Shown: positions 1-64,000 of the stretch, piece after piece | Position numbering within the stretch: position 1 is the first letter of the stretch | How the letters are laid out: the number at the start of each line of letters is the position of its first letter | Translations under genes and position numbers: made by a program | Assembly: GCA_964016885.1 (NCBI GenBank) | Contig: OZ024743.1 | Location: 258,540,001-258,604,000, forward strand | Reading direction: 5' to 3' | Origin: Eledone cirrhosa | Taxonomy: Eukaryota | DNA length: 64,000 nucleotides | The notes under the pieces: model-generated | What the model was told of the DNA's origin: nothing | The model's input: the letters and a program-made list of their open reading frames with translations, nothing else | The model's database searches: none

Positions 1-560
1 AAGTCTTATTTTAATTATTCTGTTGTTCACTCTATTTACGTCTATTATCTTATCTACCCCTTTTTCTGCTAACATGATTCCTACCCCACCGAGCCCATTG
101 TCATTTCCCACCCAGAAAAGCTTATAGCATCATTTTTTACCCACAATGAATCTAGCAGACCCACCCCTCCAACTGGTCTCTTGGATACAGCAAACATCAA
201 CCTCCTTACGTTCAAGCATTTCTACAACCTCGTTAGAGCGACCTTTTAAGGTGCCTACATTCATGGTACCAACTCTGAAGTTTTGGATTGCGTTTGGTGG
301 GTGGAAACGGTGGGGCGCGGGGAGGGAGGAGGGGGCTGGGATTGGGATTATGTTGGCCATCCACGGCCGAAATAAAGAGGAGTCCTTGCCTTTTCGTCCG
401 GCAGCATGAGGTGAATTTGTCTTTATCTTTGGCATTGTCACTGAGAGTCCAAATTTTTCAGACTCTCCAGCATTCCCTAGTCCATCCATCATATCGAAAG
501 GCAACCGGAAGAAGTGATAGCATAGGCCGCTGACTTATGATTGGTCGAAATAATAATGGT
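1..560 (-). mobile_element. RTE-clade LINE, 5' part (apurinic endonuclease N-terminus), degenerate, runs off window
   Basis: ORF 130..504 contains RVGTMNVGTLKGRSNEVVEMLERKEVDVCCIQETSWRG (APE motifs); a stop follows. Confidence 0.85.
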
Positions 561-786
561 GGCAGGTGGGAGATGTGTGGGGTAGTTAGCGAGAAGGTCT
601 AAATAAAATCCTCGAATAGATTGTTATTTTAGAAAAACAAACGAGAAGGTTTAAATAAAATCCTCGAATTTTGGGCATAATTGGACAAGCATATAACAGT
701 AATAAGCAAATAATATTTAGAACAACCTGACAGAATTATAGAATAGCATTGAGATGGACCATGAAGATGGAGAGACAAGAAAAGAA

Positions 787-787
787 A

Positions 788-821
<34 letters not shown>

Positions 822-822
822 G

Positions 823-906
<84 letters not shown>
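787..906. repeat. (TA)n microsatellite
   Basis: direct inspection. Confidence 0.97.
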
Positions 907-909
<3 letters not shown>

Positions 910-1182
910 GAAAGGTATAGAAATGAAAGGTATAGAAAACACTGCACCGAAAAGCGGACAGCATTCCATAGTATATATATATATATATATAGTATTAAGG
1001 ATACTATTTATGGTTATGTATATACTAAAACTTTTTATAGTTATATATATTTTAAACCCTAAACAGTGAAAGTCAGTAATTTATTACTACCTTATTACCA
1101 GTAAGATAAATAGCTCAATGTAATAACATCAGTTGTTCTACAGAGTAGTTATATAGAATTCACAGGAATCAAAGCATTTATT

Positions 1183-1229
1183 CGCTTACAATTGTTTCAT
1201 CCAAACCGAGGCTTGGAGTCTTCGGAGCA
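1183..1229 (-). ncRNA. Minimal type I hammerhead motif (CCGAAGA core variant) in 3' pLTR
   Basis: rc: tgct-CCGAAGA-ctccaagc ctcg gtttggat-GAAA-caattg-TA-agcg-AATAAA; stem III ACAATTGT is palindromic. Confidence 0.72.
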
Positions 1230-3593
1230 TTTTTCAATGTTTGTACACATACATGACCTCCTTTCCAACGCAAGAGACATACAGATACATATGTATATAT
1301 TGATGTACAGTGGGGTGACATATATTATATTATTTCTGAATGGCAATTTAAATTCAAAATTAAAATCACACTAAAACAGAATCAAAGCAAAATTAAAATT
1401 AAAATACAACATCAATGCAAAATTAAAATACAATCGGCAGTTAACGTAGATAATGCAAGAGGGTAGTTTGATAGTCAGTTGTAGTAGTTATTGTATGCAT
1501 TAGTTACACGTGGGGCATGCACGTGTGTCTTATTTATATATGATTATTGTGCAGCAGGGTGTTACATGTAATACAAGCACTTTAAGCGGGTAATCAAGAG
1601 TATTATGGAGGTTGTAGTGGCAAGGTATTTTCTGTATATGATAAAGAAGCTTGTGTGCAGAAAAATAGTATAAATGAGAAGCAAAATAATGTTATGGTTT
1701 TTGTAAACACCACCATTTTCACATTCAGGAAACGTAATATATAGTTTATATGTCCTTCACATAATTAACGATGAATCCGTATTGGATGTTTGATGTATTA
1801 AGTTAAATTATTATAGCTTGTTGCGGCTCAGTGTTCTTTAATCCAATTTTATAGAGCAGGTTGTTTCTGTTGCGAGAATTTACATCGTTTTATTATCCGG
1901 AAGTATGTGTGTGATTAAGGGGAGTTAATGCGTGAGGGGAGGTAACTAGCTGATTTCTATAACTAAATTTATTATTCCAACATACATTAAAAGGTGTCTC
2001 AATTGAGTCCCTTATATAGACGGTTATATATAGTTTCCAATTTTAAGTATCCTATCTTTAATTACAGTCTACTCTATCATGAAGTACTAAAGGTATCTAT
2101 ATTAGGATGATTACTCCCTATCATAGAGTGCTACAATTGAATATTCCATACGAAGAGTCAGATCTACATATCAAAGTTCTTTGTAAATGTAGTCTACTCA
2201 CAGAACCTGTCAGTGGCCCTATTAGAACCACGTCTATATAACCCCTGGTAAGCTCTGGGTCAGTGTATGGCTGACTGCATGGCAAAGCTAAATATCTCTA
2301 GGGTAGACCAAAAAGCATTTCTCACTTACAATGTCATTAATCTATCTATCAAGTTATACATGCATATATAACTCACATACCACTTGTACATAATTCATTG
2401 TACTCAACATATAGGTTATACAGCTCTCTTATGTTAATAAATTAATCCTCTATTTATCTAATGATAGCACTCCATAAATACAACAACATTTGCACAAATA
2501 ATTCATTGCTGAATTCGATGTTTAAAGTTTACATATAGTGATATAATACAGTCTAAGTAATTGAAAGTAATTATACTAAAAGTAGGTGTACATGGGATAT
2601 TTTTAGGGTAAAAGGTTATAGATAGATGGAACGAATTGTGTTAAGATAGGGTGGATCAGTGAGTGTGGAGTTGTGGTGTAAGATGTGCCCTTGAGGTGTA
2701 GTGCTAGAAGTGGTGATGGGTTCAAGCCTGAAATTGCTATATATTGGGTTTAAAGTTTTGGAAGGAGTGTCGGAAGCGGTGCTGGCATGACGCGAACACT
2801 TCCAATTTTTTATTAAGGGGGTTATGGTTTGAGAAGATAATAGTATGGGTCTCTAGTAGACAGAGGTTACAAAATTTATTAGGTGGTTTGTATGATGCCG
2901 CCTTACCTATCACTTCCCATTTAAGTGTATAAGATCTATTTTTAGTTTATAGATAGTGTATGTAGCTAGATAGTGAAGTGGAGTTGGCTAGACTGTGTTT
3001 TTTGAAAGAATGGAGGTGCGAATTGTATCTGGTTTTGAAGCAGTTTGAAGTAGAGCCTATATAGGTTTCAGAAGAGTTGCTAGTTGTGACGGTGCATGAG
3101 TATATGATATCCTTGATTAAGCATTTTTTATCTAAAGGGCGGGTTCTATTAGATCTACAGTTACAATTATTTTGGATGTTAGCCTGCCGGTTATTATGTT
3201 GTGTAGAAAATCTGGATGATAGTTGTTGCATTATGGTTATGGGGGTTGTCGCTCTCAGCGTTATTGCTTACATTAGTGCTATTACTATTGTTATCAGGGT
3301 TAGTTGATATAATGTTACTTTGAAGGTTTACCCCCTGTTGTGATTTAGTTTGTTGGAAGTAAGAATTAATTTTTCTTTTATTGCTACTAGCTATGTGGTA
3401 TGCTATGTTAGGCGTGGTAGAGTAGGAGATTTTAATTGTGTTTTTTGTTTAAAAGGCTATGGTACTTGTGGCCAGATGGGAAGTTTTTATCCAGGAGTGA
3501 GAAGAAAGCCTTAGGTAGGTTGGTAGAGACGTATGTATCTGTATGTCTCTTGCGTTGGAAAGGAGGTCATGTATGTGTACAAACATTGAAAAA

Positions 3594-3640
3594 TGCTCCG
3601 AAGACTTCAAGCTTCGGTTTGGATGAAACAATTGTAAGCG
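3594..3640 (+). ncRNA. Hammerhead motif in the inverted pLTR (copy of 1183-1229)
   Basis: tgct-CCGAAGA-cttcaagc ttcg gtttggat-GAAA-caattg-TA-agcg-AATAAA. Confidence 0.72.
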
Positions 3641-3699
3641 AATAAATGCTTTGAACATAGCTTTGATTCCAGCAGTGTCCAGCAGAAGCAAAGGGGACA

Positions 3700-3743
3700 A
3701 TCGTTGATGCATTTCAAACTCAACTGGTTCTCATCAGGACAAT
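3700..3743 (-). ncRNA. Minimal hammerhead motif, second family, apparently CpG-decayed
   Basis: rc: attgtc-CTGATGA-gaac cagttga gttt-GAAA-tgca-TC-aacgat; stem III ATGCAT is palindromic. Confidence 0.68.
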
Positions 3744-4005
3744 CTCTCCCGCTCTTAACAGCTGAACTTTGAAAACAGGCAAGAATATATAGTTATCTCG
3801 TCTGTGTAAATGAGGTGATTAATCTCATTTGCATATGAAGTTGTATAAGTTGGCTCAACTTATAATAAAATAGAATTAGAATTTAGCTTCGAAAATAGCT
3901 GTATACAAATACGTATTTGAATTTTGTGAGCTACCAGTGTTTTTGCATAGCTACGTCTTTCTAAATTCTAATTCTATTCTATATATATATGTATGTATGT
4001 GTATG

Positions 4006-4052
<47 letters not shown>

Positions 4053-4072
4053 CTTTCATAACTGTAATAGGT

Positions 4073-5490
4073 TTAGGTTTCAGCCAGTATTGGACCAGGC
4101 CATGTCTAACTTAATAGCACCACCTGGTGAAGTCTTTCACATCAGGATTTGGACACCATGACCCACTCAAGTAGAAAGTTATTGTTTACAGAGACATAAC
4201 CAGGTGTAGGAGGTTTATCGGGGATTTCTTGAAGGAATTTGTCCAAAGGCTTCTTGTACTTTATGGGGTCTGTTTCCATTTTAATGTGTTTTGGTGTAAA
4301 TGTTAAAGAGAGCGAGGCCAATTGAGGTGAAATAATTGTGCCGTATTGTTGTTATGAGATGCGAGTGTGATTTTTGTTGTGAGTGGATAGCACAGGGCCC
4401 AAGCCTTGGGTGTACATTAAAGGTGATACCAACATCATTTGGGCAATGCTGATGGAATATTTTCCACATCATTCAGATAATATAGCACTCATGGCAACGT
4501 TGGAGAGAATAAAGGTTGAGCTTTTCTAGTCGAATCTAATAGTCAAGGCCTGTCATGCCATCTATCTTTTTTGTAATTGACCTTTGAGGTGCTTCAACTT
4601 TCATGATACTTTGTTTCGTGTGGGGTGACCACAGTGGACAACAGTATTCAAGGTGGGGTCGGGCAAAAGTGGAAAAGAGAAGAATAACAGTGTGGATATC
4701 TCTCAACTGGAAGGTTCTGAGAATCCAGGAACACGTTCTGCAGGCCATGTCAACTTTGCTGTTTATATGAGTGGCCTAGCTTATGTTGTTGTCCACAATT
4801 ACTTCCAAGTCTCTGATGTTGTTGGATGCCACTAGAGTTTCACCTGAAGGAAGAGAGTATGGTAGTTTCAGGGCATCCTTTTTTCCAAAGTGGATTAACT
4901 CAAATTTATCCTTTTCCACCCATTGGATAACAGCCTGTAGGTCTGACTGAAGGGATGTCCGGTCACCCACTTCATTGATGACCTTCTGGATCTTGGAATC
5001 ATCTGCAACGATTCTTATGTTGCTGATGTGAGTAATGTCATTAATGTAGATGATGAAAAGAAGTGGGCCCAACACAGTGCCTTGCGGGATGCCACTGCTG
5101 AATTTGGCTGAGCTTCATTTTACTCCTTTGACTACAACATGTTGGGCTCTGTCTGTCAGGAAACACTTGATCCACTGTAGTAACTTTCCAGAGATGTTGG
5201 ATATTCTTTTTCAATGGAATCTTATGATCAACCCTCTCAAAGGCCTTGCTGAAATCAAGGTAGATGACATCAGTGTTGGAGCCCTCTCCCAAAGCTCTCA
5301 AAATATCATCAAAGTGATGCATGAGTTAGGCAGTCCCTCCCGTTATGGAACCCATGTTGGTTGGAGTTCAGCAGTCTGTTGCTTTCAAGAAAGTAGGTTA
5401 TTCGTGATCTCCCTACCCTCTCAAATACCCTGATGATATGAGAAGTGAGTGAGATTGGGCGGGAGTTCACTGCAAGGGACTTGTTTCCCT
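4073..5490 (-). mobile_element. CR1-clade LINE, 5'-truncated, frameshifted RT and 3' end
   Basis: DVIYLDFSKAFERVDH, LGPLLFIIYIND, VADDSK and RPHLEYCCPLWSP lie in successive frames. Confidence 0.9.
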
Positions 5491-5688
5491 AAGCGTTCCA
5501 TATTTTTATACTTTATACATTATAAAACTCATTTTTAAGAGAATTGTCGCTCTCATCTTTTCAATAATGCCACTTTGACGATTCAAAGAAAAGGAAAAAA
5601 AGAAAAACAGACCCTTAAATATATTTTCCGTGCTATTTCCAATTTCACCTTTTCTCTATATATATATATATATGTGTGTGTGTGTATT

Positions 5689-6150
5689 GTCAGGTCGTCG
5701 GCGACTATACCGGCAACCCCACCAAGCTTGCTTGGTGAGGAGGGGGAAATTTGGACACCCTGCAGGATGAAATACAAGACCCGGCAAAGGGCGGAGGAAT
5801 TCAGCAGAGTCAACGGCCATCCAAATAGTACTTTTTTTTCACCTGGGAGTGAAAGGTCCCCAGTTGTTGTCACAGAACCTTTCTAGGAAAGAGAAACTCT
5901 GCGAAAAAACTTGCGGCTTTGAAAGCATCTGATGATGTTGACCAGTTCTCCTTTTTGGGTAGTGTTTTTGATGCTCAGAGAGTGGGATTGGTCAAGTGCA
6001 AGGCCTTTCCCCACTTAAAAAAAACCTTCAAACCACAGGCATTGCTTGTTCAGGATCTGTTACAGGTTCATGTGGTTGGCCATAGCCTGAAAGTGCACCA
6101 TTTTCTATAATCTGACAAGCGATTGCAGTACTCTTAGCACAGTTTGCAGC
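5689..6150. repeat. Unclassified interspersed repeat (related copies at ~20680-21056 and ~23020-23425)
   Basis: shares gtcaggtcgtc..ggcaaccccaccaagcttgc(t/a)tggtgaggaggg with the 23020 copy; downstream blocks shared with both copies. Confidence 0.7.
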
Positions 6151-6173
6151 CATCATGTATGTATGTATGTATG

Positions 6174-7692
6174 TTCTTCTGGTTTTATAATTTCACAAAT
6201 TTTTGCCAATAGAGAGAGAGTCGGTTTCTAACATAGACACAAGACTCTCTCATTGAAATTTACACAACATCAACTACGTAGATATGTATGCATGCATGTG
6301 TGTGCAGGTATGGATGTTATTGTATGTGTGGATGTGTGTGTGTGCATGTACATATGCTTTGTATCTGTACATGTGTATATGCAGTTATCAGATGCCGAAT
6401 TTTTGGAATGTTTTACATATTTTTACTGTTCCATTAATGGATTGTAATTGCAATTTCCTAACTAGTTGTGTTCTTTCTGTTCCTGTGAAGTCCAGCTTCT
6501 CAAGATTTCTATTGAGGCAGTTACTAACATACCCCAGTGCCCCAATTATTACAGGCATAAATATGAAGGTCTAGTCAGGGTGGAGTATCTGCAGATTTCT
6601 CATTAGTTCTGCATAAATATTCTCCTTTTTGCTAATCTTTGATATTATATTGGCATCTGCTGGGCAGCTAACTTCCACTACCCTGCATACCTTCTTTTCC
6701 CTGTCCCATATCATTATATCTCGTCTGTTATGCCTGCATTTTATTGGGGTTTTACTGGAACATTCCACCAGTACTCTTTCATATTATGTATATGTATGTC
6801 TTCCACATTGCTGTACCTTTTAATGTGTTTATTATCGGGGCTATCTTTTCTACGGATTGCATTGTACAGTGTTTTGGCCACTACATCATGCCCCATAGGT
6901 AGATAGTACCGCGATGACATCTTTGGACAGCTGCTTATGACATGGGTGACATCTTCGACGTTAATTCTGCAGAGTCTGCACTTGTTGTCACATATAGGTG
7001 TTTTGCCTGCATCCCTATCTCTTTTGTGAATCAGGTATTTTGTGTTGATTTCCTGTTCTTGGATTACAAAAGCGTATCCTTCAAAGTGGGAACCAATATA
7101 GCAGTTGTTGGTCCAAGATAGACTACTTTGTTTATCTATATTACTCTCACTCTGGAGCTTCCTGGCAACATATCCATGCATGATTTTTTGCTGATAAGCA
7201 TGCAGTTTTTCATCCATGGATTCACTGCGGTACTGTTAGGCAACTTCCCTGGGTGTGAGTTTTTGATTATCACACAGAGAATATCTTTCAAGGAGTTCCT
7301 TCCCAACTCTCATCATCTTATCTGCTTCATGCAGATAGACTTGCTCGATAGACGGGCTCCTACACTTCAAGGTTCGTAAATGTTGTCGGAGGGATATGAT
7401 GCGACATTCAAATGCTGCCTGGACTGATGTTAGGCCTCTCCCTCCCTGCTTACATTTTAAGTAGTGATGGTCTATCTCACTGTTGATGTGGAAGTTTCCA
7501 GTGTTGTTTAGTATTTTTCGAGTCCTAACATCAATTTCTCGAATTTCGTCTATCATCCAATTGAGTATTCCAAATGTCAGTGTTAGAACAGGCACAGTAA
7601 ATACATTGTGAGCCACTGTTTTATTGTGCGCAGAGAGTTCCGATGGCCATATTTTTTGTAATTGGGTGTAATATTCCCTGGTTATGCATACC
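6174..7692 (-). mobile_element. R4/Dong-like non-LTR retrotransposon (RLE type), 5'-truncated, degenerate
   Basis: KQGGRGL, YAFVIQEQEINT, CCHC knuckle CRLC..HVISSC..GHD, HNRRDIMIWD..VVEVSCP, ORF end GTVKICKTFQKF. Confidence 0.88.
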
Positions 7693-7927
7693 TATGTATG
7701 TATGTATGTATGTGTATATATATATGTGTAGGTTATATATATGTATGTGTGTATGTGTATGTGTGTGAATATGTGTGCACCAGTAGGGGTATGTTTGTGT
7801 GTGTATATATATATATATCATCTTGATGATAACAATATACATCTATATATCTATATCTATATATATCTATAACAATATATATATATATATATATATATAT
7901 GTGAGTGTATATATATATATATATTCT

Positions 7928-9552
7928 ATCATCATCATCATCATCATCAACGTTTAACGTCCGTGTTCCACGCTTGCATGGGTTTGGACGGGGGTAGTCC
8001 CACTTGAGGCAAGAGTGATTGTCTTGCTCGCATAGGACTGTCTGGCGGGTTTTCTACAGTTGGATGCCCTTCCTAACACCAACCACATTTACAGTGTGGG
8101 TCTGGGAGGTTTTTACCGTGTTGCCTACACGGCCACATTACAGCATGGACTGTGTGTTTTTTTGTCGTGACACCTACACGATCTCATTTGTTTCGGCCTG
8201 GATGGCGCGGCACCAACATAACTTTACATAGAACGGTGTGGTGTGGATGGGGTGGGGGTGGTGGCGGGACGGGGTGTATTTTGTTAGAGATGCCTACTGG
8301 CAAGGCGGGTCTTCTCTGTTACTGAGTACCGCCAAAGGTCTCGGTCCAGTGACATTGTCTTGGAGAGGTGTAAGTGTGTGAGGTCGGAGTTTATCAGCTC
8401 ATCCCATGTTTTTCTAGGTCTGCCTATTCCGTGGCTACCGTCTATCTTTATTGCCCTGCACTTTGTTATATAGCTATCGACTTTCATGCGCATCACGTGT
8501 CCATACCAACGCAGCCTTCTCTCGAGTAAACAACATCTGATCCCTCTTATCTCTAATTTTTTCCTTAGTTCGTTTATGCTTTGCCGTTCACGTATATTAC
8601 TGTTACACATCCAGCGGAGCATGCAAGCTTCGTTCCTCTCTAGTCTGCGTATATCCTCTGCACACAATGCCCAGGTCTCACTACCATGCAACATTGCTGT
8701 TCGTATGCAGGCATCGTACAACCTGCCTTTCATTTTTAGGGAGAACCCTTTAGCAGCTAATAGTGGTATAAGCTCTCTGAACTTTTTCCAACCAGTTCTG
8801 ACTCTAGCTACAGTACTTTCAGAGCACCCTCCCCCACTGCTGATTTTATCACCCAGGTAACGGAAGCTGTCCACTATTTCTATAGAACCCTCTGCGCAAT
8901 TGAAAGAGCTAGTATTTTGTGGGCACTTGCTGCTACTTATTGCACCAGAACACCGGCCACATGTAAAATCTATGTTCTTAGTTAGCTTACCTGTGATCCC
9001 ACTACATCTTTTATGCACCCATACTTTGCATTTAGGACATAAAATGGAGTTTCTACCTACGCCTTTCCTACACACCGAGCACGACCATTTCCCAGAAGGG
9101 ACCGCCGCCTTGTTTTCTTTCCTACAAACTAGAACTTTGGTCTTAGCCAGGTTAATTTTAAGTCCTTTTGACTCTAGGCCGTGCTTCCATGTTTGGAATT
9201 TCTTCTCTAGCTCGGCCATTGATTCCGCTATGAGTGTCAGGTCGTCTGCGTATAGGAGTTCCCATGGGCAGCCTGTCTTGAACTCCTCTGTTATAGCCTG
9301 AAGGGCAATAATAAATAGTAGGGGGCTGAGAACAGAGCCCTGATGGACGCCAACTTTTACGCTAAACTCTTCACTATATTCGTTGTTAATTCTAACCTTG
9401 CTGACTGTTTCTTTATACATGGCTTGTATAGCCCTCACAAGCCATTCGTCAACGCCTAGTTTTCTAAGAGCCCACCAGATAATGGAGCGGGGGACTCTGT
9501 CGAAGGCTTTCTCCAGGTCGACAAAAGCTAAGTAGAGGGGTTTACCTTTAGC

Positions 9553-9553
<1 letters not shown>
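7928..9553 (-). mobile_element. RTE LINE 3' part (RT C-terminal half, 3' UTR, (GAT)n tail)
   Basis: ORF 8284..9438 has GVHQGSVLSPLLF, ELLYADDL, HGSETW and LRWYGHVMR; (ATC)n tract at 7928-7949. Confidence 0.95.
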
Positions 9554-9584
<31 letters not shown>

Positions 9585-9585
<1 letters not shown>

Positions 9586-10454
9586 TCTATAGAAATAGTG
9601 GACACCTTCCGTTACCTGGGTGACAAAATCAGCAGTGGTGGAGGGTGCTCTGAAAGTACAGTAGCTAGAGTCAGAACGGGATGGAAAAAGTTCAGAGAGC
9701 TTATACCACTATTGGCCACTAAAGGGTTCTCTCTAAAAATGGAAGGCAGACTGTATGATGCCTGCATACGAACAGCAATGTTACATGGCAGTGAGACTTG
9801 GGCATTGTGTGCAGAGGATATACACAGACTGGAGAGGAACGAAGCTTGCATGCTCCGTTTGATGTGTAATAGTAATATACATGAACGGCAAAGCATAAAT
9901 GAACTAAGGGAGAAATTAGGAATAAGAGGAATCAGATGTTGTTTACTCGAGAGAAGACTACGTTGGTATGGTCACGTGATGCGCATGAAAGATGACAGCT
10001 GTATAAAAAAGTGCAGGGCGATAAAAATAGACGGTAGCCACGGAGTAGGCAGACCCAGAAAAACCTGGGACGACTTGATAAATTCCGACCTCACACACTT
10101 ACACCTCTCCAAGACAATGTCACTACACCGAGATTTTTGGTGCTACACAGTAATACAGAAAACCCGCCATGCCTAAGTACAAAGCGAAACCTACAGTCAG
10201 TAGGCACCTCTAACAAAAATAGACCCCCGTCCCACCACCCCCACCCCATCCACACCACCCCTTTCGATGAAGGTAACACGGTAAAAACCTCCCAGTCCAC
10301 ACTGTAAATGTGGTTGGTGTTAGGAAGGGCATCCAGCCATAGAAAACCCGCCAGGCAGTCCTATACGAGCAAGACAACTAATCTTGCCTCAAGTGGGAAA
10401 ATTCCCGTCCAAACCCATGCAAGCGTGGAAGATGATGATGATGATGATGATGAT
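9585..10454 (+). mobile_element. RTE LINE 3' fragment, same family, opposite orientation
   Basis: ORF 9598..10176 is nearly identical to the C-terminus of 8284..9438; ends in (GAT)n. Confidence 0.95.
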
Positions 10455-12925
10455 ATAATTTTACATCCGATTTTCCATGCTTGCAAGGGCTGGCCAGGTC
10501 CTTCTCAGCACAGCAACATCTCGACACTCGCTGCCTTTCTTCATCATCTCCTCTGTGAGTCTCAACTTTTTGAGGTCAGATCTCACCAGCTCTGCCCAGG
10601 TTTTTCTTGGTCTGGCTCTATTACAGCTTCCTGCCACTGGCATTTTCTGTCAACTCTTCACCCATTGATCCTCATCCATGGGCATCACATGTCTGTACCA
10701 ATGTAGTCTTTTCTCCTGCACCCCACCTCTGATTCATCATAAACCCAGTTTCTAACTCAGTTCATCCAAGCTCTGCTTTTGTATCTCACTTACATCACAC
10801 ATATAATGGAGCATGGCTGTTGCATTTCTCTCCAGTGTACACATGTCTTCTGCAGTCACTGCCCATGTTTCACTAACATGTAACATCACACTTCACACAC
10901 GGGCTTCTTACAGTCATTTTTCTGTACATAGGGAGAAACCTTTTTTATCAACAATGGGAATTACTCTCTAAATATTTTCCATCCTATTCTTATTCTAGCT
11001 ATTATGTTCTCAGAGCAACTACCTCTGATATTAATTAAGCCACCTAGATAGCAGGAGATAGCAACAATGTCTATGGACCCTTCCTGTGACTTGAAAAGCT
11101 TTATATAACTGACACTCTTCCTCTTGATTACCCTTTGTGCATCTTCTACATACAAAATCTTCCTTTCCTGTCAGTCTACCCATTATCCCATACATCGCTT
11201 GTGTACCCAATGGAAGTTTTGGCTACTCCTTTTCTACATATTGAGCAGGGCCACTTCTCTGAGGGGATCTGGGTCCTATCTTCTTTCCTACTCACTAGTT
11301 TGCTCTCAGACCATTTGATTCCAAATTCCATTACAATAGACAGCACTTATTTTCTATTTCTTTCATGGATTCAGCTATAAGAACCAAATTGTCTGCATAG
11401 AGAAGTTCCTATGGACAGCCAGATTTAAACTCTTCTGTTATGGCCTGGAGAACTATGATGAACAGAAGTGGGCTAAGAACTGAAATTTGATGAACTCCTA
11501 CCAGTACCTTGAATTCTTCACTAAACTCACTTCTTATACACACACACTTTACTGACAGTTCCTCTGTACAAGGCTTGCACTGATCTGACAAGCTATTCTT
11601 CTACATCTAATTTCCTTAAGGAACACTAGATAATAAATTGAGGTACTCTAAGGCCTTTACTATATCAACGAAAGCTAAATATAATGCCTTATTCTTGGCT
11701 AGGAATTTCTCTTGTAGTTGCCTCACTAGAAAGAGGGCATCTGTAGTACATGAAACCAAAACTGCATCTTGTCTAATTTGACTCTTTTCCTAATTAGCTG
11801 TGCTATAACTCTTTCCATCACTTTCATGACTTGACCCATTAGTTTTATTCTGCTGTAGTTGCCCCTTTGTTATATGTATCTACCTCATCACCTCTCTCAT
11901 TTACTGCATCTTTTAGGGTTTTTTAAAACCTATATTTAACTGAAAGGTCCTTTCACTTCCATGTCCTCCCTCTGTCTCCATATTTTCTTGTGTATCTTGT
12001 GTTTATTTTGGTGTCACTAGTAAATAATTTTTGTTAGGTGGTGCATTCTTTCGTGCAAACTTTCCCTAGAGTTTATTACAATCCATTACAAATTCAGTTT
12101 ATGTGTTTGCTTGATAGATATGAGATCAGGTGGCTGGCTGGTGTCATAGAACTCCAGGGACCTCACTCCCTGTTCATTTCTTGAGCCACAACCATAGCCA
12201 CTGTAAACTCCATTGAATCTGTCTTGATACTGCCCCACATGTCCATTGAAGTTGTCTGCCAGGATGATGATGTCTTTTTCATCAGTATATGGAGTTGCCT
12301 GCAAAAGTTCCTCATAGAACCTGTTTTTTAGTCTTTACTTAGTCTGGCCTGTGGAGCATAGGTAGATGTAATTGTCACCATTTTTTCTACAGCTATTCTA
12401 AGCTTGATGATTCTATCACTTATTCTAACTACCTCTATTACATTATCTATCTATTTCTCAGCTAGTAAGAAGCCTACACCTCCTACCCCATTGTCATTTC
12501 CTACCCAGTAGAGTTTATATCTCAGGTGTTTGCCTGTGATTAGTCTTGCTGAGGCACCATTCCATCTCACTTCTCATATATAGTATACATCTACACCTCT
12601 TCTCTCCAAAAGTTCCACAATTTTCCTTGATTTACCTTTTAGGCTGACAAAATTGAGGGTGGCTGTCCTGGGATTTGTACCTTGACAGTTGTTACTTTCT
12701 TGGATAGAAGTTCTATGTACCTGAAAGGGAAATTGGTTATGTGATTGCTTGATGGCGGTCATGGAGTTCTCATACATGGTTAATCTAGCCACCCCACTAC
12801 TGTACACAGCACTAACATGACAAGTGTTAGACCTGCATAAGCAATTAGTGAGAATCATACTTGTCATTCTTGTCATTTCTCTGGCAGGTTTTTTTCTGGC
12901 TGGATGCCCTTCCTATCACCAACCA
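10455..12925 (-). mobile_element. Older, internally deleted RTE LINE (APE and RT relics)
   Basis: RTATLNFVSLKGKSRKIVELLERRGVD, ADNFNGHVG...GSRNEQG, GVHQISVLSPLLFIIVLQA, RPRKTW. Confidence 0.85.
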
Positions 12926-12929
12926 CATT

Positions 12930-13050
12930 TCACTCACACATCTGGGGCGAATCCAGGCCTATGGTAAATGTCGCTTGTCCAAGATGCTATGCAGTGGGAT
13001 CGAACTACAGAACTTACAATTGCCAATCAAATGTTTTAACCAGTTAGAAG
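12930..13050 (-). mobile_element. tRNA-derived SINE fragment (CORE-like)
   Basis: rc B-box GTTCGATCCC followed by gcatcttggacaagcgaca. Confidence 0.55.
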
Positions 13051-13906
13051 AAATTGTTCAAGTGTTCATGTAATTGTTATAGAAAAGAGCTTGTTGTTTT
13101 TTTCTAGGATAAACTCTATCTTTGTTTTTGTTGAAATGCTTATTTGTTTTTATGTTTTTGTCTGATTTAATAAAAAATCAGGAAGATAATGATATATGGA
13201 ATGGATGGGAAAGAAATGTTAAAATAAATAGAGACAGCATTCATAGATTTCTTTGTGTCATGAAATATATGTTTATTGAAACTAATGAAGAATAAACACA
13301 ATTTCTGATCTGAAATTAACGACATCATTATAAACAGCAGCAACAATGATAACAAACTGCAACAACAGCTGGTATGAAGCTTGTTGTTAATGTAAGAGTC
13401 TGGTTTTAAACTAAAGTACATCATTATATATTGAATTCTGATGCTCTTATCAAGTTTGATTTTTTTTTTCCTCTCTTGTTTTCTTTCAACAATCTTAGTT
13501 ACAATTTGTGTCATTAACTCTTTGGATACCAACTCTCTCAAAACCACATCTCTTTCTATGGAACACAACCACCCATTTTAAAGGGCTCTTACTTAAATTA
13601 GAACCTTTGAACATATTTTTTTAGAAAAATATTTTCTCATGTTACAAATCCCACCTTAATGAAATTAGTACTATAATAAATACTTCATTAATTAACTAAA
13701 ATACGAAGTATTTCATTAGAAATGCGTTAATGAAAGGGTTAATGCTACACTTCTACCATTACAAACATCTTAAAGCAAAGGTTACTCTTGCAGGTCCCAA
13801 AGATCAGGCTTCTTTGTAGGTCATGTAACTTAGTAATTTGACAAATTAGTTCCAGACTTGAAAAACATAGTTGCTGAAGTTGATATAAACAACTAAATCT
13901 CTTTAA

Positions 13907-14125
13907 CCCTTTAGCATTCAAAATGTCTGTATCCGACCAGAATTCTCTCATCTTGTTCTGTTCAAACTGTTTGTAACCAACCGCTCATACTGATGTTAAG
14001 GTATTGTTCTCAAAATAAATAATATGAAAATCTCATAGATTCAATATTATGAGATAATTATATGAGGTAAAGCCTTTACCATGAAATTACAATAGTAAAT
14101 ATAGAGCAATGTAAATATTAAAGGG
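13907..14125. mobile_element. TTAA-flanked piggyBac-like MITE
   Basis: TTAA|CCCTTTAG ... TAAAGGG|TTAA. Confidence 0.7.
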
Positions 14126-14130
14126 TTAAG

Positions 14131-14372
14131 GCAGTGCCTCAGCATAGTTCCTATCTAATGACTGCAACCAGTAAAATAACAGTACCCCAGAATGGCCAAA
14201 CTCTAATGACAGAAACCAGTAAAATAACAATGCCCCAATATGGCTTCACTCTAATGACTGAAACCAGTAAAATAACAGTGCCCCAGCATGGCCAAACTCT
14301 AATGACTGAAACCAGTAAAATAACAGTGCCCCAGCATGGCTACAGTCTAATGACTGAAACTGGTAAAAGATT
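14131..14372 (+). repeat. 48-bp tandem repeat x5 (probably an amplified SINE 3' tail)
   Basis: unit aaaataacagtgccccagcatggccaaactctaatgactgaaaccagt. Confidence 0.9.
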
Positions 14373-15554
14373 CAACAGAAACTCCATAAGTTGAAATAAC
14401 ATTTGGAGACCATTCATAGCATCATCTAGAATAATAATGTTGTTGTTTCACAGTGGTCACAAATCTTTAATGCCAGATGTTTTTTTTTTAAATCCTTCAA
14501 TGGTTAAGGCTTGGGAGTTGGAATACTATTGTTCCAAACAAAGAATAAAAAAAAACTAATAAGGAAATAAGAAAAATATCATGAATAAAAAAGAACAATC
14601 TGAAACACATTTGTGTCTTTGATCTAATTATGGAAAGAAAAGCTGTTTTCTGTTTACCTAATATATATCTGCAGCAAAATAGGTGGACTTTTTCAAGGCT
14701 GATTGTATGGAGTGGTATAACTGCACATTAATAATTTCTCAGACCCGTGAAAACTCAGCTTTCTTAGAGGTGGCATTTACTCACCTCATCATAGCTATGT
14801 TACTGGGTTGTGAGAGATTTCTTGGGAGTTAACAGTGTCACCCATTGCTCAATCTCCCTTAGTAGTTTACTGTTGTTGGTCCACGGCTGCTTATTAATCC
14901 AGCAGGAGATTGTATAAATCACAATTAACCATCATATCTGGTGGCTGTGTTGCTAACCACCACCTGTGACTTGTTCTCCAGCAGAACAGCTCTGCCAAGG
15001 GTCTGAGAGAAGTACCAAATGGGTGAATCGTGCAAATAAAACCACCAAAACACTGCAATATGGTTAGATTAAATAAAAGCATACATACAGCCTCAGCCTT
15101 CATGCAGGATGACAAAGGATGTATTCAGGCTTTAGGGAGAGTGACCTGTTTGAAAAATATATTGCAATCTCCATCCAACGCTGAAAGAACTAGTGATAGG
15201 CCTGCAACCTGTCCTGAGAAGAGTGGGATGGACGTATAAAGAATGCATATTCTTAGACGCCAAAGTGGGTTCAGAAGGGAGCAGACTTTTACAATTGGCA
15301 ACTGGAAGCTTACATAGATAATTTTGTCTGAAACAATCGTAGAACAATAGATTAATTAATTACTCCTTGTTTTTGTGTGCCATCTATTATATCTTCATCT
15401 TGCAGAATTCGCTTATGCCTTGGCATTTAGCAGAGATGCTTTACAACCCTAGCATGCACCTCTTTGTTCGCCATCTCCAATCTCCCTATCTTTATTCTCA
15501 TTGTTCGTGTGACTAGGTTTTTGTGGAGCTTATACTCAACACTGTATTTATTAG

Positions 15555-15599
15555 GCTCTGAGGATTCCTGCCAAAAGGTGAGGATGAAACATTGTAAGT
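15555..15599 (+). ncRNA. Minimal hammerhead motif followed by AATAAA
   Basis: gct-CTGAGGA-ttcctgcc aaaa ggtgaggat-GAAA-cattg-TA-agt, AATAAA at 15601. Confidence 0.7.
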
Positions 15600-16587
15600 A
15601 AATAAAGACTGTTTGAGTATGTAAGCATTATTTGGTTTCTTTTGCATATAATGGCTCTGTTCTTGTACATTGAGCTAACACAATACTGCCATAATACAGT
15701 ACAGTGCATGAGTGTTTATGCACATACACTCCGTGCTTTACGTAAATAAATTATATATATATATCTGTAGGAAAAGGTACACAGTATCCCTGCATGTTGT
15801 AACAGGTAACTAAAAGTGTTGGTACCAAGAAGAGGATCCAGTTGTAAAACAATGCCTCACAAAAGACACCATGATCAATATAAAGTCTATTAAAGGATCT
15901 GCAAGTTTACCTATGACTTTAGCACATTAAATGGCCTTAAAATGTTTGTTGGTTGTGAGTATATATATGAGGTTATAGTGTAAAAGTTCACTATTTACAT
16001 TGGTAAGATGAGTTAAGCTCAATGCCCTTTTTTACCCTTCGTTCTTCATCAGCAAATATAAACTGGATGAATATAGAGCAGTTACAGTAGCAGAGCATAA
16101 TGGATTAATTTTATGGATAATGTTTTGTTTTTTTTGTCTACACAATTGATGAGATATTCTAACCACATTGAAACACCTGTAGAGATGTATAAATAAATAA
16201 TCTTAACTATAATAAAGAAAGGAGTGCGGGACTGCATCCAGAATTTAATTTTTTATCCAGTTTATAAAATAAGTTGGATTACTTTGAATAAATAATTAAT
16301 GAATATTACATAATTTATCTACTAAATTTCGTAACACATGATTAAACATATTTAAAAAATATTATTGCATAGTTCAAGACTCACTTCTTTTAAAAATTCA
16401 AATTTCAATACTTCCGGTATAGCTATACTATATATAGAGAGAGAGAGTGAAAGAGAAAGATGAAGCGATTTGGATTTTTTTCAACACGCTGATGTGTGTG
16501 TGTTGTTGTTGTTTGATTTTATAAAATTCCTCGAGCGAGAAAGAGAGATTATATGTGTGAGTATATAAAGAGAGTAGTGACTGTGAC

Positions 16588-16618
<31 letters not shown>

Positions 16619-16979
16619 GTAACTCTAATTACGCAAACACAAACTTATAAAAAAAAACGCTCACGGACATACATTCACACAAATACACATACTTTCACAC
16701 ATATACATTTACACAAACACAGACATACAGTCATGATAGCAGCGTTCGGTGAATTGGAAATGGGAGGGTAATACAAGTATGTTTTATTTATTTATTAACA
16801 ACACGGTTAACTCTTTTTTTAAAACTCATTTGTATAAAAATTTAATATAAAGGTTACAGAACGAAAACACTTACAAATATAATATATACAAAGGAAAGGG
16901 AAAGGAAAAAATGAAAGAAAAAATACACAGACACTTAATACCTACATCTTAGACCACATCAACAAAAGGCAGGCGAAAG

Positions 16980-17495
16980 GGGTGGACAAATGAGACACTA
17001 CCAGAGTGAAAGATAACAATATAATGAGGAGCACTGGGGGAACCTCTCTAATAATTTTTTAGGCAAGCCAGCACACTCGCAGCTTTACCTGGGGTGATGG
17101 TGAGGCTGAGGTGCTTGAACAACCAAGTGCCTTCACGAGCATCACCAGTTACCTTTGTTTGTCGAGCCACCAGTGAAGATAAGAACCTCGCTGTCAGTAG
17201 CCCAACTCCCCCAAACGTCTCGAACGCCACAGGCTGGATAATGTAGTTAGCTGACAGAACACGGTATTTTAGGATTTTGTTCCGTTCAGCTGTAGATGCT
17301 GTAGCTCTCGCCTTACCACTGCATCCAGAATGTGGGAAGAAGCAAAAGAGTCACTAACTGTGACGTCCCAAGTAAAGCAACTGTCTCTTGACCAGGAGCA
17401 CAGAGTAAGACCGTCAAATCTTTTCCCATCAATTCAGGACAACCCAGATGGTTCCAAAATTATGGGGATGCTTGCCCGGGCCAAAGCTCTTAAGT
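16980..17495 (-). mobile_element. CRE-like non-LTR retrotransposon, RLE domain fragment
   Basis: translation LEPSGLS.IDGKRFDGLTL..WSR...TWDVTVSDS...KILKY...VAFETFGG. Confidence 0.8.
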
Positions 17496-17679
17496 GGTAA
17501 TAGGACAGTGTGTGTATGTGTATGTGTGCGAGTTTGTCGGTGTTCTTAAATTAGAGACATATGTGTGTCACTGTTTTTAAGTTAGAGACATATATGTGTA
17601 TCCCTTTCCTTCCTTTTACACACACATACATTCACACAAACACACATACACATTGTGTGATGGACGGGTGGACAAAAGT

Positions 17680-18322
17680 CCCTCAAATTTATATACATGC
17701 GAATGGAGTTCTACTGAAGCAGTTAGAGAAGTTCAAGTATCTTGAGTGGTGGAATGCAGGAGGGGGAATTAAGTGCAGGAATTGCAAAAGCTGTTGCAGT
17801 AATGCGCCAGCCTCAGCAATCAGAAGAAGGGGGTGCGTGTAAAAGCCAAACTTGCTGTCTTCCTGGTATTCCTGCCAACTCTTACCAAGAATCATGAATC
17901 TTGAGTAATGACCAAAAGAATACAATTGCAAATAAAAGCGGCAGAAATGGGATTCCTCCGAAGGGTCTTTGGAGTAACGTTACTCGATAAAGTGCATAGC
18001 TCAGAGACCAGAGAGTCACAACTGGTAGAGCCGCTACTTCTCCAAATTGAGAGATCACAACTCCGATATTATGAGCATGTGGTTAGAATGTCTCAGTAAA
18101 GAATCGCTGGACACATTTTACAGGCAAAACCAACCGTCAAGGGACCCAGAGGTAGACCCTGAGCAAGATAGTTGGACAACATCCATGAGCTTGGCTGGTC
18201 ACACTTTGGGATCCAGCTGGATCAGTGAAAGATGTTTGCTTCTGACAAACTCGCTGGAAGAAGTGTTTCAGAAGGTCTCTGCCCCCACGACCCTCTCAGA
18301 AATAAGTGGGCGAAGAAGATAT
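17680..18322 (+). mobile_element. RTE (Expander/Rex3-like) 3' fragment
   Basis: AAEMGFLRRVFGVTLLDKV..VEPLLLQIERSQLRYYEHVVRM. Confidence 0.8.
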
Positions 18323-18975
18323 TGTCGATTTACTTTTCAATTTACATATATATATTTACGTATAATACCAATATGCACACTACATATACGGTTTTTCTGC
18401 TAGTAATAATAATGATCCTTGGTCTTACTGAATTTTGAATTATATATATGTAGAAGTAACTACAGAGTCTTCAGGGTAATAGACTAAGACATGAAAGTTG
18501 CTGAAAGGTTTATAGCATAAACAATTAGAGAAAGAATCAAGTTAGATGAGATGCAGTTTTGATTTATGCCAGATAGGAGTATTACTGATGTCCTCTTTCT
18601 GGTGAGAAAGGGCATCCAGTTGTAGAGGGCTTGCCAAATAAAGAGTTGGGGCAGACACTTAGTTGCGTCAAAAACATAACCTCTTCTGTATACTCAGAAG
18701 AATGTGAGACCGTACATAAGTGAGACACAGATCCCTGACCTGTCTGGGAGATCAGTGGCCCTACTTCATTACTGATCTGATCTGTGTAGACCTCTTGCTA
18801 GCAAGGAAAGCAGACATTAAAACAAGGATGATGATGATGTATAAAATACGTATTTGTGTGTGTATATATATATATGCATTTGTATTTTTCTTTCTTTTTT
18901 TTTGGCAAGATTTTTTATCTGCAAACGTGTGTTGAAACAGTTATTATTATACTTCGGGAGGGCCATGCTGCCAGT

Positions 18976-19094
<119 letters not shown>

Positions 19095-19185
19095 TATAAT
19101 GCATGTATAGCCCAAGTACACAGCTCACAAAAACAAGATGGTGTAAGACAGAACAAAGGAGAGACACAAAGTAACAATAAAAGTA

Positions 19186-19228
19186 GTCACTGAGGAGGTC
19201 ACAGATTGTGTGACAAAAGAGCTTTGAC
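19186..19228 (+). ncRNA. Degenerate hammerhead motif (GAAA>AAAA); second copy at 32171-32213
   Basis: gtca-CTGAGGA-ggtcaca gat tgtgtgac-AAAA-gagc-TT-tgac. Confidence 0.5.
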
Positions 19229-20149
19229 AATCAACATTTAAACAACCATCATTCTTTCGCCTATGCTACAGGTTGTCTCACCTATGTATATCATGTTCCT
19301 GTTCCTACACTGTCCATCTGTGCATCATATGCTATATACTATGTTCCTAGTTTTACAGTTAATATGTGGGTTTAATCTGCAAACTATATATTTTCTATCT
19401 ATGCATCGAATTTTCTGAAATGGGTACATTTTATGGGAATACCTGGTTTTTGTGCTGTCTTAATATTTGATTTTAATTTGTCTTGAGCCCTTCTAAATCT
19501 GTATGATAGATCACATCTGGGGTAGCATTGACAGGCTTACATTCTGCTATTTATTGCTGTCATACCAAGAGTTAATCTTATTTGTCTTTTACTTGGTTCT
19601 CAATATCCTATTTGTATATACATATATAATTGTTTCTACTTTTGGCACAAGGCCAGCAATTACCCAGTACATTACTGGTACTTTATTTTATCGACACCCG
19701 TAATGTATATACTTTATTTTATCGATCCCCGTACCGTATGTATATACATATATAATATGTAGTAAAATGTGTGTGTGTCTGTACAGTGGTCTATTTCTGT
19801 TTGCTAATTTGTTAAATGAATTTAAAATACTTCAAAAACAAAAGCAAGGTATTAAAAGTAGGAAAGAACGACAATTTGATAGAAGAAAGATAAAAAAAAA
19901 TATATTCTTCACTGATAGATAAAAAAAGTAAATGGTAAATTTATGGAAGTTATTTTGATATTTGTTAGCTGCTTCTATGTGTTAGTGTTAGCCAGCCATA
20001 TGTTATAAAATTTGCTTTCACTCGGTTTCAATGGGATTTAAACTGAGCAAAGCACATAATTATAATTGCTGCAGCCTTTAACAGAGGTTCTTTTCAACCA
20101 TTCTACCTTTCCACCATCATCTTTATGTTCTCAGTGTATGTAAAATATA

Positions 20150-20640
20150 AGTAAAACCTACTACAGTCAGCAGGCATCTCTAACAAAATACACCCCCCCC
20201 CGTCCCACCACCGCCACCCCATCCACACCGCCCCTTTCAATGTAAAGTTATGTTGGTGCCACAACATCCAGGCCGAAACATATGAGATCGTGTAGGTGTC
20301 ATGACAAAAAAAACACACAGTCCACGCTGTAATGTGGCCTTGTAGGTAACACGGTAAAAACCTCCCAGCCCCACACTGTAAATGTGGTTGGTGTTAGGAA
20401 GGGCATCCAGCTGTAGAAAACCCGCCAGAGAGTCCACGCTGTAATGTGGCCATGTAGGCAACACGGAAAAAACCTCCCAGCCCCACACTGTAAATGTGGT
20501 TGGTGTTAGGAAGGGCATCCAACTGTAGAAAACCCGCCAGACAGTCCTATGCGAGCAAGACAACCACTCTTGCCTCAAGTGGGAAAACTCCCGTCCAAAC
20601 CCATGCAAGCGTGGAACATGGACGTTAAACGATGATGATA
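20150..20640 (+). mobile_element. RTE 3' UTR-only copy with internal ~110-bp tandem duplication
   Basis: matches the 3' UTR of 7928-8283; the block agtccacgctgtaatgtggcc...cccgccaga occurs twice. Confidence 0.8.
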
Positions 20641-20642
20641 TG

Positions 20643-20676
<34 letters not shown>

Positions 20677-21131
20677 GGCAGAATTCTAGGAGAAGGAAAA
20701 CTCTGATATAACACCTGCAACTCTGATGGTATCCAATGATGTTGACTTGTTCTTCTTTTTGGTAAATATCATCTTGGTTAAGAGAGTGGGACTGGCTTTG
20801 TGCAGTGCCTTTGCTCACTATAAAAGCTTCACGCCACAGGCATTGCTTTATATCTGGAGATCTCTTTGCACTTGTCGTCACATGGTACCATGGGCCCAGC
20901 ACTATGTGTCAATAATTGTCACAGGTGTAATGTTTGTACCAGAGTTTTCAAGTCACTGGCTGGACTAAAAAGTCACACTCGTTCAGCGCATCGGTAGGGG
21001 TTCTCCTACATGGATATAAAGTAGTGGCCGTACTCAAAAACGAGTTGGCAGCCACCATATATATATATATGTATATATATATATACATATATGTATATAT
21101 GTTCGTATGTATATATGTATATATATGTATA

Positions 21132-21217
<86 letters not shown>

Positions 21218-21220
<3 letters not shown>

Positions 21221-21450
21221 TCATCATCATCATCATCATCGTTTAACGTCCATCTTCCACGCTTGCATGGGTTTGGAAGGGAATTTTCCCACTTCAGGCA
21301 AGATTGGTTGTCTTGCTCATATAGGACTGTCTGGCGGATTTTCTATGGCTGGATGCCCTTCCTAACACCAACCACGTTTACAGTGTGGACTGGGAGGTTT
21401 TTACCGTGTTTCCTACACGGACACATTACAGCGTGGACTGTGTGTTTTTT
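21218..21450 (-). mobile_element. RTE 3' UTR fragment between TA tracts
   Basis: (ATC)n tail followed by gtttaacgtcc...ggatgcccttcctaacaccaacca. Confidence 0.8.
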
Positions 21451-21818
21451 ATATATATATATGTATCTATGTATACATATATGTATATATATATATGTAT
21501 ATATATATGTATATATGTATACATATATGTATATATATATATATATGTATATATATATGTATATATGTATACATATATGTATATATATATGTATATATAT
21601 ATATATATGTATATATGTACATATATGTATATATATATATACATATAGGTATAATATATATATATATGTATATATGTACATATATGTATATATGTATATA
21701 TATATATATATATATATACATATATGTATGTATGCATAATATATATGTATATATATATGCATGGATGTATAATGTATGTGTGTGTAAATGTGTATATAAA
21801 AGTGTATACATATGTGTT

Positions 21819-21859
<41 letters not shown>

Positions 21860-21944
21860 ATGTGTGAGTATAGGTATGTATCTCTATATGGGGAGGGTAT
21901 ATATATATATAAGGGGAGGTGTATATATATATATATATATGGGG

Positions 21945-22010
<66 letters not shown>
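21451..22010. repeat. Long interrupted (TA)/(TG) microsatellite
   Basis: direct inspection; a pure TA-rich tract also lies at 21058-21218. Confidence 0.95.
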
Positions 22011-22013
<3 letters not shown>

Positions 22014-22319
22014 TATGTATGTGTATCTATCTACTTACATATGTACATATATACACCTGTATGTCTCAATAATGTTTTCTTTTCTTTGTCACAAGGGAAA
22101 TATTCCAAGCATACAACTTAATGAATTCTTAAATGTCAGTGAGAAGTACCTACATTTCACTAATCTAAAGCAATTTCCAAATATATACTTCACTGAAACC
22201 TAAGGTCATATAGCCTACATTCAGCAGGAAATAGGTTTCTTATTTACATAAATGCCTACATAAATATGTGTGTCTGCTTTCAATTTCAACCATTTCATAT
22301 ATATATATATGTATATATA

Positions 22320-22353
<34 letters not shown>

Positions 22354-22527
22354 AGAGTGTGTGTGTATTTGTAGATTATGCATATTTATATATATATATA
22401 TACATATATATGTATAGGATCCCGAAGTAAATCGGGAGGTGAGCACTGTCAAAAAAGCCACTCTACATTAGTAGAGTATAGGTATATTCGTTTTAAAATG
22501 AATATATATATATAAATGTATGTAAAT

Positions 22528-22890
22528 TATAAATTACACAATAATCAAAACTATGTTCAAAACATTTTATTGCTGACAATCGTTTCTTCCAAACTTTTGT
22601 TTGGAATCATCGGAACACTAGCAAAGTTTGGACATATAATTAACTTGGACATAAAGTTTGGACATATAATTAAGTTAATTATATGCCCAAACTTTGCTAG
22701 AGCTCCGATGTTTCCAAACAAAAGTTTGGAAGAAACGATTGTCCTCAATAAAATGTTTTGAACATAGTTTTGATTATTGTGTAATTTATATTCCTGCTTT
22801 GTAAAACATCTGATGTATTTACATTGAGCTATTTTTCTTACTGGTAATAAGGTAGTAATAAATTACTGACCTTTCCTGTTTATAGTTGTA
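22528..22890. mobile_element. Fold-back PLE pLTR cassette (arms 22528-22646 and 22672-22790)
   Basis: ~119-bp inverted arms; 22800-22885 matches the rc of 1055-1143 (3' end of the first Penelope). Confidence 0.85.
22571..22617 (-). ncRNA. Hammerhead motif (CCGATGA core); degenerate mirror copy at 22701-22747 (+)
   Basis: rc: tgtt-CCGATGA-ttccaaac aaaa gtttggaa-GAAA-cgattg-TC-agca, AATAAA overlapping the stem end. Confidence 0.72.
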
Positions 22891-24468
22891 TATAATGTAT
22901 ACATAATTATAAATAATATTAATATTATTATTATAAATGTATGTATGCATTTATGTATATATATGTCAGGTCGCTCTTCAGCACTTCTGGTAACATGTAA
23001 CCCTGTACAATCTGTGCATGGTCAGGTCGTCAGCGACTAAACTGGCAACCCCACCAAGCTTGCATGGTGAGGAGGGAAAATTTGGGCACACTACAGGATG
23101 AAAAACAAAACCCATCAAAAGGCAGAGGAATTCAGGAGAGTCAATGGCCATCCAATCAAATTTTTTTTTTTCCTTGTGGAGAGAGAGACTCCTAGTCTTC
23201 ATTAAGACATCTTTCTAGGGGAAGATCACTCTGATATAAAACCTGCGACTTCATTTGCATCCAATGATGTAGACTAGTACTTCTTTTTGGGTAAAAGCAT
23301 TCGATGTTTAGAGAGTGGGATTAAAAAAGCATCAAGCACAGGCATCACTTGATATGTGACATTTTTTACAATACATGGTATTGTTGGCCATAGCAGGACT
23401 AAAAAGACACATGCACGATGCTCATGCTTAAGTATCAAGTGTTGGCATTATTGCATACATATATGTATGTAGGTACACATACATATATATATAGATGTGT
23501 GTTGGGTGTAGCAAAACTAAGGCGAGAGATTTTAACTTTTTCCCCCAGTTGACTACATAGATCATTGCAACCACAGATGCTGACCGTTTGGCCCTATAGA
23601 TAAGCAATTCATCTCGTTCTGTACTCAATGAATTTTACTTCCTTTGTTTTGGGATTTATGTCTCCAAATTGTTTAGAGAAATGGTTTTTTAGAGGCCATC
23701 TGCTTATTATCAGAAGATATCATCATTCTCATAAATATTGACATTGGCTGTCCTGGGTTCTGGTCTTTTTGGGCCAGCAAGCTAAGACATTCATTCTCCC
23801 ATTCAGCTTCCAGCAAAGGTTAGTTACATTCAACTTTTAAGACTGCTACAACACGCATCCCTGCTAAACCATCACATAAACATTATACACAATTTTACTA
23901 TGACTGTTTGTTGTTTTTCCTATGTTATCACAATTACTTCGAAGCAAGTTATTGCTAAATAAAATTATTAGAGTTGCGGCTTTGTTATTGTTGATTCACT
24001 ACTTGCTATGTCAACCATACATCTCAAATCAGAGACAACCAGCCAATCTAATCAACAATACAACTACACACATTTGATCAACTAACTAACAAAATTATAA
24101 TGTCACTACATTTGATGACCCTAATGAATGAACATACCTTCTGATGTTGAGGAGATGGAACTGTCTGTTTTTCCAATTTCTTTTTTGTGCCATTGTCTTT
24201 GTCTTGTGCACCCCACTGTTTTGAATTCATATTCTAAAAACTTAGCCATGCAGGCTTTTTTTAAACTATCATATAATATATATATATATATAAATATATA
24301 TAAAAAAGAAAATTTCACTCTACATGGTTGAATAAATGTAATCTGAGTTTTTCGAATATTAATAATAACATTCAATTCGTTTGCAATTATGCAAACAAGC
24401 TTCAATTTTATAGCCATGTTAGTAGAATGAACACTTCATTCTTGCTCTTATGTTGGCATGCGAACAGA

Positions 24469-24514
24469 ACTGCAGACACTAATGTTTCTGGGTATCACCC
24501 TTCATCAGTACAGC
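24469..24514 (-). ncRNA. Type I hammerhead, canonical core, GUC site
   Basis: rc: gctgta-CTGATGA-agggt gat accca-GAAA-cattagtg-TC-tgcagt. Confidence 0.82.
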
Positions 24515-25175
24515 TCACTGTTCACCTGCCAAACTGTCAGAGCTAGTGGAAATATATGCTATTTTCAAAAATACACAGTGACTGATCGACCTGATTTGTA
24601 TATTAGCAGACTGGCTGATCAGTCAGATCTGCATATTAGCAGATCCATTGATCAGCCATATTTGCATATCAGCAGACTGGCCTGTCAGTTTCCTGAATAC
24701 AAGTGATAAAAGGCCGGCTTTGCCAAATTCAAATAAAAAAGAAAATTTCACTCTACATGGCTGAATTCGTTTGCAATTATGCAAACAAGCCTCAATTTTA
24801 TAGCCATGTCAGTAGAATGAACCCTTAATTATTGTTCTTATGTTGGCATGTGAATAGAACTGCAGACAGTAATGTTTCGAATGTTATTATTAATATTTGA
24901 AAAACTCAGATTACATTTATTGTATTCAGCCATGTAGAGCGAAATTTTCTTTTTTATTTGAATTTGGCAAAGCCGGCCATTTATCGCTCGTATTCAGGAA
25001 ACTGATAGGCCAGTCTGCTGATATGCAAATCTGGCTGATCAATGGATCTGCTAATATGCAGATCTGACTGATCAGCCAGTCTGCTAATATACAAATCAGG
25101 TCGATCAGTCACTGTGTATTTTTGAAAATAGCATATATTTCCACTAACTCTGACAGTTTGGCAGGTGAACAATGA

Positions 25176-25221
25176 GCTGTACTGATGAAGCGTGATACCC
25201 AGAAACATTAGTGTCTGCAGT
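25176..25221 (+). ncRNA. Type I hammerhead, mirror copy
   Basis: gctgta-CTGATGA-agcgtgataccca-GAAA-cattagtg-TC-tgcagt. Confidence 0.78.
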
Positions 25222-25470
25222 TCTGTTCGCATGCCAACATAAGAGCAAGAATGAAGTGTTCATTCTACTGACATGGCTATAAAATTGAGGCTCGTTTGCA
25301 TAATTGCAAATGAATCGAATGTTATTATTAATATTCGAAAAACTCAGATTACATTTGAATATATATATATATATATATTGTTATGCTTTGGGAGGGTCAT
25401 GTTGCCAACAAATTCAGAAACGAATATATATATATCATCATCGTTTAATGTCAGTCTTCCATGGAAATAT

Positions 25471-25767
25471 GTTTAGAAAGTGATGAATGGACTTTGAAAA
25501 TTGAAATAAAAGACTTTGTCATAACCTTTTGACTAAATAAAATAGCCCAATAATAATTGGATGTATAAATAAACTGAACAGAAAAAGATAGGCATCAACA
25601 CATACACATCGGAGTTGAACCGACAGCTCTTGTTTCCCAAATAAGTATGTTACCATTATGCCTATAATTCCACCCATCTCTTTCAGTTATTTTTAGGAGC
25701 TATGACATAATAACGATATCTAAACAAAGGAAGTATTTCAATTTTCAAACTCCGCTTACTGCTTTAT

Positions 25768-25771
<4 letters not shown>
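25471..25771. repeat. Diverged inverted-repeat element enclosing a tRNA-like A/B-box segment (-)
   Basis: tttgaaaattgaaata / tatttcaattttcaaa arms; rc TAGGCATAATGGT...GGTTCAACTCC at 25611-25664. Confidence 0.5.
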
Positions 25772-25831
<60 letters not shown>

Positions 25832-27605
25832 CCACATGATCTCTTCTCTTGTTTACTTATATGATCCCATCACAGCCTCCACACTCATATAGATTGTCTC
25901 ATATTCACTTAAAGTGTAAATGCCAGAGGCTTGTGGTAAGTTTCCAATGAGACGATTGTGTCACATGTTCAATATTTTTATTGAAGCATTTCTTTTCACA
26001 TATTCTTTCTACTTGGCATTTACCACAGCACCCCTTGTTATTTTCTTATCTGACTAGAAATACCTGCCATATCTCTCTAAAGGCACATCATACTGTTAGA
26101 TTTTCAGGTAGGTTTCATCTAGAGAAACTAATGAGGATTTGAAACAGCAATTACAGCTATGGAGTAGAGAGGTTTCTTTTGGCCTACTGAGAACTCAACA
26201 ACCTCTCTTGTGTTGGTGTCAATAAAATACTCTTAGTACCTCTTGTAAAATGGTTGACATCTGAATGGAAACAGTGCAGGGTACAGAAGACTTTGTTCTT
26301 TTTGAGCACTTAACAACCTCTCTACTGTTAATGTCATGATAAAATGTACCCAGTACACTTTGTTAATTGGTTGGCAATTGAACTGAAGCAATATGAATTA
26401 CAGAGAATGCTTCAATTTGTTGAGTACATAACAAAGATTCTGTTGTTGGTGCTTCTATAAAATATATCTAGTACACTGTGTAAAATGGATTGTGATTGAA
26501 CAGTGACAATATAGGGCATAGAGGGTTCATCAACCCTGCTGAGTACATGAAAAACACTTTAGTACTGGTGCATTCTGTAAGGTGTTTGGTGTTAGGAAGG
26601 GCATCCAGACAAACAAAAATGCCAAAATATAAATCATATGAACAACTGTGGATCTCAAACCACATCTAGTGTTGGACCATAATAAATCATCCAACCTATA
26701 TTAGAATGGAAAAGCAGATGTAAAATAATCACATCGTTAATGGGATGGGGGAATGATAATGAAACAGCTTATGTTTCCATTGACTAATTGTGAGTGTATT
26801 GGATAATATCAGAGAATATAATAAGTAAAAGTCTTGGTTCTAATGGAACAATTTGCAAAGAAAAGGTTTTAGTTGAATAGTGTTGGTACATTTTTAGTTA
26901 ATGAGATAATATAGCTTATATAACGTATGTAATTAGAACCTCTAATATAGGGTTAATTTGTTAACCCTATTGTTATTCATCATGAAAGACAATTTAGATT
27001 TACCCATTAATCTTATATAAATTTCAGAAATACTGACTTTTGTTTCCTTAATCACAGCTTGTCCAATGAGAAACATTTAGAATAGTTTAAGAAAACATCA
27101 TTAAGCATTTATTTTGAAATTAGTAATTTTAAAATAGAATTATAAGTGTTTCCCCCTTTTACAGGACCTGACATGCAATTCAGTGATAATGTATATATTT
27201 TGTTGATATTTTGGCAGAGGTGAACCACTCAATAACCTCTGAAAAACTTGCAGAAAACTCTCATAACAACTATGATTAATAATTTCAAGATGTGATTTTG
27301 TTTATTAGTTCAATGTGTTGGTAACTTAATATAAATTCTGCATTTGAGTTGTACTCTTCTAGAATTATATTTCTTATTCGAATAACATCCCAGTATACAT
27401 CATGTGTGATATGTCTAATAGACAGTATTATGCAAAAAATCAATTGTTTTATAAAGTGTTGAGCAAATATGAATTTTGAAAGTATGTTAGCTTATTGTTA
27501 ACTTCTACTACACAAGCTTGACGATAAAAGATAGCCAAACAAGTTAGACATATAAATGTCTAGAAATGGAGAAAAGTGAACATTATTATTATTGTTATTA
27601 TTATT

Positions 27606-27845
27606 GAGGGTGGGAGGTAGTGGATTAGTGGAATTGTTAGAGCGGCATACAAAATATTTTGTAGCATTTAGTTATGGCCATCTACATTCTTAATACAAAT
27701 CCCACTGAAGTCGACTTTGTCTTTCATACTTCCAGATTTAATAAAATACCAGTAAAGAACTGAGGACAATGTGATCGATTTTTCTCCTCGATTTTCTGTG
27801 TATGCAAGGTCTCTGGCCTTGTGCCTTAATTAGAGATCATTATTA
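27606..27845 (+). mobile_element. tRNA-derived SINE (central domain actttgcctttcatcc..gtcgataaaataaagtaccag), decayed
   Basis: similar to 60511-60700; other decayed copies at 19625-19735(-), 28401-28605(+), 34372-34770(-, two copies), 52545-52690(+), 62000-62150(+). Confidence 0.75.
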
Positions 27846-28774
27846 TTGATGTTGTCGTTATTATTGTTGTCATCATAATCACCTTTTCCTCATTGTTTAA
27901 TCAAGCTAAATTAATGTCATGTCATATTTGTCCATTTTAAAGAAAACCTGTTTAAAGTTAGGAGAACAACATCCAATTGCAAATACAGTCATGTTCATGT
28001 TCTCATCTGCAAATATTCAAAATTTGCCAAAGCTATCCATATATAGTTAGAGCGAACAATGAATGCACTTCGTAGTACAAAGAATTCCTGACAAATCTTT
28101 ACCAATATTTTGGGAAAAATCTCTATTAATAGTCAAAACAAGATGTAAACAATATAGAGAATGCATTAAGTTCATATGGCTTTAAGGGACCATTTCTGCA
28201 ATATGCAGCAGATATTGTCAAATAAAGTAAATGAGACATATTTACTTCTATTTTTAATTAAGAATCATGAATAAGATGGATGATTTGTATTTTTTATTTT
28301 TTTATTTTTCAGTTTGAAATCACGCACACACACACACACACACACAGAAGCATGTAATCTTCCAAATTGTTATATAATTTCATTATAAACAAGTTAGTCA
28401 GGGCAGTAGATTAGCAGATTCCTTAGAGTATCAGAGAAAATGTTTTGCAGCATTTAGTTATGGCCCCTTATATTCTGAGTTCAAATCTTGCTGGGGTCAA
28501 TTTTCATGACTGTGTGGTCGATAGAATAAAGCATCGGTTATGTATGGAGTCGATATAATTGACTCCCTTCCTCAGAATTACTGGCCTGAACCAAAATTAG
28601 AAACTTAGAAACCAGTTCAGAGAAGTTGACTGATAATCGGAAATCATGTTTGTGTTTGTTCTGTTCCACAGTGGAGTTTCCTGTATGTTTGTGTACTGCC
28701 CTGTTTTACTCATGATTCCTTCCTGTTTGGGATTCAATCTATTTTCCACTCATTTCATTGTTTAATTTATGTCC

Positions 28775-29020
28775 ACTTTGTAAAGTGTTTGGTGTTAGGA
28801 AGGGCATCGAACCATAGAAACCATGTTCCCAGTACACCCTGTGAAATGGTTGGTGTTAGGAAGGGCATCCAACCATAGAAACCATGTTCCCAGTACACCC
28901 TGTGAAATGGTTGGTGTTAAGAAGGGCATCTAGCCATAGAAATCATGCTCCAAGTACACCCTGTGAAATGGTTGGTGTTAAGAAGGGCATCTAGCCATAG
29001 AAATCATGCTCCAAGTACAC
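28775..29020 (+). repeat. 61-bp tandem repeat x4 of the RTE/SINE tail motif
   Basis: agtacac recurs at 28831, 28892, 28953 and 29014; unit contains tggttggtgttaggaagggcatc. Confidence 0.9.
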
Positions 29021-29029
29021 ATTGCGGTC

Positions 29030-29753
29030 AATCATATGCGTTATTAGTGTATCACAGAGTATTGTAGTGGGAGAGGTGTATATTTATTGTTATGTTTTCA
29101 TGGATGAAGAGTACTACTCCTTGTTTCTGTATTCTGTGGTCAGTTCTGTGTAGTACATAACCTGACATGTACTTTCACATCTAATATGTGTGGATTTAAG
29201 TGTGCTTCACTTAGTGTCACATATATTGTCTTTTCTGTGTATGCAAGGTCTCTGGGATATGATATTTTGTTTGATTTGTGAAGTGTGAGAGACCTTGTAC
29301 ATTCAGCATTATTATTGAGTTTGGTTTGTTAATTAATGAGAGGAATGAAAGGTGTTTGTGACTGGTGTAATAGCAGAGGTTGATGGCGCAAGATAGCTAG
29401 ATTTCTTTTTTTTCTTTTGCCATATTCGATATGGCTTTAAAAGAATTCTTGTTGGGGGAGAGGTTGGTGTCTGGAGTTATTGTTGTGGCACTGTTAGACA
29501 TTGTTATGTCTATAGATATGTTTGTATTTGTTGGTTTTATTTTTGTACCCAGTGGTGACTCTTCAGGGCAAGTCCAGACCAGCACTGCGACTGCAATGGA
29601 TGTTTTTACTGTGGATTTGATACTGGCTTGGAATCATGTTTTTAACAGTGTGTTGATTCCTTGGAAGATGAGTGAAGGTACAATCAGGCGTACAATGAGG
29701 GAGAGGGGGAGGATTGGTTCTTCACTAACTGGTGTGATAGAAGTCATAACAGC

Positions 29754-29794
<41 letters not shown>

Positions 29795-29900
29795 AAGAAA
29801 ATGATGAAAATGATGGTGGTGGGTCTTTTGTGGGACCTGTGAATGTGAGGTGTGTGAATAGCTGGGATAGGAAGAAAAGCTGGTGATTGTGCCATGTCAT
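29030..29900 (-). pseudogene. Possible highly decayed LINE 5' coding region (Thr-rich stretch plus APE-like remnant)
   Basis: MLNVQGL... and SGYVLHRTD-like motifs with many stops; (GTA)n at 29753-29793. Confidence 0.35.
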
Positions 29901-30090
29901 TTAATAATTGTTTCTACTTTTTGGCACAAGGCCAGCAATTACCCAGTGCATTACTGGTACTTTATTTTATCGACCCCGTAAGAATGAAAGGCAAAGTTAA
30001 CCTCGGCGGGATTTGAACTCAGACCATAAAGGGCCGTAACTCTATGCGTCAAAGCATGGCGTCCGACCCTCTACCGATACTGCCAATCCA
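29901..30090 (-). mobile_element. tRNA-derived SINE, well preserved
   Basis: rc TGGCAGTATCGGTAG (A-box), GAGTTCAAATCCC (B-box), central domain, tail agaaacaattattaa. Confidence 0.88.
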
Positions 30091-30284
30091 GTTGTGCTAG
30101 TATTGAGAGATGGTTGTGGCTGAGGTTTTTGTTATTGCTATGTCTGTTGTTACTACTGCCACTGTTATTGTGGTGGTGGTTATTGCTGTAGTTTTGTGGT
30201 GGTGGTTATTGCTGTAGTTGATGCTGTTGTGGAGGTTGATGTGAAGTTAAAGAAAATCCATGGTGAAGTATAGATACATACATT

Positions 30285-30323
<39 letters not shown>

Positions 30324-30372
30324 AAGTGTGAAGGGTGCGTGCATGCATTATAGAATCTTGAGTTGATCAATT

Positions 30373-30543
30373 GCGTCGGTTGAAGCAAGCAGAATTTTGG
30401 CTGCTTACTAAATCGTAGACACATAAAAAGATAACACACACACAAACACACGACAGCGTCAGTTGAAGCAAGCAGAATTTTGGCTGCTTGCTAAACCGTA
30501 GACACATAAAAAGATAACACACACACACACACACAAACACACA
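30373..30543. repeat. 83-bp tandem duplication
   Basis: gcgtc(g/a)gttgaagcaagcagaattttggctgctt...acacac occurs twice. Confidence 0.85.
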
Positions 30544-30706
30544 CTAGATAACACTACATGCAGCTTTGACCTGGAGGGTCATTTAGAGGGAATTGGGGGG
30601 GGGGGTAAGGCTGCACAGCCCCACTTTCCGCCATGGCGATTGGACTGCATGCCCTGCTTTCCAGGTTACCCTTCGCCACTGATATATATATATATTTATA
30701 TATATA

Positions 30707-31972
30707 CAGGGTGCGGACGATATTTGTTCGCAAGATTACTGTCTAAGAAAAAATAACACAGTAGTTTTATTTTTTAAGATATATTTATCAAACTTAGGTC
30801 AGTTTGTCTTCATGACTTGTTCTTTCGATCTCACTCGATAAACCCGCCATTGGCTTTGATGATGGCCTCAAGGCGGCTACAAGCCTTCGTCACTGTCCCC
30901 CGACTTAGGCCCCTAAAGGCACTTGTGATTCTGGCCTTCAGATCGTCTTTCGTATTGCAGCTAGATCTGTTGGTGTCTCGTTCCACTGTGCCCCACACAA
31001 AGAAGTTGAGGGGGTTGCAGTCAGGTGAGCTAGGCCAGATGTCAGGTGAAGTGTGGTCGACGAGGTTCTCTGACAGCCAGGATTGGGTCTTTCGGCTGGT
31101 ATGGCAGGGCGATGAGTCTTGCTGCCACACGTACGGCCTACCTGGTCGATCCAGGGCTTTACTACCTCGCTCAGAATGCGGATGTAGCCATCGGTGTTCA
31201 GCTTGAAGCCCTCAGGGAAGAAGTGAGGTGGCATAATGTCACCTTGACTGCTGACGACACCTAAGACTAATGTTGTCGCTGGAAACTTTGTCTGCATGAC
31301 TCTGGGCACGTCTTTGGATGAGACAGGGAGCCACCTGTTGTTTTGGGAGATCTTCTGGTCTTGGCAGAAGTTTTTCTCATCGGAGAAAAACCACAGCATG
31401 TCTGGCTCCAGTGGGTGTTTCAACTTGTTGATCAGCTTCTTTTTGTGCTTCAGTTGCATCGCCTTTGACAGAAATTGTCCTTTCCTCATCTTGTATGAAA
31501 CGTAACGAATATCTTCATGTACCACCAGCCTAATTAGCTTTTCATCCACGCCTTTCTCCCTTGCAATGGCATGCATCGACTTGCTAGGTTCATTGTTGAT
31601 GATATCCTGAACTTCAGTGACAAACTCGGGCGTTCTGAAGGCATCAGATCATCGATCATGTGTTTTCCTCTCTGATGTTGCTTCGTAGTTGAATCCTGAA
31701 TCTTCCAATTCCTTTCTGACCTTTTCCACCATTCTCCTGCTGACGCTGAGAAAGTCTGAAATTTCATTATTTGTCCTCCTGGCGTGGATTCCAAGAAGAA
31801 CTCTGAGTCTCTTCCACAAATTTGGAGGTTCAAAATTATTGATAAAAATTATTCTGAAAATAAATAATGGAAATATAGTCGCTGTTTTTATGAAGACAAG
31901 AGTGACAACAGAAGTAAAAAAAATTTGCATAAAATTAGCAGTTGAAAATTGCGAACAAATATCGTCCACATC

Positions 31973-31975
<3 letters not shown>
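30707..31975 (-). mobile_element. Tc1/mariner DD37D (maT) transposon, near full length, frameshifted
   Basis: TIRs CAGGGTGCGGACGATATTTGTTCGCAA, TA flanks; WFFSDEKNF, WQQDSSPCH, SPDCNPL. Confidence 0.93.
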
Positions 31976-32051
<76 letters not shown>

Positions 32052-32054
<3 letters not shown>

Positions 32055-32095
32055 GGTGTGAACGATATTTGTTCGCAATTTTCAACTGCTAATTT
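32052..32095 (+). mobile_element. Isolated 44-bp left end of the same maT element
   Basis: cagggtgtgaacgatatttgttcgcaattttcaactgctaattt is the rc of 31932-31975, across a (TA)n tract. Confidence 0.85.
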
Positions 32096-32170
32096 ATATA
32101 TATATATATATATATAAACAAGATGGTGTAAAACAGAACAAAGGATAGACACAAAGAAACAACAAAAGTA

Positions 32171-32213
32171 GTCACTGAGGAGGTCACAAAATGTTTGACA
32201 AAAGAACTTTGAC
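32171..32213 (+). ncRNA. Degenerate hammerhead motif, same family as 19186-19228
   Basis: gtca-CTGAGGA-ggtcacaaaatgtttgac-AAAA-gaac-TT-tgac. Confidence 0.45.
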
Positions 32214-33149
32214 AATTAACAACTAAACTAACCGACTGAGAAATTATAATACTAAATTGAGGTGCATGTGCTTCCAGCATGACCCTCGCAGAGTATATAT
32301 ATACACACACATATGTTTATAAATACATATATATATTTGTGCGTGTGTAAAAAGTAAACAGAAATAACAAAGCAAACACAGTACATTAAAGAAATATATT
32401 AGTTTAATGCTTGAAAAATAGATAGGTTGAGAATTAACAAGACATGTAGGTTTTTGTAACAGTAATCATTTTCGGTGTCAGTAAGCTATTTAAGTGTCTT
32501 TTCTAATAATCATTATGTTAGTTTACACAACTATGTATGTAAAATTCTCTTGTCATTCCAATGTATTTAGTAACACTTTGATAAGTGGATGCTGTTTTTT
32601 TCCATGTCAGATTTGCTGTAGAAAAAGCAATTATAAAGAAATATAACATGCTTTTTTTTATATATTTTCTTTGTATCTCCACTCCCTCTGTAAATACAAA
32701 GGACAAAAACATTTCTGTATTCGTGTTTTTCTTTTCTTTCTAGAGAGTTCTAGTGCTAACAATACATCTATCAAAATTAAGGCATATGTAATTGTATATA
32801 TATATATGTATGTGTGAAGGTATGTATCTCAACTAAACAAACTCTAGGAAATATGTAATTGAAGGATTTATATACACTCTCACTTACAGTAGTATCCTGA
32901 AATTTGTATATTATTAGTGCTTATGTTGGCAGTTAATTAAGATGTATATTATGGTGTGCATTAAGCAGCCAGAGTATATGATGAATTTATCTCTAGTTGA
33001 CTTATTTATCCTTGTCAGTGGTTTCATAAATGTTAACGCATCTAACTCCTTCAGATATTTTAAAATATGTAATGGAAAAGGGAGATCCTACTATAAAACA
33101 TGATATAAAGGGCCTCCAAGCAATATGAATAGTCAAACATTACTGTTAC

Positions 33150-33610
33150 CATCAACGTAACTAAAGTTTATTTCTTAGGCATCCCTCTAGATCTCACAAC
33201 AAACAAATACAACCCCTGTAGGAAACATAATGAGGAAATTATGTATGAACTCCACCCCAAAACCTTCCCAGATATAGTTAAAAACCTTGTACACAAAATT
33301 AGTAAAGGAATCTCAATTTTATTGTCTAATTGAAGCATCTTTAACAAAGCTACACCAAGTAGTGGCTTCAAATAAATGTTAGCATACATGTAAGATCCCT
33401 GATCCACTCCAATGAGGGTTAGGGAGAGAAACATAATTTTGTTTAATCTTCCATTCAATCTAGATGCGTCCACAAATATAGCTAGTAAATTCCTGTCTTT
33501 TATTAGACAATACTTCCTAAACAAACGCAAGTACTATAAGCTCTTTAACTTCCATATTATTACGGATAACTGCTCCTGCCTAAATAGTAACACTTCCAAG
33601 CATCACATGC
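33150..33610 (+). mobile_element. Decayed Penelope-like RT thumb/linker fragment
   Basis: RNIILFNLPFNLDASTNIASKFLSFIRQYF..KYYKLFN resembles the PLE IIWFNPPF..TNIG..FL motif. Confidence 0.75.
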
Positions 33611-35337
33611 TACAAAAGAAGAAAAGATGCAACAACACAGAAAGGGTATGAAAGGGTTAAAAATTCTTACATAAAATTATAATAGGTTTTGAGATAAATA
33701 TACACACTTTGAATAAACAGCTTTATATATAGGACCAGGGATGGTTTCAGATGGTTGGTATTAAAAAAAAGTTAAAGATTCATGGGTTTAATCGAAAATA
33801 TAGAGGTATAAAGGCATCTTTTTGAGAAAATAGATTTAGCATTTTTTTTAAGTGGCTAGGAAATAATTCTTTTTCACCACATTCTCATGTGAGGATTAAT
33901 GATCTCATTCTTTCCATAACCAAATGAAGGCACTTCACTCATATTTTTAATATGTGGTTGCATGCTGCTGACATAATTTGACAAGCTGTCTACATACATC
34001 TTATCAGATTCATTGATAGGGAACAATAATATTCTTTTTAACTTTAACCCTCCCTTACCATATTTCTAATGAAAGATACTGCATATAATTTTCAAATAGC
34101 TTTGATGATAATTGAGAAATATGAGGGATTTAGTAAAATATGGTGTTTTGATCATCATAAAGATTCTTACATGGAAATATGATGGAGGGTTTTTGGATAA
34201 ATATAAAAACTTTACCCTTTTGTGACCATATTTCTGACAAGGAACTATTGTGTCAGTGTGACAATTATCCAAGTGATCAATAATTATTAGAGGGTTAGTG
34301 AAATATCTGACTTTCAACTTAATACTAAGAGACAATTTTTTAATTACTGCAATTTAATATTATCTAGCATGTAATGATTCTTTCTAACATTGACACAAGG
34401 TCAGCAATTTGGGGGAGGGGAAAGTCGCTTATATTGACCCCAGTACTTAACTGTTATTTTAATTTATCGACCCCAGAAGGAGGAAAGGTAAATTTGAACT
34501 CAAAATATAGAAATTTGTAACTAAATAGCACAAAGCATTTTGTCTGACACCCTATCAGCATTACCAATCTACCCACCCTTAATAAATATTAGTTTCTAAT
34601 TTTGGCGTATGGCCAGCAATGAAATGGAGGAAAAGTCGATTATAATGACCCCAGTACTTGAGTAGTACTTTATTTTCTCAACCTATTTATGACCTTGGCA
34701 GGATTTGAACTTAGATTGTAAAGAGCCAAAACAAATACTGCTAAACATCTGTCCAATGCTCTAATGACTAGGCCTGTTCACTAGGCCTGTACAATATTGT
34801 AGCATGTTCACAATTTTACAGAACCACTGACACCAAACTTTCACCTTACTAATGATTCCTAGCTTAGGCACAAGACCAGCAAGTTTGGGAGAAGAGAATC
34901 AATTAAATCAACCCCAAAATTTGGCTGGTATACTATTTCATCACAGTGACTGGGGCAGAGAGCATGACAGCTCTGGGTAGCCAAATCTTTCCTCCCACAC
35001 TCACCCTCACAGAGCAGAGAGGGCCCTTTAGTGGGACAATAACCAACAACATCTCTAGTACAGGTGCAATTAAAATGCATCCAGTACACACTGTAAAATG
35101 TTTGGTGAAAAGAAGGGCATCCAAACAAAAGGTTGGGAGGACCTATCAGTTGTGTCAATGATATGAAAATCTCATTAATGATGGTTTCATAATAAAACAC
35201 ACACAGTAAGATGCATGCACATATGGAAGTGGTATTTGGAGCCCCAGCCTGTCTGGGAGTCAGTAACCCAGGGAAGACCAATCTAACCTATGATAGCAGA
35301 GAAGGTGGACATCAACTTATGATGGTGATGATTATAT

Positions 35338-36562
35338 ATGAAGAAATTCCAAACTTGGAAGCAGGGACTAGAGAGAAAGGGTCTCAGGGTCAACCTGACA
35401 AAGACTATGGTCCTTGTAAGTAGACGAGAAAACAGAACCCAGATTCCCTCAGGGAAATGGCATTGCTCAGTATATAGGAAAGGTGTAGGTAGGAACTCCA
35501 TTCTCTGCCCCAAATGCAAACAATGGGTACACAAGAGATGTAGCGGGATCTCAGGAAGCTTAACTAAGAATGTAGGCTTCACATGTAGCAGCTGTGCTGG
35601 GATAGCAAGCAGCAAACAGCCACAGGAAACAAGTACCACCAAACTCTGGGAGGGCTCTGTAGAAACAGTAGACAACTTCTGCTACCTAGGTGACCGAATA
35701 AGCAGCGGAGGTGGGTGTTCAGAAAGTACAATAACTACGGTAAGAATGGGATGGAAGAAGTTCAAGGAGCTACTGCCACTGCTAGCTGCAAAAGGCTTTT
35801 TCCTCAAAATGAAAGGCAGACTGCATGATGCGTGTATATGAACAGCAATTTTACATGGTAGTGAGGCCTAGGCGCTGTCTGTGGAAGACTTGTGTAGATT
35901 TGAAAGAAATGAAGCTTGCATGCTCTGATGGATGTGTAATAGTAATATACGCGAACGGCAAAGCATAAATGAATTGAGAGAGAGACTCAGCATAAGAGGA
36001 ATCAAGTGCTGTGTGCAGGAGAGGCGGTTGCATTGGTATGGACATGTGATGCGTATGAAGGATGACAGCTGCATAAAAAGGTGCAGAGCACTAGAAGTCG
36101 ATGGAAACCGCGGAGTGGGGAGACCGAAGAAGACCTGGGATGAGGTGATAAAAGCCGACCTCACCCAATTACACCTCTCAAAGGCGATGACACATGACTG
36201 TGACCTCTGGTGTCACACAGTAATACAGAAGACCCGACCCCCCACGGGTACAAGCTGAAGCTGAAGCATATAGACAATATGCCCCCACACCTTCCCACTG
36301 CAAAGTGGTCATGGAGGTGCCATGGCAAAAAAGAACGCAGCCCACACTGTAAAGTGGACGTGTAGGCGCCACGGAAAAAAAGCACCCAGCACTCACTGTA
36401 AATGAGGTTGGTGTTAGGAAGGGCATCCAGCTGTAGAAATCAAGCCAGAATCAGTTTCCGTATCAGCAAGACAAGGTCAGCTGACCAGACACTTCCCACA
36501 ACAAGACAACCCATCTAACCCATGCTAGCGTGGAAGAATGGACATAAAACGGTGATGATGAT
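35338..36562 (+). mobile_element. RTE LINE 3' fragment with 3' UTR
   Basis: ORFs 35338..35841 and 35932..36258 are homologous to 8284..9438; gatgatgat tail. Confidence 0.92.
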
Positions 36563-36777
36563 ATAGTGAAGTGAACTTCATAAAAAATGTTATATCCAAA
36601 ATTGGTAGAACACTCAGTCTGGGTAATTAGGTTAAATTAACAATTACATCTGCCAAATATGTTTCATTGTGGAATCATTTCTGCTGCTCATCAGTCCGAC
36701 ATATATAAAATGTATGTTGACATTTCAGAAAAATTCAAATGATGTGAATTTTAACCAATTTTGTGTATATATATATA

Positions 36778-38063
36778 CAGGGTGTGGACAATATTTGTTC
36801 GCAATTTTCAACTGCTAATTTTATGCAAATTTTTTGTACTTCCGTTGTCACTCTTGTCTTCATAAAAACAGTGACTATTTCCATTATTTATTTTCAGAAT
36901 AATTGATTATGAATAATTTTGAACCTCCAAATTTGTGGAAGAGACACAGAGTTCTTCTTGGAATCCGCACCGGGAGGACAAATAAGGAAATTTCAGATTC
37001 TCAGCATCAGCAGGAGGATGGTGGAAAAGGTCAGAAGGGAATTGGAAGATTCAGGATTCGACTACGAAGCAACATCAGAGAAGAAAACACATGATTGACG
37101 ATCTAATGCCTTCAGAACACCCGAGTTCGTCGCTGAAGTTCAGGATATCATCAACAATGAACCTAGCAAGTCGATGCGTGCCATTGCAAGGGAGAATGGC
37201 GTGGATGAAAAGCTCATTAGGCTGGTGGTACATGAAGACATTCGCTACATTTCATACAAGATGAGGAAAGGGCAATTTCTGTCAAAGGCAATGCAAGAAA
37301 AGCAACTGAAGCACGCAATGAAGCTGATCAACAAGTTGAAACACCCACTGGAGCCAGACATGCTGTGGTTTTTCTCCGACAAGAAAAACTTCTGCCAAGA
37401 CCAGAAGATCAACTCCCAGAACAACAGGTGGCTTGCTGTCTCATCCAAAGACGTGCCCAGAGTCATGCAGACAAAGTTTCCAGCGACAACATTAGTCTTA
37501 GGTGTCGTCAGCAGTCAAGGTGACATTATGCCACCTCACTTCTTCCCTGAGGGCCTCAAGCTGAACACCGATGCCTACATCCGCATTCTGAGCGAGGTAG
37601 TAAAGCCCTGGATCGACCATGTAGCTGCAGGTAGGCCGTACGTGTGGCAGCAAGACTCATCGCCCTGCCATACCAGCCGAAAGGCCCAAGCCTGGCTGTC
37701 AGAGAACCTCGTCGACCACACTTCACCTGACATGTGGCCTCCCAGCTCGCCTGACTGCAACCCGCTCGATTTCTTTGTGTGGGGTGCAGTGGAACGAGAC
37801 ACCAACAGATCTAGCTGCAATACGAAAGACGATCTGAAGGCCAGAATCACAAGTGCCTTTAGGGGCCTAAGTCGTGGTCAGTGACAAAGGCCTGTAGCCG
37901 GTTCCAAGGCCCCCTTGAGGCCGTCATCAAAGCCAATGAGATCGAAAGAACAAGTGATGAAGACAAACTGACCCAAGTTTGATAAATAAATCTTAAAAAA
38001 TAAAACTACTGTGTTATTTTTTCCTAGACTGTAACCTTGCGAACAAATATTGTCCGCACCCTG
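36778..38063 (+). mobile_element. Tc1/mariner DD37D (maT) transposon, second copy
   Basis: TIRs and TA flanks; ORF 37174..37884 has 37 residues between QQD and NPLD. Confidence 0.94.
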
Positions 38064-38139
38064 TATATATAATTTTTTCGTAATGAAAAAATATTTTTCT
38101 TTGATAGCAAGGCTCTCATATGTTTATTGTATATAAACA

Positions 38140-38830
38140 TATAGGATATGCTTTCATATACACCCCTCTTCCCAGTCCTTCTGCAGACATGTCTGGAAAT
38201 TTGCCAATACTGCCTTCAGCTCCTGTATTGATTAAAATGTAATCCCCTTAACATTGTCTTTCTTGTGTTGAGACAGGAAGAAGTCATAAAAAGCCAAGCT
38301 AAGGCTGTAAGGTGGGTGTTGTTCCACTTTCATTTCTCTGTTGATCATCCAAGTGGTCATTAGCATTGACTTGTGGCATTGTCTTGATTAAACCAATACT
38401 TTCCACTGCTCCACTGCTGTGTCCTATTTTTTCTCATCCGCTTCCTGAACCATTTTCAAAACTTAAAGGTAATATGCCTTATTGATGGTTTGCCTCTCAG
38501 AAACCCATTCAACATGAATTAACTCCTGGGAGTCAAAGAAAGAAATTACTATGGGCTTCTCTTGTGACCTGCTCTTCTTTACTTTCTTGGGCCTGAGTGA
38601 GGACATGTGCTTCCACTGGGCACTTTGGTGTTTGTCCTTAGGGTCATAATTGACTACCCAACTCTTGTTGTAAGTCATTACTTGATTCGGAAAACCAGAA
38701 TCAACCTCTTTCATATGGAGAATCTTGGTGTAACATTTCTTACAAAGCTGCCTCTGGTTGTTAGAGAGGATCTTTTGCATGGCACAGATTTTGTGTAGAT
38801 CCAGATCTTTGGTCAGAATTTTATCCTGTC
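38140..38830 (-). mobile_element. Decayed mariner transposase
   Basis: SWVVNYDP..QSAQW...SFFD and HPPYS..LA.YDFFL. Confidence 0.8.
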
Positions 38831-38989
38831 AAACAAGTGTTATATTGTTCTTAATCAGGAAAGCTTAGATTCTATAGGCAGAATGAGTGAGTGCATTCTT
38901 GTGGAGAAGTTGACAATTTTCGCTGCCCACATATCTGACCGCTTTCAATGCACAGCATCACAACGGTGACCTATAACCTCTAGGTAGTA

Positions 38990-39825
38990 TTTTTTTGTTA
39001 TTGTTTGGCCTTGCGGTATGTATAATGCACAATACCATGAGAGTCAAATAAACAGGTCAACATTTCCTTCACATTGCTGTGAACCTGTTGTGCTTTTTTT
39101 AATCTTGGTGATGACAGATGCTTCCATTGGGAGGACTTGAACTTGGTTTCTGGTTCGTAACCATAAACCCATTTGTCATCACCAGTGATGATGGTCTTCA
39201 TGAAGTTTGGGTCATGGCTTGTACAGTCGAGCATGTCCTGAGTGATTTCCTTGCAGTGTTACTCATGCTTCTCTGCTAGCATCTTGGGAACTAATTTTAC
39301 CAACACTTTCCACTGCACAATTCCTCCATTAAAATGTGCTTATTCCCACTTCATAAACAATTTTTTGGATTGTTACACGATTCTCTTTCATGACTATTTG
39401 CCAAAGCTTCTTAATTAGCTCTTCGTTTTGGTTTGTGGATGGCCTGCTTGAGCATGTTTCACTCTCCACTGAGGTGTAGCCATGTTTGAAGCCGTTGTAC
39501 CACTCATTGATCTGTGTTTTGCCCAAAGGTCTGCCAAGTCTTCTGGATAGTTTTAGCTTGAGTGTCACCAAGCTTTTGGCAAAGCTTGATAAAATATTTC
39601 TGCTTGATATATTCGGTCAGCTTGCGTGAAAATGAAAATCCAATGAACACACACTATATGTTGGTCCACTAGGCATAACAGCTGGGGACTGATGCAGATT
39701 ACCAGTGTAAAAATCTTCACACATGTGCAGAAAGAGTGTCATCATCTTCCACCCAAATTATTTTTCCCAGCGGCATTAGTTTTGAGGAGAAAAAAATATA
39801 GTTGGATACTTTCTGAACACATCTC
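38990..39825 (-). mobile_element. Decayed mariner element, 5' half
   Basis: IITGDDKWVYGYEPETK..SQWK..MLTCLFDSHGIVH; TIR-like rc gagatgtgttcagaaagtatccaac at ~39801-39825. Confidence 0.85.
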
Positions 39826-39924
39826 AGTCAGGATTTTAAATATCTCTTTCTATATATATACATATATTTACACATCTACACACAGCACATTTATATATGT
39901 ATGTGTATATATATATATATATAA

Positions 39925-40220
39925 AGGGTAAATGACCATGGGAATTGCAAATAGAAAGTTCCCCTCTGAGACAAAAGCCCAAGAAAGGTATTTTTTATGA
40001 AAGACCTGCAGTCATCGATGCATACCAGTCCCCCCTCTCAAAATTACTGATGTTGTCTAAGGGGAAGACAATGGCTGATGCAGTTTAGCACTAGTGACAC
40101 AGCAACTCATTTCTACAGCTAATTGAACAGGAGTAAAGTATCATGCTCAAGGACAAAACACACCGCCAGGTCTAGGAATTGAACTCACAACTCTCTGACC
40201 ACTAAGCTGCATATCTTCAC
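39925..40220 (-). mobile_element. tRNA-derived CORE-like SINE
   Basis: rc GAGTTCAATTCC B-box followed by tgtccttgagcatgatacttt. Confidence 0.65.
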
Positions 40221-40221
40221 C

Positions 40222-40257
<36 letters not shown>

Positions 40258-40502
40258 TATATCATCATCATCATCATTGTTTAATGTCCATTTTCCACGC
40301 TACCATGGGGTAGATGAGTTGTCCCATTAGAAGCAAGTTGGATCAGGTGATCATGTCTTGCTCATATAGAACTGTTTCTGGCTAGGTTTCTACAGCTGTA
40401 TGCCCTTCTTAACATCACCCACACTTACTGTGTGTGCTGGGTGCTTTTTGTCATGACTCCTACATGACCACTTTATAGTGAGTGCTGGGTGCTTTTTGTT
40501 GT

Positions 40503-40548
<46 letters not shown>

Positions 40549-40701
40549 GAAACACACAGATACATGCGGACACACACATATACATGAATGCATCCACACC
40601 AAACCGCGAGTTAAGGGTGCCAACCTCACCGATGTTGCTCAATGAATGACTGGGACAGACCAATCCGGTTGAACCAGACTGAACCAGTATCAGAGTTAAA
40701 A

Positions 40702-41107
40702 ATACATTATGAAGAGAGAAGGAACATTTAGATATAATTAGTAATAAAATGTATCATACCTAAACTGCTCCTAGATTCCTCGACTACGTAGTTTCGTGGC
40801 ATAAACAAAAACAATACATCATAAAGATATAGAGTCCTTGCGAGCTCTGTTTCTCGACCGTTATATCGCGTGACTATCTCCCCCTCCGCCTTTTGGGATT
40901 CTTTCTCACGTCGTGTAGACGCGTTCTTGAGGCTAGTAAAATGAGGTATCCTCTTGATAAGTCGGCAGACCTCGCAAGGACTCTATATCTTTATGATGTA
41001 TTGTTTTTGTTTATGCCACGAAACTACGTAGTCGAGGAATCTAGGAGCAGTTTAGGTATGATACATTTTATTACTAATTATATCTAAATGTTCCTTCTCT
41101 CTTCATA

Positions 41108-41112
<5 letters not shown>
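40702..41112. mobile_element. Fold-back HHR cassette (arms ~40702-40849 and ~40966-41112)
   Basis: near-perfect ~145-bp inverted arms, followed by (TA)n. Confidence 0.88.
40949..41038 (+). ncRNA. Hammerhead with U3-A8 covariant core and long stem II insert
   Basis: tcctc-TTGATAA-gt(c)ggca...tgccac-GAAA-ctacgtag-TC-gagga; ACTACGTAGT is palindromic. Confidence 0.75.
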
Positions 41113-41153
<41 letters not shown>

Positions 41154-41295
41154 TAGGTAGTATGGTGAAATACTGGTGTTGGTACCATAACTCCTATGGG
41201 CCACCTTGAGCCAATCCTCTGTGAAATGCACGTAACAGGCCAATACAATAAATATTATTTTTCATATGTAAACGAAATTTTTTCGTTTTTTCTAC

Positions 41296-41329
<34 letters not shown>

Positions 41330-41408
41330 AGTTTATCCCGGGTTGAATTGGGGGTAACCACAGTAAGTAAGGTACTCAATACAAAGCAGAGTATAAATAT
41401 TAATATAG

Positions 41409-41467
41409 AAATGGCTTCCTGATGATTTCTCCTGAATGAAACAGTTCTAGTCCTGTAGAAGCCATTT
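41409..41467 (+). ncRNA. Hammerhead, canonical core, 10-bp stem I
   Basis: aaatggcttc-CTGATGA-tttc tcct gaat-GAAA-cag ttctagtc ctg-TA-gaagccattt. Confidence 0.82.
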
Positions 41468-41472
41468 ATATA

Positions 41473-41511
<39 letters not shown>

Positions 41512-41518
<7 letters not shown>

Positions 41519-41760
41519 TGTACTAAACAACATAAGGCAATTATTCCATTTACTAGTGGTTTCTTAAAAGCAAAAAATTTTGCTTTCAATCCTCAGAATG
41601 AAAAAATCTGAGGATTGAAAGCAAATTTCTTTGCTTTTAAGAAACCACTGGTTAATAGAATAATTGCCTTATGTTGTTTATTACATAACTATTAAGCTCT
41701 GTTACCTACATAGAGCACTCTTTTTTCCTGGACTTTTCCGACGGAATTACTTCATTCACA
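41512..41760. mobile_element. Fold-back HHR cassette (arms 41512-41598 and 41606-41692)
   Basis: inverted arms with a 7-nt spacer, TA tracts on both sides. Confidence 0.85.
41545..41602 (-). ncRNA. Hammerhead, canonical core; mirror copy 41608-41653 (+) has a damaged stem I
   Basis: rc: ttcatt-CTGAGGA-ttgaaagcaaa attt tttgcttttaa-GAAA-ccactag-TA-aatgga. Confidence 0.78.
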
Positions 41761-41828
41761 CATATATATATATATATATATTAATGAAAAAGAACAAAGG
41801 AACTATTATGACATTATAACAAGTTTAT

Positions 41829-41875
41829 TGCCGACAGCCGTTTCGTCCGACCATATGGTGGGACTTTTCAAGGCA
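41829..41875 (-). ncRNA. Hammerhead with U3-A8 covariant core, GUC site
   Basis: rc: tgcc-TTGAAAA-gtcccacc atat ggtcggac-GAAA-cggctg-TC-ggca, AATAAA overlapping the stem end. Confidence 0.82.
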
Positions 41876-42087
41876 TATAACATGTGATATACATACATAC
41901 ATATACAAATACAAATATATTCATTTTACTAAGGCTAAATAATAAGTCTTCTTACTCTTGAGTTTCACTTAGGTAAAACTAGAGAGTGCCAAAACTCACT
42001 ATTTAGCCTTACTAAACTAAATATTATAATTCTACTTCAGTATTTAGTACTCTTTTCTCTCAACCATCAACTACATACAGATATATG

Positions 42088-42119
<32 letters not shown>

Positions 42120-42609
42120 ACACACACACACACACATATTATAATTGTATGTGTATCATTATGCTCTATTATATTATATCTTATTATTGCTATTGTGTAC
42201 TGTTATCACCAAATTTACTGTATATTTACTCTCATATTATTATCGTTATGTTAGATATGATTGTTAGTTATTTATATTGTTTAGGAATCAATATTTTAAC
42301 TTGAGTTTCAAAGAAATGTTATTGTGATAAATACATAACAATCAAGTTTATTGAATTGAATTCAATAATTGAATAAAATAATATAGAAAACTAAAAACAT
42401 GATTGTATCTACCTTGCAGGCAAACCAATTCTTAGAAGCACCATGCTTCAACAGAATATCTCTAAATACTATTAGGAAGAAAATTGGTTTCATCCCTCTA
42501 TCTACTTCCCCTTCTCACTCTCTCATACTCACTCTCTCTCTCCCTTTATATATATATATATATATATAGCTGTTTCTCTAGCAATATTTGTATATGTTCA
42601 TGTGTGTAT

Positions 42610-43770
42610 ATCATCATCATCATCATCATCCTTTTTACGTCCGTTTTCCATCCTTACATGGGTTGGATGGGTCTTTTTAAACACAGCTTTTTTTCATCAT
42701 CTCCTCTGCCAGCCTCAGAGATTTGAGGTCAACCCTTGCCCAGGTCTTTCTCAGTCTACCTCTACTGCGGCTTCCATTAAAGAGCATTTCCTGGCACATC
42801 TTCACCCATCAATCATGTGCATCACATGTCCATACTAAAGCAGTCTTCTCTCTTCGAAACCACCTTGGATTCCTCTTAAACCCAGCTTCTCCTTCAGTTC
42901 ATCTAAGCTCTGCCTTTCTCTCACATTTACATTATACATCCAACAAAGCATGGCTGCTTCCTTTCTCTCCAGTCTATGCATGTCTTCTGCAGTCACTAGT
43001 CACGTTTCTCTATTATGCAGTAGTGCACTTTGCATGCAGGTGTCATATACATCATATGTATGGTGAAACCTTTTGTTGTCAACAGTGGGCATAGCTCTCT
43101 AAACTTCATCCATCCTGCCCTTATTCTAACCATTATGCTGTCAGAGTTTGTGAACGTTCCTCATAGAACCTTTCCTTTTGGTTTTTACTTAGTCCTGTCT
43201 GTGGAGCATAGGTAGATGTAATTGTCACCATTTTTTCTACAGCTATTCTAAGCTTGATGATTCTGTCACTTACCCTAACTATTTCTATCACCTTATTTAT
43301 CCATTTCACAGCTAGTAAGATGCCACACCTCCTACACCATTGTCATTACCTACCCAATAGAGATTACATCTCTGTTGTTTGCCTGTGATTAGTCTCGCTC
43401 AGACTCCCCTCCATCTCATCACTTGCACACAACATACATCTACTTCTTTTATCCCAAACAGTTCCACAATTTCACCTGATTTACCTTTCATGCTGCCAAT
43501 GTTGAGGGTCGCAGTCCTGAGATTTGTACCTTGATAGTTGTTATTTCCTTGGGTTGAGATTCTATGTACCTGAAAGAGAAAAAGGCTGTGCGATTGCTTG
43601 ATGACAGTTGAATGGTTCTCACACATGGCTACTTGAGCCACCCCACTACCGAGCATGGTACTAACATGATTAGTGTTAGCCCTGTATCTCCAATTAGTGA
43701 AAATCGTATTTGTGCTTGTCATATTTTGGGAGGGTTTTTCTGACTGGATGCCCTTCCTATCACCAACCAC
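42610..43770 (-). mobile_element. RTE LINE with large internal deletion (same family as 10455-12925)
   Basis: LRTATLNIGSMKGKSGEIVE..VDVCCVQ joined near 43150-43190 to the RT 3' end and (GAT)n tail. Confidence 0.85.
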
Positions 43771-43829
43771 TTTACAGCACTAGACAGGTTGTCTTACTGG
43801 ACTCAAGAGTACTCTCCACCCTATATCGG

Positions 43830-44060
43830 TTTTTATTTGGAGTGTCTACTCTCCTAGATAGGTTGCCTTCACTTCAGCTTATAGAGCCATACGTCTGCCA
43901 CTTGCAGTCCTTTTTAATCAGGGTCACTGCCCTCCTAGACAGGTTACTTTCACTAGAGCTTACAGAGTCCACGTCTACCCAGTGCAGTTATTTTTAATCA
44001 GAGTCACTGCCCTCTTAGGCTTGTACCTTCACTATAGCTTGCAGAGTACATGTCTTCCTC
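43830..44060. repeat. ~81-bp degenerate tandem repeat x3 upstream of the RTE
   Basis: recurring tttttaatcag.gtcactgccctc.tag...ttcact..agctt.cagagt. Confidence 0.7.
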
Positions 44061-44591
44061 GTTATCATAATCTTACCTTACTTGGGACAGCAGCAAATAG
44101 TAGAGTAGCAATATACTTTGGTGATGTCAAAGAGAGTGAGTGAAGAAAGCAATGGACACGGAAATGAGGGGTATATAAGGTAATTTCAGATAAATTATTT
44201 AACTGGAAGGTGGGGGATAGGATGTGGGAGGGTGGGATGCAGAAACGTCCATGAAGTAAGCAAATAAATTCTAGAAGGAAAATAAATTCAAGACAGAAAA
44301 AGTAAGCAACGCAGGAGATGACCATGAAGTAAGGAAATAAATTTAAGGTGGAAAAAACAGAGAAAGAAATTTTACTGAATGGAGTAATTAATTCAACATA
44401 TAGGTAGAAATAAGAAAAAGGAAACTTATCTTTCCTTCATAGGTAGAAATATGAAGATGTATCTTGCCTGCCATATCTGAATAGCGTGCACCCCATTTAG
44501 TAGTGGCCGGTTTGTTTAGAGTAACTGAGATCGGGAATGAGGGGAGGAGAAGAGAGAGAGAGAGAGGGAGACATAGATCCACGAAGTTAAG

Positions 44592-44628
<37 letters not shown>

Positions 44629-44631
<3 letters not shown>

Positions 44632-44984
44632 CAAGAAAGTAAGTGTTGGTAAAATCCAGTACTTCAGTATGCGGATAGGGAGCACTCAACGAAGATATAA
44701 GTTCCGGAGTTATAATAGTGACGAAACATAAGTCAATTGCATGAACTCATAATCCTTTATTTACTGCTATATATATATTTTGATGATAGCCATTGAATGG
44801 CTATGACCTCATTAGGCAGTTAGTCAGTTCTTAGATATGCCAACTCTGTGTTTATAGTGTTGATAGTATCAGAGCCTTGGGACATATGATGAGGTCATAG
44901 TCATGCAATGGCTATCATCGAAATATATATAGCAGTAAATAAAGGATTATGAGTTCATGCAATTGACTTATGTTTCGTCACTAT
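44629..44984. mobile_element. Fold-back HHR cassette (arms ~44715-44812 and ~44889-44984)
   Basis: inverted arms, TA tracts on both sides. Confidence 0.85.
44763..44820 (-). ncRNA. Hammerhead motif, mutated; the mirror copy 44886-44936 (+) retains TGATGA and GAAA
   Basis: rc: actgc-CTAATGA-ggtcatagccat tca atggctatcatc-AAAA-tatatata-TA-gcagt-aaataaa. Confidence 0.65.
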
Positions 44985-44989
44985 ATATA

Positions 44990-46015
44990 TATCATCATCA
45001 TCATCATCATCACATGTTTATTTTCCATGCTTGCATGGATTAGACAAGTTGTTCACATTATGAGACAAGATTAGCCAGATGGCCACACCATATCTTGCAT
45101 ATATCAGGACTGTATGTTGGCTGGGCTTTTATGGCTATGGATGCCCTTCCTAACACAAACTACATTTACAGTGTGGAGCTGGGTGGCACCATTATGAGGA
45201 GGGTCTGGCCAGTTGGCTGTTCCATACCCTGCTCAGAGTGGAACTGTAATTTGGGGGCTGAGTGGTCCCATTATGAGGAAAGTCTGGTCAGTTATCCTTG
45301 CCAAGCCTTGCTCATAGTGGGGCCATGTTTAGGCTGGGCTTTTACAGTTACAGGATGCTCTTCCCACCACCAACCATGTTTACAGTGTGGAACTGGGTGG
45401 TCTTGTTATGAGATAAGTCTGACCAGTTGGCCATGCCATACCCTACCCACTGTGAAAATATATTTGGGGAGCTGGGTATTCCCATTATAAAGGAAGTCTG
45501 GCCAGTTGGTCGAGCCATGCCTTGTTCATTGTGGGGCCGTGTTTAGGCTGATTTTTTATGGCTGCTGGATGCCCTTCCTTTTATGGCTGCTGGATGCATG
45601 TATATAAGCACATGGAAATAGGAAGAGACACTACGTACTAGTAGAAAAGAATTAGAACTGAAGCATATATATACATATATATAGTGTGCACCACCCCATC
45701 CCACCCACTCCCATACATCTCCCATGAGGACATGCTGAAGATCCAGTGGAGCCTCCAGCCAACACTGTAAAGTAGTCGTATAGGTGACAGGACAAAAAGT
45801 GCCCACACCATAAAGTGTTTGTGTAGGTGTCACCCAGTCCACACTGTAAATGAGGTTGGTTTTAGGAAGAGCATCCAGCTGTAGAAATCAAGCCAGAATC
45901 AGTTCTGTATGAGCATGACATAGTCACCTGACCTGGCATTGCTCACAATACGACAACTCGTTTAACCCATACTAGCATGGAAAAACTGGACGTTATACAG
46001 TGATGATGACAACGA
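44990..46015. mobile_element. Back-to-back RTE-tail/SINE-like copies, the left one with internal degenerate tandem amplification
   Basis: (ATC)n at the left end, gatgat tail at the right end; gtctggccagttgg recurs four times. Confidence 0.65.
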
Positions 46016-47070
46016 TAATGTTGATCTACATGATAAATGAACCAGTACCCTCTGTGAAGTGGTTGGTGATAGGAATAGAAGGCTTGCCAAACAAAATGCT
46101 GAGAGGACCATCAGAAGTGTCAAATACATGATAACCTCTCTTGTGCACTTGACAGAACATGAGACCATACATAAGCAAGACACATATCTCTGGCCTATCT
46201 GGGAGATCAGTAGCTCTGCTTCTGTACTGATGTGCTCTATGTAAACTCAGTGGCTTATTTTGGGCTCAGAACTTCTCTTGTAGTAGCCTCACTAAGAAGA
46301 GGGCTCTGTAGTACTTTTCCCAGGCATGAAACCAAAATGCATCTTGTCTGATTTGACTTTTTCCCTAATTAGCTGCACTATAGCTTTCTGCCCCTTTCAT
46401 AACTTTATTAGTTTTATTCCTCTATAGTTGCTCCTTTGTAGAGCATCACCTTTCTCTGCATACTTTCTATTTTAGGCTAATATGTGTGTGTGTGTTATAT
46501 ATATATATATCATCATCATCATATATATATAATCTATTTTTAGAATCGATGAGAAATTATATTATATGTAAATTAGTAAGTCCATTTCAGAATAATGTTA
46601 AGAGTGAATGAGTATATATACCCATCAACTACATCTTTTCTTGACATTATTTACATCATATACATATCTTCAGTAAAACATGAAAATCAATTAAATATAT
46701 CTATCATTTTTTCAATCTACAGGGAAATTTATATTTTCTGGCATGTTTAAATGTCTCCAAATTATATATTTATACACGTTGGTGCAATCTTTGTTACACA
46801 CTGTATATTTATACAGATATAACTGTATATATACATATATGTTGGAGTGTGTGTATTTTACTTTTTTTTTTTCTTTTTTTTTTTTTTTGGTTCCTTCATC
46901 TTCGAAGAGATATCTTCTCAATTCTGAAAATCTTTTACATTGAAATTTGAAGATTGCTTTTATAAGAATATTATTCCCCGAGTATGTGTACATTTGGTAG
47001 AATATTCTGGAGTGCATGTGTTAAGTAACTTCATCTTTAAAAAAATTATAATTTACTCTCCATTTTGTTA

Positions 47071-47626
47071 TCTTTATATATATAAAAGCGAGGATGTGTG
47101 TGTGTCTGTGTACAACTTGGCATGCATAAGGCTTTCACAATTACCAACTGAATTTGACCAAATTTTCTGTGCACGTTGCACAGGTCGCTAAGATTGTTAC
47201 ATCACAAACATTTTCAAATCGACCCACGTTGAGCAATAAAAAATCGATATCAAAATTATCGGTAGAAAAATTGATGTAAGGGAGATAACAAACTTTATTG
47301 ACAATCCTTATAAAAAAAGGAGATAACCTTTTCACCAAATATGCCTGTACTTTTTGTACTTTAGCAAAACTGCCTGTTTTTTTTTACAGATTTGCAACGT
47401 GTATTGTCTTTAATCATTTGTATAACTACATCCTGTTCAGTGTTTTCCTTCATTATCAGCATAGTTTTATGTGTACAAAGATTGCACTAAATATTCGTTT
47501 GCATTAATTATTGAAGACTTCTGCTTATTTTGACAGGTTGGGACAAATAATGTTCTTCTTTTACTTCCTAGCTGTATATTCTTAGCATAATTTCAAACCC
47601 CGAGCAACGCCAGGTAAATCTGCTAG
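47071..47626 (+). mobile_element. Non-autonomous Helitron
   Basis: A|TCTTTATATATATAAAA start; 3' hairpin-like cccgagcaacgccagg then CTAG|T. Confidence 0.82.
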
Positions 47627-48889
47627 TATTGAATAAAGAAAAATTGTATTGAATTTTAAAAAATCAGTAATGCAGATATTTAAGCAAATTCAAAAATAAT
47701 TGTCTTTTAGTTGATTCAAGGCATTATGCTTATATTATTTTACTGATATATATCAAATGTTTTATCACTGTCAACTGTTGGATAAGCAGAGTATTACTGA
47801 GAGAGAAGACAAAGAGTTAATTGCAGAGGATGATGGGAATAGAACCATTGATGGCTGTTACAAAGAGAAATCAAATGGGATGGTTGTATCATGTATTGAG
47901 GAAGGATGAAGGTGATAGGGTCGAGAAATAGAACCAGTGATAAATCAGGTAAAGAGAAATGGAATGAGAGGCTTAAGTCATGTGTTGAAAGCAATTGAGT
48001 TAGATGAGTGATGAAAATTAATGTGGAAGGAAATTGATGAGAAAAGTGAAGAAAAATATGGCTAAAGATGATGAAAGAGGAAATGAAAACCAGGGCTTTT
48101 GTGAGTGGGGTGCAAATGATGGAGCACAATGGAGAAGCTTGATAAGAAGTCCTCAGTGCTATCTCCTGCATTAGCAGAGAAAAGACCTTAAAATACTCGT
48201 TGTTGTATCATATTGGTTTACATTCTACAAGGTTCTACAAGTTGTTAAAAAGTAGAGCAAGACAGACTAATCAGCTTGAGCAGCAGTCTGGTATATCTTT
48301 CTGGATGGAGATGGTATTTTATTTTGTGGGTGTTACCAACTTTCTGTTAAATCATTGCAGGATATTAAGAGTTAATTAATAAACTACACTTAGAACATTA
48401 ATTTTAGCATAATTGACAGCATCACATTATATAGTAAATAAAATCTTTACTCTAATACTACAAATATTGACAACCATCTGTAAAGATACTATAAACATAT
48501 GAATTAACAAACTTCTTTTTAGATATTTTCTGATAAATTATTGCAGAAAGTTAAGAGTTAAAGCTGTTATGTGTTTTATTTCTTATCATTTCCTGTTATT
48601 AATGGACCAAAAACACAAAACCATAACGAGCAAAACAATAACGTTTTACAACAAACTAAATAATATCACAGCTCAAAAAGAACTACCATTTTAACAATTT
48701 ATATTAGTTTCATTTATGTTTTTGTTTACATATCTATTCTTTTCATTATTGCTTAAAAATTAATTCCATTCTCAATGGTCGACCATTTTTCCATCCTATA
48801 GTTAATTCTACAATGAGAACTCCTCCATTATCAATAGGCAGCCTTAAGCACTTTTTTCAAAGATTGATAGTGGTCTTGCTTCTTGATTA

Positions 48890-48943
48890 CTCTCTCTTGT
48901 TCTCCCTTTCTCTCTCTCTTTCTCTTCCTATCTCTCACCCTAT

Positions 48944-49008
<65 letters not shown>

Positions 49009-49390
49009 TCTCATTCTCTCTCTTTCTCTCCCTATCAATGTCTCCTTCATTCTCTCCCCAACGGTCCCTCTCATTCTCCCTCGCTTTTTCTAACACAGTA
49101 GAGCAGTTGGTTGATAGAGAGAGGTGGAGAGAGAAAAAGAGGAGAAAAAAGAAAGAGGGGAAATTGTAGAGAGAAAAAAGAGAAAGAGGGGAATTTGGAA
49201 AGAGAGAAAGAAAAAAGTGAGGAGATTTAGATAGAGAAGAGGAGAGAGAGAGTGGGGAAAAGAGAGCAAGAAGAGAGAGAGATGGGAGATGAACTGTGAG
49301 GCAGAGAAAGAAGGCAAAGAGTGAGATATAGAGAGATTGGGAAGAGAAGGAAAGAAAATAGAGAGAAGAGAAATAAAATAGAAGGAGGAT
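48890..49390. repeat. CT-rich block followed by GA-rich block
   Basis: direct inspection. Confidence 0.9.
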
Positions 49391-50615
49391 GCTGAATGTG
49401 TTCATTGTATTCAATATAAACCTGGGTTTCTCATTATTGCTCTTCTAGTTTACAGTTATTGGTTGGTTCCTGGATAATGATTGGTTAAACAGTTCAGTCA
49501 TTGTTGTTATTGTTGTTGTCGTTGTTGTTGTTGCTGTTGTTATATTTGATGTTATTTTTATTGTTGTTGTTGCGTTTGTTGTTGTTATTGTTGTTGTTGT
49601 TACAGTGCTTATGGTCCCTGTTATTGTTAAATTCTTCTTACTGATTTTTTATTTCTTTAGTGTCACCAATTATTACTAAATTTGCGCCTTAGATTTAGCT
49701 GTTTTGTTTGTTATTACTGCTGTAGTTGTTGTTCTTTTTCTGTTCAAATCAATTTAAGATGAGGTTTTCTGCATATATGTCATTCTACTTTTCTTTTGTA
49801 GTCACCTTGATGGCTTTAAGGGTTGATTTTACACAATTTCTAGTTACATTCCATAGAATTTCTTCATTTTTATGTAATATCATTTTTTATATTTTCTGCT
49901 GAAAACTTTTAATAATTAGGAAATATTGCACTTCACCTGCTGTCATGCGGTTTTCTCCCTTCAACACTGGGCCACCTCTCATGACATGCCTCTCCATGAG
50001 TTTGTTAAGCATGGCTTAGATACAGATGATTTCATCTTGCAGCTAGAACCAAGGCAATGACAAAAGGCCAGATGGCATCACAATCTTCCTATTCTGAGAA
50101 GTTGTGCTGTGTAGCTACCTATCTATTCATGCCAGAAAGGAAACAACATAAATGTTAAAACAATAATAATGGTGATGTTGATAATATTTGAAATGTATAT
50201 AACAGTGGTTGCAAACATCTGTGTATATCTGGTTTAGAATATGTACATTGTATCCCAACATGTTGTGAGAGGCAACTAAAAAAATGGTTGAACCAGGAAA
50301 GGTATCTGACTATAAAACCTTGCCTCAAAGAATCTATCATCAGGTCAGGCAAGGCTAACCCCTGCTTTACCGGACAAAATATCCTTGAATAACTTCTTGT
50401 TATTGAAGAATTTATAGTATGTGTGCCCAAGATAGCATGTGTAAATATTTTATAGGCATGTAGGAGATATATTTTTTGTTAGCGATTTTATCTATTTAAA
50501 AAGTGTGCAAAATTTAATTTATCGTCTTTTATCTCACTGATTCAAAATTGAAATATAAATTTAAATGAAAAAACATGTCATCTCTGATCAAAACAAAGCG
50601 AAGGTGTGTTTGAAT

Positions 50616-50925
50616 ATATATAAAAATGAGAAAACTCATTGCTACTACACCCATTAAAACAGCTAAATGCTGTCAAAGACAGCAATGCACAAAAATGCCT
50701 CAGAAGCCAGCGGGCAACAGAGAGACAATCCATAAGGTCGGTGACAGGCAGATAAAATATAGCAAAGATATAAAGAGACTAGCCATTAAAACAATTGTGT
50801 ATTGTCTTTCTGTTGACCACTGGCTGCTGGTTTCTGTCCTTTGAGGTGTGTTTGCTCATCACTGTCTTTGACAGCATTTAGCTGTTTTATGGCTGTCCTA
50901 GTGATGAGTTTTCTCATTTTTATAT
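50616..50925. repeat. Diverged fold-back element (arms ~50616-50729 and ~50801-50925)
   Basis: atataaaaatgagaaaactcat / atgagttttctcatttttatat and taaaacagctaaatgctgtcaaagacag / ctgtctttgacagcatttagctgtttta. Confidence 0.8.
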
Positions 50926-51071
50926 GTACTGAGATATAAATGTTTGTTTGTTAAAATGACCACTGGTTTGTCAAAGTGGGGACAATTCTCAGCTTACAGG
51001 TAATGTTTATCATTAATACTATATCATCAAAAACTATAAACATTGACATCTGGTAGTCAAGGTGGGGGCCA

Positions 51072-51182
<111 letters not shown>

Positions 51183-53027
51183 CTTTGATCTCTCAGTCAC
51201 AGGTATTGTGTCATCAAAGACACTTTAACCCTTTTGATACCTAACTACTTGAAACATCCCTGTTTCTATCAAACAAACCTATCTATTTTGAAGTGTCTAT
51301 ATTTATCTAAAAGCCATCCATCTTAATTTTATATAAGAAACTTATATTACAAACACCAGCTTAATAATGAAAAAAACAGTTACCTAACTAAATCCCTTCA
51401 ACTTTTTGTTTATTTTCAAAATGACTTGAAAATGAAAGGCTGTATCTTTCCTTTAACATATAGATTTGTTCTCTTTCTCCATCAAATAATTTGTAAAACA
51501 CAAACATAAAAAAAATGAAATTCTGCTCCTAAAAAAATAGTTGTGAGGGAATTTTTCTAGAAAATTAATACCAGTGTGGGTACACATTTTGAAAAAGGTG
51601 TGTCACCTTAGATATATAGGCTTAAATATAAGAAATCATTTTAGTGGAAATGAAAGAGAATTGGCCAAAATTTGATGTTTATTTTCTTACTACTTTCATT
51701 TGTTTTAATATTTTCTTTTATTTTATACTCCAATACAACCTTGCTAAAGTACTTTAAAATAGTAGCACATCTTAAAAGGCATTTAAAGCTATATAGCAAA
51801 GATAAAATTACCTATTCATGAAATATTACAGTATATAGAATATATAATATACATAATATTCTATTATTTTTGTACATCTGTATGAAGAGTTCAATAAAAT
51901 ACTCCTATAAAATTGATTGCAAGAAGTGGCATTAGGTTTTTAAATGATCTATTAAATTGTGTAATATAGATAAGTCGTCTCTGAAAGTCATTTCTTTTTT
52001 TGGTAATGTGTGGGTAATGTGCTTTTAAAGAGATCAGGACAAAGTGAAACATCTGATCTTGTCAAAAAAACCTAGAAATATTATAATAACCACGATTGCT
52101 GAACTGTCAGCCATCAAAGTAGAACTCAAATTCTCTCTTTACTATTTATCATCATCATAACTATAACTACTATTACTATTATTATTACATTAATCACTTA
52201 GTATGAATGTGTATGGGAAAAAGACATCGAAAAGGGCAGAAATATAGTTTTATTAAAAAATTTATCTCATCACTACTGAAATGGCTATAGATTATCATTC
52301 ATGTTTTTTTTATGCTGAAGATTTGGTGATGGATATAGAGGCCTGGTCTGCAACATCAGAGGACTACCAGTTGGCTGAGCCAATAAAATGCTTTCCTTCC
52401 TAGGATAAAATGTTTCTGGTTCATATTCTATCACTAATACTACATAAGCAAATATATCAGCAGTCATGCAGGCACTTGACTTGCTAAAAATAACAGCCAA
52501 ATTATCTCATATTGATTTCCAATTTAAATGCAATGTTGTCATATTGGTAGAGTTGTTAGAACATTGGATAGGATTCCTTGCAGTATTTGTTCCAGCTCTC
52601 TACTCTCTGAGTTCTAATCCTGCCAAGGTTAACTTTGCCTTTCATCTTTTCGAGGTCGATAAAAAATCTACTACTGGGGTCAACTCTTCCTCTATATCTC
52701 TTTTTCACCTTTGCTCTATCACTCTCTCTTTCGCTGGAAGAAACCTGCTGTGTTTAGACCTAGAGAGGAGATGGGCTCCACCAGGTTGAAAAATGCCCAA
52801 GGAACACCATGTCATTATGGAGCTCCTATGACTCTACCAGGATTTATGGGTCAAGAAAAGAAGAGAGATAATTTAGACCCAAAGGTAGCAAATTTGAGGT
52901 AAGCACAGAACTGATTAAATTAACCCCAGTATTTGACAGATACCAAGATATGAAGGACAATAAAGTTTTATAGATTTTGTAAGAAAAACTGTCTGGTTGA
53001 AAGCTTATGTACAATATATTTCAAGCT

Positions 53028-53370
53028 TGAGAGGTTAACTTTGCCTTTCATCCTTACGGGGTCGATAAAATAAAGCACCAGTAATGTACTGGAATAATTG
53101 CTGGCCTTGTGCCAAAAAGTAGAAACAATTATTTAGTGGTAACAGGGCAGCAATTTAGCAGTATTGTTAGAGCATCAGTTAACAAGCTTTGCTGCATGTT
53201 ATTATGGCCCTCTACATTCTGAGTTCAACTTTTACCGAGATTAGCTTTGCCTTTCATCTTTATGGAGTTGATAAAATAAAGTATCTATAACATACTGGAG
53301 TTGTTTTAATCAAAGTTCCATTTCCGCTGAAAGTGCTGGCCATATGTCAAATGTAGAAACAATTATCTAG
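53028..53370 (+). mobile_element. Two tandem tRNA-derived SINEs (5'-truncated plus full)
   Basis: same central domain and tail as 60511-60700. Confidence 0.8.
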
Positions 53371-53599
53371 TGGTAGCATTAACACAACATGATTTACAAT
53401 ATAGGTATAATTAAGTGACTGCTGCTGATGTGTAATTAATCTGAAATATATGTATACACAGCTCTTACACTAATAGTATTTTAAGCTTAAAATACTCACA
53501 GTGAGACTAAATGTATGTTTACATTATACATGAACAAATTGTAGATAAATCTATATATGTCTCTATTGTGAATCACATTGTGTTAGCGCTATCACTAAT

Positions 53600-53840
53600 C
53601 AACCCTTTTCATACCAACCCACCCAAAACCACCTCGGGTTCTATGTAGTAAAAGTATCCATTGTAAAGGGTTCCTATTTAAAAAAATAAAACCTTCCAAC
53701 ATAATTTTATATAAGAACCTTTTGTTATGTTAATGATATCATCTTAATGAAATGACAATTTGGATAAATCTTTCGAAATTCTTCATTAAGTAATTAAAAT
53801 ACAAAGTATTTAATAAGAAATGTGGTCCTAAGATGGTTAA
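53600..53840. mobile_element. Decayed piggyBac-like MITE; related ends near 34043, 51225, 57343 and 57720
   Basis: (t)aacccttttcatacc ... gatggttaa. Confidence 0.5.
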
Positions 53841-56800
53841 ATCAGAAACTGAATGTATGTTTCTACTTAAACATACAATACATAGGGCGAAGTGTGTCTT
53901 TATTTTATTTACACTGTGTTAATATTATTGCGAAGTAAACCCTAGACTAAATATATGTTTAGTATACATAAACCTATTGTATATGGCTCCATATATACCC
54001 TTCACTCTATGATTAAAATAATTCTTTCAATCATCAATGTTTCTCGTTTTATTATAAAATCATCTCATCATCAATTAATAATTACATAATTTCACAAAAA
54101 TTCTAAGTTCTCTTCTAGAATGTTCTTTTGAAACAAGGACATTTTAAAATCTTATGGAAGATTATAAAAGTCTTAAAATGTTCGAAACCAATTTTGGTAA
54201 AGGTTTTCAGAATATTAATCATGAATGTTCTGTCAGATAGTTGTTGTTGCTGTACTTACTTTGGTAGCTGCTATTTTTGTCATTGTTATTGTTGCTTTAC
54301 CATCATTAACCATTCATGATACTTTCACCACCATCACCATTCTCTGCCACCACCACAACCATATATTCCATTTTAACCAGTTCATTTTCCTTTATCACTG
54401 CACTTAAATATATATCTCTTGTGCTTCCAATCTGTCATGCTTAGATATGTATGAATGCACATGCATATACATGTATGTGTATGTATACACATGTGCACTT
54501 GTATGTGTACATTCCACAAATGCATAATTACATGTGTTTGCCTATACAGCTGTAAGTATGTGTATGAGTATGATAGTTTGATGTGAAGAAAGTATACATG
54601 TACGTGTTCATGTGACTGTGCATATACATATATACAAACATATAACTATTTATAATTATATATACATACATGCAATTATGTATAATTATATATATATATA
54701 TATGTTTGTGTATGTGCATGGTGTATATATATAGAAAGAGAGAGAGAGATGTATATTCACCTGTGTATGAAAATGCATCTGGTAATTTATTAAGTAACTG
54801 TGTATTAATGTGAACATTTGTATATATGCATATTACTCTGTGTGCATTTGAGTGCATGTATGCTTTTGAGTGTATGTGTGCATGCTTATAAAGTAATGAT
54901 ACCATAAATATTAACCAGAAGCCACTCTTTTCAGCAGTAATATAATCAATGTGATTCTATATAAAATACATCTAAAATACATATATTGAAAAATAAATAT
55001 AAAACTTAAGTTATTACAGGAAGATTATGATGACAATAACAACGAAAGCAAACATATAAATGTATATGAAATGACGATGATGAACGATTTTCAGGAGGAA
55101 ATGAGAATTGTACATTCTTCTCTCTGAGAGACGTTCAGATTAGTGCTGAGGGGGGGATTCTTTGCTAGGTAGAAGAGATGAATAGAACTGGAATTGAATA
55201 AAAGAGAGAAATACCATTATATGGAGTTGTTTCGAATGCCATGCTCAGTTTTGAGGAGATTAAAATACAACATGGAGTGGTCAAGCCCGAAGGGAACATA
55301 AAGATGCAACATTACACTTACATATCTTCACTTCAACATGGAATGGTGAAAAAATATATAAAATTGGCCATAAGTTTTGAATGAATTTTCGATATGCCAT
55401 CTTGAGAATTTTCCAAGAAGATAAAGAATGGTGAATTGAGGAGAGGAGAGAAGAGAATTTTACAGAGCAGCAAGAAATTATTAGTATGTAAGGGAAACCA
55501 TGCTGTGGACATAACATAATAACATAAGAATAACAGCTGACAAATATAATTAATTACTGCAGGCTTTAATGAGAAATTTGATGGTGATGAGCAGAGATGT
55601 TAATAAGATAGTATTGTTAAGTGATATTGAAGTGTAGATTGCTTTTATATCCAGGAATATAGGAACCAAGATTTAGATATAAGAAGATATATCTAGATAG
55701 TAGTATATGAGGAGTGATGAAAATGAATGTGGAAGAAGACCAATAAAAACCTGGCTAAAGATGATGAAGGAGAAAATAAATACCTTGTGCTTCGTGAGGG
55801 TACAAAGGATGCAGGTAATAGGGCAAAATGGAGAAGCTTCACAGGTCTCCCAACCACCACCATCATAAGGCTAGCCCCTACTTTAGCAGGGAAACCCCCT
55901 TAAATCAATGTTTGTTATTGTAGTTGTTATGGGTTTACATTCTATGTGGTTCTTCAAAAATGTCTTCAAGTGATTAAGAAGTAGAGCAAAACAGACAGAA
56001 TGCCTAAGCAGTGCCATTTTAATAATCACATGACAACCACTTTGTGCTAGATTTGTTTGGGAAGTGATAATTTGAGCATGTATGTTCTTTGATATATTTC
56101 TCCCTACCTTTCTCTCTCTTGCTGACATACAGCATTGACAAGACATATCTACCTCCTAGATGATAAGTATGTTAACTATCTAAAACTATCTACATATGTA
56201 ACTATCCATCTTCAGACAATACAAACATCTCGCCAGCTATCTTTCTACCTACATATCTATTTGTCTTTCTATCTATCCATCTGTTTTCTAGCTCTCTGAT
56301 TGTCTGTCTATCTATCACTCAATCTATCTATTTTCTACCTGCCTACATTGAGATTGAACTCTGGACCACATGATTGAACACATACATGAGTGCATTGGAT
56401 AATTTGAAGCATTTTCTATAAAATGGCCCTAAGTTGTGCATCTCAGATAGACTCTGATAGCTAAGTTCATTTCTGGCCATCACATGTCGCTAAGCCTCTA
56501 AACCTGGAGGAACTGTTTCTGTTAGTAAGAGAAAAGGTAAAAAGTGGGTCACTGGTGTCTTACAACCAGTTACTCCAGAAATATGGGGCTCATCAACCTA
56601 GGCCTGTAGCCCATCTATGTGAAGGAAAACCTCCACTGCCTTGCAGCTACACCCACACATAGGAAAAGCTTCAGAGGGTTAACCTGAGGAAACATCTGGT
56701 CAGAGTCCCATAGGCAGTTAGAGGCTGTAATCAGCAACATCCTGGCAACTCCTGCAAAGGTGCTGGTACCATGCCTGTCAGCACTTGCCTTTTCATTGGA

Positions 56801-58464
56801 CTATTACAGTGATGCGGGGATGGGAACCTACTTCATGGGTGAAAATCTTCCCCATATAATCTTCCCCATAAAACCTGCGTAGGTAGAAACCTACCCAGGT
56901 TTTGATCACTGGGTGAAATTGCAAAGAAAGAAGGCCCAAAGTTTGACAGATGGACTAGCATTGGAATTCATCTGTGTAGGGTATGGGTAAGAATGACATT
57001 TTCAAATATGTCTGTCAAGCTACAACCAGTGCTGTGCCATAAACAGCATCCTGTTTACAACTGTATTGTCTCCTGAGACTGATGGATGCTTAAGAAGAAA
57101 GATGTATGATAATATAAATAAATGTAAATTTGAAAATGCTATTATCTAGGTCATTAATTATAGTATTGGGGAGAAAGTAATTGGGGGGATGAGGAGCATT
57201 CTATTTAAGTTGATAATTAAGGATAGAGAAACTTAATGGACTTTGTGTAATTAATGGAATGACTAGGTGTATTTCTAATACATACTAATTTGTTCTTGTA
57301 CTAGTTTAAATCTTTTGACAGTAGAAATGTTCTGACAACGTTTTAACCCTTTTCTTACCATTTTCTAAAGAAAAACACTGCCTAAGACTTTCAAATCATT
57401 TTCAAAAATGATGTAGAATTTGGAGCAATTTAGTAACTATTTCATTATTAAGCCGGTGTTTGGAGTACAACATAACAAATATTTTTAATGTGGAAAGAGA
57501 TACAAGGCTAAACAATGTAAAATGGACTGTAGAATGAAGGTAACGAAAAAGTAAGTTACCTGGTAATCTTTGTTTTGTTTTGTTTTGTTGTTGTTGTTGT
57601 TGTTGTTGTTGTTTCTTTCGTCCTAATATTTCTGGACTTAAAATTCCTTTTTTCAGAGTATAAGGAACTTTTTATATAAAATTATGATGGCAACTTCTAA
57701 AATAAATATAAGCATGGTAACACCTTCCATTACCATATTTCTAATGAAAAATATTGCATAAAATTTTCAAATCATTTTGAAAATAATAAAGAATTTGGAG
57801 AGACTTAGTAATATAACATTCTCGTTATTAAACTGTGCTTGGAACATAACTTAACAAACGTTTTTACATAGAATTATGATGGAAGGTTTTGAAAGTAATG
57901 AAAAATTTAGAAAGATTTAGTAATATAACGAACTTTCTCAATATCAAGCTGGGGTTTGAAACATAATTTTACGAAGGTTTATGGTGGATGGTTTTAGATA
58001 AATATAGATATTATAAGATAAAGAGTTTTATATCATGACCATAGTAACAGAGTAGAATATATGTCATAGCCCTGTGAAAGAATGTTTTTCTTTAGAAATA
58101 TGGTAACTTAAGTGTTGAAAATTGTTGTTGCTGTTGTATGAGATGATGATGTAAATGAATGGAGAAGTGAGATTGTTATATTTCCAATGAATCGAGACAT
58201 TTTGTTTTACTGAGTTCCTTACAAATGGGTTTACTATATTTATTTTCCATCAATAGATTTATTTGTATACACTACCTTCCAGCATTGAAGTGACACAAAC
58301 ACACACACACACTCACACATCCACAAACACACACACATACCCACAGATATACACACAGAAATGAACACAGATGCAAGCATACACAAACACACCAACACAC
58401 ATACACATAAAAATATGTCTCTAATCTTTCTCCCTCTCTCTCTCACTCTATATATATATATATA

Positions 58465-59139
58465 TATATATGAAAAACAAGGGGAAGAAGAATACTGCAT
58501 GGTTGCACATGGATTACATATTATAAAATTAGTCCCTCATCAGTGATTTTGCCAACCATCATTGGTATTTCATCGCATTAAAAATCAGATACCTCAGGTT
58601 GGTGCGAGTAATAACTAAAATAAGCTATTGGGACAAGTGAAACGCGTAAAGCGAGTGAGACAAGTAAACAACAGAAGGAAAAGCAAACCAAAGGTTGGAA
58701 AACAGCAAGCCACATGGTAGTTATCCGATCAGCATAAGCTGGGTGAATTTCATGAGCGGTCAGAGAAGCAGACCGTATGCCGTGAGTGCGGTGTGAGAAA
58801 GAAGGAACCCCACTAGTAGCGAACGGGAGGAAGTGAGAAGGGGAGAAACAGAGAGTGAGTGAGTGGAAGTGCGAGGAAGAGGTCAGTCGAGAGAAAAAGT
58901 GTAACTGACAGAGAGGGTGAAAGAAGGTAAGAGAAACAGAGAGAACGGGGGAGCAGTAAGAGAGAAAGAGAGAAACAGATAATCGCAGTTTAGGTAAATA
59001 TATATGAAAAACAAGGGGAAGAAGAATACTGCATGGTTGCACATGGATTACATATTATAAAATTAGTCCCTCATCAGTGATTTTGCCAACCATCATTGGT
59101 ATTTCATCGCATTAAAAATCAGATACCTCAGGTTGGTGC
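58465..59139. mobile_element. 534-bp unit with identical ~140-bp direct terminal repeat (pLTR/retrozyme-like)
   Basis: 58471-58605 is identical to 59005-59139; starts at a TA tract. Confidence 0.75.
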
Positions 59140-59299
59140 AAGCAATAGTGAAAAGTTAATGCCCGATGGTTGAGTTCACACCTTTCAACAGTGTGTGGAG
59201 GATAATTGAATTAATTTTTAATTTTCAGCATTGTCCATACACTGTTTCATTAGGGACGGGGATGTGTGTGTGGGGGGGGTAGAAATGGGTGTAGTTTGG

Positions 59300-60250
59300 A
59301 GAAGAGGGGGAAGATTACAGAGTGAACTGCACCACAAGATAAGGAGTACCAAAACACCAACAACGTCGTTGTGCATGCCAACAAAACTGGCAACCTATAC
59401 TTTATCAAACAGGATAGGTACTACACACTAATTAAACACAACCTGACATCCACTTATAGAAAATCCAATCCACATATGATCCACGAAATTACTGACGAAA
59501 GATGCACCTTCACTTCAAACATCAACATCCTAAACTAAACTGAACCTCTAAACCCATGGGAATGGTACTTTAAACTTAAGGACCATAAATCAGACTTCAA
59601 TACCCACCATTCAGCTCATTAACCTGATGAAGTTTGACATTGGGAGGACCAGTAAAAGCATCTTGGATAGGATCATACTAAACAAAAAGCAACAAGCAAG
59701 TCTCAGCCTCTGGACCAACGCACAACGACAAACCCAACACTAAATTCATACATTTTGACATCATAAACTATTATGTCTCCATAATACAACCTCTCCTGAG
59801 AATTTGCCCAGACCATTACACCAATCAGTAACCAAGACATCAACATCATCATACACGCCAGCTGAAGAAATGGTTCCCCCACACCACCATTACAACAAAA
59901 GTTTACACAAAAACAATCAAACTCTCATTCAGCACAAAACATCTCCTACTCAGACATAACTAAAATCAATTTCAGCAGAACACGCACAGACCAAGACGTT
60001 AACCCAACCAGACAATGCAGCTGCATCCATCCAAATAAACACTCACTCAACACCAAATGCTGAGAAAGGAATTTAAAACAAGATTCTACCAACACCAACA
60101 CAGCTTTAGAAACCCAGCCTGTAGAAATGCTACCACACTATCCAGACAATAAAACCTTCAAACTGCAATGAAGTCTCTTAACAAACACTAAACCATATGC
60201 CAGGAGCCACCTCCTGTGTAACTTCTGCTCTGAGGAAACCCTATACATTT
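59300..60250 (+). mobile_element. Highly decayed Penelope-like element (RT and GIY-YIG remnants)
   Basis: KFIHFDIINYYVSI (RT motif A-like) and RQCSCIHPNKHSLNTKC. Confidence 0.6.
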
Positions 60251-60369
60251 TGTTCACCTAGGAGTCACTGCTCAACAGAAAGAGTGAACTCTCACATCAC
60301 AGGGTTTACAATATCTACCTCAGACCTCTATCTGAACCTGGGTTAAATCATCTACATACAAAAGTTCCC

Positions 60370-60865
60370 TTGGATAGCCAATCTTAAACTCTTCTATTAT
60401 AGCTTGCAGAGTGATAAGAAACAGTAGAGGTTAAGAAAGGAGATCTGATGGACTCCAGCCTGCATGCTAAACTCCTCACCATAATCATTATTAATTCTAA
60501 CATTCTAACAGGGTGGTGAATTGGCAGTATCGGTAGAGGGTTGGACACCATGCTTTCTAGCATAGTTACGTCCCTTTACAGTCTGAGTTCAAATCCCACC
60601 GAGGTTAACTTTGCCTTTCATCCTTACGGGGTCGATAAAATAAAGTACCAGTAATGTACTGAGTAATTGCTGGCCTTGTGCCTAAAGTAAAAACAATTAT
60701 TAATTCTAACATTGCTGACAGCTCCTCTATACATGGCTTGTACAGCCTTCTTAAACCACTTACCTACTCCTGCTTTTCTATGGAACAGGAGACTCTCTTA
60801 AAAGCTTTCTCCAGGTCAACGAATACCAAATGGAGGCGCTTACTTTTAGCTAGGAACTTCTTTGG
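60370..60865 (-). mobile_element. RTE RT fragment interrupted by a SINE
   Basis: rc encodes FVDLEKAF...EEFSMQAGVHQIS...LLFLITLQAI. Confidence 0.75.
60511..60700 (+). mobile_element. tRNA-derived SINE with target-site duplication
   Basis: A-box TGGCAGTATCGGTAG, B-box GAGTTCAAATCC; attattaattctaacatt lies on both sides. Confidence 0.9.
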
Positions 60866-62339
60866 ATGTTAAACGAAGATGATGATGATTGTATATATAT
60901 ATATATTTATATATATTCACATTTACATTTATATGTTTGTAGAAACTTTTTCATTTCTACAGTTCCTTAATTTCTTGATGTATTTAGATGGAGAGATGGA
61001 AGTAATTATATATTTATCTCTGAATGAATTCATGTGCTGATTGTATCTGATTCTAAACTCCACCGTAATTCATGTCAATACAATTGGTAGATATTATACT
61101 TGCCTTTTACACCACCATCTTGGGGAATGTTAGGAATCTTTAAGAGGGCAATTTTATATAGTTCTGCGACTGTTGTTACCATGGTTGAATCTGTGTGAGA
61201 CATTTTCTACTTGGTTAGCTTGACTACAGAATGCTAGAAATAGCAGCTAGTTCCTCCACAAATCACATGCTGCTGCCTTTAAAATGGAACAGCACACAAG
61301 TTAAAGTAGTCCTGATTTTAGACTACTTAGATACATTGTTAGATAAAAAGATAAGATGGACATAACACCTTTAATCATAAGTTAGCTTATACTTCAGTAG
61401 AGTTGACCAGGGGCTAAACAGCAACAACAATAACAATAGTTATCATGAAATATGTTTACCTTAGAGGGGAAATATAGATTTATTTAAGAATATTTTAATA
61501 TTAGATTTGTAAATTATACATATTTTATTTTCCTTCTCTGCAAAATAAACACCTTTTTTTACAGCCATGAATTTAGCCAACACACCATTAACACAAGCAA
61601 GCAGTAATGGTGAAAATCTTTCTATAAAAATGACCTATACACTTTGGTTCCTGGTTTCTTGATTTGCCAATATCAGTTTTGAATTAACTCATCATCAAAT
61701 CTTTTCGCCACTTTTATATTCCATAAGTGCTCATAATAGCTTTTTCCCTCTATTTCCCCTTGTATTATTATATTCAATGTCATTGTCGGTTTTTACTAGA
61801 ATATTCAATAGGCTTTGCTCCACACATCCTCCATTTTCAGACCTTCAGGCTATAAGGTTCATGCCAAGTAAAGGCCATTGTTAAAATATCACTAAAATTG
61901 ATTCTGTATCTCATATTGCTTAAGCAACATCTCACGTTGGCTGTGTTTTCAAAAGCAGCTTGTTTTATACCTTATAATGATCATAAAGAAAATTTAAATT
62001 GGTGGTCGATTGGTGAAATCTTTACAGTGTCTGACAATTGCTTGGAAGTAATTGTTCTGTATCTCTGTTTTCTGAGTTCAAATCTTGCTACGGTCAATTT
62101 CTATCTGGAGTTGATAAAGTACCAGCTCAATCCATACCAATGCAGTCCCCTCGCCTACACATGCATCTGATCCTTCTTATGACCAGTTTTTCTCTCAGCT
62201 CATATATAGACTATTACAGATCCATATATATATGTATATATATGTGTGTGTGTGTAAAAAGTAAATGGAAACAAAGCAAACAACACAGTACAATGAAGAA
62301 ATATATATTAGCTTAACACCTAATATAGTAAGTAAAGAG

Positions 62340-62375
62340 TCTTAACATTTCAGACACTAGTCCCTCATTAGAAGA
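62340..62375 (-). ncRNA. Minimal hammerhead motif, mutated core
   Basis: rc: tctt-CTAATGA-gggac tagt gtct-GAAA-tg-TT-aaga. Confidence 0.5.
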
Positions 62376-62489
62376 TAGAATGAGAAATAAAAGATGAAAT
62401 AAAAAGATAGAGGGTGAGAAGAAGAATGAACAAAAAAGTTTTCTTTGAGAAAAGACAGTGTGCATTCAGTCAACCATTTTAGAGACTAC

Positions 62490-62850
62490 ATGAGGTTTAT
62501 CAACAGGTGACCATTGTTGCCATGGGCACAAGAATGGGCCCCATCAACGCCAACTTATTTGTCAGCTTTGTTGAGGCTCAAATCTTTGCCTAATACACGG
62601 ATCCTACCCTGTGATGATACAGTCATTACATGGATGACAGTATTAGTGCCACCTCACTCCCCAAGAGCTCAACTGCTTCCTCTCCTTCTTCTGCTCTTTT
62701 CACCCTACTCTTGACTTCATCACTTCAGTCCACTTCCTCTACATCTCTATTTCTATCAATCACTTGCATTGTTCCATCATCAACTGCACCTTTTTCAAAC
62801 TCACTGACTCCCACTTCTACCTTGATTTCCCATCCGCATACACCACCCAC
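62490..62850 (+). mobile_element. Decayed Penelope-like RT fragment
   Basis: YQQVTIVAMGTRMGPINANLFVSFVE ... HYMDDSISATS. Confidence 0.8.
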
Positions 62851-63019
62851 ACTAAATATATATATATTGATTGTGTTACACAACAAAGAAAGCTCAATGA
62901 ACATTAAACTCAAAGCATGAATTATACAAATTTAAACGACATATAAAAAAATCTTTTTCATATAAACTTCTAGAATTATGTACATATCTAGTGTGGGTGA
63001 AATTCCTTAAGATCCATGG

Positions 63020-64000
63020 ACGAGTTCTCTCCAGTGGTCTCTGTCCTTCATCATTGCTGCTGTGTCCTGCACAGCCTAGAGACCAGAGTCTGTCCTTAGG
63101 GCATCAATATATGTCATCTTCGGTCTCCCTCTTCTAGTATATACAAATTTAATATGTCCGTTTAGGAGCTCCCACAGAACCACTGAGTACAGTGTCAACT
63201 CTGAATGTCGGTGAGCATGTCCAGCTAACCTCAGTCTCCTGTGTGTTTCTTTCGAGCTGACTTTTGGGGAGCTCCCAATACAGCTCTGTGTTCTTCATCC
63301 TCAGTGTATACTGATTAATGTTCAGTGCCATCCTCAGCATTTTCATGTAGCACCCATCCACCCTCTGAGTGAGTCTTTTGGTCAGTGTCCAAGTCTCAGA
63401 CCTGTACAGCAGCACAGATTCCACTGTAGTGACGAAGAAACAGATCTTTAGGTCTTTACGAAGGTCTGATTTCTACACCAACTTCAAACTGTGACATGCT
63501 GCTCAGGCTTTGCTCTTCCTCTCCTCCACATCATCCTCTATGTTCCCAATCTTTGCTTCCAGATATAGGAAGCGGCTTCCCACCTACTTCCATAATCTTC
63601 TCTGGCTTCTTAATGTTCTCTACCAGATACTCCATCTTACTCTCATTCATTCTCAGCCCCACACTCATTGACACTGTCTTCACCTCCTGCATCAAATCCT
63701 CTACCTTCTTCACTGTGTTTGTCACCAGAACTATGTCGTCAGCAAATTCAGCATCTGATTTCTTTTTAGCCTTAACTCTCCTGCTCTGAGCCAGTGCTAC
63801 AGTAAAGCCCGAGTCCTGGTGTTTCTCCAGTGCAAGGTGCATACAATAGTCGACTGTGATGATAAAAAAATAGGTAGCCAGTGTATCTCCCTGGAGCACT
63901 CCAGCAAATATCTCAAAGGACTCCATCATCCCGTCAGGAGTAATGACTTGGGCTCTGGTGTGGTGTAGAGCGGTGTTATCAGGTCCACTATGTTCTTGGG
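63020..64000 (-). mobile_element. RTE-clade LINE RT/3' end (different family), continues beyond window
   Basis: GVLQGDTLATYFFII, EFADDIVL, ESVLLYRSETWTLTK. Confidence 0.9.

Follow-up and report, generated by a model that had tools for sequence, protein, structure and literature searches.

What sets the turning point of an inverted-repeat cassette that carries a hammerhead ribozyme (HHR)? Five such cassettes lie in a 64,000-nt stretch of the Eledone cirrhosa genome (GCA_964016885.1, contig OZ024743.1, 258,540,001-258,604,000, forward strand; hereafter the window). A sequence-only reading had listed one arm boundary per cassette, each at or near the HHR, and proposed that the ribozyme sets the point of fold-back or template switch in such cassettes generally.

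Anatomy of the five cassettes

Sequence inspection and self-comparison confirmed as real both the five inverted cassettes, assigned to families A-E, and their minimal type I HHRs. The type I core (C3-A9, G12-A14, NUH17), together with stems I and II, was recognized in all five families by descriptor or by eye; family C carries the known U3-A8 variant, and family A has a C at position 4. Since Rfam reported no HHR, at E<=1 across the window or at E<=10 on two short stretches, these assignments rest on the descriptor and on reading by eye. In predicted folds of A, B and C, both stems were recovered; the predicted fold of L129 missed the D ribozyme and was left out of the analysis. Self-cleavage at H17 is likely in B and C, judging indirectly from the positions of genomic ends described below. 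The features of the cassettes are as follows:

22528..22646, minus strand: tailless inverted arm of A; cut predicted at 22575, HHR core (CCGATGA) at 22613
22647..22671, no strand: A junction insert of 25 nt, mostly a local duplicate (locally templated) of arm sequence
22672..22920, plus strand: direct arm of A (to 22790), followed by a 3' tail that measures at least 130 nt; HHR at about 22698-22750, with the cut predicted after 22743
24292..24878, minus strand: B inverted arm with a tail of about 40 nt (24292-24333); 5' end at -153 (GAAA), HHR core 24508, internal jump from -41 to +3
24871..25363, plus strand: tailless direct arm of B, longer than one 438-nt unit; HHR core at 25182, cut predicted after 25215
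40546..40852, minus strand: C inverted arm with a 164-nt tail; 5' end at -140, within a long stem II insertion
40846..41113, plus strand: tailless direct arm of C (family with 592-nt units); HHR core with U3-A8 at 40954, cut predicted after 41033
41512..41607, minus strand: tailless inverted arm of D, with the HHR core at 41596
41607..41754, plus strand: D direct arm with a tail of about 60 nt, 3' end of an RT/GIY-YIG element; core 41608, predicted cut after 41653
44630..44889, minus strand: E inverted arm with an 86-nt tail; 5' end at -171, the ATAT hot spot of the family; HHR core 44815
44887..44984, plus strand: E direct arm, no tail, beginning within the core; predicted cut after 44931

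The paired arm segments are 22528-22646/22672-22790 (A), 24334-24766/24924-25356 (B) and 40697-40849/40966-41118 (C), and self-BLAST delimits the inverted regions of D (41512-41692) and E (44711-44989). When coordinates are counted from the non-tail 3' end of each family (negative values being 5' of it), every cassette has two breakpoints, namely -118/-118 (A), -153/-40 (B), -140/-267 (C), -98/-87 (D) and -171/-96 (E), with cuts predicted after -47, -141, -79, -42 and -53, respectively. The five boundaries reported earlier are correctly placed, all within about 35 nt of the HHR, but none of the ten arm ends coincides with the predicted cut (0/10), from which they lie 12-188 nt away. The window also contains an HHR-bearing inverted pair absent from the earlier reading (1169-1294/3529-3654), with a boundary lying upstream of the core by about 69 nt; in 7 further inverted pairs, the descriptor search found no HHR.

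The cassettes are 3' ends of Penelope-like elements

Each of the five cassettes is an ordinary inverted copy of a Penelope-like element (PLE), comprising its 3' end and sitting in (TA)n. Their ends are of the PLE type, with a fixed 3' end, a variable 5' truncation and partial tandems, and the inverted 5'-truncated partner with an optional tail is found in the families, E being represented by two cassettes in the sample. Families B and C are arranged in tandem, with up to several units of 438 nt (B) or 592 nt (C); the units look non-coding, and each bears a type I HHR; the C unit is present in contigs from three sequencing runs. Evidence for a PLE-type RT and GIY-YIG comes from family D, in which a broken ORF lies between the inverted arms at loci L427 and L429. 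The L427 ORF has 1688 homologues, the top ones being about 700 aa long and carrying, as judged by eye, RT motifs, a Cys linker and GIY-YIG at the C-terminal end; Pfam returned no family for this ORF or for four of its homologues. The Cys-rich linker between RT and EN, one trait considered for the Neptune or Nematis clade, is present in these homologues. A DNA search with the D tail as query gave no matches.

The palindromic shape and TA flanks would also suit DNA-transposon MITEs with terminal inverted repeats. However, the inner boundaries spread over hundreds of bases, the outer ends are asymmetric, one-armed copies are numerous, and the families include both tandem units and an RT ORF. A MITE origin was rejected, since the terminal inverted repeats are not fixed and the variable ends are not symmetric, and its probability is practically nil. 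The earlier view of these palindromes as retro-products is borne out. TA tracts do adjoin the cassettes of the window, as had been stated, and they flank 24/30 C and 20/48 B genomic junction cassettes on both sides; within (TA)n, a target-site duplication cannot be distinguished.

The two arms carry one tail and a shared haplotype

Across genomic copies, a tail is present on exactly one arm in 118 of the 121 classifiable B, C and D pairs (36 unclassifiable pairs being set aside and one C insertion counted twice). In family A, this holds for 24/28 pairs, and no pair has a tail on both arms. Furthermore, in 38/142 pairs neither arm could have been copied from the other, and at L471-L473 the arms do not overlap. 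The one-sided tail and the non-copyable pairs argue for a head-to-head join of two cDNAs and against fold-back; pure fold-back, the origin proposed earlier, was rejected on these grounds. In L1 twin priming, two cDNAs primed on both target strands are joined through microhomology, giving an inversion. The non-overlapping arms at L471-L473 are similar, whereas the arms here mostly have sequence in common and begin at two fixed sites.

The arms of a pair also agree at variant sites: 129/132 sites are common to both arms in C, as compared with 0.60 for random pairs, 178/198 in D, 195/219 in A and 260/334 in B. Conversion between arms could also yield shared haplotypes. Microhomology of at least 2 nt is found in 80/130 ungapped junctions, against 14-19% by chance. 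One could suppose that each arm inserted separately into one and the same TA tract, or that the arms arose by later rearrangement, and that gene conversion then homogenised them; indeed, families pile up in common tracts (L345, for instance, has A, C and B next to one another) and some cassettes are re-duplicated (L476/L480). Such an origin is nevertheless very improbable, as the 5' ends of the arms abut, sharing microhomology and with no intervening TA, and the strict one-tail rule is unexpected for independent insertions.

Most junctions lie away from the predicted cut

Initial DNA searches for families A, C, D and E used HHR-containing queries and were biased; the tests instead use position-ordered pattern matches downstream of the cut. 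In these copies, most junctions lie away from the cut. Arm ends of family C are uniform along the unit (60 ends, KS p=0.5), with 8 ends within the HHR against 8.6 expected. The symmetric junctions of D cluster at -126..-138 beside TTTTAAAA, a palindrome outside the HHR, though they come partly from an HHR-containing query, and ends of E cluster at -170 with ATAT microhomology (14/31 solo ends in one 20-nt bin). The earlier reading had itself named uniform breakpoints, the pattern seen in C, as an outcome speaking against it.

That the ribozyme generally sets the junction draws some credit from two D junctions at the stem II hairpin (L433 and L436), from short snap-back additions at the B cut end and from the nearness of the window boundaries to the HHR. 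Under the loose definition implied earlier (either end between 30 nt upstream of stem I and the cut), 7/16 A, 23/48 B, 11/30 C and 12/15 D genomic junctions qualify, against chance expectations of about 15 for B and, from a uniform distribution, about 11 for C. A position in or beside the HHR beats chance weakly. Given the uniform C ends, the hot spots of D and E away from the HHR, the one-sided tail and the non-copyable arms, a general ribozyme-set junction is improbable. The same inverted structures are, moreover, formed by HHR-less Naiad PLEs, according to PMC8557442.

A footprint of the cut in families B and C

End probes were run genome-wide for families B, C and D, with rows classed by eye. 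In B, after removal of SNP/indel rows by eye, 5' ends are about 6-fold more frequent at or just 3' of the cut than upstream of it: 3/6 rows at -149, about 7/39 at -146 and 5/12 at -143, as compared with 39/52 at -141 (a count inflated by a CTGCAG palindrome that spans the cut, with about 12 symmetric junctions there), 46/57 at -140, about 29/44 at -138 and 36/55 at -135. This step has a p of about 1e-14. In the B sample, 11/96 junction ends fall within -143..-136 (p=4e-4 vs flanks), and in a second sample, 5/40. Family C shows a single-nucleotide peak, with 13/14 rows at -78 against 1 at -84 and 3 at -72, the two control positions used. At the fetched C loci, one arm ends exactly at -78 in 10/10 cases, and both arms do so in L477. 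The partner arm ends within the span of the cut RNA (-78..+164 of the unit) at 9/9 alignable loci (7-8 of them independent), compared with 35% of the general sample.

On the other hand, D shows no genome-wide step at the cut (about 13/17 rows at -41, 10 of the 100 listed rows at -46), A, C and D have no sample-level enrichment of ends at the cut (1 end each), and B arms are not jointly limited by it (21/68 vs 19 expected). These results were counted against the explanation preferred below.

A minority class thus ends at the cut, about 23% of B junctions and about 1% of C ends, and these ends likely record self-cutting of the ribozyme in living cells. The proposal that the cleaved end sets the breakpoint holds for the 5' end of one arm in a minority of B and C copies, but neither as a general rule nor for the five cassettes of the window. 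Pausing of RT on the folded ribozyme, or transcription starting there, could place ends similarly: numerous B ends are found 3' of the cut, both in stem I and past it, and promoters occur within PLE pLTRs, according to PMC6765202. We consider this unlikely. C ends fall on the single base 3' of C17, at the 5' edge of the 3' strand of stem I, whereas a structural stop would be expected at the 3' edge of that strand, and -72 gave 3 rows. In addition, the register is the same in two unrelated families, and the C partner arms are limited too.

A model with two cDNAs

Building on what the copies display directly (arm anatomy, one-sided tail, shared haplotype, microhomology and end distributions), we consider it probable that inverted PLE insertions are two cDNAs made on one RNA and joined by microhomology, a minority stopping at the predicted cut. 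The element would insert into (TA)n, with nicks on the two target strands priming synthesis at two start sites of the RNA, one giving a tail and the other none; both cDNAs may derive from a single RNA molecule. They would then be joined head-to-head via microhomology, the junction being wherever each had stopped. In a minority of copies the stop would be the predicted HHR cut, cleavage presumably being its cause and self-cleaved RNA likely one class of template. Longer and multi-unit arms could be supplied by uncut multimeric or circular RNA.

Comparison with known systems

The shape of the cassettes is itself already known. Canonical EN+ PLE insertions, as described in PMC8557442, share the inverted 5'-truncated partner, the tail at one end, (TA)n targeting, an HHR near the 3' end and an RT with a C-terminal GIY-YIG and Cys linker (here in family D); their tails measure 30-40 nt, whereas those found here range from about 40 to 164 nt, and the one-tail rule is counted here. 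The tandem HHR units and longer-than-unit insertions of B and C recall metazoan non-LTR retrozymes, or non-autonomous PLE derivatives (PMC7229834; bioRxiv 10.64898/2026.07.22.740005), typically of about 300 nt. Unlike these, B and C, known here from genomic DNA, show the full PLE insertion anatomy with tail and inversion.

In vitro, the Poseidon element PAc likewise cuts and extends both strands of AT-rich targets, and RT starts at two sites bounding the tail (PMC11167929). In this one in vitro system the HHR is dispensable, mutants inserting normally, and no RNA reads ended at the PAc cut, whereas here genomic ends accumulate at the predicted cut in two families. In R2, according to PMC3774820, the cut of an HDV-like ribozyme similarly fixes the template's 5' end, followed by chance-microhomology junctions; R2 is, however, a LINE with a 5'-terminal ribozyme, while the hammerhead here is internal and acts in a minority of copies. 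A peak of 5' ends at the cut was not found described in the literature searched.

When first described, the HHRs of EN+ PLEs came with no in vivo evidence (PMC4209133), and their role is called unclear in PMC8557442. The excess of ends at the exact predicted cut, together with partner arms that stay within the cut RNA, provides indirect in vivo evidence that pinpoints the bases, and the almost invariable one-tail rule limits the ways in which PLE inversions can arise. With somewhat less assurance than for the model above, we lean towards a broader reading, in which 5' ends mobilised by PLEs would be a nucleotide-exact fossil record of HHR cleavage in vivo, and an RT-endonuclease dimer would prime both strands on one RNA from two fixed sites. 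If so, histograms of genomic ends would rank ribozyme activity (B strongly, C weakly, D not), and cleaved RNA would be settled as a real template of retrotransposition.

Inverted cassettes and their family membership

A window repeat search located the five inverted pairs, one in each of families A-E, where the sequence-only reading had placed them. That reading's observation is thus confirmed in part. Its counting was incomplete: it omitted a sixth pair bearing a hammerhead ribozyme (HHR), at 1169-3654, along with seven pairs in which no HHR was detected. The window has a GC content of 36.6% and abundant TA tracts, and the source genome comprises 3.0 Gb in 1796 contigs. Positions are counted from the non-tail 3' end of each family, the tail being extra 3' sequence. 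Every window cassette has two breakpoints, and the predicted cut matches none of the ten.

Breakpoints and predicted HHR cut in the window cassettes
Cassette A (zero point 22790): breakpoints -118/-118; cut after -47
Cassette B (zero point 25356): breakpoints -153/-40; cut after -141
Cassette C (zero point 41112): breakpoints -140/-267; cut after -79
Cassette D (zero point 41695): breakpoints -98/-87; cut after -42
Cassette E (zero point 44984): breakpoints -171/-96; cut after -53

The arms of the sixth pair (1169-1294/3529-3654) lie 2.2 kb apart, each carries an HHR and they are ~72% like family A; this is likely a larger Penelope-like element (PLE) with an inverted 5' partner. In cassette B (24765-24923), the first segment of the inverted arm stops at -41 and the direct arm begins at -40, which suggests an extra template switch or a local inversion.

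The cassettes belong to a known kind of element. Genome-wide counts of exact 20-28-nt 3'-end patterns are 415 for A, 4671 for B, 3900 for C, 5739 for D and 3140 for E; copies have common 3' ends and variable 5' ends. Tandem units measure 438 nt in B and 592 nt in C, and both families fit descriptions of non-LTR retrozymes (PMC7229834; bioRxiv 10.64898/2026.07.22.740005). Between inverted D arms 4-6 kb apart lies a broken ORF. Its homologues show RT, Cys-linker and GIY-YIG motifs when read by eye; Pfam was silent on this ORF and the homologues tested. Described PLE traits, shared by the HHR-less Naiads, include truncated partners in inverted orientation, a tail on one side and the targeting of microsatellites (PMC8557442).

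Read from the sequence, all five families possess a type I hammerhead core, in which stems I and II are accompanied by a short stem III; Rfam reported no hammerhead in the window or its short test stretches. The core of C is the U3-A8 variant, known from PLE ribozymes (PMC4209133). Three other motifs were observed in the window:

41412-41468 (+): separate, well-formed type I hammerhead of a different family, with an 8-10-bp stem I and longer stem III, one TA tract upstream of cassette D
~41820-41865 (-): hammerhead-like motif with a U3-A8 core, inside a short TA-flanked insert (by eye)
44716-44745 (+): antisense of the E 3' end, resembling a second hammerhead's 3' half (GAAAC..GTC) but lacking a corresponding 5' core; possibly chance

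Junction positions relative to the ribozyme

Junctions were sampled from pattern matches taken in order on one contig, C1 (30 loci per family), and from 140 fetched regions. Of the 100 listed rows, the sample takes in almost every one for B and C, slightly more than half for A and D and about one third for E. Clusters less than 84% identical to the reference copy were removed, as were two duplicates; this left 16 junctions in A, 48 in B, 30 in C, 15 in D and 2 in E. The 60 junction ends of C are uniform across the unit (KS p=0.5); 8 of them fall within the HHR, where 8.6 would be expected. Ends at the cut number 1/32 in A and 1/30 in D. In B, 11/96 ends, that is 11/48 junctions, fall at -143..-136 (p=4e-4 against 60-nt flanks), as do 5/40 ends from an independent sample of 20 junctions. 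Among all D loci, half of them retrieved by an HHR-containing query, 10/30 junctions are symmetric; 8 of these lie at -126..-138, adjoining a TTTTAAAA palindrome ~40-50 nt upstream of the core. Ends of E, including the window arm, concentrate at -170, the meeting point of ATAT and the TA target. The claim that junctions in general track the ribozyme is not supported, given the uniform breakpoints of C and the clustering of D and E elsewhere. Under its loose form, with either end between 30 nt upstream of stem I and the cut, 7/16 A, 23/48 B, 11/30 C and 12/15 D junctions qualify, so that the five chosen window cases are not especially surprising.

Many E copies (L301-L356) measure exactly 170 nt between TA tracts; they either form a short, non-autonomous subfamily or stem from repeated ATAT microhomology to the target. 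The same junction is repeated inside single loci (L476, L480, G000:C13:5075634-5076094 and G000:C3:52376764-52377241), indicating that completed cassettes are sometimes re-duplicated.

A footprint at the predicted cut site in families B and C

Whole-genome matches were counted for B, C and D with probes in which two non-reference letters precede element sequence; SNP and indel rows were removed by eye.

True 5' ends of family B by probe position
-149: 3/6 rows
-146: ~7/39 rows
-143: 5/12 rows
-141: 39/52 rows
-140: 46/57 rows
-138: ~29/44 rows
-135: 36/55 rows

The 5' ends of B rise ~6-fold across the predicted scissile bond (p ~1e-14, excluding -141, a class containing ~12 symmetric junctions on a CTGCAG palindrome). 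At -140, ~30/46 rows are joined to antisense B sequence (by eye). In C, 13/14 rows at -78 (~10 independent) compare with 1 at -84 and 3 at -72 (p=0.004); by estimate, -78 ends represent ~1% of all C ends. The exact -78 arm end was present in 10/10 fetched loci, on both arms in one (L477), and the partner end lies within -78..+164 of the unit in 9/9 loci with an alignable partner (7-8 independent), compared with 35% in the general sample. D showed no step at the cut (~13/17 rows at -41 versus 10 among the 100 listed of 103 at -46). Copies ending at the predicted cut are a minority class, and the window cassettes are not among them; the proposal that the ribozyme sets the inversion point is partly supported, for this class in B and C. 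The open-licence literature searched yielded no description of PLE 5' ends lying at the HHR cut; in R2, the ribozyme is described as fixing the 5' junction (PMC3774820).

The genome-wide probe rows also contain ~8 B copies in which internal deletions between short repeats remove the ribozyme partly or wholly, as if RT had jumped the hairpin.

Arm anatomy and a probable route to inversion

Among 121 classifiable pairs of B, C and D, with 36 others set aside and a single C insertion entered twice, 118 carry a tail on one arm and none on the other, as do 24/28 A pairs. In 38/142 pairs, the non-tail arm extends further 5' and lacks tail sequence, so neither arm can be a copy of its partner, which argues against the proposed fold-back. 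Variant sites are common to both arms far above random pairs (C, 129/132, for example). Microhomology of at least 2 nt, on a slightly generous measure, occurs at 80/130 ungapped junctions versus 14-19% by chance, and inserts are present in 54 junctions.

L1 twin priming offers a parallel for the inversion. The arms are probably two cDNAs, each from its own target strand and start site, templated by what is likely a single RNA and joined via their 3' ends. In vitro, PAc is described as cutting and extending both strands, with two start sites bounding the tail (PMC11167929). Cut RNA would limit the reach of the cDNAs, longer arms arising from uncut or circular RNA. Against this reading, B arms are not jointly limited by the cut (21/68 versus 19 expected), and PAc is described as acting with no need for cleavage (PMC11167929). 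The parts of interest are the cut-site footprint and the rule of one tail per pair.

What the first reader, a model, noticed from the sequence alone, without database searches (positions are those of the whole stretch)
40949..41875. Two independent U3-A8 covariant catalytic cores (TTGATAA, TTGAAAA)
Seen: two unrelated families replace CTGAnGA with TTGAnAA while keeping intact stems and GUC sites. Known: C3-G8 is a tertiary Watson-Crick pair and U3-A8 is a functional natural variant. This compensatory double change is strong internal evidence that the motifs were selected ribozymes. A CTGAnGA-only search would miss them.
Basis: partly seen in the sequence, partly recalled or inferred. Interest (0 to 1): 0.7.

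Follow-up and report, generated by a model that had tools for sequence, protein, structure and literature searches.

The report
U3-A8 hammerheads in Penelope-type repeats
Two leftover ends of jumping repeats in an animal genome each carry a hammerhead RNA motif, predicted to cut itself, with a swapped core base pair that runs through both repeat families; this swap is already described in Penelope retrotransposons, so the finding is real but fairly ordinary.

Summary
Both motifs are real type I hammerheads: HHR1 (+ 40949-41038, core TTGATAA, 59-nt stem II) and HHR2 (- 41875-41829, core TTGAAAA). A strict scan finds these 2 in the window and 0 in 150 shuffles. Reads and contigs laid on each motif list no C3 or G8 variant (6 weak rows hidden). 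Variation falls in stem II, N7 and the flanks (0 of 37 and 0 of 9 variant positions at constrained sites). So U3-A8 is the family state, not private decay. Both fragments end in (TA)n, and HHR1 lies in a two-armed inverted insertion, the Penelope-like element (PLE) pattern. No ORF is attached, so PLE end versus retrozyme stays open. Independent origin of the two swaps was not shown. U3-A8 is published in nature (PMC3088659) and in Schistosoma PLE hammerheads (about 1,300 hits, PMC4209133). Two C3-G8 hammerheads lie between the pair, so this kilobase is a pile-up of four ribozyme-bearing insertions. Cleavage is untested. New member of a known kind; low interest.

The parts
40949..41038 (+). HHR1: type I hammerhead motif, U3-A8 core (TTGATAA 40954-40960), 59-nt stem II region, 10-nt palindromic stem III, predicted cut after C 41033
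   Evidence: family state
40850..41110 (+). Element 1, forward arm: 3' end fragment of a multi-copy repeat that holds HHR1 and ends in (TA)n at 41111-41150
   Evidence: (1889 reads of X23, 548 contigs of X1, several different flanks)
40702..40849 (-). Element 1, inverted 5'-truncated arm: a copy of 40966-41113 that lacks the TTGATAA half; identical over 40702-40844; both arms carry the rare C at 41093/40722
41829..41875 (-). HHR2: type I hammerhead motif, U3-A8 core (TTGAAAA 41871-41865), 4-bp stem II plus distal hairpin, 8-nt palindromic stem III, predicted cut after C 41833
   Evidence: family state
41782..41884 (-). Element 2: 3' end fragment of a second multi-copy repeat that holds HHR2 and ends in a (TA)n run just below 41782
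   Evidence: (128 and 164 reads, 92 contigs, several different flanks)
41409..41467 (+).
   Evidence: top score 18.3; fold z -3.1
41544..41603 (-). Neighbouring canonical C3-G8 hammerhead (CTGAGGA, GTA site) inside an 86-nt inverted repeat 41512-41692; context

Best explanation
These are two type I hammerhead motifs with a U3-A8 core that is the family state of two multi-copy, (TA)n-inserted repeats, likely 3' end (pseudo-LTR) fragments spread by Penelope-like retrotransposon enzymes and predicted to self-cleave in the parent RNA. Shown: the motifs; U3-A8 without a listed C3 or G8 variant among reads and contigs at >=80% identity; variation confined to stem II, N7 and flanks; the (TA)n ends; the two-armed inverted form of element 1. 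Inferred: in a tandem parent transcript the U3-A8 Watson-Crick pair stands in for C3-G8 and keeps the active site. Two copies would pair through their palindromic stem III (predicted duplex -12.9 and -9.7 kcal/mol; the stem III strand alone forms no stable hairpin) and cut after the GUC at 41033 and 41833, probably slowly or with help from the element's protein, as shown for another PLE. These particular genomic copies are likely inert leftovers. Any transcript through both arms of element 1 is predicted to bury HHR1 in a long hairpin (97 kcal/mol penalty).
For: Motifs beyond chance. HHR1 family: about 440-500 X23 reads over the core, plus X1 contigs, and no row at 40954 or 40959 among the 40 rows shown at >=4%. 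Depth steps up at 40940 and down at 41039, so divergent relatives align over the ribozyme and not its flanks. HHR2 family: 109 and 139 reads over the core; all 10 variant rows shown at >=3%; none at 41871 or 41866, one at N7 (41867) and five rows in the distal stem II and loop. 0 of 37 variant positions fall at 30 constrained sites of 259 (expected 4.3, P 0.007); 0 of 9 fall at 34 of 103 (expected 3.0, P 0.023). The active fold lies within 1.1 kcal/mol (HHR1 alone) and 2.8 kcal/mol (HHR2) of the minimum. Inverted 5'-truncated arms and (TA)n targets are PLE hallmarks (PMC8557442 passages). U3-A8 is reported in PLE hammerheads (PMC4209133) and as active in vitro (PMC3088659). A GIY-YIG remnant with an upstream C3-G8 motif lies elsewhere in the window.
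Against: No ORF or tandem unit is attached to either fragment, and neither motif matches the published Hydra/Naiad/Chlamys consensus set by short-motif search. The PLE link therefore rests on insertion anatomy. Six weaker variant rows were not shown and could include a minor C3 or G8 form. RAD reads pile on few loci (2-25 start places for most variant rows at the ribozymes), so reads are not independent copies and the P values are optimistic. Only relatives >=80% alike were recruited. Unconstrained folding of the motifs alone is not unusually stable (z -1.5 and -1.4), and from the arm junction the HHR1 active fold costs 7.6 kcal/mol. Cleavage was not measured; published PLE minimal hammerheads cut poorly in vitro (PMC4209133).
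Confidence: 0.8

Rival explanations
1. The swap arose once in an ancestral PLE or retrozyme lineage and both families inherited it, so the two cores are not independent covariation events.
For: Both motifs share TTGAnAA followed directly by G10.1-U10.2, GAAAC, a GUC site and a C2.1-G1.1 pair, unlike the three C3-G8 motifs of the window. Earlier notes from this genome list several more U3-A8 repeat families (unchecked).
Against: No sequence likeness outside the core, and very different stem II lengths (59 against 20 nt).
Confidence: 0.4
2. One or both fragments are ends of non-coding retrozymes (small ribozyme-bearing parasites of PLEs) rather than of protein-coding PLEs. The ribozyme chemistry is the same, but it would cut multimers into units that circularise.
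For: No ORF is attached. Retrozymes carry type I hammerheads and are argued to derive from PLE pseudo-LTRs (PMC7229834 passages; 10.64898/2026.07.22.740005 abstract and one passage). Earlier notes describe 320-bp and 591-595-bp U3-A8 retrozyme-like units in this genome (unchecked).
Against: No tandem unit in this window. Look-ups by sequence found no look-alike among the noted windows.
Confidence: 0.4
3. The motifs are conserved as an RNA structure or protein-binding signal for retrotransposition, and cleavage is weak or incidental.
For: In the Anolis PLE, ribozyme-dead mutants still supported insertion in vitro, cleavage needed the protein, and no RNA-seq reads ended at the cut site (PMC11167929 passages). 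Minimal PLE hammerheads cut poorly.
Against: All catalytic letters, the GUC site and a Watson-Crick 3-8 pair are kept while loops drift, which is the pattern expected if catalysis is selected.
Confidence: 0.15
4. These are private decay mutations of C3-G8 hammerheads.
For: Both changes are common transitions; three other motifs of the window are C3-G8; 6 weak rows are hidden.
Against: No listed C3 or G8 variant in either family. The element 1 copy differs from the common form mainly at 40932 and 41093, and its arms are identical over 143 nt, so it is young.
Confidence: 0.03

Closest known systems
U3-A8 hammerheads of the Cercyon PLE family of Schistosoma mansoni (Cervera and De la Pena 2014, PMC4209133; parts 1-2 of 4 of the main text read, supplements not seen)
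   Same: Type I hammerhead in PLE end repeats, U3-A8 in place of C3-G8, short stem I (4-5 bp), conserved G10.1-C11.1, palindromic stem III region, mostly single dispersed fragments, pairs of motifs on opposite strands within 100-700 bp
   Different: Here stem III is a 2-3 bp helix with a palindromic loop rather than absent; there is no extra base between positions 9 and 10.1; HHR1 has a 59-nt stem II region; the host is another animal; no parent ORF was found
Natural U3-A8 core variants (Perreault et al. 2011, PMC3088659; section 8 and passages read)
   Same: Same covariation of the 3-8 pair, stated there to occur in several natural hammerheads and to be active in vitro (citing Przybilski and Hammann 2007, not held, not seen)
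   Different: Here the variant is fixed in two multi-copy mobile repeat families of one animal genome
Hydra-clade PLE hammerheads (Craig et al. 2021, PMC8557442; passages, supplement parts 2 and 52 of 59, four supplement searches)
   Same: Type I hammerhead near the 3' end, (TA)n targets, inverted 5'-truncated arms; by eye, the neighbouring motif at 41409-41467 and the GIY-YIG remnant at 2740-3760 resemble this clade
   Different: All Hydra-clade hammerheads in File S2 have C3-G8 cores (the search there used canonical descriptors), and none matches HHR1 or HHR2
Animal non-LTR retrozymes (PMC7229834 passages; bioRxiv 10.64898/2026.07.22.740005 abstract and one passage)
   Same: Non-coding repeats with type I hammerheads and a weak palindromic stem III, linked to PLEs
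   Different: Retrozymes are defined by short tandem units and circular RNA; neither was seen or testable here
Rfam RF00163 Hammerhead_1
   Same: Same strand order; HHR2 aligns over the whole model
   Different: HHR2 scores 20.1 bits against a gathering score of 34; HHR1 has no hammerhead match at E<=10

Membership tests
Type I hammerhead ribozyme | Order stem I - NUGANNA - stem II - GAAA - stem III - UH - stem I, with all three helices able to form | tested here: met
   active fold within 1.1 and 2.8 kcal/mol of the minimum
Type I hammerhead ribozyme | Watson-Crick pair between core positions 3 and 8 | tested here: met
   U3-A8 in both motifs and in both families
Type I hammerhead ribozyme | Self-cleavage after H17 | not testable with these tools
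   needs an in vitro assay
Rfam RF00163 | Score at or above the gathering threshold (34 bits) | tested here: not met
   20.1 bits for HHR2, no match for HHR1
Penelope-like element pseudo-LTR | Hammerhead near the 3' end of the element | tested here: met
   72 and about 48 nt from stem I to the (TA)n run
Penelope-like element pseudo-LTR | Inverted 5'-truncated arm and microsatellite target | tested here: met
   element 1: 153-nt inverted arms, 98%, and (TA)n; element 2: (TA)n end, no inverted arm in this copy, one X1 contig folds back at 41874
Penelope-like element pseudo-LTR | Linked ORF with PLE reverse transcriptase and GIY-YIG endonuclease | tested here: inconclusive
   no ORF on these truncated fragments; no genome held to look for parents
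Hydra-clade PLE | Sequence kinship with published Hydra consensus ends or RT | tested here: inconclusive
   short motifs of HHR1 and HHR2 give no hammerhead match in the published set; a divergent member is not excluded
Non-LTR retrozyme | Short non-coding tandem units, one hammerhead per unit | tested here: inconclusive
   no tandem unit in the window; the fragments are shorter than a typical unit; other loci not readable
Non-LTR retrozyme | Circular RNA in tissue | not testable with these tools
   no RNA run was listed

The most novel reading that the evidence does not exclude
U3-A8 has been fixed separately, more than once, in (TA)n-targeting Penelope-type families of one animal genome, because a slower core that needs a dimer or the element's own protein is favoured during retrotransposition. 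The C3-G8 and U3-A8 families lying side by side would then form a natural series for testing why PLEs keep hammerheads at all.
Probability: 0.15. Interest if true: 0.5.

Novelty: new member of a known kind. Interest (0 to 1): 0.22.

Why it matters
Modest. It adds two animal repeat families to the known U3-A8 class and shows again that CUGANGA-only descriptors and Rfam thresholds undercount hammerheads in retroelement-rich genomes. The long stem II of HHR1 hides it further. The role of hammerheads in PLEs is still open (PMC8557442, PMC11167929), and matched C3-G8 and U3-A8 families from one genome would be useful test material, but this locus does not settle that question.

Tried and rejected
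Own-genome search: no genome is held, so there is no copy count or parent element. Rfam: 0 matches at gathering score in the window. The miRNA matches at E<=10 come from inverted repeats and (TA)n and were rejected. Metagenome pattern scan for TTGAWAA-type motifs: 35 loci, 0 of 35 with stem I of 4 or more pairs (best 3), taken as chance; the gap range was too short to catch HHR1-type long stem II. Shared ancestry from the 3' tails: an eye-catching likeness, not significant (381 of 2000). Expression: no RNA holder listed; this says nothing either way. Homolog search of the GIY-YIG remnant among longer proteins: 76 candidates, none at E<=0.001. Look-ups of earlier findings by sequence, by words and near the locus were empty. 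Short motifs against the Craig 2021 supplement: the four longer motifs gave 0 matches; the shorter ones matched only outside hammerheads, judged by eye. A scrambled strand order, as noted for other repeats in this genome, was considered and rejected: both motifs read in plain type I order. Paper searches for a cephalopod report: 'hammerhead, octopus, Penelope', 'hammerhead, U3-A8', 'hammerhead, C3U, G8A' and one search showed none describing these families; two searches were seen as listings only. Przybilski and Hammann 2007 is not held. Supplements of PMC4209133 were not opened and may list mollusc U3-A8 families.

Full report
Setting. The window is AT-rich animal DNA full of (TA)n runs and broken mobile elements. 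No whole genome is held.

Observation. HHR1 runs + 40949-41038: stem I TCCTC/GAGGA, core TTGATAA at 40954-40960, a 59-nt stem II region closed by G-C, GAAA at 41020-41023, a 10-nt self-complementary stem III and GTC at 41031-41033. HHR2 runs - 41875-41829: stem I TGCC/GGCA, core TTGAAAA at 41871-41865, a 4-bp stem II with a distal hairpin, GAAA, an 8-nt self-complementary stem III and GTC at 41835-41833. A strict descriptor left open at positions 3 and 8 finds these 2 motifs in the window and none in any of 150 block shuffles; it was written after seeing them. A looser scored scan gives 5 motifs at score 14 or more against 0.017 per shuffle in 60 shuffles. The other three are C3-G8. Rfam misses both at gathering score; HHR2 reaches 20.1 of 34 bits on RF00163 and HHR1 has no hammerhead match.

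I laid public runs on each motif at 80% likeness. HHR1 (runs X23, X1, X4, X12): 1889 raw reads of X23 and 548 contigs of X1 were laid, with several different flanks, so this is a multi-copy repeat. About 440-500 X23 reads cover the core. None of the 40 variant rows shown (4% or more) lies at 40949-40960 or 41020-41038; 6 weaker rows were not shown. X23 depth rises from about 157 to 420 at 40940 and falls from about 434 to 155 at 41039, with loose ends at both edges: divergent relatives match over the ribozyme and not beyond it. Several stem II changes turn predicted G.U pairs into A-U pairs (40978, 40979, 40998; read against the fold). HHR2 (X23, X24, X1, X4): 128 and 164 reads and 92 contigs were laid; 109 and 139 reads cover the core. 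All 10 variant rows (3% or more) are shown: one is at N7, the free core position (41867), five are in the distal stem II and loop, and four lie outside the ribozyme. None is at 3 or 8. Counting positions, 0 of 37 fall at the 30 constrained sites of 259 (expected 4.3, P 0.007), and 0 of 9 at the 34 of 103 (expected 3.0, P 0.023). These P values are optimistic: RAD reads pile on few loci, positions are not independent, and only relatives at least 80% alike are recruited. Still, private decay is rejected: U3-A8 is the family state in both.

What the elements are. Element 1 is a two-armed insertion: 40697-40849 and 40966-41118 are 153-nt inverted arms, identical over 40702-40844. Both arms carry a C at 41093/40722 where 1098 of 1123 X23 reads have T, so they likely came from one template. 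The forward arm ends in (TA)n 72 nt after the ribozyme; element 2 ends in (TA)n about 48 nt after its ribozyme. Inverted 5'-truncated arms, (TA)n targets and a hammerhead near the 3' end are the pattern described for Penelope-like elements (PMC8557442, passages). Two further hammerheads with C3-G8 cores lie between the pair (+ 41409-41467, - 41544-41603), so this kilobase is a pile-up of four different ribozyme-bearing insertions in TA runs. Neither fragment carries an ORF, and neither motif matches the published Hydra, Naiad or Chlamys set. A protein-coding PLE end and a non-coding retrozyme cannot be told apart here.

How it most likely works. Inferred: in a tandem parent transcript the motif folds as a type I hammerhead; the active fold lies 1.1 kcal/mol (HHR1 alone) and 2.8 kcal/mol (HHR2) above the minimum. 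U3-A8 replaces the C3-G8 Watson-Crick pair. That the ribose at position 8 and G12 do the acid-base chemistry is recalled, not from a call. The stem III strands form no stable hairpin alone but pair with a second copy (-12.9 and -9.7 kcal/mol), the dimer mode proposed for animal type I motifs (PMC4209133, parts 1-2 of 4). Cutting would follow the GUC at 41033 and 41833 and would trim the tandem precursor. Against a strong role: minimal PLE hammerheads cut poorly in vitro, and in the Anolis PLE the ribozyme needed the protein and was dispensable for insertion (PMC11167929, passages). These genomic copies are probably inert; with both arms transcribed, the HHR1 fold costs 97 kcal/mol, and from the arm junction 7.6. 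No RNA data were available.

Independence. The two elements share no detectable sequence outside the core. That makes them distinct families but does not show two origins of U3-A8: they share several core-proximal letters, and unchecked earlier notes list more U3-A8 families in this genome, including one pair of sister families said to differ by this swap. I put single origin at about 0.4.

Comparison and novelty. Natural U3-A8 covariation was reported in 2011, and stated there to be active in vitro (PMC3088659, section 8). The same swap was reported in 2014 in Schistosoma Cercyon PLE hammerheads, with about 1,300 hits (PMC4209133). My searches showed no paper on these two families; the 2014 supplements were not opened and may bear on that. 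Verdict: observation confirmed; interpretation partly supported (selected family-level variant yes, independence unshown); new member of a known kind; interest 0.22.

Noticed in passing
window 41409-41467 (+) and 41544-41603 (-): Two canonical C3-G8 type I hammerheads with GTA sites lie between the two U3-A8 motifs. The first has a 10-bp stem I and a U.U mismatch at 10.1-11.1, by eye like the Hydra-clade motifs in PMC8557442 File S2; the second sits in an 86-nt inverted repeat.
   Followed up: partly
window 24467-24516 (-) and about 25170-25225 (+): A C3-G8 hammerhead in two inverted copies of another multi-armed insertion flanked by TA runs; the + copy has a damaged stem II.
   Followed up: partly
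window about 2740-3760 (-): Frameshifted C-terminal remnant of a PLE ORF (GIY-YIG, Pfam E 0.009, below the curated cut-off) that resembles Hydra-clade proteins by eye. A decayed C3-G8 hammerhead at about 3745-3690 lies just upstream, read by eye, as expected for a pseudo-LTR/ORF junction.
   Followed up: partly
window 40690-41110; runs X4, X12 and others: Element 1 words were found in runs labelled as 17 coded organisms. The two laid from other organisms (X4, X12) hold near-identical pieces, U3-A8 core included, at very low depth (about 6 and 13). Carry-over, diet or environmental DNA of the host is the plain reading; close relatives or horizontal transfer were not excluded.
   Followed up: partly
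window about 40560-40700: The inverted arm of element 1 runs on into about 140 nt of non-TA sequence that the forward arm lacks. It may be an unusually long one-sided PLE tail or a separate insertion; it has no other copy in the window.
   Followed up: no
window 41874, run X1: One contig folds back on itself right at the 5' edge of HHR2, which suggests inverted two-armed copies of element 2 elsewhere in the genome.
   Followed up: no
window 41917-42024: A 52-nt imperfect inverted repeat (77%) directly beyond element 2; not examined.
   Followed up: no
window 30938-31648, 37099-37884, 38463-38828 and 8284-10176: Remnants that look like Tc1/mariner-type transposases (Transposase_1, E 2e-8, for 38466-38828) and RTE-type reverse transcriptases (by eye).
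   Followed up: no

Follow-up and report, generated by a model that had tools for sequence, protein, structure and literature searches.

How several unrelated hammerhead ribozyme motifs come to lie side by side between (TA)n tracts, within about 1.5 kb of the genome of Eledone cirrhosa, is the question raised by this locus. An earlier note had described four hammerhead families with unrelated stems here and had explained them as ribozyme cassettes which accumulate on both strands by repeated targeted insertion into one microsatellite landing pad. The window, meaning the whole stretch of 64,000 nucleotides that was analysed, is AT-rich and full of microsatellites and transposon fragments. In its stack of hammerheads about five unrelated modules, designated A to G together with their extensions, are found between TA tracts (Table 1). 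With a probability of roughly 0.85 these are 5'-truncated 3' ends of Penelope-like retroelements (PLEs), probably Hydra-like ones, which were deposited by serial insertions into (TA)n. The PLE parentage of the individual modules is likely on the grounds of their anatomy. We infer the order and the enzymology of the insertions as well as any ribozyme activity from the sequence, the hammerheads being predicted motifs.

Table 1. Map of the hammerhead stack and its borders (positions are those of the window).
Feature	Positions	Strand	Remarks
Dispersed 248-nt repeat	40258-40505		No hammerhead; adjoins left (TA)20
(TA)20 tract	40506-40545		Left boundary
111-nt segment prolonging the A left arm	40586-40696	-	One-sided tail of family A predicted from position only
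A, left arm	40697-40849	-	Inverted 5'-truncated copy; 0 differences/140 nt vs right arm
A-left 3' half-motif	40782-40795	-	GAAA-CTACGTAG-TC
A, complete type I hammerhead motif	40949-41038	+	U3-A8; predicted cleavage after 41033
A, right arm	40966-41118	+	Runs directly into (TA)20
(TA)20 tract	41111-41150		After A
Module B	41151-41295	+	Weakest member; half-motif GAAA-TGCACG-TA at 41223-41234, then AATAAA
(TA)17 tract	41296-41329		
Module C	41330-41467	+	Complete hammerhead motif 41409-41467; TA end 10 nt past predicted cleavage
(TA)24 tract	41467-41514		
D, left arm	41512-41608	-	Complete hammerhead motif 41603-41544; 5'-truncated at ~41608
D, right arm	41607-41692	+	Inverted copy; 6 differences/83 nt
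Segment E	41693-41760	+	One-arm continuation of family D, likely PLE tail; ends at (CA)(TA)9
(TA)10 tract	41762-41781		
Module F	41782-41890	-	Complete hammerhead motif 41875-41829; U3-A8 core
Module G	41917-42075		Decayed head-to-head pair 41917-41968/41973-42024, 12 differences/52 nt; one-sided extension to ~42075

Hammerhead motifs of the stack

All four motifs claimed for the stack are present (A at 40949(+), C at 41409(+), D at 41596(-), F at 41875(-)), and they are indeed unrelated, no module giving a BLASTN match to another. For D, motifs on both strands were confirmed at 41545(-)/41608(+), where they proved to belong to a single family arranged as an inverted pair. The half-motif reported near 41223 was located there, and the one reported at about 41973-41986 exists but lies at 41953-41966(-) on the left arm of G, where it reads GAAA-CTCAAGAG-TA, with a decayed inverted partner at 41973-41988. 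Two points had been overlooked: module A forms an inverted repeat of 153 nt and contains a second half-motif, and 41693-41760 prolongs family D.

Explicit pair lists were obtained for A, C, D, and F, in each of which three helices are closed at stem I. The motif of A has its stem I at 40949-53/41034-38, the core TTGATAA at 40954-60, GAAA at 41020, and a cleavage triplet ending at 41033; its stem II contains one bulge and a 46-nt loop, its stem III is the palindromic ACTA-CG-TAGT, and the fold constrained to the hammerhead has -22.5 kcal/mol as compared with -23.6 kcal/mol for the MFE fold. C combines a 10-bp stem I (41409-18/41458-67) with the core CTGATGA at 41419, which reads CTGATGA-T with a T.T at the base of stem II, and a stem III of ACAG/CTGT with an 8-nt loop III. 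In D the core is CTGAGGA (41596-90), stem II has 11-12 bp, stem III is ACCA-C-TGGT, and cleavage is predicted at 41551. F carries the core TTGAAAA (41871-65), a stem II of GTCC/GGAC, and a predicted cleavage site at 41833, with AATAAA following 3 nt past this site and the 3' end of the module at TA. The cores of C and D are canonical (C3UGANG8A...GAAA...UH) and those of A and F are U3-A8 covariant, which means that the two apparent core mismatches in the latter are one compensatory change, U3-A8 for C3-G8. B, G, and A-left hold the 3' half of a hammerhead only, without the catalytic core; in B no core was found and the fold z was -0.31. The hammerhead of the right arm of D has no 5' strand of stem I, and the 3' strand of that stem is decayed. 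MFE folds of C, D, and F did not fully adopt the hammerhead geometry. The short palindromic stem III should permit dimerisation, the predicted self-duplex amounting to -14.3 kcal/mol for A, -14.8 for C, -11.1 for F, and -6.4 for D, and to only -3.7 for B. Downstream of the hammerhead of A, the letters of 41056-41110 give the impression of a splice donor (AG/GTATGA), a branch site (TACTAAT), and a tract of pyrimidines; introns are known to be kept by PLEs.

A strict descriptor matched three times in the region (C, D, and F) as compared with a mean of 0.004 in dinucleotide shuffles with the TA tracts taken out, three or more matches occurring in none of 1000 shuffles, and seven times in the whole window (mean of 30 shuffles 0.33). 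A was missed due to its bulged stem II. Six 3' half-motifs were counted against a shuffle mean of 0.36 and a maximum of three in 1000 shuffles. Both descriptors were written post hoc, when the motifs had already been seen, and these chance figures are thus optimistic. Rfam yielded no gathering-level match within the window; only F touches the Hammerhead_1 family (20.1 bits, E 0.14, cut-off 34). Matches of the inverted repeats to Rfam miRNA families were all under the gathering score and were rejected as reflecting the hairpin shape. Exact-pattern scans gave no match, neither for D (contigs of metagenomes and of viruses) nor for A (contigs of metagenomes and of prokaryote genomes).

Inverted pairs, ends, and TA tracts

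Three modules are head-to-head inverted pairs, with lengths of 153 nt in A, 86 nt in D, and 52 nt in G, and their arms differ unequally, from no position of 140 in A to 12 of 52 in G (Table 1). This unequal divergence suggests separate ages for the three pairs, provided that both arms arise at insertion; gene conversion could blur the comparison. No inverted repeat was found in C or F, and the locus contains no head-to-tail tandem or direct repeats with a hammerhead in each unit. No open reading frame for a reverse transcriptase (RT) or a GIY-YIG endonuclease occurs in or adjoining modules A to G, which are too short to hold one, and no start of a PLE reading frame was recognisable in the translation of module A.

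Seven of the nine motif copies have a TA-type run no more than 110 nt past the cleavage position, as compared with 0.116 at random positions outside the cluster. The copies have tracts in common and thus do not count as independent. The two remaining copies, A-left (236 nt) and G-right, both carry an extension. Such one-sided tails recur along the stack: family D ends at 41512/41692 or continues through E, G behaves similarly, and a tail is predicted for A, the segment in question having no other copy in the window. With 68-160 nt these tail-like segments are longer than the published tails of 30-40 bp.

Five insertion events fall into 1.55 kb and four into the remaining 62.5 kb, for which a per-base Poisson model, applied post hoc, gives a probability of 7e-8, or 3e-6 after correction for 41 windows. 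Since in addition the window has 33 other TA tracts (merged), the majority of them free of hammerheads, the locus is a local hotspot of insertions. It is not specific for ribozymes, because hammerhead-free repeats abut the same TA tracts; the 248-nt repeat on the left has TA on the flank shown in four of its eight other matches, and to the right of the stack lies a fragment matching an RT-like open reading frame. A preference of insertion for (TA)n is indicated by the module ends and by the reads of D described below. According to a review, new PLE insertions are often found within or next to older copies of PLEs (PMC6765202).

Copies of the modules in sequencing reads

Reads from four of the 13 listed runs, none of which is recorded as RNA, were aligned to 41515-42085, that is to modules D, E, F, and G, at 80% likeness. 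In the two raw-read RAD runs (X11 and X12) the depth was about 1100-1400 over D, 1500-1900 over E, 110-140 over F, about 20 over the left part of G, and 250-460 over its right part, neighbouring modules thus differing about 10-fold in a depth which, with RAD libraries and summed contig depth, does not equal copy number. D/E had the highest depth in all four runs, one of which is labelled as another organism, and D/E, F, and G were multicopy in each of them, every one as a family of its own.

Past 41608, 758 and 580 reads as well as 15 contigs enter a shared upstream sequence which is missing at the locus, and D is consequently 5'-truncated here; 30 letters of its upstream body are visible in the reads. 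At 41692, which mirrors the left end at 41512, the family sequence breaks off in 235 and 227 reads, which may come from few or many loci, and (AT)n follows with an agreement of 0.74-0.75. A lack of TA association in the copies, which the earlier note had named as a refutation, was thus not seen for D. The depth is high and continuous across 41692 and most reads pass on through E. As some reads stop at this point while others cross into E, two kinds of 3' end exist in the D family, a plain one and one prolonged by about 68 nt. Joints between opposite strands were observed in D at 41605-08, 41574/41630, and 41575/41646, and in G at 41994/42046.

The base of the window at 41523 is absent from eight of eight and one of one reads covering the site, which suggests that these stem from other copies or another allele. 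Three variants of F were found among the 40 rows shown (82 were not shown), affecting loop II and N7, which is a free position, two of them supported by reads starting at few places. Pile-ups at 41539, 41624, 41662/41665, and 41746 were considered as copies starting at the ribozyme cleavage site and were rejected, because all of them are AATT sites and likely are a RAD restriction artefact; the heterogeneous loose ends at AATT sites (agreement 0.34) were left out of the analysis.

A probable Hydra-like element elsewhere in the window

At about 970-3654 the window contains a larger element that can serve as a control. Its inverted ends of 126 nt are 97.6% identical and each carry the hammerhead core CCGAAGA, TA tracts lie at 972-991 and 4013-4050, and its open reading frame is broken. 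By its sequence it appears to be a 5'-truncated Hydra-like PLE on the minus strand with remnants of the thumb and of the GIY-YIG domain. About 1.4 kb separates the end of the reading frame from the 3' hammerhead. For the GIY-YIG remnant the Pfam score remained under the cut-off (E 0.019) and 4639 relatives were obtained with HMMER; in two word-index protein searches none of 199 and none of 13 candidates scored. A relative of 696 amino acids, P0016, is 41% identical over 139 amino acids to the remnant, and a comparison by eye with the Hydra alignment in the literature showed that it carries the RT motifs; a Pfam search of P0016 named no RT family. In agreement with the description of the Hydra clade (PMC8557442), the element has CxC, CxxC, and CxH motifs and no CCHH, again judged by eye; its third linker cysteine reads arginine.

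Modules A to G do not match this element. The only link is a 25-nt match of F to the second copy of its family (22566-22590, E 0.018). The variant core CCGA(A/T)GA, in which C replaces the usually invariant U4, was noted at 1225(-), 3598(+), and 22613(-), from two separate insertions, and a further decayed copy near 22705 brings the motif copies of this family to four. The C4 core may be a variant that the ribozyme tolerates, or it may mark a ribozyme that is dead. More hammerhead-bearing inverted elements beside TA are present at 22520-22930, 24292-25356, and 44711-44989. That at 24292-25356 was seen to be a complex inverted and tandem element with arms of 433 nt (96.8%), canonical hammerheads, TA at both ends, and an internal 33-nt tandem repeat. 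At 44711-44989 a pair of half-hammerheads (GAAA-CATAAG-TC) is arranged tail-to-tail, the reverse of the layout of A, D, and G.

Comparison with known retroelements

Insertions of PLEs have been described as strongly truncated at the 5' end and accompanied by an inverted, likewise truncated copy, with a tail of 30-40 bp at one end and a hammerhead near the 3' end (PMC8557442). For the Hydra clade the same source gives (TA)n as a target in 26 of 27 rows, an octopus family included, and notes an inverted 5'-truncated copy for one Hydra family (Craig et al. 2021, PMC8557442). Hammerhead-bearing PLE ends and their targeting to (TA)n are thus both already published, the octopus family included. The Hydra-clade elements have in common with our modules a 3'-proximal type I hammerhead and a stem III of 4 bp with a tiny loop. 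When compared by eye, the stem III sequences of C, D, G, and A are similar to those of the Hydra motifs listed, ACCA-C-TGGT of D corresponding to ACCA-A-TGGT of Hydra-1_oBim, and C shares with them the pattern ctgatgat...tgaa (PMC8557442). This likeness of stem III is weak for assignment to a clade, because 4-bp stems of the type AC..GT have few possible sequences. In stems I and II, by eye, none of the modules agrees with Hydra-1_oBim, which indicates other families, the U3-A8 core of A and F is absent from the Hydra motifs listed, and the accessible part of the account describes no stack of several families at one site (PMC8557442). No other literature account of such a stack was found in a search that reached a minority of the subscription papers.

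Hammerheads of metazoan PLEs occur as opposite-strand pairs 100-700 bp apart, mostly in truncated copies, and the U3-A8 covariation has been reported for hammerheads of Schistosoma Cercyon PLEs (PMC4209133). The hammerheads of Cervera and De la Pena (2014, PMC4209133) share with the predicted motifs of the stack a short stem I, a long stem II, and a palindromic stem III/loop 3, but not the 46-nt loop II of A or the 8-nt loop III of C. Poseidon PAc of Anolis uses two internal RT start sites, which give ends with or without a tail; it cuts AT-rich DNA, and hammerhead cleavage is not needed for its insertion in vitro (Frangieh et al. 2024, PMC11167929). It differs from the present modules in belonging to another clade, in its tail of about 30-40 bp as compared with 68 nt in D/E and more in other modules, and in a preference for an ATT motif and not for a microsatellite (PMC11167929). 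Non-LTR retrozymes are non-coding and AT-rich and contain type I hammerheads, as is the case here, but consist of head-to-tail tandem units of 150-450 bp with a ribozyme in each, whereas the units of the stack are unrelated and paired head-to-head (Cervera and De la Pena 2020, PMC7229834). For octopus, recently active Penelope-like families have been listed in a paper whose main text does not contain the word hammerhead (PMC13282606).

Origin of the stack

From this anatomy a course of events can be proposed. The GIY-YIG endonuclease of a PLE would nick (TA)n, and the RT would start at one of two sites shortly downstream of the hammerhead, giving either a short or a tailed end. Reverse transcription would abort after 100-300 nt, and a second truncated cDNA would often be joined head-to-head, yielding the inverted pairs A, D, and G. 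TA would be left on both sides of each insertion, so that the target would survive and remain open to further insertions. At this locus the ribozymes would be passengers, their function having been in the RNA of the parent elements. Segment E is predicted to form two hairpins (41696-41716 and 41725-41744, z -2.8), which by analogy to the PAc stem-loop may hold the RT start site.

Several other explanations have to be weighed. The modules might be short non-autonomous hammerhead elements of a retrozyme- or SINE-like kind, moved as whole units by PLE enzymes in trans. Such units would fit the absence of open reading frames at the locus and the very high read depth of D/E, and a preprint, in its accessible part, derives animal retrozymes from PLEs (10.64898/2026.07.22.740005). 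We consider this decidedly unlikely, as tandem units with a hammerhead each are lacking, A-left, B, and G are wholly devoid of a catalytic core, and D copies elsewhere extend upstream of 41608, which makes D here an incomplete unit. That the whole stack represents a single composite element, multiplied as a block, is very improbable: it is tightly packed, and opposite-strand joints at 41605-41608 in three runs demonstrate that the D junction exists beyond the assembly of the window, but the depth changes about 10-fold between neighbours, 78-80% of the aligned raw reads continue into unlike sequence with no listed piece spanning the stretch (the TA gaps being unbridged by reads), and the arms have diverged unequally. 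Occurrence of the modules elsewhere in the same order, which the earlier note had named as the mark of a composite element, was not seen in the reads covering 41515-42085, where the TA gaps at 41747-94 and 41885-928 cannot be bridged. Hardly credible is an interpretation of A, D, and G as DNA elements of the MITE or foldback kind which have TA target sites and resemble ribozymes incidentally. Such elements are bounded at both ends by fixed, symmetric terminal inverted repeats, and the modules show no such arrangement. It would account for long inverted repeats flanked by TA, but not for hammerhead cores in the arms far above chance, for an extension on one arm, for the upstream continuation of D with varying inversion points in other copies, or for C and F, which have no inverted repeat.

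A further proposal is compatible with serial PLE insertion and concerns the tracts themselves, which could have been made or lengthened at integration by RT slippage or repair synthesis, each event creating the next target. The crowding of events at the locus (by the post hoc test given above) points in this direction, as do the perfect (TA)20 at the end of A, the module that looks youngest, and the degenerate TA/CA runs flanking G, which looks oldest. Ordinary slippage and decay of microsatellites would yield the same pattern, however, most of the other TA tracts lack hammerheads, hammerhead-free repeats also abut TA, and an empty site was not seen, so that we regard the proposal as unlikely. 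Equally doubtful is its broader form, by which PLE integration regenerates or lengthens (TA)n, each insertion seeding the next, and the microsatellite becomes a self-feeding and time-ordered archive of many PLE families.

With truncated PLE ends as the preferred reading, much of the earlier explanation stands in altered form. Repeated insertion at (TA)n as independent events is supported by the unrelated modules, by their apparently differing ages, and by D, F, and G being separate multicopy families. The free ribozyme cassettes have to be given up in favour of likely truncated 3' ends of Penelope-like retroelements, and the distribution on both strands, while real, is in part the habit of single insertions to contain an inverted copy. 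The landing pad is a largely correct idea, which had already been published and is not restricted to ribozymes.

One locus of 1.5 kb thus brings together the ends of about five probably uncatalogued families of differing ages. Two of these have a U3-A8 core that is missed by standard descriptors and Rfam, and counts of ribozymes and PLEs in such genomes are therefore likely to be underestimates. The inverted structures of PLEs and their bias towards microsatellites are an open point named in the literature (PMC8557442), for which the locus offers a natural test site. If insertions did create TA targets, a telomerase-related RT would be linked to the birth of microsatellites, much of the TA-repeat load of the genome would be PLE-built, and the set of cores would be unusually wide (C3-G8, U3-A8, and the C4 variant at 1225, 3598, and 22613).

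Other repeats of the window

Some further repeats were noted. A decayed inverted repeat with 69% identity and no clear core lies beside TA at 50615-50928, and an opposite-strand pair of half-motifs at 22147-22207 may be due to chance. A fragment of a non-LTR open reading frame of the zinc-knuckle/restriction-like type is found at 6741-7691(-), and a non-LTR RT fragment with a YADD motif occurs as an inverted pair at 8284-10176. Two copies at 30699-31987 and 36766-38071, which are 91% identical, have transposase-like open reading frames and are flanked by TA runs, are presumably Tc1/mariner-like by their motifs.
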